Assembly: GCF_036365525.1 (NCBI RefSeq)
Contig: NC_090380.1
Span: 82,407,658-82,471,657 of the forward strand
Length of the DNA stretch: 64,000 nt
Source of the DNA: Heterodontus francisci
Lineage: Eukaryota
Direction of reading: 5' to 3'
Shown here: one piece after another, positions 1 through 64,000 of the stretch
How positions within the stretch are numbered: position 1 is the stretch's first letter
How the letters are laid out: the number at the start of each line of letters is the position of its first letter
Made by a program: the position numbers and the translations under genes
Notes under the pieces: model-generated
The model's database searches: none
What the model saw: only the letters and a program-made list of their open reading frames with translations
Told to the model about the DNA's origin: nothing

Positions 1-307
1 ATGTTCCTTGTACCATCGTTTATGGTAATCAGTCTCTTAATTGCATTAGGTAATGACAGGTAACGGCTTTACCCTGGTACCATTGTTCCATGATAGCACT
101 CAGTCAATGTCCAAATCCTTGTGATGAGCCACTGTCTTTTACTAAATGTCCGAATTAACCCTTTGCTGCCCAGCCCTGTGCTGTTGGCTGCAGCTTGGCT
201 TATGTGTTTTATAGTTCAAAAACATGAGGTCAAAACATGTCTGTGGGCCTGGATTTTTATATTCCATAAATTTCCCAATTGGAAGGGATTCTGATGCTAC
301 ATGTGGG

Positions 308-475
308 CTATAAATCTCCTGTATTAGTTCTGGCCAGGGGAGTGCATGTCTTCTGCAGCTTTCGGTCTTCAAACCATTCCTCTTCTCCTTTGCCATCTTG
401 TTTCCAGTTCTTTTCCTCCATACTGGACCTGATCGGAAGGGTCTCTTTTATTCTCGCTCTTATCCACCTAATGTC
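308..475 (-). CDS. orphan candidate terminal exon (DIRWIRARIKETLPIRSS...NTGDL*)
   Basis: Acceptor tttgattttcag|GAC, 55 open codons in phase 0, then TAG. Phase-compatible with the candidate exon at 2049-2098. Confidence 0.3.
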   Translation of the reverse strand, partial: DIRWIRARIKETLPIRSSMEEKNWKQDGKGEEEWFEDRKLQKTCTPLARTNTGDL

Positions 476-868
476 CTGAAAATCAAATTGTAATCTGACC
501 CGTGCCCATCACCACATAGCCATGTCTCACTGGACGAATCGTGGGTGAGTAGACTGCATGGCCTAAAGATGAGTACACATACGCCACCACAACTTCTCCA
601 TTCATCATTGTCTCAGCATCCCATTATCTCAGTCTTTTTTGGGAGCGGTGGCAGGTGTGAAAAATGGCGGTGGTCACACTTGTAACATCTGCGGCCATGC
701 CGCCACGCAGCCATTTTGCATAAGGCCATCGCCCTGAATCACGTGGCAGGGATGCCATTGGCTATGCCATTCACCTGATGTTGGAGCAGGTGCTGGCGCC
801 GTCTTTAAAAGGCTGCCAACCCTGTATTTACTCCCTGCGTTCATTCATCATCACCTTCCTGAGGCTAA

Positions 869-1679
869 GGGCTGGATTTTGTGAGGTAGGGTCGGAGGCG
901 CGAGTGGGGAGGGGGAGCGAGCATGGAGTACTGTGATGGGGGAGGCGGTAGGGCAGAGGGCCCATTGCCTCTCTGTCGCCCGGTGATCTTCCCAAGGGTG
1001 GGATAGGCCAATGACGGCTTTCTCACTCAGTGGCCAATTGAGGGCCTATTAACAGCCAGTTAAGGGGCTCTTCCCACCACCGCTGGGATCTTACCAGGGT
1101 GGGGGGTCTCCGCCACGTGTGGAGGACACCTTGTAAAATGAGGCGTGCTCCCTGCTGGCTTTGGTGGGGGTGGGGGGTGGGGGTTGGTTCCCTCTTTTGT
1201 GGGCAATTTGTGGCCCACAGAGGACCCCTATTGGGAACAACTTTAACCCCCCCCCATATAACTCTTCCCCCTTGACTGCATGACCACCCCACCCCGCACC
1301 CCAACTCGCTGCAGCCTTTTGGACTAGCCCCAGCAACCTCGCCTCACTTACCTCTATTACTGGGTTCCAACCCTAGCCCTGGGTCCAAGGCCTCTGCTGT
1401 ACCGGCAGTGGCCACCGCTCCCATTGGCGTTGCAGATACTGCTGGTCTGATTGGCCGGCAACTGTTGCAGGCAGGATCCCCGTTCTTTTAAAGACTTTAA
1501 GGGGTCGGGGATCCCGCCTCCTGAAACTTCGATTTAAAAAGATCAGAGGATTGCTCCAGTGCGGGGGTGGGTGGGGTTAGGGGAGAGGTGGGTGGGGGTG
1601 CAATAAAATGCAGAGGCAGGGCTCCCCCACATTTTCGGCCCAGTGGCAGAAGCCCTGCCTCCTCTTCAAAATCCAGCCC
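869..1679. mobile_element. Harbinger/PIF-type non-autonomous element (MITE)
   Basis: TIR GGGCTGGATTTTG / CAAAATCCAGCCC with TAA target-site duplication (866-868, 1680-1682). Confidence 0.85.
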
Positions 1680-2048
1680 TAAATGTCTGTGCTCTGGAAA
1701 ATGTTATTTTATCTTTTTGTAAGAGGTTTCTAACCCAAGGATTTTTTTTTTTTGGTACGACACAGATGAATAAACAACCAGAATCACTTCAAATATCCCA
1801 AATTCTAATACACACCATTAAACATCTAAAATTCAAAGCTGCCACGTGTGAGCCATATTATCCAGAATTAAAGTCCCACACATACCTTGACATAATAACC
1901 AGAATTTCACTGTGGCCACCAATGAAATTCAAGTTTTCACAGCATAAGGTAAGTTAACCTTAATAATTCCAACTTAGTTCAGACCAATACTTAGTAACTG
2001 AACACATAGCAGAATAGCATGTGCTTTTTTAAGAAAGAGATAAATTAC

Positions 2049-2098
2049 GTCACTGTTGCTTCTTTCTTCAGATGTCTTTCCAAATGACTTTAATAAAA
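2049..2098 (-). CDS. orphan candidate internal exon (50 nt, phase 1-0; LLKSFGKTSEERSNSD)
   Basis: Long polypyrimidine acceptor cttttgttttatttttcttcag| and donor |gtaatt; open frame. Confidence 0.35.
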
Positions 2099-2301
2099 CT
2101 GAAGAAAAATAAAACAAAAGACAAAGTTAACTTTCAATTACATAAAACCTTCAACATACTTACATCAAAGGAACTTTAAGATAGTGGATATTTCCACAGT
2201 TTGTGAGCTCTGAAACATTCACACCAGTTCCTTAAAGAGACAATACTACAATCTTAACAATAGAAATGGGGACAGATATATCCCATACCTCCTTCATTTA
2301 C

Positions 2302-2395
2302 CCTTTTCTTCCGTTAAACCAATTTTCAATTTTTGCTGTTTGCTACTTAACCTCATTTGGAAAAAGCAGGCGGTAAGACTTGTCTTTAATTTACA
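2302..2395 (-). CDS. orphan candidate internal exon (94 nt, phase 0-1; CKLKTSLTACFFQMRLSSKQQKLKIGLTEEK)
   Basis: Acceptor tgctttttcttgcag| and donor AAGG|gtaaat; open frame, phase-compatible with the next exon. Confidence 0.35.
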
Positions 2396-2595
2396 CTGCA
2401 AGAAAAAGCAGTTTTTAAAAAATAAACTTCAGTCAAATTAAAGCAAAGTGTTTTGAAAAGATCGCATTGGATTTCTGCCAGACAACTTAGCAAAGGCTGA
2501 AGCTTATCTTTTATGAAACAATCTCTTTGGTGCCTTTTACAGTTGCAAAACTAAATTTAGATCAAAATAATTCCACAGCAGCATCTTAAATTAAA

Positions 2596-3357
2596 GGCCG
2601 TAATTTTACAGGCCCCCCAAAGAGCAGGCTGGTGGTGGGGGGGGGAGGGGGGGAAAAACGGAGTGGGAGGCTCGGGGGGCCCTTCCCAACCTGCTCCCGC
2701 TTCTGCCACCATTTTATGTGGGGCAGCAGCAGTGTGATACGGCCTGCCCACCCCAGGCCAATCAAGGCGCTTCAGTGACCAATTAACGGCCACTTAAGGG
2801 TTTCCCTGCCCGCCGCCATGGGGATTTTATGGTTGACAGGTGGGTGGCCGAGGCCTCAGAAAAGCCTTCTCATAAAAGTAGGTAACCTTCAGATAGCCTG
2901 GGAGGGGGGGGGAGGGCCCTCCTGATCGGCACCCTGTGCCCGATGGAGGGCTGCCCCCGATGCTCCAACCGCCCCAATGCCCAACATGCACCCCCCCCCA
3001 CCGCCCCAATCGACCACGCTTGCCTCACCAGGGCCCGAACGCTCACCCCCGGCGAGGCCCCAAAAACCTATCCGTTCGCCAGGACTCCCCGACATCTTCA
3101 GTCTTCAGCTGGATTGCAGTCTCAACAGTGGCTCCCAGTAGTGCTGCTGGGACTATGAGCTGCCGGCCCGCTGATTGGCCGACAGCTCCATTAGGCGGGA
3201 CTTCCTGCCTCAATGAGGTGGAAGCCCCTCCTATGGCCAATTAAGGGCCTGGTGACCGTAAAATCCGGTCTGGATCCCCAGGCCCGACGGAGGCGAGATC
3301 GCCACTGACTTTTCGGTGGGTGGACGGCTCCTATCTGGCTACCGTAAAATTCCGGCC
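2596..3357. mobile_element. Harbinger-type MITE, same family as 869-1679
   Basis: TIR GGCCGTAATTTTAC / GTAAAATTCCGGCC, 3-bp AAA flanks, and shared internal motifs (ggccaatt...ttaaggg; cagtggc...gctgattggcc). Confidence 0.8.
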
Positions 3358-4649
3358 AAAGTGTAAAAAGTATTTATATCCCATTTCTGGGTGCACAATC
3401 TTAAATTGAAATGTACACACTCAGTAGTCACATTCCCATTTTCATATGAGTTCCAAACTCAAAAGTACCAAGTTTAAAGCTTCAACTGGTTAAAAATCTC
3501 ACCAATCACATAAATGTGTATACACATGGAAAAATCCACAAACTTAAAGCAACATGCAAAACAAGCAACAAAGGGTTAAACAACTTTTAGCTCTGTGCAC
3601 AGAACAGTGAAGTTGGCACACACAAATTTATTTTAAAAGAAGCCTTCAAACAAAATAAATGCTGTCATTCACAAATCAGGAATTCCCATACACCATTCAC
3701 ATGCACAGAAACAGCACTGTTTTTTCTTTTTCTCTCGTCTGTCGGCTTCCTCAATTTCCTACACTAAATTAAGTCATTGTTGCTCCAGGGCCTCAAAATC
3801 CTAGAACACCCACTTTATTGAGTCTTTTTTTCCACCTACAATTTTCAACCTTTTACGCTCAATACTAGCATCAGTTAATTGCTACTTTTATCTTCCTATC
3901 AACTGTAGTGGTTTTATGTGCCTTTGGCTCTTTGTCATAATTGAAAATAGCTTATCTTTGATAAAGCATTTAAAGCTGCAAAACCACAGTCATACATACA
4001 CTTCTGTCACATCGTCCGACTCCACCCCACCTACCTGTTTCACCAAGCTTTTGGTCACAAGTCTTAATGTCTCCTAATTTGGTTCAGTTTGATAATGCTC
4101 CTGAGACGTTTTACCACATTAAAGGCACTACATAAATGCAAGTTGTTGTTATTCTCTGTAACCACCACGAAGTTTAGAACTAGTCAAGCAGGCATTGCTA
4201 ACATGACATGTGATAGGAGTAATAACATTCGTTATTTTTAAAACACAGGAAAGCAAGAAAGTAACAATATTTAGCCTGGTACCAAGGAGCTATTGTACGG
4301 AATATAGCATAAGACATAGAGTATAGCGAATTGTTTAATAACAAACCATTTGTCTGCATTCTGCTCCTTTCTCAATAGAAAAGTACAAACATTAAGTTAA
4401 TAAGGCTGAGAACATGATACAATTGTTAAAACTCTGCAAGGGTAATTAACAGAAAAGATAGGTTTTGAAAATATCCCTATGTGGTCACAAGTCTTGAATA
4501 TTGGCCCCCAAGACGGGTGTTGCTCACAAGTGCAATAAAAACATAATTTAGCATGTTTATACTACCCTTTCAAAATGTAATCATAAATAAGTCTTCAGAC
4601 TGTAAGAATTTTTAGATTTCTGAGCATATCTGCACTAATGTAGACATTT

Positions 4650-5550
4650 TGTTCTGAATTTTAACCTGGAGGTGGGTTCTGTGCAGAGGCGCTGGCGTGG
4701 GGTCAGGAAACCCGGAAGAATGGGTTTCCCGAATGTCCTGCAGAATTTAACTGCAGGGTTCTTTCCTGCAGACAGCCTGATTGACAGGGATTGGTAGATT
4801 CACAGGGCCAATGGCTACCAGAGCAGATAGGTGAGGGAGTGCCAGAAATCATGATGGGGGGTGGTGGGGGTAATGTGTCCAGATCACAGTGGGGGGGAGC
4901 AATCTGGATCACCTTTGTCCTGATCATGGTTGGGGTGGGGGATCCAATGATTCTCCAGGGTGAGGAGGTTCTGACTGCTGGGGGTGCAGGGGGGATTCAG
5001 AACTTTGGGGAATGGGTGTGCAGTCAGATCATGGGGATGTGGGGGGGGGTGGGAAAGGAGTTTGATGTTGGCTGGGAGCGTCGGATGGTGGTCGGGGAGC
5101 TCCGATGGTAGTCGGGGTAGATCCGATGGTGATGGTGGAGGTCTGACCATGGTGGTGGTTGTGGGTGAGGGTGTTGTCGATAGTGGCCAGTGGAGGGGTG
5201 TTGTCGGATGGTGGTTGGGGTGAGGTTGGTTGTTGGGGGGGATCAGTTGATGGTCAGGGGTCCAAGGGTGGTCGGGGTGCTGGATGAGCAGACAGATCGT
5301 GGTGTTTACTGGGTAGATTATTGGGCCTGGAGGAAATAATCCTGCTTCTCCTGGCCCAATAGCTGTGCTGTAAAGGCACTTTACTCAGGGATTCAACCCT
5401 GCTTGCCTCCTTTCAGCTACCAATTTTCCTGAGGTTCGGGAAATCCACCAGCCTGTGGTTAAAAAATAAAATGACTGCTAAAATGAAGCCTCATTATAAT
5501 GTTTAAATGACCAACCCACTTTCCGTGAGCGAAATGGACACCTGCCCCAT
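4650..5550. mobile_element. degraded GC-rich Harbinger-like non-autonomous element
   Basis: Starts with TIR-like ctgaattttaac; G-rich interior resembles the other MITEs; boundaries approximate. Confidence 0.4.
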
Positions 5551-5762
5551 CATAGAATCATAGAAACTTACAGCACAGAAGGAGGCCACCATGCCACTGC
5601 CGGCCTTTTGAAAGAGCAGTTGCGCTCAGACCCACACCCCAGCTTTTTGTCTGCAAGTCTGTAAGTTCCTCATCCTTAAGTACTTGGACAACCCCCTTTT
5701 AAAATTATTTATGGAATCAGCTTCCATCACCTTTTCAGTTACAGCGTTCCAGATCCTGATGA
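5550..5762 (-). mobile_element. CR1 LINE 3' end fragment
   Basis: catagaatcatagaa tail repeat and agaaggaggcc 3'UTR motif, matching the other CR1 3' ends in the window. Confidence 0.6.
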
Positions 5763-6019
5763 TCATATGTTAATCTTTCCATGGAAACCAAGAATTCACA
5801 TCATCTATGCAATGTGCAAGTACAGTATCTCACAGGCCTTTTAAATTTTTTCAGGATTTTGAAATCACAGATCTAATTTTCAGATGGAGAATGCTATGTG
5901 AATAGGCATGTTCAAATAAGTCACTTACTTCTGCGACGGAAACCACACCTGCCAAATGGAAACATATTAATTTTGTCATATGGAACACTATTTGAACTTT
6001 TACTGGACATTGAACATAA

Positions 6020-6900
6020 CTTGTTTAAAAAGACCACAGAGCTGAACGGCTGAAAACGTGGCTGCACATTTGCATTCTGAGAGACAGTTGCATAGAGAGA
6101 CAATGGGAGTGCTTCCTGATTCAATTAGCGAGATGGGTTTTGTCAATAGTGATGATCGAAAGACATTGAGAGCCATTGTCTGTGTAAGAGCCAGCACTCC
6201 ACCCCACCACCGAGTGTGTCTGATAAGCTTTGAAGAATCAACAACACATGCAGGTGATGCTGTTTCAGACAAAGAGCTGGTCACATGACTAACCTGCTGG
6301 CCAACCTGGGAACGTTGAATTGTGCTTCACAGAAAGGTTTGGGACAGACTGCAATTGAACTTCAAGAAGAAAGCATCCCTATCTCTGTCTCTCTCTCCAG
6401 CAAAGTTCCAGGGAATCATGGAAGCAGCTTAAGAGGACCTCTTCAGCCTTCTGGTACCAGCGAAACAAGTTTGCAAGTGTGCACTGGGCCCCAACGAGAA
6501 CTGAAAGACATAACTCCAATCAAAGTCTTTACATCCAAACCAAAGACAGTAACTGAATTCCATTTACTACTCCAAACCTTCCCCCTTTAATTCTTTCTCC
6601 TCCTCTGTATCTATTTGTGTGTGTTTATCTCGTATGCATGCTAGCGTGGTTGCGTTGCGTATTTTTACTCATTTTAACTGAGTTAGAGTGTTAAGGTTAA
6701 TAAACTTACATCTTTCCTGTTTAAATCTAAGAAGGCCTATCTGTTTGGTTCGCTTACAATTACAGTTAGGAAGCAGTGAGCAAGGACTCACTGAGGTGAA
6801 GCTAAAGACACCGTGTTTTAAAAAGTTAAACATTGTTAGGGCCAAACCAGGAAAGGAGCACGAGGGGAGCCTGAGACCCCTTCCTCACCCGGTCATAACA
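6020..6900 (+). mobile_element. solo LTR-like element
   Basis: AATAAA at ~6699 and terminal ...ccggtcataaca; organisation similar to the LTR at 15168-20258. 5' boundary uncertain. Confidence 0.5.
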
Positions 6901-8234
6901 CTTCTTGCAAAATACAGTGAAAACTGGTTCTGTATATATGGCAGCCACCATCATCTAGTTAAGCATTGTTCAGTATTATCTGCAGAGAGATCTAAGGCAC
7001 ACAAAGGAAAGCTGGTGTTGTACCTTTGCTGAGAACTTGCATTTAAGCTAGATTCAAGGCTGACAGCATGAGGAGCAACATCCATGAGAGATTCTGATGC
7101 TGCAAAAATCCGGGTTCATTCAAATCAATCACAGATTTGATGACCTCCACCGCATGCAGTAATACATCAATAGGCAACCATGACTGAGCTTGGAAATATC
7201 ATAGTCTGAATGGCAGAGAACATTTGAAAGAGTAAAGATCACCACAGAATAAATATGTGGCATTTCTGGTCCTGTCAGATGATTTGAGTCTCCAGTATGT
7301 AGAACATAGCGTTAGAAGGTCCTCAGAAAAAAACGTACTGGTCCTTCCAATACTTTGATATTAAGAAGTAGAGAGTGACTGAGAAGAACTTCAGCCACAG
7401 GAAAAGGGTGTAGGGCATCATACAGACATCAAAGAATGGAAAGTCTGTACACGCAGTCTTATATGAAGAAAATCAATCTCCATAAAGTTAAACTTTGCTT
7501 TAATGGAACCAACAGTAAGTTTTAGACATGCTGAATTATTTAAGAAACAGAAGCATGGTATACTAAAGCAACATTTGCATTCAAGAATTTATATTCATAT
7601 CTGGAGGGCTCAGAACTGGCCCATGTAGCACCAGTCTTGCTTCCTGTGCACAGTGCTCCACTGCTAAATGTGAAATATCACCACATCCTGCTTGTGTGCT
7701 ATCTATGATTGATCCTCCTCATAAGATTAAAAGATTACATTTTAACCCTCAAAAATGAATAGGTTGGGGTGGGTAGGGACTTAAAATTAATTATTCTTCG
7801 GTCGTGACCGCAACTCAGCTCCGGTGCTGCCATTCTGTGTTTAAGGGAGGCACATTTGGCTGCCTGCAAAAAATCTAAAGTTGGGGCTTTAATTATTGAA
7901 GCAGGGTGGTTGGGGGATTGTTATTGATGCAATCGGAATTCTTAGGAGACAAGAATAAGCTGTTTAAAATTGAATTTGACTGGCTTTAAATTTAACATGT
8001 GCAGCATGTGTTTCCCAGGAGGCAGGAAACTGACCAGTGAAACGGCTGTGAGTGTGGTCCAGAGTCCCTGTGGGCATTTTAAACTCGACATTGACCCAAT
8101 CTGCATAGAAAGCCACTTATTACAGCTGGTGTATCAGTTTCCTCTGTTTGCAGAGAGCGCTTGTGTGGATACAGCTTTTTCTCAAGTTTGGAGGCTTTGA
8201 AGCTGACAAGATCAGGATGGACGGCGCACTTGAT

Positions 8235-9172
8235 GGGCTGGATTTTAAGAGCCTGCCGAATGGCCTGCCTGTGCAGGCCGCACACCAAAGAGCCGGCACG
8301 ATCTTAAGTTCAGCGGCTCATTTAAATAGCTGGGGTGGCCCGCAACCCCCAATCACGTGGAGGGGGCAGGCTGTCCATCCCTGGAAATGGTGTCAGCTCC
8401 CTGTGTACAGGCGCTGGTGTCATTTTTAAAGGGCAGCCATGCTGCTGCCTCATTTAAATTTTTAAAGACAGACCCTCCAAAATTAAATAAATAAATTTCT
8501 AATGTCCCTTTCCCACCCCCAATAGCAATTACATTAACAATTTGCCCTTCCCCCCACAAAACTCTTAAGAACATAGGAACAAAGGAGCAGGAGTAGGCCA
8601 TTCAGCCCATCAAGCCTGCCCCGCCATTCAGTACGATCATGGCTGATCATCTACTTCAATGCCTTTTTCCCTCACTATCCCCATATCCCTTTTTATCATT
8701 GGTATTTAGAAATTTGTCAATCTCTATAGATCTGTCAATCTTTATAGATTACCTTCAACATCTGACCTTTACACCAAACTGCACAAGGTTTACAGTTCAA
8801 CTCTTCCCACCGTCCCCTATACCCATTACATTTATTTGACCCCATTCCCCCACCTCCCACATTGAAAATCTTACTTCCTACTGCCTCCCCGCCAGTATGG
8901 CGTCGCCTTTCCCCAAAGATCGCGGTGGGCCCTAAAGATCGCAGTTAAGTGTATGTTAACTCCTTCATTTTATTAACTTGAATATTTTAATTGTGGTCCC
9001 GTTGCCCAGCGGTGTGGGCGCCACCATGGAGCCTTGCTCCCGCCGGGAGGATCAGGCCAGGCCTTCACAGCATCGAGGTCCATGGTGGGCCTCATCCGGA
9101 GCCATCTTCAGGCACCGCCCACCCCCGCCCCGCCATGTAACTCGATGCTTGGGGGAAAACAAGATCCAGCCC
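8235..9172. mobile_element. Harbinger-type MITE with nested CR1/SINE 3' tail (8566-8730, minus)
   Basis: TIR GGGCTGGAT / ATCCAGCCC, GAT duplication on both sides; internal aagaacataggaac...gtaggccattcagccc tail. Confidence 0.75.
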
Positions 9173-9237
9173 GATGTGATTGACAGCATATCAGAAGTGG
9201 AAGACCGTCATAACATGTGGTGGGATCAGCACATGCA

Positions 9238-9990
9238 CAGATGAGAGGTGTACAGGAAAGAGGTGTGCAGGAGAGGGTTGTACAGGAGAGAGGTGCACAG
9301 GGGAGGGGTGTACAGGAGAGAGGTGCACAGGGGAGGGGTGTACAGGAGAGAGGTGCACAGGCGAGGGGTGTACAGGAGGGAGGTGCACAGGGGAGGGGTG
9401 TACAGGAGAGAGGTGCACAGGGGAGGGGTGTACAGGAGAGAGGTGCACAGGGGAGGGGTGCACAGGAGAGAGGTGCACAGGCGAGGGGTGTACAGGAGAG
9501 AGGTGCACAGGCGAGGGGTGTACAGGAGAGAGGTGCACAGGGGAGGGGTGTACAGGAGAGAGGTGCACAGGCGAGGGGAGTACAGGAGGGAGGTGCACAG
9601 GGAAGGGGTGTACAGGAGAGAGGTGCACAGGGGAGGAGTGTACAGGAGAGAGGTGCACAGGGGAGGGGTGCACAGGAGAGAGGTGCACAGGCGAGGGGTG
9701 TACAGGAGAGCGGTGCACAGGCGAGGGGTGTACAGGAGGTAGGTGCACAGGGGAGGGGTATACAGGAGAGAGGTGCACAGGGGAGGGGTGTACAGGAGAG
9801 AGGTGCACAGGGGAGGGGTGCACAGGAGAGAGGTGCACAGGCGAGGGGTGTACAGGAGAGAGGTGCACAGGCGAGGGGTGTACAGGAGGGAGGTGCACAG
9901 GGGAGGGGTATACAGGAGAGAGGTGCACAGGGGAGGGGTATACAGGAGAGAGGTGCACAGGAGAGAGGTGCACAGGCGAGGTGTGCACAC
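9238..9990. repeat. 30-bp G-rich minisatellite (AGGAGAGAGGTGCACAGGGGAGGGGTGTAC, ~25 units; dimer of 15-mers)
   Basis: Direct inspection; generates repetitive ORFs in all six frames. Confidence 0.95.
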
Positions 9991-10039
9991 AAGAGAGATA
10001 TTTCCAAACTTGAAACCCACTTAGTTAAATAAATCACAA

Positions 10040-11985
10040 TCAGGATGACAGGGCAGGTGATGTGGAGTCACTGTGGTGCATTCACAAAGGTGAAAACGAC
10101 GTGGATAGCATGTTTAACAAAATGGTCGCAGCACAGATTAAGAGTGTGCAGGCAGAGAGGGAATGGGTAACCTCTAGGCAGTCTAGAAAGACCAGGCAGG
10201 TAGTGCAGGAGTCCTCTGAACCTCTCTCACTCACCAACCATTTTTCCATTTTGGATACTGGCGAGGACAATTGTCCGTCAGAGGAATGTAGCAAGAGCCA
10301 AGTTTGTGGCACCACAAGTAGCTCAGTTGCACAGGTGGGGGTGAAGAAGAGTGGAAGGGATAGGCGATTTGATAGTTAGGAGAACAGACAAGCATTTCTG
10401 TGGCCGTAGACGTGACTCCAGATGGTGCGTTACCTCCCTGGTGCCAGGGTCAAGGATGTCATGGAACGGCTGCAGGACATTCTTTCAGGGAAGGGTGAAC
10501 AGCCAGAAGTCATGGTCCACATTGGCACCAATGATGTAGGTAGAAAGAGGGATGAGGTCCTGAAAGCAGAATTTAGGGAACTAGGAAGGAGATTGAAAAG
10601 CAGGATATCTAAGACAGTAATCTCAGGATTACTCCCAGAACCACGTGCTCGTGAGTATAGAAATAGAGCGAATGAAACGTGGCTGGAAAAATGGTGTAGG
10701 AGAGAAGGCTTTAGATCCCTGGGGCAATTGGGACCGGTACAAGATGGACGGATTACACCTTAACAGGACCGGGACTAATATCCTCGCAGGGAGATTTGCT
10801 AGTGCTCGTGGGGAGGGTCCAAACTAGCTTGTCAGGGTGTTGGGAACCTGCAAGGGAGTTCAGATAGGAGAAAAACAAAGCTGGTTATGGGAAGTAGAAA
10901 AGCTGTGAATGAAAGTGGAAAGCAGCAGAAACAAATGCTAGAACCAACCAGGGTCAAAATACAGAATAGTGTTAAAACGGCAGAATTAAAGGCACTGTAT
11001 CTGAATGCACACAGCATTCGCAACAAGGTAGGTGAGTTGATGGTGCAAGTAGAAGTAAACAGGTATGATTTAATTGCCATCATGGAGAGGTGGCTGCAGG
11101 GTGACCAAGACTGGGAAATAGAGAAATGGCAGAGAAGCTAAATAATTACTTTGTGTCTGTCTTCATGGAAGAAGATACAAGAAGGTTCTCTAAATTAATT
11201 GATATCCAAGGATCCAGTGAGAATGAGGAACTAAAAGAAATTAGGATTAGTAAAAAAGTAGTATTGAAGAAATTAATGGGACTGAAAGTTGACTAATCTA
11301 CGGGACCCATTGATCTTCACTCTAGTGTGTTGAAAGAGATGGCTACCGAGATATTGGATGCATTGGTGATCATCTTTCAAAATTCTATAAATTCTGCATT
11401 GGTTCCTGCAGATTTGTAGGTTGCAAATGTAACCCCACTGTTTAAGAAAGGAGGGAGAGAGAAAACAAGGTACTACAAACCTGTTACCCTGACGTCGGTA
11501 ATAGGGAAAATACTAGAATCTACTATAAAGGATGTGATTACTGGACGCTTAGTAAATAATGGTCTGATTGGGCAGAGTCAACATGGATTTATGAAGGGAA
11601 ATCATGTTTGACAAACTTGGTTAGGGTTTTTTGAGGATGTTATTAACAGAGTGGATATGGAGGAACCAGTAGATGCGGTTTATTTGGACTTTCAGAAAGC
11701 TTTTGATAAAGTCCCACATAGGTTACTAAACAAAATTAAAGTGCATGAGATTGGGGAGTAATATACTGGCATGGATTGAGGATTGGAGAGTAGGAATAAA
11801 TGGATCATTCCCAAGTTGGTAGGCTGTGACCAGTGGGGTACCGCAAGGATCAATGCTTTGGCCCCAGCTGTTTACAATCTATATCAATGATTTGGAAATG
11901 GGGACCAAATGTAATCTTTCCAAGTTTGCAGATAACACAAAACTTGGTGGGAATGTGAGTTGTGAGGAGGATACAAAGATACAAA
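10040..11985 (+). mobile_element. degraded CR1 LINE (ORF1 SGNH esterase, endonuclease start, RT fragment)
   Basis: PGARVKDV...VHIGTNDVG...VISGLLP (ORF1); LYLNAHSIRNK (APE); YLDFQKAFDKV, SGVPQGS, FADNTK (RT); frameshifts and deletions. Confidence 0.9.
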
Positions 11986-11991
11986 GGAGTT

Positions 11992-12236
11992 GGGGCGGCA
12001 CAGTGGGGCAGTGGTTAGCACCGCAGCCGCACAGCTCCAGGGACCTGGGTTCAATTCAGGGTACTGCCTGTGCGGAGTTTGCAAGTTCTCCCTGTGACCG
12101 CGTGGGTTTTCTCCAGGTGCTCTGGTTTCCTCCCACATGCCAAAGACTTGCAGGTTGATAGGTAAATTGGCCATTGTCTAGAATGGCGGAGCAGGCTCGA
12201 AAGGCTGAATGGTCTACTCCTGCTCCTATGTTCCTA
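11992..12236 (+). mobile_element. HE1/V-SINE (tRNA-derived head, V domain, CR1-type tail)
   Basis: A-box GCAGTGGTTAGC, B-box GGTTCAATTC, V-domain TGTGCGGAGTTTGCA..TTCTCCC..GCGTGGGTTT..GGTTTCCTCCCAC, tail gctgaatggtctactcctgctcctatgttccta. Confidence 0.85.
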
Positions 12237-12419
12237 GGAGTCTGTGGCGGAGAAGGGAAGTCGGAGTCGGTGAAGAAGTGAAGTCAGTGGCGGAGAAGAA
12301 GGGGAATCAGCGGCGGGGAAGGGGAGTTGGCGGTGGTGGAAATCAGCAGCAGCAGGGAAGAAGGGGAATCGGCGACAGAGAATGGAAGTCAGAGTCAGCA
12401 GCGGTGGAGAGGTGAGCTT

Positions 12420-12635
12420 GAGGAATTGGGGGTGTGGGGGGAGGGAAGCTCGAGGAGCCGGGGGTGTGGGGGGGAGGGGAGCTCGAGGAACCGGGGGTGT
12501 GGGGGGAGGGGAGCTGGAGGAGCCGGGGGTGTTGGGGGAGGGGAGCTCGAGGAGCCGGGGGTGTGGGGGGAGGGAATTCGAGGAGCTGGGAGGGTTGGGG
12601 GAGGGGAGCTCGCAGGGACTGTGGGGGGAGGGGAG
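12420..12635. repeat. ~30-bp G-rich tandem repeat (GGGGGTGTGGGGGGGAGGGGAGCTCGAGGAGCC-like, ~7 units)
   Basis: Direct inspection. Confidence 0.85.
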
Positions 12636-12761
12636 TTTCTGCTCCTACTGCATGGTGGATAAAGGGACAAATTGTTGAAGAAAATCCAGTAATCTTTTTG
12701 AAACCCAATGTGTCTATTTCTTGTACCCAGATCAGAGTCATAGAGATTGGCCAAGGTTTTA

Positions 12762-13822
12762 GTTTTTTATTATTTCCAAAATATACTTTATTCATAAAAA
12801 TCTGTAAAAAATACATTACAAAACAGTTCAAAACAGTACCCAAGCAACAATACAAAGAGTGCAAAGGAGATCAGTTTCCTTCAATACAGGAGTGAGTTGC
12901 CTCACAACCCTTCCATTTCATTTTACATGCCATGTACATTTTACAGCAAACCCAAATTTGCTGGATACAGCCCAAGGGGTTTCCCATGGATCCAGCCCCT
13001 CAGTTCACCTTGATGGGGGGGACCTTACACAGTGGTCTTTCCCCATTGAGCCTTTGCCGTGGCTGACCCAAGCTTTAATGCGTCCCTCAGCACATAGTCC
13101 TGGACCTTGGAATGTGCCAGTCTGCAACACCCAGTCGTGGACAACTCTTTGCGCTGGAAGACCAGCAAGTTTCGGGCAGACCAAAGAGTGTCTTTCACCA
13201 AATTGATAGTCCTCCAGCAGCAGTTGTTGTTTATCTCGGTGTGTGTCCCTGGGAACAGCCCGTAGAGCACAGACTCCTGTGTTACAGAGCTGCATGGGAT
13301 GAACCTCGACAAAAGCCACTGCATCTCTTTTCACACCTGCTTTGCAAAGACACATTCCAGAAGGAGGTGGGCAACCATCTCTGCCCCACCACAGCCACCT
13401 CGAGGGCATTGTGCGGAGGGGGTGAGACTCCGGGCATGCAGGAAGGATCTGACGGGGAGGGCTGTTCTTACCACCAGCCAAGCTACATCTTGGTGCTTGT
13501 TTGAAAGTTCTGGTGATGAGGCATTCCGCCAAATGACTTTGGCAGTCTGCTCGGGAACCATCGACAGGATCCACCATCTCCTTTTCCCGTAGGGCCTTGA
13601 GGACATTCTGTTCAGACCACTGCCTGATGGATTGGTGGTCAAAGGTGTTTTTCCGCAGAAACTTTTCCACGAAGGATAGATGGTACGGCACGGTCGAACT
13701 GGATGGAGCGTTCCACGGCAATGTAACTAGGCCCATCCTTCGCAACACCAGGAACAGATAGAACCTCAGCACATAGTGACACTTGGTGTTTGCGTACTGG
13801 GGCTCTACGCACAGCTTGATGC
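12762..13822 (-). mobile_element. Tx1/L1-clade LINE 3' fragment (zf-RVT region + 3'UTR)
   Basis: WRNASSPELSNKHQDVAW...CPRGGCGGAEMVAHLLLEC; AATAAA and A-rich tail; same family as 59513-60616. Confidence 0.85.
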
Positions 13823-15167
13823 GTTAATTGAAGCAATCTTTATACCCATTTTCAAGTTAGTTGTTGCTTCCCATACCATTTGTCCTTACTAGTCCCAGTC
13901 CTTCGGTATGTTCCTGCATGCCCATAATGTACACAAGCTGTTTCACGTTCATTGGGCTCAGAAAACCCTCCTGGTTTCTCATGCAGGGTTTGTTTCACTG
14001 GGGTGACATCGGGGGGGTCTTGTTGGCAGCAAGGATTGGGCTGTCCTCTGCTGTTGGTATCTTTTCCTTCTGTTCCTCCTCGAAAACATCACTGCTCCTG
14101 GCTTCCTGGAGCTGGAGTGTGCCTGACGCCTCTTTGTTCTTGGTGTCCTGGAGCTGGGATGCGCTGGGCGTGTCGCTAGGTTCGGCACTTTGGATTTTGG
14201 GTGTGCAGGGCCCATCACAGCTTCCATATTACTCCTTTAAGGCCCTGTAGAATATTCAAGATAGTTCTTTGGAATATTTCAGGTGCTGATGTTATACCGA
14301 ATGGTAAACGATTAAAACAAAATCTTCCAAATGGAGTGATGAAGGTTGTCCGTAACCTTGACTTCTCGTCCAAAGGGACTTGCCAAATGTCACGAGTGAA
14401 CATAATACTTTTGGACAACTTTGCCAAACTTTCATCTACTGAGGACATCAGATGGATTTCTCTTGCAACAGCCTTATTAAGTTGGGTTAAGTCTACACAA
14501 ATGCGAAGAGTACCATTAGGTTTATGAACTGGAACCATTTCAGAGCACCACTGTGGGCTTAATGACAGGAGAAACAACTCCCATCCTGGTCATCTCTTCT
14601 AGCTGAAGTTGGACTTGCTTCATTAGTGGGCGTGGTATCTTCCTAGGCATGAAAAGACTTACAGGTATACCATTTTTTCGCAAAGTAATGCTCTATTCAA
14701 TCTTTAGTCTTGCCAGACTAGTAAGTAATTTCGGAAAGTCTTTTTGGAAGTGACTCAAGAATTCTTGCTGTTTAATTTCTTGCACTTTCCTGATAAGAGT
14801 GAGGTCTGTACAAGCTCTTCTACTTAAAAGAGAACATTCTTGATTCTGTAGAACATACAGTGTTTTCAATATCTGCTTTCTCTTGTACTGGAGTGTTGCC
14901 TGTAGCTTTCCCTTGACTTTCAGTCCAATCCCTCCTGGACCATGTAACTGAGTTTCTGTTGGTTGCAGATAATGTATTGATAACCAAAATTCATTGTCTG
15001 ACAAAACTGTTACACTTGCTCCAGTGTCTAGTTTAAAGTTGGTGATATGTCCGTTAACATATATATCTCAGTTCAGAATGCATGATTAGGGTCATTGATC
15101 TCAGCAAGGAAGTTTTCTGATTTCTCTTCCAATAGAGATTGTTCAACTTCTTTAATAGCTTTATGTG
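13823..15167 (-). mobile_element. Gypsy LTR retrotransposon pol remnant (protease, RT N-terminus, 3' end)
   Basis: NFKLDTGASV protease motif (~15040); PNGTLRICVDLTQLNK, TTFITPFGRFCFNRLPFGITSAPEIFQR; stops and frameshifts. Confidence 0.9.
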
Positions 15168-15815
15168 TTGTTACGAGTGCTTCCATTTTTTGTTAAATTT
15201 TGAACATTTGTGTTTTAAAACAAAAAAGGAGTCCATGGATTTTTTTTTACAAGGTTACTGGAAGCCACCTGTCTTCAAATAATTACCCAGCAGGGGCTGT
15301 TTTTGACTTGGAGAAAGGTGTTTACAAAGAAGTGGCAGGTCAAAATTTATAGGGGTTAAGAGGCTTAACTCTTGTGACATTGTTTTGATTTCGCTTTTGG
15401 ACAGTGAGTTGGGATATGGACAATGGTTTGAAATGGCAGTTGGAGAAAACTTGCCAAGGGAGCAAACCTCACCTCAGTCTGTTCCAGCCTTTTGAAAAAG
15501 CCTGCCAGTTTTCCAACTCTTGAGAAACTGAGAAGCAAGTGTAAGAAACTGCCTGAAACCTCTGTTACTGCATTTTCAGTGGAAAGCCTGCCCAAACTGA
15601 TCTTCAAAATTGCCTGACAAGAACTGTTCTAGGAAGATCCCAGTGACAGCCGTCTATACAGATTTGGGACGCAAACCATAAAGGACTTCTGACATCTTTT
15701 CATATCTCCTCTTCTTTCTTCAAGAATTAGCAAATATTTTAGCCAACATATTCTTTTTGTTTTTTTGTACTAAATCTCTGAAGAGCAAATCTCTATTTTT
15801 TCAGTTAACTGGTGT

Positions 15816-15851
<36 letters not shown>

Positions 15852-15935
15852 GGCGAAGATAAAAAGGGAACTTTTATATTTTGTTCTGTGTGTATACGCT
15901 TTGCTTCATTACTGGTTAAGACTTGTTTATAATAA

Positions 15936-18900
15936 GTCTTTATAATAAGCTCTAAGTCTGCCAAATGATGCTTCACCTCCCGAAGGACGTGGATGAGCTT
16001 TCCGGACGTCGATGGTGGGCACTGAGGAAATGGCTTATTACCTGCACCAGATTCCACCCCCCCTCCCCCCCCCCTTTACCCCCCTTCCACCCCCCCCCAC
16101 CCCCGTCCCCTTCCCTGCTCCACCCTCTCAGCTCACCCCCACAACCCCGTCCCAGCCCGCCCCCCCCTCGCACCATCTTCACCCCGCACCCCCTTCCCCT
16201 GCACCCCCCCCCACCCCCTCCCTCTACCCCTCCCCCTTGCATCCCCTCCTCCCACCGGCACCATCCTACACCTGTGTAGGGGCCCCAACAACCCCACTGC
16301 CTTGTGGGCGTCTCGGGAGAGACCAAGGCTAAGGGAGTAAACCCTAACAGAAAATCCGGAGCGGAACCCCGTAGGCGGTCATGTGTCACCTTTGGCATGT
16401 TTCCGGCAGTTCCTGCAGCCATACTGGTGCCAAACGTCGTGTCCTGCACTCCTTTGGACCCCACCAGAAAGGCCGAGAGGGGGGTTTTGACGACTGGGCA
16501 ACTCTCAACCTCCATAAATTTGCCCAGGCATGCGCCATGGAGAGGTCACTCCATAGTTGCCTCACAGCGACTGAAACAACACGGAAGGCAGCAGTTACGG
16601 GTTATAAGTCCAGATAAATTGGCGTAGAAACTGGGCGCCACGGGTTGCCTTTGTCGGTGGGAGAGGTCATTGCACCTCACTGGACAGCTACCGCCCGCCT
16701 CAAACCGGGCAGCCCCCGGTCAATAAGGTTCTGTCCCGCCACAGTCTGCCTGCTTCAATGGGTGCTTGGAGCTCAGGGTCATTGCCCGAAAGGTGGACTG
16801 ATACACCGCACCAAACAACATGAAAAAAGGAAAGAAGGTACCAGCCCTTCGCTTTGCAAGCTGGAACGTCAGAACTATGTGTCCTGGCCTGTCGGAAGAC
16901 CTTACACAAATCAACGATTCTCGGAAGACCGCCATCATTAACAACGAGCTCAGTAGACTCAATGTGGACATTGCAGCACTTCAGGAGACTCGCCTCCCCG
17001 CGAGTGGCTCTCTAGCAGAGCAAGACTACACCTTCTTCTGGCAGGGCAGGGATCCTGAAGAACCAAGACAGCATGGAGTGGGCTTCGCCATCAGAAACTC
17101 CTTGCTCAGCATGATAGAGCCTCCCTCAAATGGCTCGGAACGCATACTGTCCATCCGACTGCTCACCACCTCTGGTCCAGTACACCTACTCAGCATCTAT
17201 GCTCCAACACTCTGTTCCGCACCTGAAGCTAAAGACCAGTTCTATGAACAACTCCATAACATCATTAGCAGCATCCCCAACACCGAACACCTATTCCTGC
17301 TGGGGGACTTTAATGCCAGGGTTGGGGCCGACCATGACTCATGGCCCTCCTGCCTTGGGCGCTATGGCGTTGGAAGGATGAATGAGAACGGGCAGAGACT
17401 GCTTGAGTTGTGTACCTATCATAACCTCTGCATCACCAACTCGTTCTTTCACACTAAACCCTGTCACCAGGTTTCATGGAGGCACCCAAGATCACGTCGT
17501 TGGCACCAGCTAGACCTCATTGTCACAAGGCGAGCCGCCTTAACCAGTGTTCAAATCACACGCAGCTTCCACAGTGCGGACTGCGACACCGACCACTCCC
17601 TGGTGTGCAGCAAGGTTAGACTCAGACCAAAGAAGTTGCATCACTCCAAGCAGAAGGGCCACCCGCGCATCAACACGAGCAGAATTTCTCACCCACAGCT
17701 GTTACAAAAATTTCTAAATTCACTTGTAACAGCCCTTCAAAACACTCCCACAGGGGATGCTGAGACCAAGTGGGCCCACATCAGAGACGCCATCTATGAG
17801 TCAGCTTTGACCACCTACGGCAAAAGTGCGAAGAGAAATGCAGACTGGTTTCAATCTCATAATGAAGAGCTGGAACCTGTCATAGCCGCTAAGCGCATTG
17901 CACTTTTGAACTACAAGAAAGCCCCCAGCGATTTAACATCCGCAGCACTTAAAGCAGCCAGAAGTACTGCACAAAGAACAGCTAGGCGTTGCGCAAACGA
18001 CTACTGGCAACACCTATGCAGTCATATTCAGCTGGCCTCAGACACCGGAAACATCAGAGGAATGTATGATGGCATGAAGAGAGCTCTTGGGCCAACCATC
18101 AAGAAGATCACCCCCCTCAAATCTAAATCGGGGGACATAATCACTGACCAACGCAAACAGATGGACCGCTGGGTTGAGCACTACCTAGAACTGTACTCCA
18201 GGGAGAATGCTGTCACTGAGACTGCCCTCAATGCAGCCCAGCCTCTACCAGTCATGGATGAGCTGGACATACAGCCAACCAAATCGGAACTCAGTGATGC
18301 CATTGATTCCCTAGCCAGCGGAAAAGCCCCTGGGAAGGACAGCATTACCCCTGAAATAATCAAGAGTGCCAAGCCTGCTATACTCTCAGCACTATATGAA
18401 CTGCTATGCCTGTGCTGGGACGAGGGAGCAGTACCCCAGGACATGCGCGATGCCAACATCATCACCCTTTATAAAAACAAAGGTGACCGCGGTGACTGCA
18501 ACAACTACCGTGGAATCTCCCTGCTCAGCATAGTGGGGAAAGTCTTTGCTCGAGTCGCTCTGAACAGGCTCCAGAAGCTGGCCGAGCGCGTCTACCCTGA
18601 GGCACAGTGTGGCTTTCGTGCAGAGAGATCGACTATTGACATGCTGTTCTCCCTTCGTCAGATACAGGAGAAATGCCGTGAACAACAGATGCCCCTCTAC
18701 ATTGCTTTCATTGATCTCACCAAAGCCTTTGACCTCGTCAGCAGACGTGGTCTCTTCAGACTACTAGAAAAGATCGGATGTCCACCAAAGCTACTAAGTA
18801 TCATCACCTCATTCCATGACAATATGAAAGGCACAATTCAACATGGTGGCTCCTCATCAGAGCCCTTTCCTATCCTGAGTGGTGTGAAACAGGGCTGTGT

Positions 18901-20084
18901 TCTCGCACCCACACTTTTTGGGATTTTCTTCTCCCTGCTGCTTTCACATGCGTTCAAATCCTCTGAAGAAGGAATTTTCCTCCACACAAGATCAGGGGGC
19001 AGGTTGTTCAACCTTGCCCGTCTAAGAGCGAAGTCCAAAGTACGGAAAGTCCTCATCAGAGAACTCCTCTTTGCTGACGATGCTGCTTTAACATCTCACA
19101 CTGAAGAATGCCTGCAGAGTCTCATCGACAGGTTTGCGTCTGCCTGCAATGAATTTGGCCTAACCATCAGCCTCAAGAAAACAAACATCATGGGGCAGGA
19201 TGTCAGAAATGCTCCATCCATCAATATTGGCGACCACGCTCTGGAAGTGGTTCAAGAGTTCACCTACCTAGGCTCAACTATCACCAGTAACCTGTCTCTA
19301 GATGCAGAAATCAACAAGCGCATGGGTAAGGCTTCCACTGCTATGTCCAGACTGGCCAAGAGAGTGTGGGAAAATGGCGCACTGACACGGAACACAAAAG
19401 TCCGAGTGTATCAGGCCTGTGTCCTCAGTACCTTGCTCTACGGCAGCGAGGCCTGGACAACGTATGCCAGCCAAGAGCGACGTCTCAATTCATTCCATCT
19501 TCGCTGCCTTCGGAGAATACTTGGCATCAGGTGGCAGGACTATATCTCCAACACAGAAGTCCTTGAAGCAGCCAACACCCCCAGCTTATACACACTACTG
19601 AGTCAGCGGCGCTTGAGATGGCTTGGCCATGTGAGCCGCATGGAAGATGGCAGGATCCCCAAAGACACATTGTACAGCGAGCTCGCCACTGGTATCAGAC
19701 CCACCGGCCGTCCATGTCTCCGTTATAAAGACGTCTGCAAACGCGACATGAAATCGTGTGACATTGATCACAAGTCGTGGGAGTCAGTTGCCAGCATTCG
19801 CCAGAGCTGGCGGGCAGCCATAAAGACAGGGCTAAATTGTGGCGAGTCGAAGAGACTTAGTAGTTGGCAGGAAAAAAGACAGAGGCGCAAGGGGAGAGCC
19901 AACTGTGCAACAGCCCCAACAAACAAATTTCTCTGCAGCACCTGTGGAAGAGCCTGTCACTCCAGAATTGGCCTTTATAGCCACTCCAGGCGCTGCTTCA
20001 CAAACCACTGACCACCTCCAGGCGCGTATCCATTGTCTCTCGAGATAAGGAGGCCCAAAAGAAAGAGGGGGAAAGAGGGAAAGA
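15936..20084 (+). mobile_element. full-length RTE-clade LINE
   Basis: ~880-nt 5'UTR, single intact ORF, short 3'UTR with GA-rich tail, probable ATAATAA target-site duplication. Confidence 0.9.
16820..20011 (+). CDS. RTE ORF: APE endonuclease + reverse transcriptase + C-terminal C2H2-like finger (1063 aa)
   Basis: SWNVRT, LQETR, GDFNA, TDH (APE); KAPGKD, NYRGISLL, QCGFR, FIDLTKAFD, GVKQG, LFADD, YLG (RT); CSTCGRACHSRIGLYSH; no stops or frameshifts. Confidence 0.97.
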   Translation: MKKGKKVPALRFASWNVRTMCPGLSEDLTQINDSRKTAIINNELSRLNVDIAALQETRLPASGSLAEQDYTFFWQGRDPEEPRQHGVGFAIRNSLLSMIEPPSNGSERILSIRLLTTSGPVHLLSIYAPTLCSAPEAKDQFYEQLHNIISSIPNTEHLFLLGDFNARVGADHDSWPSCLGRYGVGRMNENGQRLLELCTYHNLCITNSFFHTKPCHQVSWRHPRSRRWHQLDLIVTRRAALTSVQITRSFHSADCDTDHSLVCSKVRLRPKKLHHSKQKGHPRINTSRISHPQLLQKFLNSLVTALQNTPTGDAETKWAHIRDAIYESALTTYGKSAKRNADWFQSHNEELEPVIAAKRIALLNYKKAPSDLTSAALKAARSTAQRTARRCANDYWQHLCSHIQLASDTGNIRGMYDGMKRALGPTIKKITPLKSKSGDIITDQRKQMDRWVEHYLELYSRENAVTETALNAAQPLPVMDELDIQPTKSELSDAIDSLASGKAPGKDSITPEIIKSAKPAILSALYELLCLCWDEGAVPQDMRDANIITLYKNKGDRGDCNNYRGISLLSIVGKVFARVALNRLQKLAERVYPEAQCGFRAERSTIDMLFSLRQIQEKCREQQMPLYIAFIDLTKAFDLVSRRGLFRLLEKIGCPPKLLSIITSFHDNMKGTIQHGGSSSEPFPILSGVKQGCVLAPTLFGIFFSLLLSHAFKSSEEGIFLHTRSGGRLFNLARLRAKSKVRKVLIRELLFADDAALTSHTEECLQSLIDRFASACNEFGLTISLKKTNIMGQDVRNAPSINIGDHALEVVQEFTYLGSTITSNLSLDAEINKRMGKASTAMSRLAKRVWENGALTRNTKVRVYQACVLSTLLYGSEAWTTYASQERRLNSFHLRCLRRILGIRWQDYISNTEVLEAANTPSLYTLLSQRRLRWLGHVSRMEDGRIPKDTLYSELATGIRPTGRPCLRYKDVCKRDMKSCDIDHKSWESVASIRQSWRAAIKTGLNCGESKRLSSWQEKRQRRKGRANCATAPTNKFLCSTCGRACHSRIGLYSHSRRCFTNH

Positions 20085-20489
20085 TAATAAACATAATTTT
20101 GTTGTTTATTAAAGAAACCTGGTTGGTGTTTTTTATTCTGGGGTAAAAAGAGTCTATGATTGACCATATCGGTAAGGGGGAAAAAATTTAAATATATGTT
20201 GTGACCTGTGGAGAAGTGGAACTAGAATAAACAGTGCACTCCTCCTGCCTCGGTTGTGAAGACTTTTCCTTTAGAAACTGTGAAAGTAGAGGTTTCACTT
20301 TGGCACATCTTCCCAAAATGGCCAACTTTCTTGCAGTGAAAGCATTTTACTTTGTTTGCAGGACACTGTTCGTGCCTATGGGTTTTTATGGTGCCACAGC
20401 ACTGGCAGAGTTTCATGCCATCTTGCACTTTCCTTCCCAAGTGTGCCTTCTTTTCTGGTGCTTCTTTTACAGCCCTGTGCTTTAAGTAT

Positions 20490-21661
20490 CGCCGTGATAC
20501 TAAATGCAGCAGCTCATTTACATGGCTGGGGCTGACCGCCCCCCCCACCCCCCCCCACAAAGATGTGGAGGACGTTCCATCCCCAGCAACGGCGTCCGGG
20601 GCCACTGCCATTTTTAAAGGGCTTCCAACCTGTACATTTAATTTAAATTTTTAAAGTTACATGAGTGTTAAAAATTAAATAAAGTTATCCCGAACCTCTC
20701 CCACCATCCCCCCCCCCCCACCCCCGCTCAATTACCATTAAATTTATTACTTGCCCTCTCCCCCCAGAAAAGTTTACATTGTGCTCCCAACCTCCCCCCC
20801 AATAAAGTTCATAAACTATGAACTTTACCCCTTCACACCACCCTCGAGACCAATCAAAAATGTTTAACCCTGCTCCCCCCTCCTACCTTGAAAGCTTACC
20901 TGCCCGCCCCTCCCAACCTGTGTTCCACCTCGTATCTCCAAAGGCATGGGAGTGCTGGCTGCCGTAACCAATATGGCCATGACGTCGAGAGCGAGGAAGT
21001 ATTTAATTCAGGAGTTTAAATACATTAACATATTCAAATTGTGCTGCCGGGCGATGGGGGGTGTTGCCGGCAATATGGGGGTGGACCTTCCCGGTGTCGA
21101 TACCCTTGGCAGGCCTAAAGGCCTGCTCAGGTCGGGGAAAAAGAACCCGACCCAAACCCGACTGAACCACAGCGGACCCAAGCCCAACCCTGCCCGGGTC
21201 CCTCCAAATTTGCTCCGCGCCCAACCCGACCCGAGCCCGACCCGACCCGACCCGAACCCAACCCGACCATCCTTTTACCTACCTTCCGACTTGGAACCTC
21301 CAGGAAGCTGCAGCCTGTGCATGATGATGTCATAGTGACATCACTCACTCACTGCGTAGACTCAGTTTCGTCCCGGACTCCCAGCTCAGGTAAGTTTTTT
21401 CATTTTAATGCTTACCAGCAGAGCACTTACCGTGTGCGCCCAGCCCGACCCGAGCCCGGCCCGACCCGAGCCCGAAAGCCGGACCGGGAAGAGGGGCCCG
21501 AACTGACCCGAACCTGACACAGGTCATTGGGTCCCGTCGGATTTGGGTCGGGTAGCAGGCCTTTAGGCTGGCCTCTCCTGGAGCCATTTTCTGGGCACCC
21601 TGCCATGACCCCCGACATTGGGGTGGTGTTGGGGGGGGGCGGGGGGCGGTAAATTCCAGCC
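20490..21661. mobile_element. Harbinger-type MITE inserted in Gypsy gag
   Basis: Right TIR AAATTCCAGCCC at 21650-21661; interior similar to 8235-9172; left boundary approximate. Confidence 0.6.
21116..21565. mobile_element. hAT-type MITE
   Basis: Perfect 12-bp TIR TAAAGGCCTGCT; 8-bp TSD GGCAGGCC/GGCTGGCC (7/8); many subterminal CCCGA motifs. Confidence 0.85.
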
Positions 21662-22820
21662 CTGTATGATCGTTGTAGGTTTCCTGAACCAAGGTTTTTC
21701 TTCCCCTCTCAGGATTGCTTTGTTCTGCTTATGGACCTCTGCTTGTCTCACCAGCTGTATTGCTTTTTCTAGGGTGAGGTCTTCCTTTGACTGCAGTAAA
21801 TCCGGCAGCGGCATCATAATAAATCATCAGCAATACCTACTACAGTGCAGGCTCATATAAATTCTGATTTTAGGTCTCCATATTCGCCTCCATCAACAAG
21901 CCTGTAAATGTCATTAATAATAACATTTACCTGTTCACCTGGTTTCTGGACCCTTCTGTTGAATTTGGCCCTTTCTAGAATCCTGTTGCTGCTCAGGTTG
22001 AAATACTTATCAAAGGCATTTGAGACTTCTTCAAATTTATCTTCTGTCTCATTAATGCCTTGTCTTGCAATAACATTGTCTGCTTTTGTTCCTATAGAAT
22101 AAAGTAATGTATTGACTTGTTCTGCTTCAAATTTGCTGACTAATTTTGATGCAATTTTGTACCTCAAAAATCTTTTTCTCCAAAGTGACCAGTTTTGAGT
22201 TTGATTTGGTCCTTCCATGTGTCCAAATCTCTCTGGTAGCATAAAGTCCAGACCCATGGTTTTTCTAAGCTTTCTAGGCAGTTTATTTGCTGTTTGAAAT
22301 TTTTCCTTCCAGTATTGAAGGTTTTCCCATGCTTCTCGGGCCCATGTAATGGTGCTGACCTTGGAACCACCCTCACAAAGGATTCCGTTTTCTCGGTGCT
22401 GCCTGTCTAGTGTGCTGTTAAAACAATTTCCTACCATTTTTTAAGGGTTGCTCACCAGATCCCTGAACGTTGCTTAGTTCTCCGACTTGAAACCTGTGAT
22501 TGCTGGACCAGGAATTTTTTCACAGAGCACCATGCCTCTGCGGTGCAGCCTCTCCGTGCCTCCACTTCATCCATGGAGCAGCTCTGGAGCTCCTCACAGC
22601 CTCTTTTCGAGTTCTGCAGTTTTGGTACCTTCAGGTCAGACTTTCCAACTTTCTTGAAAGTAATTGTTAAAAATTTTCTGCTTGTTGTACGGCAAGAACC
22701 ACCGCTTGTTTACCATGTTGTATGTTTGGTTATTTCAGCCAGAAGAGATTTCTGAGTATTCGGTAGGTTTTAACAATAACTAGTTTATTACATATTACAG
22801 AACTATATACAACTTCACTT

Positions 22821-23117
22821 AAATAAAAACAAAAAATGTTGAAAATACTCAGCAGGTCTGGCAGCATGTGGGGAGAGAAGCAGAGTCAACGTTTCAGGTC
22901 AGTGACCTTTCATCAGAACTGGCAAAGGTTAGAAATGTAATAGCCTTTAAGCAAATAAAATTGGGGTGGGGCAAAAGATAACAAAAGGGAAGGTGTTGAT
23001 AGGACAGAGGATCACAGAGAATAACTCACCAGAAGGTCATGGAGCAAAGGCAAAGGGTGTGTTAATGGTGTGGTGAAAGACAAAGCATAAGTGCAGAGAG
23101 GGTGTTAAATGAGAGAA
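22821..23117 (-). mobile_element. Penelope-like element terminal (pLTR) fragment
   Basis: Matches the termini of the GIY-YIG-bearing element at 44214-46099. Confidence 0.75.
22884..22920 (-). ncRNA. minimal type-I hammerhead ribozyme motif (Penelope-associated)
   Basis: Minus strand reads AGTT-CTGATGA-A-AGGTC-act-GACCT-GAAA-CGTT-GACT: intact core, stem II, palindromic AACGTT in place of stem III, stem I AGTT/GACT. Confidence 0.7.
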
Positions 23118-24711
23118 TCCTCTGGTGCCATGCTGCTTCTTCTCCTTCAAGTCTCTCTCTCATGTGATCGCTTACATCATCATAAGCAAGGTGTTACTCA
23201 CACTGTCCCAGACAAACCCTTTAGCACAATAGCAGTTAATATTTTATGGATGATATGTTAAATTGCATGCACCCCCCCCCCCTCCACCCCCACCAAACCT
23301 CAGGAGATGTAAGGGTGCAACAGCACTATTTAAAAAGGGCAAGTAGGTTCTTCTGGTGTCCTGGACAACATTTATCCCTCAACCAACATCACAAAAGTGC
23401 TGATTGTCTGGTCATTTACCTTCATTAGTTCTGACACACTTCGGAATATCCTCAGCTCGTGAAAGGCGCTATATAAATGCCAGTTCTTTCTTCCTTTCTA
23501 TGACTATAAATAATCGCAATCTTGGCCTTTGAAACAATTACACATGTAGGCATCACTTTCAGCTTTACTCACCAATAAATGATTAATCAAATGCAAAATG
23601 AAGTTGATGGTATATACTTCAATACACAATCAGAATAGGCTCAGCCAACCAAAGATTACCTGAATGGTCATGTGAGACAAACTTTCCTGTTTGTATGCTG
23701 TCAGTGCAGATATTCGGAAATTCACATCAGTTCATAATGTTCTATCCATTAATTGTAGTCCATTTAGTTAAACTTAATTTTAACAGTTGGAACATTTTGG
23801 GTTGTATTTTTCTGATATACATTCCACGTGAGGGGTGGGGAGCACAAGTGGAAAAAGCAGCCCAATGACTAAACAACCAGTCTCTGTGCTTTTACTTAAA
23901 GGTAAGCACAAGATTTTGTGATGGTATCCTCTGTTAAGGGATACTGAGTGTCAGTTTCTCCTTTCAAATGTTTTTAAAACGTGGGGTATAGTTCATTTTA
24001 CAGCAGATCGTGCATGGTCTTTGTTTAAGGAAAGGGTTAGAAGGCCACATGGTGTTTTTACATGCCATATATTATCTTCTTAGCTGCATCCCCAATCAGC
24101 CAATCATAGAGCATCATTATCAGTGAAGATGGAGAAGTCCCTGGTGGTGAAGGCTGTCCTTTTCTGGTTGAAGCTGAACACTTGACTGGGGAAATTATAT
24201 ACAGTTATCGTAATGGATAATGTGAGTGCCTTTTAACTGTTTTCAAAATTAAACTCTTTTTAATTTTCAAAAGAGGTTCCATGACTTTACATGAACTATG
24301 GTCTTTGTTATATAGCATATTATGCAGAGTTATTCCAAACAGAATAAAAGTATGCCAATACGTAAAAGAATACAGCGATGAATAACTTACAACAACGTAA
24401 TGTTATAAACAGCAACATAGTGGAAATGTTCTGTATAATAAATGCAAGGAAAACATTTTAAGCTCCCTGAACATATCACCCAGAATTAGCAAAGTAAGAA
24501 CTCCAAGAAAGTTAAGTGTAGGAGTGTGCATCAAATTGGCGTATTCGTTCTGATTCCGTTACGCATTCCTCTTGATAGCTTATGCGAGGTAGTGCACAAA
24601 ATGGCCACAGAGAAACACCACAGCCCAGCTGCAGAACAGCAGTTACAATTGAGAAGACAGATAACAAAACAGAATCATAAAATAGCATTTTTTTAAAAAA
24701 TTGATGTCATT

Positions 24712-24875
24712 TCAACCTTCTGAAAAAGTATTTTCATATACAACCAATGGAATATGTCGAATAAAACTATAGTTAGAATTTGAATTTCGATTAGAGTGCT
24801 GACATTCTGAGGCAGTCGTTTCTTTTCTTGATCCAGCGACAAAATTAACATAGATCTGAATGTCTTCAGAATCAA
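24712..24875 (-). CDS. probable terminal cytoplasmic exon of the IgSF receptor (VDSEDIQIYVNF...SNYSFI...VVYENTFSEG*)
   Basis: Strong acceptor tttttctttcattttag|TT, phase 1 matching the TM donor. 54 aa with three tyrosine motifs, then a stop, then AT-rich unique 3'UTR-like sequence. Linkage to the TM exon is inferred. Confidence 0.6.
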
Positions 24876-25883
24876 CTAAAATGAAAGAAAAATTGACTAA
24901 AAGTAAATTGCTGTCATTTAATTCATTCTGTGATATAAATACAACAAAAGAACATAAAATCTCAGAGGAATCAGTATCAATGCTCTGAATGAATGTTGTA
25001 AAACCCAAAGCAAACTGACACGGAAAGCAGATTTTATCATTTTGTATGAGTGTATGAAGTTTGCCATCTGCTAATGAGACTCTTGTTCTGTCATTGCTAG
25101 CAAAACCATCACTCAGTTTTAGTCACTTGAAAAATTACTCAGCTAAGGCAACAAGAACAGTCTTTCAAGAAGAGTTTTTCAAATTCCTTTTTAAATTTGT
25201 AGCTGCCTGTCAATTAATTGTTTTAAGAAGAGTGTTGTAATTATTTGTTTCACAGTCCTGAGCCATATAATGTAAGAATAGTCACAAATCAATACTATAT
25301 GTTGTATGATTCACAGAGATCTATACTCTTGGAGGTTTACATGTGATTGGTTGCCTTTCTTTGGATGCTGGGAAGGTTAGGTAGACTCAACAATTTGTGT
25401 ATGGTCTGAGGAAGGAATAGCTTAATGAGTGAATGGTCAATTTGTTTCATATCTTTTTAATAATTATTGCCGAACAAACTCATTTCTTCCTGTCAAGTGT
25501 ATACTTCTCACTTGGTTTTATGTTCTTTCTGCACCAGTATGCAACATCCTCAAATTAAATGTTGTACCTGAGCGAATGTGCTTATACTGAACTCTACAAG
25601 AAGTTTTGTCGTGTAAACTGTATCTGTACCTGTACTGCACCCAGTATGACGGTGGAGAATAGCAGAAGTGACCTTATCGATGTAGCAATTCACAGGTACA
25701 GTGAAGAATATCCCCTGCTAACAGTGTCAGCCAAAAGCTGGGCTAAATCCAATGTCAATATAAACTTAAATTTTTGACTCTGAATGTGTCTTTGTGTAAA
25801 GTAATTACAGCTCTAGGTTAAATTGCCAGGATATTTTGGGAGACAGTCTAATGCGAATAGTTAATGATACAATCTGAAACATT

Positions 25884-28430
25884 GGGCCGAATTTTAACAG
25901 GCTGTTTTAGATGGTGCGGTCGGGTGTGGGGGGGGGGGGTGTGGGGGGGTGCATTAAGTAGGGATGGAAGGTGTTGGACAAGAAGTCTGATGTTGTGACG
26001 TCCCTTCCACATTTTATTGTCGGCAGCCAACATGGAGGGCGGGCTTCACACATTCATGAGGTGGGAAGCCAATTAAGGTACTTAACATCCCAATACACTG
26101 CAATTTCAGTGTTTCAAAACTTTCTGATGGCACACAGGAACCATGGGACTTCAGGGCCTCGCCTGGTGAAAGGAGGTGACAGTGTTGGCTTCACTGGGAA
26201 GCCATTGGGTGAGGCAGCATTGCTTGGCAGGAAAGGTGGAGGAGGAGGGGATCATCGGGAAGCACTGTAAGGAGTGGGGGCTAATGTGGCAGAATTGTGG
26301 GGAGCCATACCAGGGTGGCATCAGGGAAGTGCCACCTCATCAGAGGTCATAAGAAAGGAGAGGGAGGAGGGTCTGTTTGATCTGAAGGCCTTGCACTTAA
26401 AGAGAGGCAACCTCACATGGGCCTCATTCACCCTGGCTTCGAGGCTGCCATGAAGGAGGAGCAGCAGCAAAGAGGGAGGGAGGAGCATGAACTGGCAAGG
26501 GCAGCAGTGCAGTCTTGAGGCTCACAGGAAGGTCAGCTTCAGCCACTGAAGGCTAGAGAAGGATGCAGAGGGGCCTGCCAGCTGGTTCCAGCACTCAGAA
26601 GAAGTTACCCTCCAGAGAGGGACTACTGGCTGAGGCTCGGCTACCTGCAGATGTCCAAGCGGCAGTGTCTCCGAAGACTCTGCCTCTCCAGGGGGGCTGT
26701 CACTGATCAGTGGGCCATGATTTAGGACCAGCTGAGGCCCATGGGACTTGTTGGCTACCCAATGCCTGTAGCGCTGAAAGTCACCATGTCACTGAACGTC
26801 CAGACCACTGGATCATTCCAGGGATCCACTGGAGATATGTGTGGGATCTCTCAGTCTGCAGCAAGGAGGTCACCAATGACTTGTTCAGGACAGCCAGTGA
26901 ATATCTGTGCTTCCGCACTGATTCAAACAGTCAAGCTGAGAGGGTGATAGGAATTGGGCCCATTGCTGGATTCCCCCAGGTGCAGGGGGTCATCAACTGC
27001 ATGCATGTGGCCTTCAAGGTTCCCACAGACCAGCCTGCTGCCTTCCTTAACTGGACAGGCTTCCAATCCCTCAACATACAATTGGTCTGCAGGTGTGTGC
27101 ACGATACATGGGAAGCAGCCACAACGCCGACAGGCTAAGGCAGTTCCAGGTGTCAGAACTTTCCCCCCGCACGCCCCCTTGGGGATGGATCCTAGGAGAC
27201 AAGGGCTACCCACTGAGAACATTTTCTGGGGACAGGAGCATACTGGTAATGTTACTGGATTAGTAATCCAGAGATCCAGACTAATGCTTTGGAGACATGT
27301 GTTCAAATCCTACCATGGCAGCTGGGGGAATTTAAATTCAATTAATTAATAAATCTGGAATAAAATGTTAGTCACATTAATAATGATCATGAAAATACCG
27401 GATTTTTGTAAAACAACAATCTTGTTCACTAATGTCCTTTAGGGAAGGAAATCTGCCGTCCTTACCTGGTCTGGCCTACATGTAACTCCAGATCAACAGC
27501 AATATGATTGACTCTTAACTGCCCTCTGATATGGCCTAGCAAACCACTCAGTTGTAGGTAGCTCACCACCACTTTCTCAAGGGCAATTAAGGATGGGCAA
27601 TAAATGCTGTCCTTGCCAGTGACACTCACATCACAAAAATAAATTTTTAAAAACATGGCTACTGATGCCTGAGAGGAACCCATATACGCATGCAGAGGAA
27701 AAAAGGTACAATATTTGCTTTGGATCAACCAGACCGATCATCAAGCAGGCCATTGGTCTCCTAAAGATGAGATTTAGGTGCCTAAATTGATCTGATGGAG
27801 ACCCTTGGTGAGGGTTCGTGTATTGTGGTGGTTTGCTGTGCACTGCACAACCTGGCTGTACAGAGGAGGGAGGAGTTAACCAGTAAGAATATGGTGGAGT
27901 GAGATGCCTCCTCCGATGACAAGGATGCGGAGGATGTTGCCCAGGCAGTGCCAGATGAAGGGCCCCAGGCACAGCAGGAAAGGCGCCATGAGATATAGCA
28001 CAAGGAAGGTAGAAGATGCCCTTATATATTCACAATTCCTTTGAGCCTTACCGTTAAGCAGCCCTGTTGTTGCCTTCTTCCTTCTGTTATGAAGCACCCA
28101 GGTGCACCTCACAGACTGGTAAGGCTGAAGAATTGAACTCTCAGGGCTTGCTCCCTTGCTTCCAGCCCCTTGGGTGGAAGGATTCAAATTAATTACCAAA
28201 GGGCATCAACAACAGAAAGGAGATGTGCTGAATTAATACCATTATTTTATTGCACATCACAACCAATGCACGACTACCCATTTCTATTGCATCTTCACCT
28301 GTGATCCTCTAAGTGAATCAAAGTGCTCTTGTTACATTTTTTAGGGTGCACCTACCTGGTGCTCCTCCTGCGCTGTCAGCTGAGGTGGAGACCAGCTGCT
28401 GATCTTGATGCCCACTGGCTTGGGATGACA
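25884..28430 (+). mobile_element. degraded Harbinger transposon, left part with DDE transposase remnant
   Basis: TIR-like GGGCCGAATTTTA; IAGFPQVQGVINCMHV...GFQSLNIQLVC and [11 protein letters not shown] (HARBI1-like motifs). Confidence 0.8.
27240..27650 (+). mobile_element. SacSINE1/DeuSINE-type tRNA-derived SINE
   Basis: B-box GTTCAAATCC; central tcctttagggaaggaaatctgccgtccttacc domain; tail gggcaattaaggatgggcaataaatgc. Confidence 0.75.
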
Positions 28431-28431
28431 T

Positions 28432-29836
28432 TATTATTCGTTTATGGGATGTGGGCATCACTGGCTAGGCCAGCATTTATTACCCATCCCTAATTGCCCT
28501 GAACTGCTGCAGTCCATGTTAGGTAAGTACACCCATAGTGCTGTTAAGAAGGGAGTTCCAGGATTTTGACCCAGCGACAGTGAAGGAACGGCGATATTGT
28601 TCCAAGTCAGGATGGTGTGTGGCTTGGAGGGGAACTTGCAAGTGGTGATGTTCCCATGCATCTGCTGCCCTTGTCCTTCTAAGTGGTAAAGGTCGCAGGT
28701 TTGGAATGTGCTGTCTAAGGAGCCTTGGTGAGTTGCTGCAGTGCATCTTGTAGATGGTACACACTGCTGCCACTGTGTCGGTGGTGAAGGGAGTGAATGT
28801 GGAAGGTGGTAGATGGGTGCTAATCAAGCGGGCTGTTTTGTCCTGGATGGTGTCGAGCTTCTTGAGTGTTGTTGGAGCTGCACCCATCCAGGCAACTGGA
28901 GACTATCTCATCACACATCTGATTTGTGCCTTGTAGATGGTGGACAGACTTTGGGGAGTCAGGAGGTGAGTTACTCACTGCAGGATTCCTAGCCTCTGAC
29001 CTGATCTTGTAGCCACTGTATTTATATGGCTACTCCAGTTCAGTTTCTGGTCAATGATAACCTCCAGGATGTTGATAGTGGGAGATTCAGCGATGGTAAT
29101 GCCTTTGAATTTCAAGGGGAGATGGTTAGATTCTCTCTTGTTGGAGATGGTCATTGTCTGGCACTTGTGTGGCACGAATGTTACTTGCCACGTACCAGTC
29201 CAAGCCTGGATATTGTCCAGGTCTTGCTGCATTTCTACACAGACTGCTTCAGTATCTGGGGAGTCGCAAATGGTGCTGAACATTGCGCAAACATCAGCGA
29301 ACATCCCCACTTCTGACCTTATGATTGAAGGAAGGTCATTGATGAAGCAGCTGAAGATGGCTGGGCCTAGGACACTACCCTGAGGAACTCCTGCAGTGAT
29401 GTTCTGGAGCTCAGATGATTGACCTCCAACAACCACAACCATCTTCCTTTGCGCTAGGTATGACTCCACCCAGTGGAGGGTTTCCCCCCTGTTTCCCATT
29501 GACTTCAGTTTTGCTAGAGGTCCTTGATGCCATACTCGGTCAAATGCTGCCTTGATGTCAAGGGCAGTGACTCGCACCTCACTTCTTGTGTTCAGCTTTT
29601 TTGTCCATGTTTGAACCAAGGCTGTAATGAGGTCAGGAGCTGAGTGGCCCTGGCGGAACCCAAACTGAGCGTCAGTGAACAGGTTATTGCTAAGCAAGTT
29701 CCGCTTGATAGCACTGTCAATAACACCTTCCATCACTTTACTGATGATTGAGAGCAGACTGATAGGGCAGTAATTGGCTGGATTGAATTTGTCCTGCTTT
29801 TTGTGAACGGGACATACCTGGGCAATTTTCCACATT
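28432..29836 (-). mobile_element. CR1/L2-group LINE 3' portion (RT + 3'UTR)
   Basis: NYCPISLLS, QFGFRQG, LDIKAAFDRV, GVPQGSVLGP, FAD; 3' tail shared with the SINE at 27240-27650. Confidence 0.9.
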
Positions 29837-32800
29837 GACACCCGTCCTCTGGCTGCCTAAGACCTGGAGGGTCCAGACACACTGAGGGCCTCCTGCAAAA
29901 GTGCAGGAACAGCAGGCAACATTCAGGCAGGGAGTCTGGAACTGCAGGCAACATTCAGGCAGGGAGTCTTGAACTGCAGGCAACATTCAGGCAGGGGGTC
30001 TTGAACTGCAGGCAACAATCAGGCAGGTGGTCTGGAACTGCAGGCAACAATCAGGCAGGGGGTCTGGAACTGCAGGCAACAATCAGGCAGGGAGTCTGGA
30101 ACTGCAGGCAACAATCAGGCAGGGAGTCTTGAACTGCAGGCAACAATCAGGCAGGGGGTCTGGAACTGCAGGCAACAATCAGGCAGGGAGTCTGGAACTG
30201 CAGGCAACAATCAGGCAGGGAGTCTTGACATGCAGGCAACAATCGGGCAGGGAGTCTGGAACTGCAGGCGACATTCAGGCACGGGGTCTGGAACTGCAGG
30301 CAACAATCGGGCAGGGGGTGAGGAACTGCAAGCAACATTCAGTCAGGGAGTCTGCAACACCAGGAAACATTCAGTCAGGGGCTCTGGAACACCAGACAAC
30401 ATTCAGTCAGGGGCTCTGGAACACCTGGCAACATTCAGTCAGGGGCTCTGGAACACCAGGAAACAGTCAGGGGCTCTGGAACACCAGACAATATTCAGCC
30501 AGGGACTCTGGAACACCAGGCAACATTCAGTCAGGGGCTCTGGAACACCAGACAAAATTCAGTCAGGGGCTCTGGAATACCAGACAACATTCATTCAGGG
30601 GCTCTGGAACACCAGGATACAATCAGGGGCTCTGGAACACCAGACAATATTCAGTCAGGGGCTCTGGAACACCAGCAAACATTCAGTCAGGGGCTCTGGA
30701 ACACCTAACAACATTCAGTCAGGGGCTCTGGAACACCTGACAACATTCAGTCAGGGGCTCTGGAACACCAGGCAACATTCAGTCAGGGGCTTTGGAACAC
30801 CAGACAACATTCAGTCAGGGGCTCTGGAACACCAGACAAAATTCAGTCAGGGGCTCTGGAAAACCGGGCAACATTCAGTCAGGGGCTCTGGAACACCTGG
30901 CAACATTCAGTCAGGGGCTCTGGAACACCAGCAAACATTCAGTCAGGGGCTCTGGAACACCAGACAACATTCAATCAGGGGCTCTGGAACACCGGAAAAC
31001 ATTCAGTCAGGGGCTCTGGAACATCAGGCAACATTCAGTCAGGGGCTCTGGAACACCAGCAAACATTCAGTCAGGGGCTCTGGAACACAAGGCAACATTC
31101 AGTCAGGGGCTCTGGAACACCAGCAAACATTCAGTCAGGGGCTTTGGAACACCTGACAACATTCTGTCAGGGGCTTTGGAACACCAGGCAACATTCAGTC
31201 AGGGGCTTTGGAACACCAGACAACATTCAGGCTGGGGTTCTGGAACATCAGGAAACATTCAGTCAGGGGCTCTGGAACACCAGGCAACATTCAGGCTGGG
31301 GTTCTGGAACACCAGGAAACATTCAGTCAGGGGCTCTGGAATACCAGACAACATTCAGTCAGGGGCTTTGGAACACCAGACAACATTCAGTCAGGGGCTT
31401 TGGAACACCAGACAACATTCAGTCAGGGGCTTTGGAACACCAGACAACATTCAGTCAGGGGCTTTGGAACACCAGGCAACATTCAGTCAGGGGCTTTGGA
31501 ATACCAGGCAACATTCAGTCAGGGGCTTCGGAACACCAGGCAACATTCGGTCAGCGGCTTTGCAACACCAGACAACATTCAGTCAGGGGCTCTGGAACAC
31601 CAGGCAACATTCAGTCAGGGGCTTTGGAACACCAGACAACATTCAGTCAGGGGCTTTGGAACACCAGGCAACATTCAGTCAGGGGCTTTGGAACAACAGG
31701 CAACATTCAGTCAGGGGCTTTGGAACACCAGACAACATTCAGTCAGGGGCTTTGGAACACAAGACAACATTCAGTCAGGGGCTCTGGAACACCAGGCAAC
31801 ATTCAGTCAGGGGCTTTGGAACACCACAACATTCAGTCAGGGGCTTTGGAACAACAGGCAACATTCAGTCAGGGGCTTTGGAACACCAGACAATGTTCAG
31901 TCAGGGGCTTTGGAACACAAGACAACATTAAGGCAGGGGCTTTGGAACAACAGACAACATTAAGGCAGGGGCTTTGGAACAACAGGCAACATTCAGTCAG
32001 GGGCTTTGGAACACCAGACAACATTCAGTCAGGGGCTTTGGAACACAAGACAACATTAAGGCAGGGGCTTTGGAACAACAGACAACATTCAGTCAGGGGC
32101 TCTGGAACACCAGGCAACATTCTGTCAGGGGCTCTGGAACACCAGGCATCATTCCGTCAGGGGCTCTGGAACACCAGACAACATTCAGTCAGGGGCTCTG
32201 GAATACGAGGCAACATTCAGTCAGGGGCTCTGGAACACCAGGAAACAATCAGGGGCTCTGGAACACCAGACAATATTCAGTCAGTGGCTCTGGAACACCA
32301 GCAAACATTCAGTCAGGGGCTCTGGAACACCTAACAACATTCAGTCAGGGGCTCTGGAACACCTGACAACATTCAGTCAGGGGCTATGGAACACCAGGCA
32401 ACATTCAGTCAGGGGCTTTGGAACACCAGACAACATTCAGTCAGGGGCTCTGGAACACCAGACAAAATTCAGTCAGGGGCTCTGGAAAACCGGGCAACAT
32501 TCAGCCAGGGGCTCTGGAACACCTGACAACATTCAGTCAGGGGCTCTGGAACACCAACAAACATTCAGTCAGGGGCTCTGGAACACCAGACAACATTCAG
32601 TCAGGGGCTCTGGAACACCGGAAAACATTCAGTCAGGGGCTCTGGAACATCAGGCAACATTCAGTCAGGGGCTCTGGAACACCAGGAAACATTCAGTCAG
32701 GGGCTCTGGAACACAAGGCAACATTCAGTCAGGGGCTCTGGAACACCAGCAAACATTCAGTCAGGGGCTTTGGAACACCTGACAACATTCAGTCAGGGGC

Positions 32801-35800
32801 TTTGGAACACCAGGCAACATTCAGTCAGGGGCTTTGGAACACCAGACAACATTCAGGCTGGGGTTCTGGAACATCAGGAAACATTCAGTCAGGGGCTCTG
32901 GAACACCAGGCAACATTCAGGCTGGGGTTCTGGAACACCAGGAAACATTCAGTCAGGGGCTCTGGAATACCAGACAACATTCAGTCAGGGGCTTTGGAAC
33001 ACCAGACAACATTCAGTCAGGGGCTTTGGAACACCAGACAACATTCATTCAGGGGCTTTGGAACACCAGACAACATTCAGTCAGGGGCTTTGGAACACCA
33101 GGCAACATTCAGTCAGGGGCTTTGGAATACCAGGCAACATTCAGTCAGGGGCTTCGGAACAACAGGCAACATTCAGTCAGCGGCTTTGCAACACCAGACA
33201 ACATTCAGTCAGGGGCTCTGGAACACCAGGCAACATTCACAGGGGCTTTGGAACACCAGACAACATTCAGTCAGGGGCTTTGGAACACCAGGCAACATTC
33301 AGTCAGGGGCTTTGGAACAACAGGCAACATTCAGTCAGGGGCTTTGGAACACCAGACAACATTCAGTCAGGGGCTTTGGAACACAAGACAACATTCAGTC
33401 AGGGGCTCAGGAACACCAGGCAACATTCAGTCAGGGGCTTTGGAACACCAGACAACATTCAGTCAGGGGCTTTGGAACAACTGGCAACATTCAGTCAGGG
33501 GCTTTGGAACACCAGACAACATTCAGTCAGGGGCTTTGGAACACAAGACAACATTAAGGCAGGGGCTTTGGAACAACAGACAACATTCAGTCACGGGCTC
33601 TGGAACACCAGGCAACATTCTGTCAGGGGCTCTGGAACACCAGGCAACATTCCGTCAGGGGCTTTGGAACACCAGACAACATTCAGTCAGGGGCTTTGGA
33701 ACACAAGACAACATTAAGGCAGGGGCTTTGGAACAACAGGCAACATTCAGTCAGGGGCTTTGGAACACCAGACAACATTCAGTCAGGGGCTTTGGAACAC
33801 AAGACAACATTAAGGCAGGGGCTTTGGAACAACAGACAACATTCAGTCAGGGGCTCTAGAACACCAGGCAACATTCAGTCAGGGGCTCTGGAACACCAGG
33901 AAACATTCAGTCAGGGGCTCTGGAACACAAGGCAACATTCAGTCAGGGGCTCTGGAACACCAGCAAACATTCAGTCAGGGGCTTTGGAACACCTGACAAC
34001 ATTCAGTCAGGGGCTCTGGAACACAAGGCAACATTCAGTCAGGGGCTCTGGAACACCAGCAAACATTCAGTCAGGGGCTTTGGAACACCTGACAACATTC
34101 AGTCAGGGGCTTTGGAACACCAGGCAACATTCAGTCAGGGGCTTTGGAACACCAGACAACATTCAGGCTGGGGTTCTGGAACATCAGGAAACATTCAGTC
34201 AGGGGCTCTGGAACACCAGGCAACATTCAGGCTGGGGTTCTGGAACACCAGGAAACATTCAGTCAGGGGCTCTGGAATACCAGACAACATTCAGTCAGGG
34301 GCTTTGGAACACCAGACAACATTCAGTCAGGGGCTTTGGAACACCAGACAACATTCATTCAGGGGCTTTGGAACACCAGACAACATTCAGTCAGGGGCTT
34401 TGGAACACCAGGCAACATTCAGTCAGGGGCTTTGGAATACCAGGCAACATTCAGTCAGGGGCTTCGGAACAACAGGCAACATTCAGTCAGCGGCTTTGCA
34501 ACACCAGACAACATTCAGTCAGGGGCTCTGGAACACCAGGCAACATTCACAGGGGCTTTGGAACACCAGACAACATTCAGTCAGGGGCTTTGGAACACCA
34601 GGCAACATTCAGTCAGGGGCTTTGGAACAACAGGCAACATTCAGTCAGGGGCTTTGGAACACCAGACAACATTCAGTCAGGGGCTTTGGAACACAAGACA
34701 ACATTCAGTCAGGGGCTCAGGAACACCAGGCAACATTCAGTCAGGGGCTTTGGAACACCAGACAACATTCAGTCAGGGGCTTTGGAACAACTGGCAACAT
34801 TCAGTCAGGGGCTTTGGAACACCAGACAACATTCAGTCAGGGGCTTTGGAACACAAGACAACATTAAGGCAGGGGCTTTGGAACAACAGACAACATTCAG
34901 TCACGGGCTCTGGAACACCAGGCAACATTCTGTCAGGGGCTCTGGAACACCAGGCAACATTCCGTCAGGGGCTTTGGAACACCAGACAACATTCAGTCAG
35001 GGGCTTTGGAACACAAGACAACATTAAGGCAGGGGCTTTGGAACAACAGGCAACATTCAGTCAGGGGCTTTGGAACACCAGACAACATTCAGTCAGGGGC
35101 TTTGGAACACAAGACAACATTAAGGCAGGGGCTTTGGAACAACAGACAACATTCAGTCAGGGGCTCTAGAACACCAGGCAACATTCTGTCAGGGGCTCTG
35201 GAACACCAGGCATCATTCCGTCAGGGGCTCTGGAACACCAGACAACATTCAGTCAGGGGCTCTGGAATACGAGGCAACATTCAGTCAGGGGCTCTGGAAC
35301 ACCAGACAACATTCAGGCAGGGACTCTGAAACACCAGACAACATTCAGGCAAGGGCTCTGGAACATCAGGAAACATTCAGTCAGGGGCTCTGGAACACCA
35401 GGCAACATTCAGTCAGGGGCTCTGGAACATCAGGAAACATTCAGTCAGGGGCTCTGGAACACCAGGCAACATTCAGGCTGGGGTTCTGGAACACCAGGCA
35501 ACATTCAGTCAGGGGCTCTGGAACACCAGGAAACATTCAGTCAGTGGCTCTGGAACACAAGGCAACATTCAGTCAGGGGCTCTGGAACATCAGGAAATAT
35601 TCAGTCAGGGGCTCTGGAACACCAGGCAACATTCAGGCTGGGGTTCTGGAACACCAGGAAACATTCAGTCAGGGGCTCTGGAACACCGGACAACATTCAG
35701 GCAGGGGCTCTGGAATACCAGACAACATTCAGTCAGGGGCTTTGGAACACAAGACAACATTCAGGCAGGGGCTTTGGAACACCAGACAACATTCAGTCAG

Positions 35801-38800
35801 GGGCTTTGGAACACCAGACAACATTCTGTCAGGGGCTTTGAAACAACAGGCAACATTCAGTCAGGGGCTCTGGAACACCAGACTACATTCCGTCAGTGTC
35901 TCTGGAACACCAGACAACATTCAGTCAGGGGCTCTGGAACACCAGACAACATTCAGTCAGGGGCTCTGGAATACCAGACAACATTCAGTCAGGGGCTTTG
36001 GAACACAAGACAACATTCAGGCAGGGGCTTTGGAACACCAGACAACATTCCGTCAGGGGCTTTGGAACACCAGGCAACATTCCGTCAGGGGCTCTGGAAC
36101 ACCAGACAACATTCCGTCAGTGGCTCTGGAACACCAGACAACATTCAGTCAGGGGCTCTGGAATACGAGGCAACATTCAGTCAGGGGCTCTGGAACACCA
36201 GACAACATTCAGTCAGGGGCTCTGGAAAACCAGGCAACATTCAGGCAGGGGCTTTGGAACACCACACAACATTCAGTCAGGGGTTTTGGAACACCAGGCA
36301 ACATTCCGTCAGGGGCTCTGGAACACCAGACAACATTTCGTCAGTGGCTCTGGAACACCAGACAACATTCAGTCAGGGGCTCTGGAAAACCGGGCAACAT
36401 TCAGGCAGGGGCTTTGGAACACCAGACAACATTCAGTCAGGGGCTTTCGAACACCAGACAACATTCAGTCAGGGGCTTTGGAACACCAGACAACATTCTG
36501 TCAGGGGCTTTGGAACAACAGGCAACATTCAGTCAGGGGCTCTGGAACACCATACTACATTCCGTCAGTGACTCTGGAACACCAGACAACATTCAGTCAG
36601 GGGCTCTGGAATACGAGGCAACATTCAGTCAGGGGCTCTGGAACACCAGACAACATTCAGTCAGGGGCTTTGGAAAACCGGGCAACATTCAGTCAGGGGC
36701 TTTGGAATATCAGGCAACATTCAGTCAGGGGCTTTGGAATACCAGGCAACATTCAGTCAGGGGCTTTGGAACACCAGGCAACGTTCAGTCAGGGGCTTTG
36801 GAACACGAGACAACATTCAGGCAGGGGCTTTGGAACACCAGACAACATTCAGTCAGGGGCTTTGGAACACCAGACAACATTCAGTCAGGGGCTTTGGAAC
36901 ACAAGACAACATTCAGGCAGGGGCTTTGGAACACCAGACAACATTCAGTCAGGGGCTTTGGAACACCAGACAACATTCAGTCAGGGGCTTTGGAACACAA
37001 GACAACATTCAGGCAGGGGCTTTGGAACACCAGACAACATTCAGTCAGGGGCTTTGGAACACAAGACAACATTCAGGCAGGGGCTTTGGAACACCAGACA
37101 ACATTCAGTCAGGGGCTCTGAAACACCAGGCAACATTCAGTCAGGGGCTCTAGAACACCAGGCAACATTCCGTCAGGGGCTCTGGAACACCAGGCAACAT
37201 TCCGTCAGTGGCTCTGGAACACCAGACAACATTCAGTCAGGGGCTCTGGAATACGAGGCAACATTCAGTCAGGGGCTCTGGAACACCAGACAACATTCAG
37301 TCAGGGGCTTTGGAACACCAGACAACATTCAGGCACGGGCTCTGGAACACCAGACAACATTCAGGCAAGGGCTCTGGAACACCAGGCAACCTTCAGTCAG
37401 GGGCTCTGGAACACCAGGCAACATTCCGTCAGGGGCTCTGGAACACCAGGCAACATTCCGTCAGTGGCTCTGGAACACCAGACAACATTCAGTCAGGGGC
37501 TCTGGAATACGAGGCAACATTCAGTCAGGGGCTCTGGAACACCAGACAACATTCAGTCAGGGGCTTTGGAACACCAGGCAACATTCTGTCGGGGCTCTGG
37601 AACACCAGGCATCATTCCGTCAGGGACTCTGAAACACCAGACAACATTCAGGCAAGGGCTCTGGAACATCAGGAAACATTCAGTCAGGGGCTCTGGAACA
37701 CCAGGCAACATTCAGTCAGGGGCTCTGGAACATCAGGAAACATTCAGTCAGGGGCTCTGGAACACCAGGCAACATTCAGGCTGGGGTTCTGGAACACCAG
37801 GCAACATTCAGTCAGGGGCTCTGGAACACCAGGAAACATTCAGTCAGTGGCTCTGGAACACAAGGCAACATTCAGTCAGGGGCTCTGGAACATCAGGAAA
37901 TATTCAGTCAGGGGCTCTGGAACACCAGGCAACATTCAGGCTGGGGTTCTGGAACACCAGGAAACATTCAGTCAGGGGCTTTGGAACACCAGACAACATT
38001 CAGTCAGGGGCTCTGGAACACCAGGCAACATTCAGTCAGGGGCTTTGGAACACCAGACAACATTCAGTCAGGGTCTTTGGAACAACAGGCAACATTCAGT
38101 CAGGGGCTTTGGAACACAAGACAACATTCAGGCAGGGGCTTTGGAACACCAGACAACATTCAGTCAGGGGCTTTGGAACACCAGACAACATTCAGTCAGG
38201 GGCTTTGGAACACAAGACAACATTCAGGCAGGGGCTTTGGAACACCAGACAACATTCAGTCAGGGGCTTTGGAACACCAGACAACATTCAGTCAGGGGCT
38301 TTAGAACACAAGACAACATTCAGGCAGGGGCTTTGGAACACCAGACAACATTCAGTCAGGGGCTTTGGAACACAAGACAACATTCAGGCAGGGGCTTTGG
38401 AACACCAGACAACATTCAGTCAGGGGCTCTGAAACACCAGGCAACATTCAGTCAGGGGCTCTAGAACACCAGGCAACATTCCGTCAGGGGCTCTGGAACA
38501 CCAGGCAACATTCCGTCAGTGGCTCTGGAACACCAGACAACATTCAGTCAGGGGCTCTGGAATACGAGGCAACATTCAGTCAGGGGCTCTGGAACACCTG
38601 ACAACATTCAGTCAGGGGCTTTGGAACACCAGACAACATTCAGGCACGGGCTCTGGAACACCAGACAACATTCAGGCAAGGGCTCTGGAACACCAGGCAA
38701 CCTTCAGTCAGGGGCTCTGGAACACCAGGCAACATTCCGTCAGGGGCTCTGGAACACCAGGCAACATTCCGTCAGTGGCTCTGGAACACCAGACAACATT

Positions 38801-40881
38801 CAGTCAGGGGCTCTGGAATACGAGGCAACATTCAGTCAGGGGCTCTGGAACACCAGACAACATTCAGTCAGGGGCTTTGGAACACCAGACAACATTCAGG
38901 CACGGGCTCTGGAACACCAGACAACATTCAGGCAAGGGCTCTGGAACACCAGGCAACATTCCGTCAGGGGCTCTGGAACACCAGACAACATTTCGTCAGT
39001 GGCTCTGGAACACCAGACAACATTCAGTCAGGGGCTCTGGAAAACCGGGCAACATTCAGGCAGGGGCTTTGGAACACCAGACAACATTCAGTCAGGGGCT
39101 TTCGAACACCAGACAACATTCAGTCAGGGGCTTTGCAACACCAGACAACATTCTGTCAGGGGCTTTGGAACAACAGGCAACATTCAGTCAGGGGCTCTGG
39201 AACACCAGACTACATTCCGTCAGTGACTCTGGAACACCAGACAACATTCAGTCAGGGGCTCTGGAATACGAGGCAACATTCAGTCAGGGGCTCTGGAACA
39301 CCAGACAACATTCAGTCAGGGGCTTTGGAAAACCGGGCAACATTCAGGCAGGGGCTTTGGAACACCAGACAACATTCCGTCAGGGGCTTTGGAACACCAG
39401 ACAACATTCAGTCAGGGGCTTTGGAACACCAGACAACATTCAGTCAGGGGCTTTGGAACACCAGACAACATTCAGTCAGGGGCTTTTGAAACCCAGACAA
39501 CATTCAGGCAAGGGCTTTGGAACACCAGACAACATTCAGGGACGGGATCTGGAATACCAGACAACATTCAGTCAGGGGCTTTGGAACACCAGACAACATT
39601 CAGTCAGGGGCTTTGGAACACCAGACAACATTCAGTCAGGGATTTTGGAACACCAGGCAACATTCAGTCAGGGGCTTTGGAACACCAGACAACATTCTGT
39701 CAGGGGCTTTGGAACAACAGGCAACATTCAGTCAGGGGCTTTGGAACACCAGACAACATTCAGTCAGGGGCTTTGGAACACCAGGCAACATTCAGTCAGG
39801 GGCTTTGGAATATCAGGCAACATTCAGTCAGGGGCTTTGGAATACCAGGCAACATTCAGTCAGGGGCTTTGGAACACCAGGCAACATTCAGTCAGGGGCT
39901 TTGGAACACCAGACAACATTCAGTCAGGGGCTCTGGAACACCAGGCAACATTCAGTCAGGGGCTTTGGAACACCAGACAACATTCAGTCAGGGTCTTTGG
40001 AACAACAGGCAACATTCAGTCAGGGGCTTTGGAACACAAGACAACATTCAGGCAGGGGCTTTGGAACACCAGACAACATTCAGTCAGGGGCTTTGGAACA
40101 CCAGACAACATTCAGTCAGGGGCTTTGGAACACAAGACAACATTCAGGCAGGGGCTTTGGAACACCAGACAACATTCAGTCAGGGGCTTTGGAACACCAG
40201 ACAACATTCAGTCAGGGGCTTTGGAACACAAGACAACATTCAGGCAGGGGCTTTGGAACACCAGACAACATTCAGTCAGGGGCTTTGGAACACAAGACAA
40301 CATTCAGGCAGGGGCTTTGGAACACCAGACAACATTCAGTCAGGGGCTCTGAAACACCAGGCAACATTCAGTCAGGGGCTCTAGAACACCAGGCAACATT
40401 CCGTCAGGGGCTCTGGAACACCAGGCAACATTCCGTCAGTGGCTCTGGAACACCAGACAACATTCAGTCAGGGGCTCTGGAATACGAGGCAACATTCAGT
40501 CAGGGGCTCTGGAACACCAGACAACATTCAGTCAGGGGCTTTGGAACACCAGACAACATTCAGGCACGGGCTCTGGAACACCAGACAACATTCAGGCAAG
40601 GGCTCTGGAACACCAGGCAACCTTCAGTCAGGGGCTCTGGAACACCAGACAACATTCAGTCAGGGGCTCTGGAACACCTGACAACATTCAGTCAGGGGCT
40701 CTGGAACACCAGCAAACATTCAGTCAGGGGCTCTGGAACACCAGACAACATTCAGTCAGGGGCTCTGGAACACCAGACAACATTCAGTCAGGGGCTCTGG
40801 AAAACCGGGCAACATTCAGTCAGGGGCTCTGGAACACCAGGCAACATTCAGTCAGGTGCTCTGGAAAATCGGGCAACATTC

Positions 40882-41330
40882 TAGCTATGAAGAGAGGTTG
40901 AGTAGATTAGGATTATTTTCATTAGAAAGACGGAGGTTGAGGGGGGACCTGATTGAGGTGTACAAAATCATGAGAGGTATAGACAGGATGGATAGCAAGA
41001 GGCTTTTTCCCAGAGTGGGGGTTTCAATTACTAGAGGACACGAGTTCAAAGTGAAAGGGGAAAAGTTTAGGGGGGATATGCGTGGAAAGTTCTTTACGCA
41101 GAGGGTGGTGGGCACCTGGAACGCATTGCCAGCGGAGGTGGTAGATGCGGGCACGATGGAGTCTTTTAAGATGTATCTAGACAGATACATGAATGGGCAG
41201 GAAGAAAAGAGATACAGAACCTTAGAAAATAGGCGACATGTTTAGAGAGAGGATCTGGATCGGCGCAGGCTTGGAGGGCCGAAGGGCCTGTTCCTGTGCT
41301 GTAATTATCTTTGTTCTTTGTTGTTCTTTG
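40882..41330 (+). mobile_element. CR1 3' fragment inside the satellite (copy 1)
   Basis: SYEERLSRLGLFSLERRRLRGDLIEVYKI...FFTQRVVGTWNALP; (GTTCTTT)n tail. Confidence 0.93.
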
Positions 41331-41846
41331 TATTCTGTCAGGGGCTCTGGAGCATTTGGTAACATTCAGTCAGGGGCTCTGGAACACCAGGCAACATTCA
41401 GTCAGGGGCTCTGGAACATCAGGAAACATTCAGTCAGGGGCTCTGGAACACCAGGCAACATTCAGGCTGGGGTTCTGGAACACCAGGAAATATTCAGTCA
41501 GAGCCTCTGGAACACAGGCAACATTCAGGCAAGGGCTTTGGAACACCAGACAACATTCAGGGAGGGGATCTGGAATACCAGACAACATTCAGTCAGGGGC
41601 TTTGGAACACCAGACAACATTCAGTCAGGGGCTCTGGAACACCTGACAACATTCAGTCAGGGGCTCTGGAACACCAGCAAACATTCAGTCAGGGGCTCTG
41701 GAACACCAGACAACATTCAGTCAGGGGCTCTGGAACACCAGACAACATTCAGTCAGGGGCTCTGGAAAACCGGGCAACATTCAGTCAGGGGCTCTGGAAC
41801 ACCAGGCAACATTCAGTCAGGTGCTCTGGAAAATCGGGCAACATTC

Positions 41847-42295
41847 TAGCTATGAAGAGAGGTTGAGTAGATTAGGATTATTTTCATTAGAAAGACGGAG
41901 GTTGAGGCGGGACCTGATTGAGGTGTACAAAATCATGAGAGGTATAGACAGGATGGATAGCAAGAGGCTTTTTCCCAGAGTGGGGGTTTCAATTACTAGA
42001 GGACACGAGTTCAAAGTGAAAGGGGAAAAGTTTAGGGGGGATATGCGTGGAAAGTTCTTTACGCAGAGGGTGGTGGGCACCTGGAACGCATTGCCAGCGG
42101 AGGTGGTAGATGCGGGCACGATGGAGTCTTTTAAGATGTATCTAGACAGATACATGAATGGGCAGGAAGAAAAGAGATACAGAACCTTAGAAAATAGGCG
42201 ACATGTTTAGAGAGAGGATCTGGATCGGCGCAGGCTTGGAGGGCCGAAGGGCCTGTTCCTGTGCTGTAATTATCTTTGTTCTTTGTTGTTCTTTG
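41847..42295 (+). mobile_element. CR1 3' fragment inside the satellite (copy 2, near-identical)
   Basis: 965-bp offset from copy 1 with the same junctions; one visible substitution (RG->RR). Confidence 0.93.
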
Positions 42296-43929
42296 TATTC
42301 AGTCAGGGGCTCTGGAGCATTTGGTAACATTCAGTCAGGGGCTCTGGAACACCAGGCAACATTCAGTCAGGGGCTCTGGAACATCAGGAAACATTCAGTC
42401 AGGGGCTCTGGAACACCAGGCAACATTCAGGCTGGGGTTCTGGAACACCAGGAAATATTCAGTCAGAGCCTCTGGAACACCAGGCAACATTCAGTAAGCG
42501 GCTTTGGAACACCAGGCAACATTCAGTCAGGGGCTTTGGAACACCAGACAACATTCAGGCAAGGGCTTTGGAACACCAGACAACATTCAGGGAGGGGATC
42601 TGGAATACCAGACAACATTCAGTCAGGGGCTTTGGAACACCAGACAACATTCAGGCAGGGGCTTTGGAACACCAGACAACATTCAGTCAGGGGCTTTGGA
42701 ACACCAGACAACATTCAGTCAGGGCTTTGGAACACCAGACAACATTCAGTCAGGGGCTTTGGAACACCAGACAACATTCAGTCAGGGGCTTTGGAACACC
42801 AGACAACATTCAGTCAGGGGCATTGGAACACCAGACAACATTCAGGCAGGGGATCTGGAACACCAGGCAACATTCAGTCAGGGGCTTTGGAACACCAGGC
42901 AACATTCAGTCAGGGGCTTTGGAACACCAGACAACATTCAGTCAGGGGCTTTGGAACACCAGACAACATTTAGTCAGGGGCTTTGGAACAGCAGACAACA
43001 TTCAGTCAGGGGCTCTGGAATACCAGGCAACATTCAGTCAGGGGCCCTGGAATACCAGGCAACATTCAGTCAGGGGCTTTGGAACACCAAGCAACATTCA
43101 GTCAGGGGCTCTGGAATACCAGGCAACATTCAGTCAGGGGCTCTGGAATACCAGGCAACATTCAGTCAGGGGCTCTGGAACTCCAAGCAACATTCAGTCA
43201 GGTGCTCTGGAATACCAGGCAACATTCCGCCAGGGGCTCTGGAATACCAGGCAACATTCAGTCAGGGGCTTTGGAATACCAGACAACATTCAGTCAGGGG
43301 CTCCGGAATACCAAGCAACATTCAATCAGGGGAACAGGAATGCCAGGCAACATTCAGTCAGGGGCTTTGGAACACCAGGCAACATTCAGTCAGGGGCTCT
43401 GGAATACCAGGCAACATTCAGTCAGGGGCTCTGGAATACCAGGCAACATTCAGTCAGGGCTTTGGAACACCAGGCAACATTCAGTCAGGGGCTCTGGAAC
43501 ACCAGGCAACATTCAGTCAGGGGCTCTGGAACACCAGGCATCATTTATTCAGGGGCTCTGGAATACCAGACAACATTCAGTCAAGGGCTTTGGAACACCA
43601 GGCAACATTCTGTCAGGGGCTCTGGAATACCAGACAACATTCAGTCAGGGGCTTTGGAATACCAGACAACATTCAGTCAGGGGCTTTGGAACACCAGACA
43701 ACATTCAGGCAGGGGATCTGGAATACCAGGCAACATTCAGTCAGGGGCTTTGGAACACCAGACAACATTCAGGCAGGGGATCTGGAATACCGGGCAACAT
43801 TCAGTCAGGGGCTCTGGAATACCAGGCAACATTCAGTCACGGGCTTTGGAACAGCAGGAAACATTCAGGCAGGAACTCTGGACCAGCAGACAGCAGTCAG
43901 GCAGGGGTTCTGGAACACCAGGCAGTATT

Positions 43930-44103
43930 GAATGCAGAATTGGCAGCCTGTTAAATATAGTGCCATGTGCTTCCACCCCCTCTATTTAAATTAGCCCCTG
44001 TGCATAATATTGCAGGGGCTCAGTGGCAGCACTTCCATGTCGGAAGGCCACTGAGTTCAAAGCGTGCCACCGCAGAGCACGGCATGCGAATAAAATCAAG
44101 ACC
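43930..44103. mobile_element. Harbinger-type terminal segment
   Basis: Reverse complement aligns by eye with the element start at 53222-53330; ends TAAAATCAAGACC. Confidence 0.65.
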
Positions 44104-44137
44104 ATGTTAAGACAGCATACTAACCCACTACACCCAC

Positions 44138-44179
44138 CTATCAGTTATGCATCCCCTGCATGGATCCATCTACTGGAAC
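44138..44179 (-). CDS. candidate 42-nt juxtamembrane exon containing an in-frame TAA (GSSRWIHAGDA*)
   Basis: Acceptor ctttctgacttaattcag|GT and donor ATAG|gtgggt, phase 1-1. It would lie only ~130 nt from the TM donor if the intervening Penelope insertion were removed. TAA at 44147-44145. Confidence 0.4.
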
Positions 44180-44213
44180 CTGAATTAAGTCAGAAAGATA
44201 GTGCAAACATTGA

Positions 44214-46099
44214 AATAAAAGCAAAATACTGCAGATGCTGGAAATCTGAAACAAAAACAAAAAGTGCTGGCAAAACTCAGCAAGTCAGGCAGTATCTGTG
44301 GAGAGAAGCAAAGTTAACGTGTTAGGTCTGTGACCTTTCATCAGAACTAGCAAAGGTTAGAAAGGAATTAGGTTTTAAGCAAGTGAAGGGAAGGGGGGTG
44401 GGGGAGAGAAGAAAGGCGAAGGTGTTTGATCAGGCAGAGGGTGATTAAATAACAAAGCTGTCATGGGACAAAGACAAAGAGTGTGTTAATGCTTGTGGTG
44501 AAAGACAAAGCATTAGTCCAGAGAGACTGTTAATAACAGAATAATGAGTAGATCTGACCACATGAAAAGCAGGCACATGGTTAAAAAATGAAATATTTAA
44601 AAAAGAGCTAGTCATGCTCTGAAGTTATTGAACTCAATGTTCAGTCTGCAAGGTTGTGGAGTGCCTAATTGAAAGATCAGGTGCTGCTCCTCGAGCTTGC
44701 GTTGATGTTCACTGGAACACTGGAGCAGGCCAAAGACAGAAATGTTGGCATGAGAGCGTTGTGGGGGTTGCGGGGAGGGGTGGGGTAGTGTTGAAATGGC
44801 AAGCAACAGGAAGTTCGGGGTCATGCTTTTGGACTGAGTGGAGGTGTTCAGCAAAGCGGTCACCCAATCTTCATTTGGTCTCCCCAATGTAGAGGAGACC
44901 ACATTGTGAGCAGCGAATACAGTATACTAAATTGAAAGAAATACAAGTACAAGTATTCCTGTCCACTCTATCTAGGCCCCTCAGAATTATGTACACCTCA
45001 ATTAAATCACCCCTCAGCCTCCTCTGTTCTAAGGAAAACAGCTCTAGCCTATCCAATCTTTCCTCATAGCTTCAACTTTCAAGCCCTGGCAACATTCTTG
45101 TAAATCTCCTCTGTAATCTCTCCACAGCAATTATGTCCTTTCTGTCAGCATTCCAAAGGGATTGTTCCCTCCGTGACACCCTGGTCCACTCCTCCATTAC
45201 CCCCAACTCCTCCTCCTTAACTACAATGTCTACATCAACCCTCTCCAGAGGAACCCGCTCTCCCATTGGTACTCAGAACTGAATACCGGTTAGAAAGTGG
45301 GATGCCCTCTGGGAACTCCTGCACTACCTGCCTTGACCATCTTGTCTGTCTGGCAGTCACACAGTCCCTCTCTGCCTGTGCTGTTTTCAGCTCCAGGGTG
45401 ACTGCCCCCTGAAACGTGCTATCCATGTAGTTCTCTGCCTCACGGATGCGCCACAATGACTCCGAAACCCGGAGCTCAAGCTTCTGCAGCAGTGACACTT
45501 GCTGCAGATGTGTTTGTATAGGGCACATGGTGCGTCCATGACTCAGTCCAAAAGCATGACTCCGAGCTTCTGGTCGCTTGCCATTTCAACACCCCCCTGC
45601 TCTCATGCCAACATTTCTGCCTTTGGCCTGCTCCAGTGTACCAGTGAACATCAATGCAAGCTCGAGGAGCAGCACCTGATCTTTCGATTAGACACACTAC
45701 AGCCTTACGGACTGAACATTGAGTTCAATAACTTTAGAGCATGACTGGCCTTTTTTTAATATTTTATTTTTTAACCATGTGCCTGCTTTTCATGTAGTCA
45801 GAGCTGTTCATTATTCTAATATTAACAGTCTCTCTGGACTAATGCTTTGTCTTTCACCACAAGCATTAACACATGCTTTGCCTTTGTCACAGGACAGCTT
45901 TGTTATTTAATCACCCTCTGCCCAATCAAACACCTTTCCCTTTGTTCTCTCCCCCACTCCCCTCCCCTTGCTTAAAACCTAATTCTTTTCTAACCTTTGC
46001 TAGTTCTGATGAAAGGTCACAGACCTAAAATGTTAACTTTACATCTCCACAGATGCTGCCAGACCTACTGAGTTTTACCAGCACATTTTGTTTTTGTGT
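44214..46099. mobile_element. Penelope-like element with inverted arms and 15-bp TSD, containing CR1 fragments
   Basis: TAGTGCAAACATTGA at 44199-44213 and 46100-46114; GIY-YIG motif NLVYCIRCSQCGLLYIGETK; C-terminus RKLEEQHLIF..GT.QP..LNIEFNNFR on both strands. Confidence 0.88.
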
Positions 46100-46208
46100 T
46101 AGTGCAAACATTGATACTGACTCCATTTTCACACGGTCAGTTAAAAGCTATCCATCGGCCTCAACTTTGATGATTTGAAAGCAAAGGCTCTAATAATCTG
46201 GATCTTAC

Positions 46209-46298
46209 CTTTTCTTGAATACTTCAACAGTAAATAGCCAACGACAGTTACTAGGGTTAGGCATAGAAAAGCAAGCACCCACCATATATACACTCTGC
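46209..46298 (-). CDS. IgSF V-C1 receptor exon 4 (transmembrane)
   Basis: 90-nt phase 1-1 exon (tttttattacag|GC ... AAA G|gtaaga). Encodes RVYIWWVLAFLCLTLVTVVGYLLLKYSRK: a ~22-aa hydrophobic helix followed by basic stop-transfer residues. Confidence 0.85.
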
Positions 46299-46861
46299 CT
46301 GTAATAAAAAAGGAAACCCTTTGAATTAATGGCTTCATCACCAGCAGGCCATCTGGTAACTAATACAGTAAATTTTTTCCAAGATCAAATATATTTTACT
46401 GTTCTTGTTTATACTGATCCACTAAACATAGAAACATCTGTGTTCCAGCAGTGTAAATTGAGCATAAAGTTAACCAGCTTAAGGCATGGTATTTTAGAAT
46501 ATACTCCCAAGTAAAATGGCTAATGCAGTGTCAATTAACTCCTGGATAACAAAAAACTGGATGGATGTTTGGTTTGTAACAGGGTTGAGCGTTATAAGTA
46601 GTTGATGGAATGATGGAATGCTGTCCATAAGTCAGGGGTAATTAGTGGAGAGTGAGACAGGAGCAGGCCGAAGGTAAATGTTGGTGTATGGGGAGGGAAG
46701 AAAGTGGTCAGTGATTTGCAATGAGTGTGATCTGTGGCAGGTGATGCCTACATTTTCCTTGTGGGCCTGGGAAAACTCTTCGCTCTGCAGACCAGTTTGT
46801 TGCTTATGGGGCAGCTGCTGTAGGCACCCGTTGTCTTCCAGGTTAAGATAATGATAGGATC

Positions 46862-47010
46862 CTTTTTTTTATTCTTTCATGGGATGTGAGCATTGCTGGC
46901 AAGGCCAGCATTTGTTGCCCATACCATAACTGCTCTTGAGAAGGTGGTGGTGAATGGCCTTCTTCAACTGCTGCAGTCCATCTTGTGTAGGTACACCCAC
47001 AGTGCTGTTA
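46862..47010 (-). mobile_element. 3' tail fragment of the SacSINE-partner LINE/SINE
   Basis: Matches 28440-28545. Confidence 0.65.
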
Positions 47011-47481
47011 ATGTAAATGAACTTGATTTGCATAAATGTAAGAGTTGTTCACCTGAGTCATGGAATGGAGCCATTCCCTGTCGGTCATGAGGTGTTAAAA
47101 TTTCCATCTTAGTTTTGTACTACTTTCTTTTGCTAGCGTGTAAACTTAATTCATAAAAATAAATGTAACATGTAGGTTTAGCCAGAGCAATCAGAGAGAA
47201 CTGGAGTGCACAGTGGGCGAGTTGCTCAGTGTTAATATTTTAGTAAAAAGGATTCATTATTTCTGTACTTTTCATGTTCATGGCTACTAAGACAGTAAGT
47301 TTTGAAACACAGGAGATACCAGGTCTACTTATGGAATCTGCAATTTTCTGTAAATGGCTAATATAGTGTTGGAAGATAGAATGAACCTGAATACTACCCA
47401 GACCGTTTCATTTTCTGGTTAAAAAGGAACAGAGAGTGATTTAAAAGTGAAGAAGGGAAGAAAACTGTAAAACTGAAATAC

Positions 47482-47790
47482 CTTCATGCTGTCCATCAAA
47501 TGGTATGGTTATTCTCTTAATCAGAGGACTTTGCAACATTGAGTGATTCACATGACATGAATATATATCCTCCTTCTGCCAGTCAGAAAGGTTAATATAA
47601 CTTGTTCTGGAATTGCTGTTGTTTGACATCATAGTAATTTCAGAGTTAATCCATGCTGAGCCTTCCTTTCCTTCTTTTCTCCACCTCAGTTGGATGTTGT
47701 CAGGATAGAAATTCTCTGCTCTACAAACGAGTTGTATGCAACAGCCGTTTTCAGGCCGGGGAAGAAATTTAACTTCCACCTCTGGAGGAG
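47482..47790 (-). CDS. IgSF V-C1 receptor exon 3 (C1-set domain)
   Basis: 309-nt phase 1-1 exon (ttttcttcaccaag|CT ... GAA G|gtattt). C1 hallmarks: APPEV, LVCRAENFYPDNIQLRW, YSCHVNH. Confidence 0.9.
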
Positions 47791-47959
47791 CTTGGTGAAG
47801 AAAATGCAACAAGCTTTATGAAATTTTGCAAAATTATAGATGTTACTTTATTTACCTTTGGGAAAAAACCCATTGTGCATGTTGTTCTCTCAGCTTAATG
47901 CTGTGCATTGATTATATAATAGACAGAAAAACATATTAGTTACGAGGAAGGTTTGTGTT

Positions 47960-49025
47960 GGAGTTCCCCAGGTGTCAGTGTTAGGACCCTTGCTCTTCCT
48001 GATATATGTAATTACCTCGACCTTGGTGTACAGGACACAATTTCAAAGTTTGCAGATGATACAGAACTTGGAAGCATTGTGAACTGTAGAACTTCAAAAG
48101 GATGTAGACAAGTTGATGGAATGGGCAGATAAGTGGCAAGTGAAGTTCAATGCAGAGAAATGTGAAGTGATTCATTTTGGTAAGAAGAGCATGGAGAGAC
48201 AATATAAAATAAAGGGTACAACTCTAAAAGGGGTGCAGGAGCAGAGGGACCTGGGTGTATATGAGCATAAGTCAGTGAAGATGACAGGACAGGTTGAGAG
48301 AGCGGTTAATAAAGCATACAGTATCCTGGACTTTATTACTAGGAGCATAGAGTACAAGAGCAAGGAAGTTATGTTGAACTTGTATAAGACACTAGTTCGG
48401 CCTCAGCTGGAATATTGTGTCCAATTCTGAGTGCTGCACTTTAGGAAAGATGTGAAAGCATTGCAGAGAGTGCAGAAAAGATTCATGAGAATAGTTCCAG
48501 GGTTGAGGAACTTCAGTTACGAAAATAAACTGGAGAAGTTGGGACTGTTTTCCTCAGAGCAGAGAAGGCTAAGAGGTGATTTGATAGAGGTATTCAAAAT
48601 TATGAGGGGGAAACTGTTCCCACTCATGAAAGAATCGAGAACCAGAAGGCACAGATTTAAAGTAATTGCTAAAAGAAGCAAAAGCGAGACAAAGAGAAAC
48701 TTTTCCACTCATGAAAGGATCGAGAACGAGAAGGCACAGATTTAAAGTAATTGGTAAAAGAAACAAAAGCGAGACAAAGAGAAACTTTTTCACACAGCGA
48801 GTGGTTAAAGTCTGGAATGCACTGCCTGAGACTGTGATGGAGGCAGGTTCAATCGAGGCATTCAAAAGGGATTTTGATAGTTATCTGAAAAAGAAGAATG
48901 TGCAGGGCTATGGGGATAAGATGGAGAAATGGCACTAAATGAATTGTTCATTCGGAGAGCGGAAGCAGACACGAAAGGCCAAATGGCCTCCTTCTATGCT
49001 GTAACAATTCTGTGATTCTGCGATG
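47960..49025 (+). mobile_element. CR1 LINE 3' portion in the V-C1 intron
   Basis: WADKWQVKFNAEKCEVIHFG, LYKTLVRPQLEYCVQF, WNALP; internal ~80-bp duplication near 48610-48780; attctgtgattctg tail. Confidence 0.92.
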
Positions 49026-49184
49026 TGGATAATAATCCTAAGAAATTTCTTTACAAAGATAGTAACAATTCATCTAACTTATGACCAGAAAAGACAATTA
49101 TTAGGTGAAAATACAACAAATTTATGTTATCAATACAATTGCATAGTAATATATAACATATATATTTCATATAATAATTCATAC

Positions 49185-49556
49185 CTTCTACTATAAGGCT
49201 TGTTGTGTCCCCTTGTATTTCGTGGGTAGGTGGTGGTATAAGGAATACAATCCTACAGTAATAAAGGTCTGCGTCATTTAATTGGAGATCTCGGATGAAA
49301 AAGTGAGTAACATTAGCACTGAGCTCCAAAGAAATGTTCACTCGACTGTTGCATTCAGAACTCCATGTCGGCATCTTATTCGTATAAAGTATTCTACATA
49401 GAGGCTTTTTCCACATATTCCTCCACCAGGAAACAGACATCATTTCTGCCTTGGATCGATTGTACCAGTAGGAATAAGTGATGTTAACGTTTTCTCCCTT
49501 TACTGCTCTGAGAATAGTTGGAGTTTGGAGAACTTGGTCTTCACTACATGTCAAAA
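49185..49556 (-). CDS. IgSF V-C1 receptor exon 2 (V-set domain with germline J-like G strand)
   Basis: 372-nt phase 1-1 exon (aacag|TT ... GAA G|gtatga). V-set motifs: VLQTP, GENVNIT, VSWWR, IRDLQLNDADLYYC, then LIPPP...QGDTTSLIVE. The B-strand Cys position is Tyr. Confidence 0.9.
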
Positions 49557-50710
49557 CTGTTCCCATGTAAAATCAAAACAGATGAGCATTGTCAGTTAAA
49601 AACTATTCAACTATTTCTCTGTGAATCTGCTCAGTTACTTAAAGACATGATTTTAATATTAAAATTGAAATGATAATTCTTACTGAGCAAGAAATTACAT
49701 GGGTTCTGTAGATCTGCATAAGTTGTGTTCATTTTTTTCTTTTGTTTTGAATCAAAGTTTGATTCTAAGAAACAATGAAATCAAGGTATGAAACCTAGAT
49801 GAACTGTACAATCAATCATGGAAAAGCATTGTCACTGCTTGTTTTAATAATACTAATTTGTTATAGGGAGAGGTTTGTAATATTAGTTTGAAAGACCAAG
49901 ATATTTGTAATATCAATGTGCTTTGTCAAAAGAGGTCTAAAATATCATTGTTTGATTCAATGAGAGTTTAATGCCTTTCCAATTAAGTCAGGTACATTGA
50001 AATGCAGCATTAAGATTGTTGCCAGCAAAATAACTGATTCGGTTATTTCTCATGTTCAAACATTAACCAGTGCAAGGATCCTGCATGGTTCTGCTCTATT
50101 CCTAACATCAATGCGTCTTCTTGGTGAATTTATATCTCTTACTGTGCTGGATAGTCTACACACTGCTAAAACAAAATTGAAACTATGCATTGCTTGTACT
50201 GGAGAGTTTTCGACAAGTTTAATACCTTCAAAAGTCTGCAAGTGCCTGTTTCAAAAGCACAGCTCACCTATCACCATGCTAACTGTGGGGATATGTTCAT
50301 AATGCACCAGACACGACAAGATTTAGAATGAAAGTTTTTGAACTTTAATTGATGTTTAAATAAAATTACATTTAAAAACTGGATAGCAGGAAATAAGATT
50401 GACAAGATTAATACCATTGCATTACCAGTCACATCTTAACATATTTTTCTGCAGACAAATGCTTCATGAAACATGGTTTCCTCTTCAAATTCGTGACATA
50501 TTCCTTTCTAAATAATTTAGTTTTCTGTGAAAAAAATACAGACCAACACCCGGTGGTGTCCTCTGCGATATTTAGGCCACCTGAAAGTTTGGCAAAAAAA
50601 CCTGCAAGGCCAGGAACTTCAGTGACAGAAAAATGGCAGGAACTTAAAAATGTTTTGCAGACTGTTCTCTCAAAATCACTAGCATTATAAGAATAAATAA
50701 GCATCCTTAC

Positions 50711-50765
50711 CTACAGTAACCATGAGGAGAATCCACTTGGTAAAACAGTTAATGAATAAAGACAT
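50711..50765 (-). CDS. IgSF V-C1 receptor exon 1 (leader/signal peptide MSLFINCFTKWILLMVTV)
   Basis: ATG at 50765 in AAAATG context. 18 codons + 1 nt, ending at a strong phase-1 donor G|gtaagg. Joins the V exon in frame to give hydrophobic ...ILLMVTVVLTCS-EDQVLQTP. Confidence 0.75.
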
Positions 50766-50854
50766 TTTGCCTAGCACCAGCTCAATTGACAAGTTCAGTT
50801 TTGAGACAGGGATAGCAGCAGCTTCTGCTAAAAAGGGGAAATGTATCTTTGTGG

Positions 50855-50900
50855 GTTTTCTTATATCAGTCTTCCTGTTTGACAATGCATTGTGGTGCTG
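50855..50900 (-). promoter_or_regulatory. candidate lymphoid-type proximal promoter (ETS + RUNX motifs)
   Basis: ACAGGAAG (50878-50871), TGTGGT (50891-50896) and a TATAAG-like motif ~95-130 nt upstream of the leader ATG. Short motifs that could occur by chance. Confidence 0.3.
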
Positions 50901-51203
50901 GTGTAATAATCTTTATTTTTAAATATATATCAAAATTAAGTAACCTATTAAAAAGATTAATTCAAAGCATGTCTGTGTGTGACAATTCATTGCATGTTTC
51001 TGTTAAGACTGAGCGAACCTTGTGTATTTTTCATGAGCTTTTCTGGCACTTCAATTCTACAACATAAGCAATTTCTTGTCAGTGCTTCAGAATTACTTAA
51101 CTTGGTGTGGGGCTGTTAATTCTTTCCTTTTATTCACTTTTCACAAATCTGTAATTAAATGGTATTAGGAAATTTCTCTTGGAGAATTTCATGCATACTT
51201 ATC

Positions 51204-51740
51204 AGGGGGCTAAATTGAATTGCTCCCCAAAATGGGATGGCATTGCGTGATTACTCTGCGCCTGTTCAAAGTGATACAGGCAGCATGCAAACTTTATGTT
51301 CCGGCTCAATTCCATAATTTGACATGCAGACCAGCATTGAATGTGCTGCTGAGTGGACGCACACCTTAATAAGCAGCCCAAGTTAGTGCAAGGCAAGCAC
51401 CATTTACATTTAGCATGCATTACTTAAAGTCAACCTGTACCTGTTATTGGGGAAGTGCATTCTTGCTGCAGCAGGAACTGAAACTGTTTGAACAACTTTG
51501 GAAGACCTTCAGGAAGGAACTGAAATGGTGCAACAGGCCAGAGAGCTTGCCCCCAGGTTTTGGGATGTGATGCTGGAGTCACAAGTGCAAGAGATTGACT
51601 GGAGGAGAGATGTTCTCCTCCATCAAGAGGCCTGGAAACCCTCCAGACTGGTGCTTAGAAGGTTTTGGGAGCAGGTGGCCAAGGCTGTCAATGCTAATAT
51701 TCTGCCATAAAGTACCTGGATGCAGAGCCATAAGAAGATT
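51204..51740 (+). mobile_element. Harbinger remnant with Myb/SANT-like ORF fragment
   Basis: GGGGGCTAAATTG start; APRFWDVMLE...RRDVL...WEQVAKAVNA...KKIND. Confidence 0.65.
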
Positions 51741-52495
51741 AATGACAAGTGGTCAAAGTTAGTGAATCCATGCTTACATGACCATAATACAGTAAGTTTT
51801 AGCATAATCGTGGAAAAGGACAAAGATAAAACAGGAGTGAAAGTTCTAAATTGGGGGAAGGCAAATTTTAAGAAGCTGAGAAGAGACCTGGCGAAAGTGG
51901 ACTGCATACAGCTACTTGAAGGAAAATCAGCGGCAAACGAGTGGGAGGCATTCAAAAGCGAGATTCTACTGGCACGGTATAGACATGTCCCCCCAAAGAT
52001 AAAGGGTGGGTACTGCCACTTCTAGAGCCCCCTGGTTATCTAGAAGCTTACAGGGTAAGTTAAAGCAGAAAAAGAAAGCTTATGACGATCACAAAAATCT
52101 TAATAGTTTAGAAAGCCATGTGGAGTATAGAAAGTGCAGGGCAGAAGTAAAAAAGGAAATTAGAAAAGCAAAGAAAGGACATGAAAAGCTATTGGCCGGT
52201 AAAATCAAGGAAAACCCAAAGATGTTTTATCAGTACATTAAGAGCAAGAGGATAACTAAAGAAAGGGTAGGGCCTATCAGGGATGTACAAGGGAACTTGT
52301 GCATGGATGCAGAAGATGTGGGCAGGGTTTTCAAAGGTACCTGGACATGCACCTGAAGTGCTGTAATCGGCAAAGCTATGGACCAGGTGCTGGAAAGTGG
52401 GATTAGATTGGGCGGCTAGTTTTTTCGGCCGTCATGGACATGACGGGCTGTATGACCTCCTTCTGTGCCATAATCTTTCTATGGTTCTATGGTTC
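51741..52495 (+). mobile_element. CR1 LINE fragments (EN-RT linker and 3' tail)
   Basis: DHNTVSF, NWGKANF, IKENPKMFYQYIKSKR; ttctatggttctatgg tail. Confidence 0.85.
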
Positions 52496-53529
52496 TCTGA
52501 CATATCCTTCCAACTGCACCACCAGCTTCCATTCACCCCACCCTCTTCCCTCACCTACCAATAGTCAATGTCAACCACAACTCAAATCTCACTTTCATAT
52601 GCTTCAGCATAGACATTCATGTCTCACAGCATCCACATACCACCATCTATTCAATTGTAGCAGGCACATCGCCCAAACACATTGCACCACAATAACTGAC
52701 ACATTTCCCTTTCTCTCACAGGATAAATTGCCTACTCTGTGTACTTCCAGTGCACACACGTACTATCACCCTCAACAACAAGGTAATCAGTGCTGACTGT
52801 GCCAGAAATGGTCAGTAGCAGCCCTCACACCATTTTCCACCAGAACTAGCACTGTTAGCGCCAAAACCACTGGTGTTATGTTAAATTTTGCAGCCTCAGT
52901 AAATTGCTGGAGAAATACAATTTCTATTGATTACATGTAACTCAGATCATCATTATGGTAAAATGTTTAAATGTGGTATTAAAATATTCACTTAACAATT
53001 AACAGAAGTGAACACAAATTAGTGAAGATAGAATAGTTCAGAGGTTAAGTTTCTGTTCAGTCCAGTCCACCTCCCATTTAATCCTTGTATGAAGCAGTGT
53101 TTGCGGGTGGGAGATAATTGTACCCAAGTGCACAGACATTATTCAGCCCTCATTCTAACATCATACATTTTGTCCTTACTTGCTGTTTCCACAAGTTGAT
53201 CTACCATCGTGATGCACATGGGGGCCTGAATTTTATTCTGCTCTGCGGCAGCGTGCTTTGAACTCGGCGGCATGCCCGCATTCAGTGGCTGCCGCCAAGC
53301 CCCCGCGATATTATACGCAGGGGCTCATTAGCATCACTGCGCCGCCCCCCCCCCCCCACCTCCCATCTTACATGGAGAGAGGCGGGACATCCAGCGCAGT
53401 GAGGAACCTTTTGACAGCTGTGTAGCAGGTGCTGGGGTCCTATTTAACGTGCCCCAGCACCTGCTACCTGACAGCTGTGAAATAAATACTTACCTCGCCG
53501 TTGAAGAGTGGGGCTGCTGTCAATCTGGT

Positions 53530-53702
53530 AGCAAAGCAGAAAGTGCTGAAAAAACTCAGCAGGTCAGGCAGCATTTGTGGAGAGAGAATCAGAGTTAACT
53601 TTCAGATCTATGACCAAGATCACAGACCTGAAAGTTAACTCTGCTTCTCTCTCCACGGATGCTGCCTGACCTGCTGAGTTTCTCCAGCACTTTCTGCTTT
53701 GC
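53530..53702. repeat. fold-back inverted repeat derived from Penelope terminus
   Basis: ~83-bp arms (GCAAAGCAGAAAGTGCTG...TTTCAGATC / ...CTGAAAGTTAACTCTG...CAGCACTTTCTGCTTTGC) with a short loop. Confidence 0.85.
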
Positions 53703-54289
53703 TGTCACATACTTACCCTGCTGTGTCCCAGTGTCCTGTGAGGTTGCGATCCTCTTCTTCCACTCAAGTGTACCATTCCTTCTTGTAGGTGTGCCACACC
53801 TGGGTGAATAATCTTAATTTTGCACGTTCCAGTCGTGAGACTTAACTGTACTACAAAATGCAAATACACAACAGAAATAAAACCATAATTGATGAATATT
53901 TACATACTATGGGTTTCTCATCATCTGACTGTGAAAAGCTGCAGACTAAAATATGCATTCAGAATCTGTATTCATTTCTCTGCTAACTGTTATGTGAAAA
54001 GACATTAAATGACCTTTGTTCAAAAAACAGGAAAATATGTTAATGTTCTAGCTGCATTGCCAACTACAAATATTACGCCAATAATTATGATCAGCTGCTG
54101 CAGAAGTAAAGTGTTTGTGAACATGCGTCAATGTGTAACAGTTGAAAAACCATGACACCAGCACAGATTTCCTCACTAGTCCTGCACTGGTTTTCCAACA
54201 CGTGCAAGACAAACCTTGCAGCCAGAAGTTAGAGCAGTTACACGATGGAGTCACCTTTGCAATTAAAGGACCACACCAAAACCCAAGGA

Positions 54290-55515
54290 TGCCAGAGGGG
54301 TACTCGAGGCTGACCCCACAGTTCAGCAAAGCCTCCCTGGTTACTCTCCTCCAGGCTGTGCGGACAAGGCGGGAGGTGCTTTTCCCCAGCCATGGTAAGA
54401 AGAGGCCCTCCTGCCTGAACAAGGCAGCCTGGCTGGAGATGGCAAAGGAGGTGAGTAGCCGTGGGGTCATCCGGCGTGAAAGGGTCCACTGCCGGAAGCG
54501 GATGAACTAGCACTCCCTCAGCAAGCTGGGGCCCTCTAGGCTTCGTGCACACAGGGTACGAGTGCCATATTCATCCACAGCCAAAGGGCAATCAGGTCAG
54601 CAGCCTTCCTCCAGTCAGGCTGCTAGCGCAGAGGTTGCACCGAGAAGGGTTTACAGAGAACACATTGACACAAATGGGAATGTACGGGTGTCACAGCAAT
54701 GTAAATACGTCTTTCACTAAATGTTCCTCACCAAGATGTGTGTCCTATTCTCTGTGTGAATGATGTGTTCCAGCATGTAGCACCAATGTCACATCCATTT
54801 GCACCGTTGGCCCTTCAGGAGAGCCAAAATATGCAATAACATCATTGCCATGCCATCATTACTCATGAGCTTCTCCATGGATGCAGTGACATGGACATTG
54901 GCTCACTCAGCTGCTGCCTCTAATGGTTTACACAGGGATGTTGCAGATGTAGACTGGTGCACAGCAGGTGAACGAGGGTGATGTGTGGCTTGCAGAGCTC
55001 ATGTTGGTTCCTATGGAGCAGAAAGCCTTTGTCTGATAAGCCACTGCCATACATCCCTAGCTCACTGCTAGCCCTGCATGCAGACCCTGTGTGCCATCTG
55101 CCCTCTCATGCGCCTTCCCTATCGTAGGTCCTCAGCTTCCTCATTGTCTGAGAAGGAATCCTGTTGACGTCTCTCCTCATTACGCCATGCTTCCCCCTTT
55201 TGGATGCATAGTTGTGCAGAGCACAGCGAGCAGCAAAGTAAGGAGCTGGCCTTTTCATTCCGTAGTACAGGGTATTACTCTATCCATCCAGGCATTGGAA
55301 GTGCTCTTTTAGCATGCCGATGGCCTGCTCTATGGTGGCTCTTGTAGCTCAGTAGTTGGCATTGTATCTCTCCTCTGCAACAGTGGTGGGATCACTCACT
55401 GGTGTCGGGAGCCATGTCTGCAAGGGATAGCCCTTGTCTCCAAGAAGCCACCCCTCCATCTGAGCCACTTCAGTGAACAGCAGTGGCAGCTGGGACTAGC
55501 GCAGGGCCCAGGTGT
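54290..55515. mobile_element. Harbinger remnant: Myb/SANT ORF (+) and convergent transposase fragment (-)
   Basis: PQFSKASLVTLLQAVRTRREVLFP...AWLEMAKEVS...CRKRMN (+); [15 protein letters not shown] at ~55410-55453 (-). A related TIR segment lies at 53222-53480. Confidence 0.8.
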
Positions 55516-55789
55516 GTGGGTTGTTAACCAGCATTACTCAAATAGACACAAAAGAAAGCTAGAATGGTCTGTGACCTTTAAGCTGGTCTACATTATATCC
55601 GTTTCACAAGTCGGGGCGGTGAGTGGGATAGCATTTGTGTACTGAGAGGTGGAAGGATGTTTACCGAAGGCAGCCAAAGCCACAGTGATAAACAATCTAC
55701 CATTGAGTAGCCAAATGTTCTTTAATGAGAAATATTTCGGTCGGAGATGTTCAAACATTTTGTCCCTCTGGACCACTTAAGTTCACACA

Positions 55790-58700
55790 ATAGATCCTGT
55801 TGGGTGTTTCCAATCGAGTGAGGGTCGTTCAGCCTTGCTGGTGACTACTGAACCCACTTATTTACGCTTGAAGGTCTGGAAGGCCCTTATGAATCACACT
55901 GAAGGATGACGAATGATGCAATCGACACAGGTTTCAGATTTCAACATGTACAGTGAATCTCAATATGGCAAAACTAAAGCAAACGTTCTTATATGACTAA
56001 CAACAAATAGATAACTTCCCCTTGGAATTCTTAAACTAAGACTGGCTTCACCCCTTTGGGGCAGTCCTTCCTCCAGTGGCCTGCTTTCCCACACCCATAG
56101 CACGTCTCTGGCTTGCTGGTGTCACACCCTTCCTGACGCCATTCTTTCTTAGACTCACTGGTTCGAGCCTCATGGAGCTTGCCCTTTGGCTTGACCCCCC
56201 CTCCGGACTCGGCTTTAAAAGCCAGGCTGAGCTTCCTCAGCACACCTGCAGCCATGTTTGCGAGGTCTTCGGGGTCAAACCAATTCTCGGCCCTGCTCCT
56301 GACCCCGGGCAAGCTGTTTACCACGAGGTGCCTAAGCCAGTGATTCCTGGGAGCCCCAATCAACTGTGCCCAGACGACCACCCCCGTAGCTGCCTTTGCA
56401 TAGACCGGCCAGAGCCGGTCCCCAAATGCATCTGGGATCTCTCCAGGCAACTGCCTGATCTTTTCAACCTGTAAGAATGGATCCCCTGGTTATGCCCCAT
56501 AGCTACAAGGATCTCATCCTTTAGGGCCTCTGTGGTGCCTCCCCCCATCTTGGTAGCTGCGGGGAGACTCAGATACAGCCTCCCATCTCGGGAGAACAGC
56601 ATCAGCCTGTTCATCTCGCCCTCGCTACACCCGTTGATCCCCCCAATCTGCTCCATCTCCATGAAGTGAACTGAGGGGTCCCCATCCTGTCTTAACTTGG
56701 CCATTCCTGCAAGCATGGCTTGCAACTGAGGGTTGGTGTAAGGCACCACATAGTCGCTTTGCAACGGCCCTTGGTCTCTGTTTGCTGCTGGCGGACCAAA
56801 CCTTTGCTGTTGCAGAGGACACATGGGATTCCCTAGCATCTATTGCTCTTCCTGGGATCCCATAACCTGAGCCCTACTGGCGGCTCTGCGGTAACCCTAC
56901 TGGCGGGCTCCGCTTCCTGGACCCTACTGGCAGGACCTACACTCTGAATCTTGCAGGCAGATTCTACAGTAACCCTACTGGCGGGCTCACCCTGACCTTC
57001 CTTGTCCCTGACTAGCTCAGCTGCCCCCGGAGCTATCAGACTAACCATCCCTCTGGCCTTCAACAAGGCTTTGGTCAGCTTTTGGATCTCCTCCCTACAG
57101 GGTCTGTGATCCGCATCCTTGCACCTCCTCTCCTGCACAACCTTGTACGCTACCCTCATGTCGCTGAGGTGCCCCTCGGCTGTACCAGCCCTGGCTTGTA
57201 GCCTTTGATGTCCTCTCGGAGACCCTGAACTTGCACTTGAGCTTCAGTTACCTGACATTTCAAATACTCGTTCTGGATACAAGATGCTTCCTCTCGAGCC
57301 CCGCACTCCTTCCTTGCGGAGTGGAGATCCTCCAGTAATCTACTCCCAGCCATCCCTCTAACCTCACCCTCTTCCTCGGAGGCCTGCAGCTCTAATTCAA
57401 GGCCACTCACTTACTCCCTGAGCTTCTGGATTTGCTTTTGCAGAGATAGCAACCACACAGCCTTTCCCTTGGACTTTTTGCGACTCTTGCTACCTGTCCA
57501 GTCCTCTGCCCTCTGCTGAGGGCCATCAGAATGGATCACGTCCAGAATCCATGGCTGGGCCACATTAATTTGCACGTACACATATGAGGAGATTCTTTCC
57601 TCCATACCCAAACATCCACCTGAAAGCATTTCCATATCTTTCAGTGAGTTCATTGCCAAACCTCCTACCTGACTGTCTAGATCTGTAGGGTGTTCCGATC
57701 GTGCGAGGGTCATTCAGTCTTGCTGGTCATGACTGACCCCACTTATTTACGGTCAAAGGTCTGGGCTTACCATTATGAATCACACTGAAGGATGTTGAAT
57801 AATGCACTCGACACAGGTTTCAGATTTCGAATAATAAAAGTGTGTTTAACATGTACAGTGAATCTCAATATGGCAAAACCGATGCTAACATTCCTATATG
57901 ACTAACAACAAATAGATTACTTCCCCTTGGACTTCTTAAACTAATCCCCTTCGTGTTCCCTTACTCACAGTCAGTTAACTCCCAACATTACACTAACCTT
58001 CTTTTCTAAGGTTTGGTCAGGACATGTGGAGGTAACTCTCCACACGCCTGTGAGTTGAGTATTGTGCAGGCTGTAGATGAAATGCTCACCCCGCTGACTT
58101 TGTCTGCCGGGTTGTGTCTTCTACGATCGAAGTCCTTGGGGGCCGTACCCGTTCCTTTGGGCATGCGACTTCCTTTGGTCCTGGTTGTAGAGAGAGCAGC
58201 GTGCTCTGATCTTCTGTCCTGTTGAGCTGTGTGGCTGGTGTCTGTTTGACATCAACTGTTCGACCCACCTCTCCTTCACAGGCTGCTTCAGTTCTAATGT
58301 TTCAGCGGTCCTGCTTTTTCCGCCAAAACCAAATGTTTCCTTGTTTTCTGACTGATCTTGTCAGATGGTGGAAAATGTTTCGATTGGTTCCTGGAGAGAA
58401 AACTTTGTTTGAATGTGTAGTATCTTCCCGCCTCTCATCTAGCTGGTTTCGGTGGAGTGGGGGTGGTGGGGGGGGAGACAATGGGAACTGCTGGTCTTGT
58501 GTCATCTAGTTGAATACAATACGAGGTATGAACTGTTTCCGATGGGTTCTGTTGTCCAGACCGATTGACTTGATTATATCAACCGGTGGATTTCGTTGTC
58601 TCTTTAGCCAGCTTGAAGCCAGTGATAACATAGGGGGCTGGCTGAGCGCAGAAGGCAATGTCTCTATTGGGGTGGGTTTTGGTTTAGCATTTGAAAAGCT

Positions 58701-58800
58701 TGTCCTTTCTGGTCTGAGACCAACAGTCTGTCCTTTGGTAACTGTGTTTTAAACAGGGTCCTTTTCACAGCCATTTTCCCAAAACTGGGGTTTTATCCCT
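55790..58800 (-). mobile_element. LTR-retroelement/ERV-like remnant: disrupted gag between ~250-bp direct repeats
   Basis: Coiled-coil N-region, PGEIPDAFGDRLW (MHR-like), CYGCGKAGHWRKDC knuckle (56031-57650, several frameshifts and stops); repeats at 55791-56038 and 57678-57944. Confidence 0.75.
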
Positions 58801-59512
58801 GGAAAATAAAGTCTTGGATTAAAAATGGGAATCCTGTATTCTCAAGGGCCATATATACAGGCTTGAGGGGCTGAATGGCCTACTCTTGCCCCTACGTTCC
58901 TATGGGTGTGAAGCCAAGGCTCTTCATGGCAGGCACAGCTTGAAAATACAGGTACATGTCTAATTGTGTGTTGAATTATTTGCCTTCTTGGTCATGTTCT
59001 TTGTATTTATATGATGATAAACTGTTTATTTATCATATAAATACACAAGCACAGGACCTAAAAGGCAATTAACACAATTGCTCACATGATTGTAAGATTC
59101 CTAGGTTTTGTGCACAAACTTACTGAACATGGCATCACAACACAAAAGGCCTCAGTTTATTTACAAGGAAAACAAAATGATCTAGAGATAAATTAACCGG
59201 ATATATCTCAGATACACGGATTCATACTGGTAAGATGCCTTATTTCTCCCTCCCGTGCTTGGGTTTGAATCAATTCAGTTGCTCAACTCTTCACTTTATT
59301 CAAGTATTTTGATTTATCATCCTCCCTACTAAACATATAATTTGTTGCACAGTTAGCTTAAAATAACTACATATACAAGTCAATCGGAAACCATTGTAAA
59401 TGTTCATTATTGTATGTTTCAGGAGGTGATCACCCACATCTTAAGGCAGAGAGGAAATGGGTGACTGTTAGATGTATAAGTAGGCAGTAGTGCATAAGTC
59501 CCCTGAATGCGT

Positions 59513-60616
59513 CAGTACCCAATGTCGCCCTCATCCTGATGACCATCTGTGTGTGTGGCTGCATCAAGCTGTACGTAGAGCCCCAGTACACAAATAGCAA
59601 GTGTCACTATGTGCTGAGGTTCTATCTGGCCCCAGTGTTGCGAAGGATGGGCCTGGTCACATTGCCGCGAAACACTCTATCCAGTTGGACCGTACTGTGC
59701 CACCTATTCTTCGTGGAAAAGTTTGTGCAGATAAACACCTTTGATCACCAATCCATCAGGCAGTGGGCTGCAGGGAATGTCATCAAGGCACTAAGGGAAA
59801 AGAAGATGGTGGATCCTGTCGGATGGTTCCCCGAGCAAACTGCCAAAGTCATTTGGCAGAATGCCTCATCACCAGAACTTTCAAACAAGCAGCAAGACGT
59901 AGCTTGGCTGGCGGTAAGAAGAGCCCTCCCCGTCAGATCCTTCCTGCACGTCCGGAATATCACGACCTCCGCATGCTGCCCTCGAGGTGGCTGTGGTGGG
60001 GAAGAGACGGTTGCCCACCTCCTTCTGGAATGTGCCTTTGCAAAGCAGGTGTGGAAAGAGATGCAGTGGTTTTTGTTGAGGTTCATCCCAAGCAGCTCTG
60101 TAACACAGGAGTCTGTGCTCTATGGGCTGTTCCCAGGGACACACACCAAGATAAACATCAACTGCTGCTGGAGGACCATCAATGCGGTGAAAACGCTCTT
60201 TGGTCTGCCCAAAACTTGCTGGTCTTCCAGTGCAAAGAGTTGTCCACGACCGGGTGTTGCAGACTGGCACATTCCAAGGTCCAGTACTACGTGCTGAGGG
60301 ACGCATTAAAGCTTGGGGCAGCCACCGCAAAGGCTCAATGGGGAAAGATCACCGTGTAAGGTCCTCCCGCCATAGTGAACTAAGGGGCTGAACCCATGGG
60401 AAACCCCTCAGGCTGCATACACCAAATATGGGTTTGCTGTAAAATGTACATTGTCTGTAACATGGAATGGAAGAGTTATGAGGCAACTCACTCCTGTATT
60501 GAAGAAAATTGATTTCCTTTGAACTTTCTGGAATATCAGCTTGGTGCTGTTTTGAACTGTTTTGTAATGTATTTTCTTACAGATTTTATGAATAAAGTAT
60601 ATTTTTGGGGGAAAAG
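59513..60616 (+). mobile_element. Tx1/L1-clade LINE 3' fragment
   Basis: WQNASSPELSNKQQDVAW...CPRGGCGGEETVAHLLLEC; 3'UTR with AATAAA; same family as 12762-13822. Confidence 0.85.
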
Positions 60617-61455
60617 AATCAGTATTCAGTTCTGAATACTGGTGAAGATGAGGGTTCCTGTGGGAAGTGCAGCTAGAGCCAACTCCATGGCAGCATGGGT
60701 GGTTCAGCTGTAAAGGAAGATTGGGAAAGTAATAGTGATAGGAGATAGTGGAACAGGCAGGCATTTCTGCAGCCCTAGGCATGATTCCAGGATGGCATGT
60801 TGCCTCCCTGATGCCAGGGTCAAGGATATGACTGAGTAACAGCAGAGCATTATAAGAGGGGAAGGTAGACAGCCAGTGGTTGTGGTCCAATGAAATAGGT
60901 AGAAAAAGCGATGAGGTCCTGCAGGTGGAGTTTAGGAAACTAGGAAAGAGATTAATAAGCAATCTCTGGATTGCTCCTGGTGCCACACAATATTGAGTAT
61001 AGAAATAGGAGGATAGAGCAGATAAATGTGAGACTGTAGAGATGGTGCAGAGGGAGGGCTTTAGATTCTTGCAATATTGGGACTGAGGGAGATGGGAACT
61101 GTACAAGCCAGATGGATTGCACCTCAACAGAGCCAGGACCAATGTACTCATAGGGCATTTTGCTAGTGCTGTTGGGGAGAGTTTAAATTAACTTGGTAGG
61201 AGGAATGGAAACTAGGATGTAGCATTAGTAAGAAGAAACAGGTGCACAAAGGATTAGGAGAGACATGTAGTACTAGAATAAGAAATAGTCAGACTAAGAG
61301 AGATTACAGTGCATGTACATAAATGCATGAAGCATGGTAAGTAAGGTTGGTGAGCTACAGGCACATATAGCCACATGGGAATATGATAACATAGTGATAA
61401 CAAAGGCCTGGCTCAAAAAAGGACAGGACTGGTTCTAAATATTCCTGGATACAGA

Positions 61456-62207
61456 GAGCAGGATTTTATCCAGCCCTTGGAGACTGAGTGGGAGGCAGGG
61501 GCAGACAAAATGACATGGGAAGGTGTTGGGTGGCATGCCAAAAGCTCTCCTGCCACCATGCCATTTTGTCAGCGATGGGGAAGGTGGAAGATGGCCCACC
61601 CACTGGAGGCCAATTGAGCCACTTAAGTGGCCAATTAAAGGCCACTTAAAGGCAGCTTCCCACCTCCACTCCCATTTAACTAACATCAGAGGGAACTGCT
61701 GCCACATGGAGACACCGCCAGGTAAGACTTGCTGGCTTCCTAGCAGGCTTGTGGAGGGGGCCCTTTTAGGAACAATCCATGGCCCATGGAGGAGGGCCTC
61801 CTCCCGCTGGGTGATGGCCGCCCCCACGGAAACAACCCACCTGCCTTCACCAACCACCCACCCCATCTCTTTGCCAGGCCTGCCTGACTGGCCGCAGTGA
61901 CCCTGACCCCACTTAAATCGGTCCCAGGGTGTTGTCCACAATGCTACTCTCGGTTGCCTGCAGTTCCAGCAGTGGCCACCACTCCGGTGGCACTGCTGGG
62001 ATTACTGAGCTGCCAGCCCGCTGATTAGCCAGCAGCTCTTGGGGTGGGTTCTTTTCCCTTAAAGGGGACAGCAGCTCCGATGGCGGGCAGTTAATTACCT
62101 GCCCACCTTTGAATTCAGCGGCGGTTGACAAATGGCCGAGGTGGAGTCACCAGCCCTGCTTTCTGGACTGTCACTGAAACCCCCGTTGCCTAAATAAAAC
62201 TTAGCCA
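61456..62207. mobile_element. Harbinger-type MITE
   Basis: Degenerate TIRs (GAGCAGGATTTTA / TAAAACTTAGCC); interior similar to 869-1679 and 2596-3357. Confidence 0.7.
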
Positions 62208-62525
62208 GCATGTTCAGGAAAGATAGGGAAGGAAAGAAAGAGGAAGAATAGCAGTATTGATTAGGGAGAATATGACAGTGTTGGAGACAGAGGATGTCCT
62301 GCAGGGGTCAGAGACAGAATCCATTTGCTTACAGCCAAGAAACAATAGAGGTGCCATTACACCACTGGGTGAATTTAATGGCCACAAAACAGAGTCTTTT
62401 TTTTATTTCACGACACAGAAGGAAGCCATTAGGCCCATCGAGTCCATGCTGGCTCGCCACAGAGTAATCCAGTCAATCCCACTCGCCCACTCGATGCCCG
62501 TAGCCCTGCAAGTTTATTCCCTACA

Positions 62526-63327
62526 GGGGAGGTGGTGATGTAGTGGTAATATCATTAGACTAGTAACCCAGAGCTCCAAGCTAATGGCCTGGGGATATGG
62601 GTTCGAATCACACCACAGCGGATGGTGAAATTTGAATCCAATTAATAAATCTGTAGTTAAAAAGCTAGTCTAGTGGTGATCATCAAACTATTGTCCATTG
62701 TTGTAAAAATACATCTGGTTCATTTTATGTCCATTAGGACAGGAAATCTACCATCCTTACCTGATCAGGCCTACATGTTACTCCAGACCCACAGCAATGT
62801 GGTTGACTTTTAAATGCCCTCTGATATAGCCTAGCAAACCACTCAGTTTGTATCAAACCGCTATAGAGTCCAAGAAACGGTATGAAACCAGACAGACCAT
62901 CCAACATTGACCTAGGCACTATAAACGACAATGGCAAACCCAGCCGTGTCGACCCTGCAAAGTCCTCCTTAGTAACGTTTGGGGGCTTGTATCAAAGTTG
63001 GGAGAGCTGTCCCACAGACTAGTCAAGCATGACATAGCCATACTCACGGAATCATACCTTACAGACAATGTTCCAGACACTGACATCACCATCCCTGGGT
63101 ATGTCCTGTCCCAACGGCACACACACCAGAGGTGGCGGCACAGTGGTACACAGTTGGAAGAGAGTTTCCTTGGGAGTCCTCAACATTGTCTCTGGAACCC
63201 ATAATGTCTCATGGCATCACGTCAAACATGGGCAAGGAAACCTCCTGCTGATTACCACCTACTGCCTCAGCTGATGGATCAGTATTCCTCCATATTGAAC
63301 ACCAATTGGAAGAAGCACTGAGGGTAG
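62526..63327 (+). mobile_element. 5' end of a LINE with tRNA-derived/SINE-like head followed by APE endonuclease
   Basis: A/B boxes (GTAGTGGTA, GGTTCGAATC); head collinear with the SINE 27240-27555; then SNVWGLVSKLGEL...DIAILTESYL...IPGY. Confidence 0.8.
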
Positions 63328-64000
63328 TGAAGTGGGATCAGTAGGGCAAAATTAGTAGATTATTTAGCATTAGGATACGTTAACAGTCTTAGAAGAAAGA
63401 TGGAAATACTGTAGTTGTGGGAACCAGGGCATGAGGGGTTGCGTGGCAATGGGCATGGGAAGTTGTACAACCCAGAAGTCTAATTGCCTTCGCATCTGTG
63501 TAAACATACTGTCCTTGAGATAAGAATATGAAAACATCAATCCTCAAGGATGGGGAGGAGACGACAGGGGAATGATTAGTGAGACAATACAATCCAGTTT
63601 ATTGATCAAGCTACAGCTTGGAATGTGTTGGGGGGTAGTGTGGACAAATGAGTAATGGTTATTGTATTCTATAAATGTTTACTACAAACTCTGTTTCATT
63701 GAGAAATCTCTGGATGTTTCACCAGACACTTCTCCCTTGTGCCGGTGCTTGAATAAACCTTTACTACTTTAATCCCGTGGACTTGAGAGCAGTTATTTTC
63801 TCCATAACAATTTGGCGTAGTTGGAAGGATCCTCAAGACTCAGTCACGGTGCCCGGTCGAAGGTCGGCCTCAGAGAGCAGGTGAGTACATTTACTTTACC
63901 ACCCATTAGAAAGGGAGGTCAGTGTTGGGATGGGAAGCTGGCGGGCCGATTTGAGGATCCGAACCAAAGGACGGGCCCACGGGTGGAGTAACTAAAGGCA
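63328..64000 (+). mobile_element. endogenous retrovirus 5' LTR (63328-63809), tRNA-Ser PBS (63813-63830) and leader
   Basis: TG...CA ends, TATAAA at 63670, AATAAA at 63752, PBS TGGCGTAGTTGGAAGGAT, splice donor CAG|GTGAGT at 63881; runs off the window. Confidence 0.85.

What the first reader, a model, noticed from the sequence alone, without database searches (positions are those of the whole stretch)
24712..50765. Non-rearranging antigen-receptor-like VJ-C1 receptor gene with a CD28-like PPP loop and its own tyrosine-motif tail
Seen: five minus-strand exons (55+372+309+90+164 nt = 330 codons), all joined by phase-1 GT-AG introns, encode leader-V-C1-TM-cytoplasmic tail. V and the J-like G strand (QGDTTSLIVE, a degenerate GxGTxLxV) are in one exon with no flanking RSS. 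Established: C1-set domains are largely restricted to Ig, TCR, MHC/B2M, tapasin, SIRP and B7-H6-like proteins. Germline-joined VJ(-C1) genes (NKp30, CD28 family, PRARP-type) are considered relatives of the pre-RAG antigen-receptor ancestor. The FG loop YYCRIVFLIPPP resembles CD28/CTLA4 YxCKxExMYPPP, but those receptors lack a C1 domain. Inference: this may be an uncharacterised cartilaginous-fish receptor combining TCR-chain-like V-C1 geometry, a CD28/TMIGD2-like ligand loop and direct signalling motifs.
Basis: partly seen in the sequence, partly recalled or inferred. Interest (0 to 1): 0.88.

Follow-up and report, generated by a model that had tools for sequence, protein, structure and literature searches.

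The report
Shark V-C1 receptor with CD28-type loop
This is a real, expressed horn-shark gene for a non-rearranging membrane receptor (V domain with a CD28-like PPP loop, one C1 domain, tyrosine-motif tail); it is already in the public annotation as "uncharacterized" and belongs to an old, unnamed or PRARP-like family shared by sharks, bony fish, amphibians and turtles.

Summary
All five minus-strand exons exist with GT-AG, phase-1 junctions. RNA contigs join leader, V, C1 and TM exons exactly. The tail exon is backed by the public Heterodontus francisci model (P0053) and by matching tails in other sharks. That model adds one 117-nt exon (28168-28052) that the orthologues lack. No RSS is present.

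The V exon is V-set. Its closest single-domain relatives by sequence are CD28 and CD28-like proteins, with YxC-x6-PPP in register. The next exon is a clear C1-set domain. The tail carries conserved YxN, ITIM-like and YxN motifs.

The gene is not shark-specific and not a one-off. It is one lineage (A: chimaera, sharks, paddlefish, carp) of an ancient family. The other lineages are B in cartilaginous fish and C in sturgeon, gar, catfish, caecilian and turtles.

All members are annotated "uncharacterized", "SIRP-like" or "Ig light chain-like". The family probably equals or neighbours PRARP (Fu et al. 2019), which I could not test. The likely function is a co-signalling receptor; this is inferred.

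The scan has noted other non-rearranging VJ-C1 receptors in this genome, one of them 37 kb beyond this window.

The parts
50711..50827 (-). Exon 1: 5' UTR (at least to 50826/50827) and signal-peptide coding part (ATG at 50765, 55 nt of CDS, donor GT at 50710)
   Evidence: Sequence. RNA contigs end at 50826/50827 and join 50711 to 49556. AF2 gives helix 2-21.
49185..49556 (-). Exon 2: germline-joined V domain including the J-like G strand (GDTTSLIVE); it lacks the canonical B-strand Cys
   Evidence: Pfam V-set 36 bits. AF2 pLDDT 89.8. RNA contigs cover it exactly. No RSS.
49228..49236 (-). PPP codons of the F-G loop (…YYCRIVFLIPPP…), nearly invariant across the whole family
   Evidence: Aligned in register with the CD28 MYPPPY loop. 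P126 and P128 are invariant and P127 is kept in at least 90% of 30 family members.
47482..47790 (-). Exon 3: C1-set domain, with an extra Cys-Cys pair just before the B-strand Cys
   Evidence: Pfam C1-set 47.2 bits. Best single-domain PDB scores are UrIg2 C1 at 34.2 bits and Ig kappa CL at 30.7 bits. RNA contigs.
46209..46298 (-). Exon 4: stalk end, uncharged transmembrane helix and basic stop-transfer (KYSRK)
   Evidence: Sequence. AF2 helix 244-276. RNA contig piece 46209-46297 ends exactly at the donor.
28052..28168 (-). Optional 117-nt exon (39 codons, phase 1-1) present in the public model P0053 only; absent from all orthologues; lies in transposon-rich intron sequence
   Evidence: tblastn of P0053. 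Coordinates and AG/GT. Alignment gap in all other species. Use in RNA was not checked.
24712..24875 (-). Last coding exon: cytoplasmic tail with stop; the 3' UTR continues downstream
   Evidence: Sequence. P0053 maps here. Homologous tails in four other sharks.
24841..24852 (-). YVNF, a membrane-proximal YxN motif (Grb2/GADS-type consensus)
   Evidence: Conserved as YVNV, YVNF or YANF in group A and as VYEN in paddlefish and carp.
24760..24777 (-). SNYSFI, an ITIM-consensus motif (S/I/V/L-x-Y-x-x-I/V/L)
   Evidence: Conserved in group A. The homologous position carries IYSLL, IYTLL or IYSMI in groups B and C.
24724..24744 (-). VVYENTF, a C-terminal second YxN motif
   Evidence: Conserved as IYENTF or IYQNAF in group A sharks; lost in Heptranchias.

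Best explanation
The region is an intact, transcribed Heterodontus francisci gene for a type I membrane IgSF receptor. From the N terminus it has a signal peptide, a germline-joined V domain, one C1-set domain, an uncharged TM and a disordered tail. The tail carries three conserved tyrosine motifs: YxN, ITIM-like, YxN. The V domain carries the CD28/CTLA-4-type F-G loop (YxC-x6-PPP) and a C'-D cysteine pair. It has lost the canonical B-strand cysteine, and its J motif is degenerate (GxTT instead of GxGT). The gene is the 'A' lineage of an ancient jawed-vertebrate family of V(IPPP)-C1 receptors. The second shark lineage (B) lies on the same chromosome. The family is probably the PRARP family or a close relative of it. 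Inferred mechanism: the membrane-distal PPP loop binds a cell-surface IgSF ligand, with a B7-like protein as the obvious candidate. Tyrosine phosphorylation of the tail then recruits SH2 proteins (Grb2/GADS-type at YxN, SHP-type at the ITIM-like site). That would make it a co-signalling, checkpoint-like receptor and not an antigen receptor. Shown: gene structure, expression, domains, motifs, family and its age. Inferred: ligand, dimer state, and the direction of signalling.
For: Splice sites and phases. RNA contigs joining four exons, with empty unique introns. Public model P0053 maps 100% to the window. Pfam V-set and C1-set above their cut-offs. Best single-domain hits of the V exon are CD28 in the PDB (E 7e-5, PPP in register) and a paddlefish 'CD28-like' protein among 1.84 billion representatives (P0023). 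Pfam's CD28/ICOS-type model V-set_2 scores 19.6 bits here and 27-33 bits in group B, with a cut-off of 28. PD-1 and CTLA-4 are the top non-antibody Foldseek hits. Orthologues with the same architecture and tail occur in sharks and chimaera. Family members occur in sturgeon, paddlefish, gar, catfish, carp, caecilian and turtles. The tree has three starred clades, with paddlefish and carp inside clade A. IPPP, the C' and D cysteines and the tail YSxI/L motif are conserved family-wide. The A and B genes sit on the same chromosome-size contig in Heterodontus, Carcharodon, Stegostoma and Heptranchias; for Callorhinchus only the B gene's contig is on record.
Confidence: 0.7

Rival explanations
1. 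It is one chain of a germline-encoded, TCR-like heterodimer. The A chain would pair through its C1 (and V) domain with the linked B paralogue, and the pair would act as a non-rearranging antigen or pattern receptor.
For: C1-set domains normally pair (established for Ig, TCR and MHC). The family profile's best solved match is the UrIg2 V-C1. The A and B genes share a chromosome in four species. A scan note reports a VJ-C1 receptor 37 kb beyond the window.
Against: Both chains carry their own TM and signalling tails. My searches found B/C-type genes but no A-type gene in rays, skates, the caecilian and turtles. There is no conserved stalk cysteine. Nothing here shows pairing.
Confidence: 0.15
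2. It is a SIRP-family paired receptor, as several automatic annotations say ('tyrosine-protein phosphatase non-receptor type substrate 1-like').
For: V-C1 architecture and an ITIM-like tail. NCBI uses SIRP-like names for the Heptranchias, sturgeon, gar and turtle members. SIRP-gamma appears among the C1 hits.
Against: SIRPs have V-C1-C1, whereas this gene has one C1. SIRP is not among the top V hits, while CD28 is. The invariant IPPP loop is not, to my knowledge, a SIRP feature. Other automatic names for the same family ('Ig kappa-like', 'tapasin-related', 'class I antigen-like') show that the labels are generic.
Confidence: 0.08
3. It is a B7/butyrophilin-type ligand (a V-C ectodomain with a signalling tail, like B7-H6) and not a receptor of the CD28 side.
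For: The AF2 two-domain model fits the BTN3A1 ectodomain best (TMt 0.53, rmsd 7.6 A). Some family members give weak Pfam C2-set_2 and C2-set_3 hits.
Against: C1-set is by far the best C-domain model (47-78 bits against 17-39). The V has a J-like G strand and a PPP loop, which are features of the receptor side. B7 V domains are not among the sequence hits.
Confidence: 0.05
4. It is a germline-joined immunoglobulin light-chain or TCR cluster, or a decaying pseudogene among transposons.
For: Sharks have germline-joined IgL clusters (PMC2193156). Group B proteins are auto-named 'Ig kappa/lambda light chain-like'. The locus is full of LINEs and satellite DNA.
Against: The reading frame is intact. 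It is spliced and expressed. It has a TM and a conserved tail. It is conserved from chimaera to carp. There is no RSS.
Confidence: 0.02

Closest known systems
[quoted passage not shown]
   Same: As I recall the abstract (not held here): non-rearranging VJ exon, V-C1-TM-tail in bony fish, amphibians and reptiles, an ITIM-like tail, two linked paralogues, and no place in any known receptor family. The family found here has all of these features and the same taxonomic spread.
   Different: To my knowledge PRARP was not reported from cartilaginous fish. The turtle members here lack a GxG J motif, whereas chicken PRARP is said to have a canonical one. PMC10751288 mentions PRARP among 'VJ genes in the MHC', and I could not test linkage. 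Sequence orthology is untested.
CD28/CTLA4/ICOS/CD28H/CD28X family (PMC11599192)
   Same: The F-G loop YxC-x6-PPP is in register with CD28 and with the CD28X signature YxCx6PPPx4/5GxG. A C' cysteine aligns with that of CD28. The tail has a YxN motif, like YMNM. CD28-type proteins are the nearest single-V relatives.
   Different: All nine described members have a single V domain, whereas this one has a C1 domain. It has no stalk cysteine and no YxxxxT TM motif. V-set_2 is below its cut-off (19.6 against 28). The B-strand cysteine is lost.
UrIg / UrIg2 (non-rearranging shark Ig; PMC12227049, PDB 9dmx)
   Same: Germline-joined VJ followed by C1-set domains. It is the best solved match of the family profile, with V-C1 aligned in one 92.5-bit stretch.
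   Different: UrIg2 has nine C1 domains and no PPP loop, and UrIg is described as an antibody. This gene has one C1 and a tyrosine-motif tail.
SIRP family
   Same: V with a J-like strand, C1-set domains, and ITIM tails in the inhibitory members. Automatic annotation uses this name.
   Different: SIRPs have three Ig domains (V-C1-C1). They have no PPP loop, and their V is not among the best hits.
NKp30 (NCR3) / B7-H6
   Same: A non-rearranging VJ-type V (NKp30) and a V-C ectodomain with a motif-bearing tail (B7-H6).
   Different: NKp30 has no C domain and signals through a charged TM. B7-H6 is a ligand-side V-C protein. Neither appeared among the sequence hits.

Membership tests
C1-set-containing IgSF | Pfam C1-set above the gathering score | tested here: met
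   47.2 bits against a cut-off of 21. 24 of 27 aligned rows match; of the other three, one is the V exon alone and two are single-V CD28-like proteins.
Rearranging Ig/TCR genes | V and J separated and flanked by RSS (heptamer, 12/23 spacer, nonamer) | tested here: not met
   V and the G strand are in one exon. No RSS-like site in the whole window.
CD28/CTLA4 family | Single extracellular V domain | tested here: not met
   A C1-set exon follows the V exon and is spliced to it in RNA. PMC11599192 states that each member has a single V domain.
CD28/CTLA4 family | P-[P/L]-P motif in the F-G (CDR3) loop after YxC | tested here: met
   YYCRIVFLIPPP aligns with CD28 YFCKIEVMYPPP. The motif is conserved in 30 family members.
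CD28/CTLA4 family | Match to the Pfam CD28/ICOS-type V model (V-set_2, PF15910) above 28 bits | tested here: not met
   19.6 bits for this gene. Two group B relatives pass, at 33.4 and 28.7 bits.
CD28/CTLA4 family | Tyrosine signalling motif in the tail (YxNx / YxxM) | tested here: met
   YVNF and YENT are conserved in group A.
CD28/CTLA4 family | Stalk cysteine or YxxxxT TM motif for homodimers | tested here: not met
   No Cys between C221 and the TM, and no Y-x4-T in the TM.
PRARP | Non-rearranging V(J)-C1-TM-tail with an ITIM-like motif (outside birds) | tested here: met
   Exon model and SNYSFI. The feature list itself is from memory of the abstract.
PRARP | Two linked paralogues | tested here: inconclusive
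   A and B share chromosome-size contigs in four species. A scan note places a VJ-C1 gene 37 kb beyond the window, and I could not read that DNA.
PRARP | Sequence orthology to chicken PRARPA/PRARPB | not testable with these tools
   The paper is not held.
SIRP | V-C1-C1 ectodomain | tested here: not met
   Only one C1 exon lies between V and TM, in RNA contigs and in all orthologues.
UrIg/UrIg2 | VJ followed by several C1 domains, antibody-like | tested here: not met
   One C1 only, with its own TM and tail. It is the best PDB relative by profile, but UrIg2 has no PPP.

The most novel reading that the evidence does not exclude
The V(IPPP)-C1 family is a surviving intermediate between antigen-receptor-like VJ-C1 chains (UrIg/TCR/Ig type) and the CD28/CTLA-4 co-stimulatory family. 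On this reading the CD28 family arose from such a V-C1 receptor by loss of the C1 exon, so 'signal 1' and 'signal 2' receptors would share one pre-RAG V-C1 ancestor. The shark A and B genes would be its least-changed descendants.
Probability: 0.15. Interest if true: 0.8.

Novelty: new member of a known kind. Interest (0 to 1): 0.5.

Why it matters
Non-rearranging VJ-C1 genes are the material used to reason about what the RAG transposon invaded. [quoted passage not shown] A receptor family conserved from chimaeras to turtles couples the CD28-type PPP loop to a C1 domain. Its V-C1 unit looks most like UrIg2. That gives a concrete, testable link between co-stimulatory and antigen-receptor lineages. 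It also points to a set of uncharacterised candidate checkpoint receptors in fish, amphibians and reptiles. If the family is simply PRARP, the gain is smaller: cartilaginous-fish orthologues, a two-lineage history that predates the bony/cartilaginous split, and the PPP/CD28 resemblance.

Tried and rejected
1. Complex prediction of the A ectodomain (P0053 23-246) with the B ectodomain (P0065 24-252) gave no verdict (ipSAE 0.06). This is neither support nor evidence against binding.
3. PRARP: the paper is not held, four literature searches found only citations, and no database name contains PRARP.
The UrIg 2023 paper is not held.
5. There is no paralogue of any exon elsewhere in the window. The rest of the window is LINEs, satellites and transposon debris, so it holds no synteny marker.
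6. The extra exon is not a repeat within the window, and its flanks give only a sub-threshold Harbinger-type hit. Its origin is open.
7. Whether the RNA contig contains that exon could not be read. The single read-laying run covered 46000-50900 only. The contig length fits either reading: it would end at about 23473, at the edge of a common shark repeat, with the exon, or at about 23356 without it.
Exons were searched one by one by reference, and the public model P0053 served as the full-length protein.
9. The findings look-up by sequence for P0065 was blank, which means nothing.


Full report
**What is in the sequence**

| Exon | Coordinates | Length |
|---|---|---|
| Leader | 50765-50711 | 55 nt from the ATG |
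| V | 49556-49185 | 372 nt |
| C1 | 47790-47482 | 309 nt |
| TM | 46298-46209 | 90 nt |
| Tail | 24875-24712 | 164 nt with the stop |

Every intron starts GT and ends AG, and every junction is phase 1. The sum is 990 nt, giving a 329-residue protein. Intron lengths are 1154, 1394 and 1183 nt, then 21,333 nt.

The long last intron is filled with repeats:
- a 14-kb array of a 32-bp satellite at 29906-43921
- a LINE reverse-transcriptase fragment at 28978-29841
- other transposon debris

Each was searched by reference, and the public full-length model served wherever a whole protein was needed.

**Is it a real gene?**

Yes.
- **Domains.** Pfam calls the second exon V-set (36 bits, cut-off 26) and the third C1-set (47.2 bits, cut-off 21).
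- **Public model.** A protein search returned P0053, 'uncharacterized protein [Heterodontus francisci]', 368 aa. It maps at 100% identity to the window's exons. The window is therefore horn-shark DNA and the gene is already annotated.
- **RNA.** Contigs of about 2.4 kb from three runs of one sample lie on 50711-50826/7, 49185-49556, 47481-47790 and 46209-46297 without a mismatch.
  - Unique intron sequence has zero depth.
  - The contig leaves the genome exactly at the TM donor and continues for 1520 nt outside the stretch I laid.
  - A run from a second study holds V and C1 exon pieces.
- **Tail exon.** It rests on P0053 and on clearly homologous tails in the Chiloscyllium, Rhincodon, Carcharodon and Heptranchias proteins.

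One correction is needed. P0053 has an extra exon at 28168-28052 (117 nt, 39 codons, AG/GT, phase 1-1) between the TM and tail exons. No orthologue has it.

**Non-rearranging status**

V and the J-like G strand sit in one exon. A scan of both strands of the whole window for heptamer, 12/23 spacer and nonamer found nothing.

**The V domain**

- HMMER against solved structures gives CD28 as the best single-domain match (E 7e-5 to 1e-4). YYCRIVFLIPPP aligns with YFCKIEVMYPPP in register, and the C' cysteine aligns as well.
- In the 1.84-billion-protein representative library, the first single-V hit outside the family is a paddlefish 'CD28-like' protein with a YEDM tail (P0023).
- Pfam's CD28/ICOS-type model V-set_2 scores 19.6 bits here, below its cut-off of 28. 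The paralogous group B scores 27-33 bits.
- The motif fits the published CD28X signature YxCx6PPPx4/5GxG, except that GxG is GxT.

**The C1 domain and the V-C1 unit**

The best single-domain scores of the C1 exon are the first C domain of shark UrIg2 (34.2 bits) and Ig kappa CL (30.7 bits). A profile of 30 family members has UrIg2 V-C1-C2-C3 (PDB 9dmx) as its best solved match. There, V and C1 align in one 92.5-bit stretch, and UrIg2 has no PPP. As a unit the ectodomain therefore looks antigen-receptor-like, while the ligand loop looks CD28-like.

**TM and tail**

The TM is uncharged, so there is no sign of adaptor dependence. AF2 predicts a helix at 244-276 and a disordered tail. The tail has three motifs:

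| Motif | Type | Conservation |
|---|---|---|
| YVNF | YxN, the Grb2/GADS SH2 consensus (established knowledge) | Conserved across group A; VYEN in paddlefish and carp |
| SNYSFI | Fits the ITIM consensus | Conserved across group A; homologous position also conserved in groups B and C (IYSLL, IYTLL, IYSMI) |
| VVYENTF | Second YxN | Conserved in group A sharks; lost in Heptranchias |

**The family**

- **Orthologues.** They exist in Chiloscyllium, Rhincodon, Stegostoma, Carcharodon, two Scyliorhinus species, Heptranchias and Callorhinchus. All carry generic or wrong names.
- **Group B.** A second group has INCS, IPPP, a canonical GxGTxLxV, C1, and a tail ending IYxLLGQ. It occurs in sharks, rays, skates, sawfish and chimaera, including P0065 in the horn shark on the same 126-Mb contig.
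- **Linkage.** A and B also share a chromosome-size contig in Carcharodon, Stegostoma and Heptranchias. For Callorhinchus only the B gene's contig is on record.
- **Scan note.** An earlier scan note (s1-871836) reports a VJ-C1 receptor 37 kb beyond this window. It may be B, but I could not read that DNA.
- **Further members.** They occur in sturgeon, paddlefish, gar, catfish, carp, a caecilian and six turtle species.

A maximum-likelihood tree of 30 proteins gives three starred clades:

| Clade | Members | Support |
|---|---|---|
| A | Chondrichthyan group A plus paddlefish and carp | 98/96 |
| B | Chondrichthyan group B | 100/98 |
| C | Sturgeon, gar, catfish, caecilian, turtles | 97/93 |

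The tree is unrooted, so whether B and C are orthologous is inference. Lineage A itself predates the split between cartilaginous and bony fish.

**What it most likely is and does**

It is a germline-encoded co-signalling receptor. It probably binds a cell-surface IgSF ligand through the invariant PPP loop and signals through phosphotyrosine motifs of mixed type (YxN and ITIM-like). Only the anatomy, expression and conservation are shown; the ligand, the dimer state and the signalling outcome are inferred.

**Comparison with known families**

- **CD28 family.** It fails the defining single-V architecture (PMC11599192), so it works like a CD28-type receptor in its loop and tail but is not a member.
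- **SIRP.** It is not a SIRP, because it has one C1 and a different V.
- **Rearranging receptors and UrIg.** It is neither.
- **PRARP.** The best candidate is the PRARP family (Fu et al. 2019). PRARPs are described, from my memory of the abstract, as non-rearranging V-C1 ITIM-bearing gene pairs in bony fish, amphibians, reptiles and birds. The features I could test fit. I put this identity at roughly even odds.

**Verdict**

This is a new (shark) member of a known kind of gene, non-rearranging VJ-C1 receptors. It has an interesting and apparently unremarked coupling of a CD28-type loop to a C1 domain. The scan has flagged several other non-rearranging VJ-C1 receptors in this same genome, so the class is common there.

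Noticed in passing
window 29906-43921: A 14-kb array of about 440 copies of a 32-bp satellite (GGAACACCAGACAACATTCAGTCAGGGGCTCT, 85-90% matches) fills most of the last intron. It is interrupted by two near-identical copies of a unit about 965 bp apart (ORFs at 40856-41245 and 41821-42210). It gives long spurious ORFs in three + strand frames.
   Followed up: partly
window 49470-49482 (V exon, B strand) and 47733-47738 (C1 exon): Lineage A proteins lack the canonical B-strand cysteine of the V domain (Y/F instead) while keeping the YYC cysteine. They also have two adjacent cysteines five residues before the B-strand Cys of C1. Lineage B has the normal V pair and no Cys-Cys. The partner of the orphan cysteines is unknown.
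   Followed up: partly
window 28052-28168: A 117-nt in-frame exon is used in the public horn-shark model only. It lies in transposon-rich intron sequence and is absent from every orthologue. It may be a recent exonisation or an annotation artefact.
   Followed up: partly
window 16820-20011 (+): An intact 1063-aa LINE ORF with endonuclease and reverse-transcriptase domains (Pfam RVT_1 114 bits, Exo_endo_phos 46 bits). It may be a young, active element.
   Followed up: partly
window 9108-10037: A GC-rich minisatellite that is open in all six frames, giving CAPLS- and GERCT-type repeats.
   Followed up: no
window 23465-23485 (-): The 3' UTR region runs into a copy of the common shark repeat that begins AACTGGCATTTATATAGCGCCTTTCAC. 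The RNA contigs may break there.
   Followed up: no
P0031 (Microcaecilia unicolor, clade C): The caecilian member has lost both canonical V-domain cysteines (KKGF and YSYT) yet keeps IPPP, C1 and the tail IYSMI motif.
   Followed up: no
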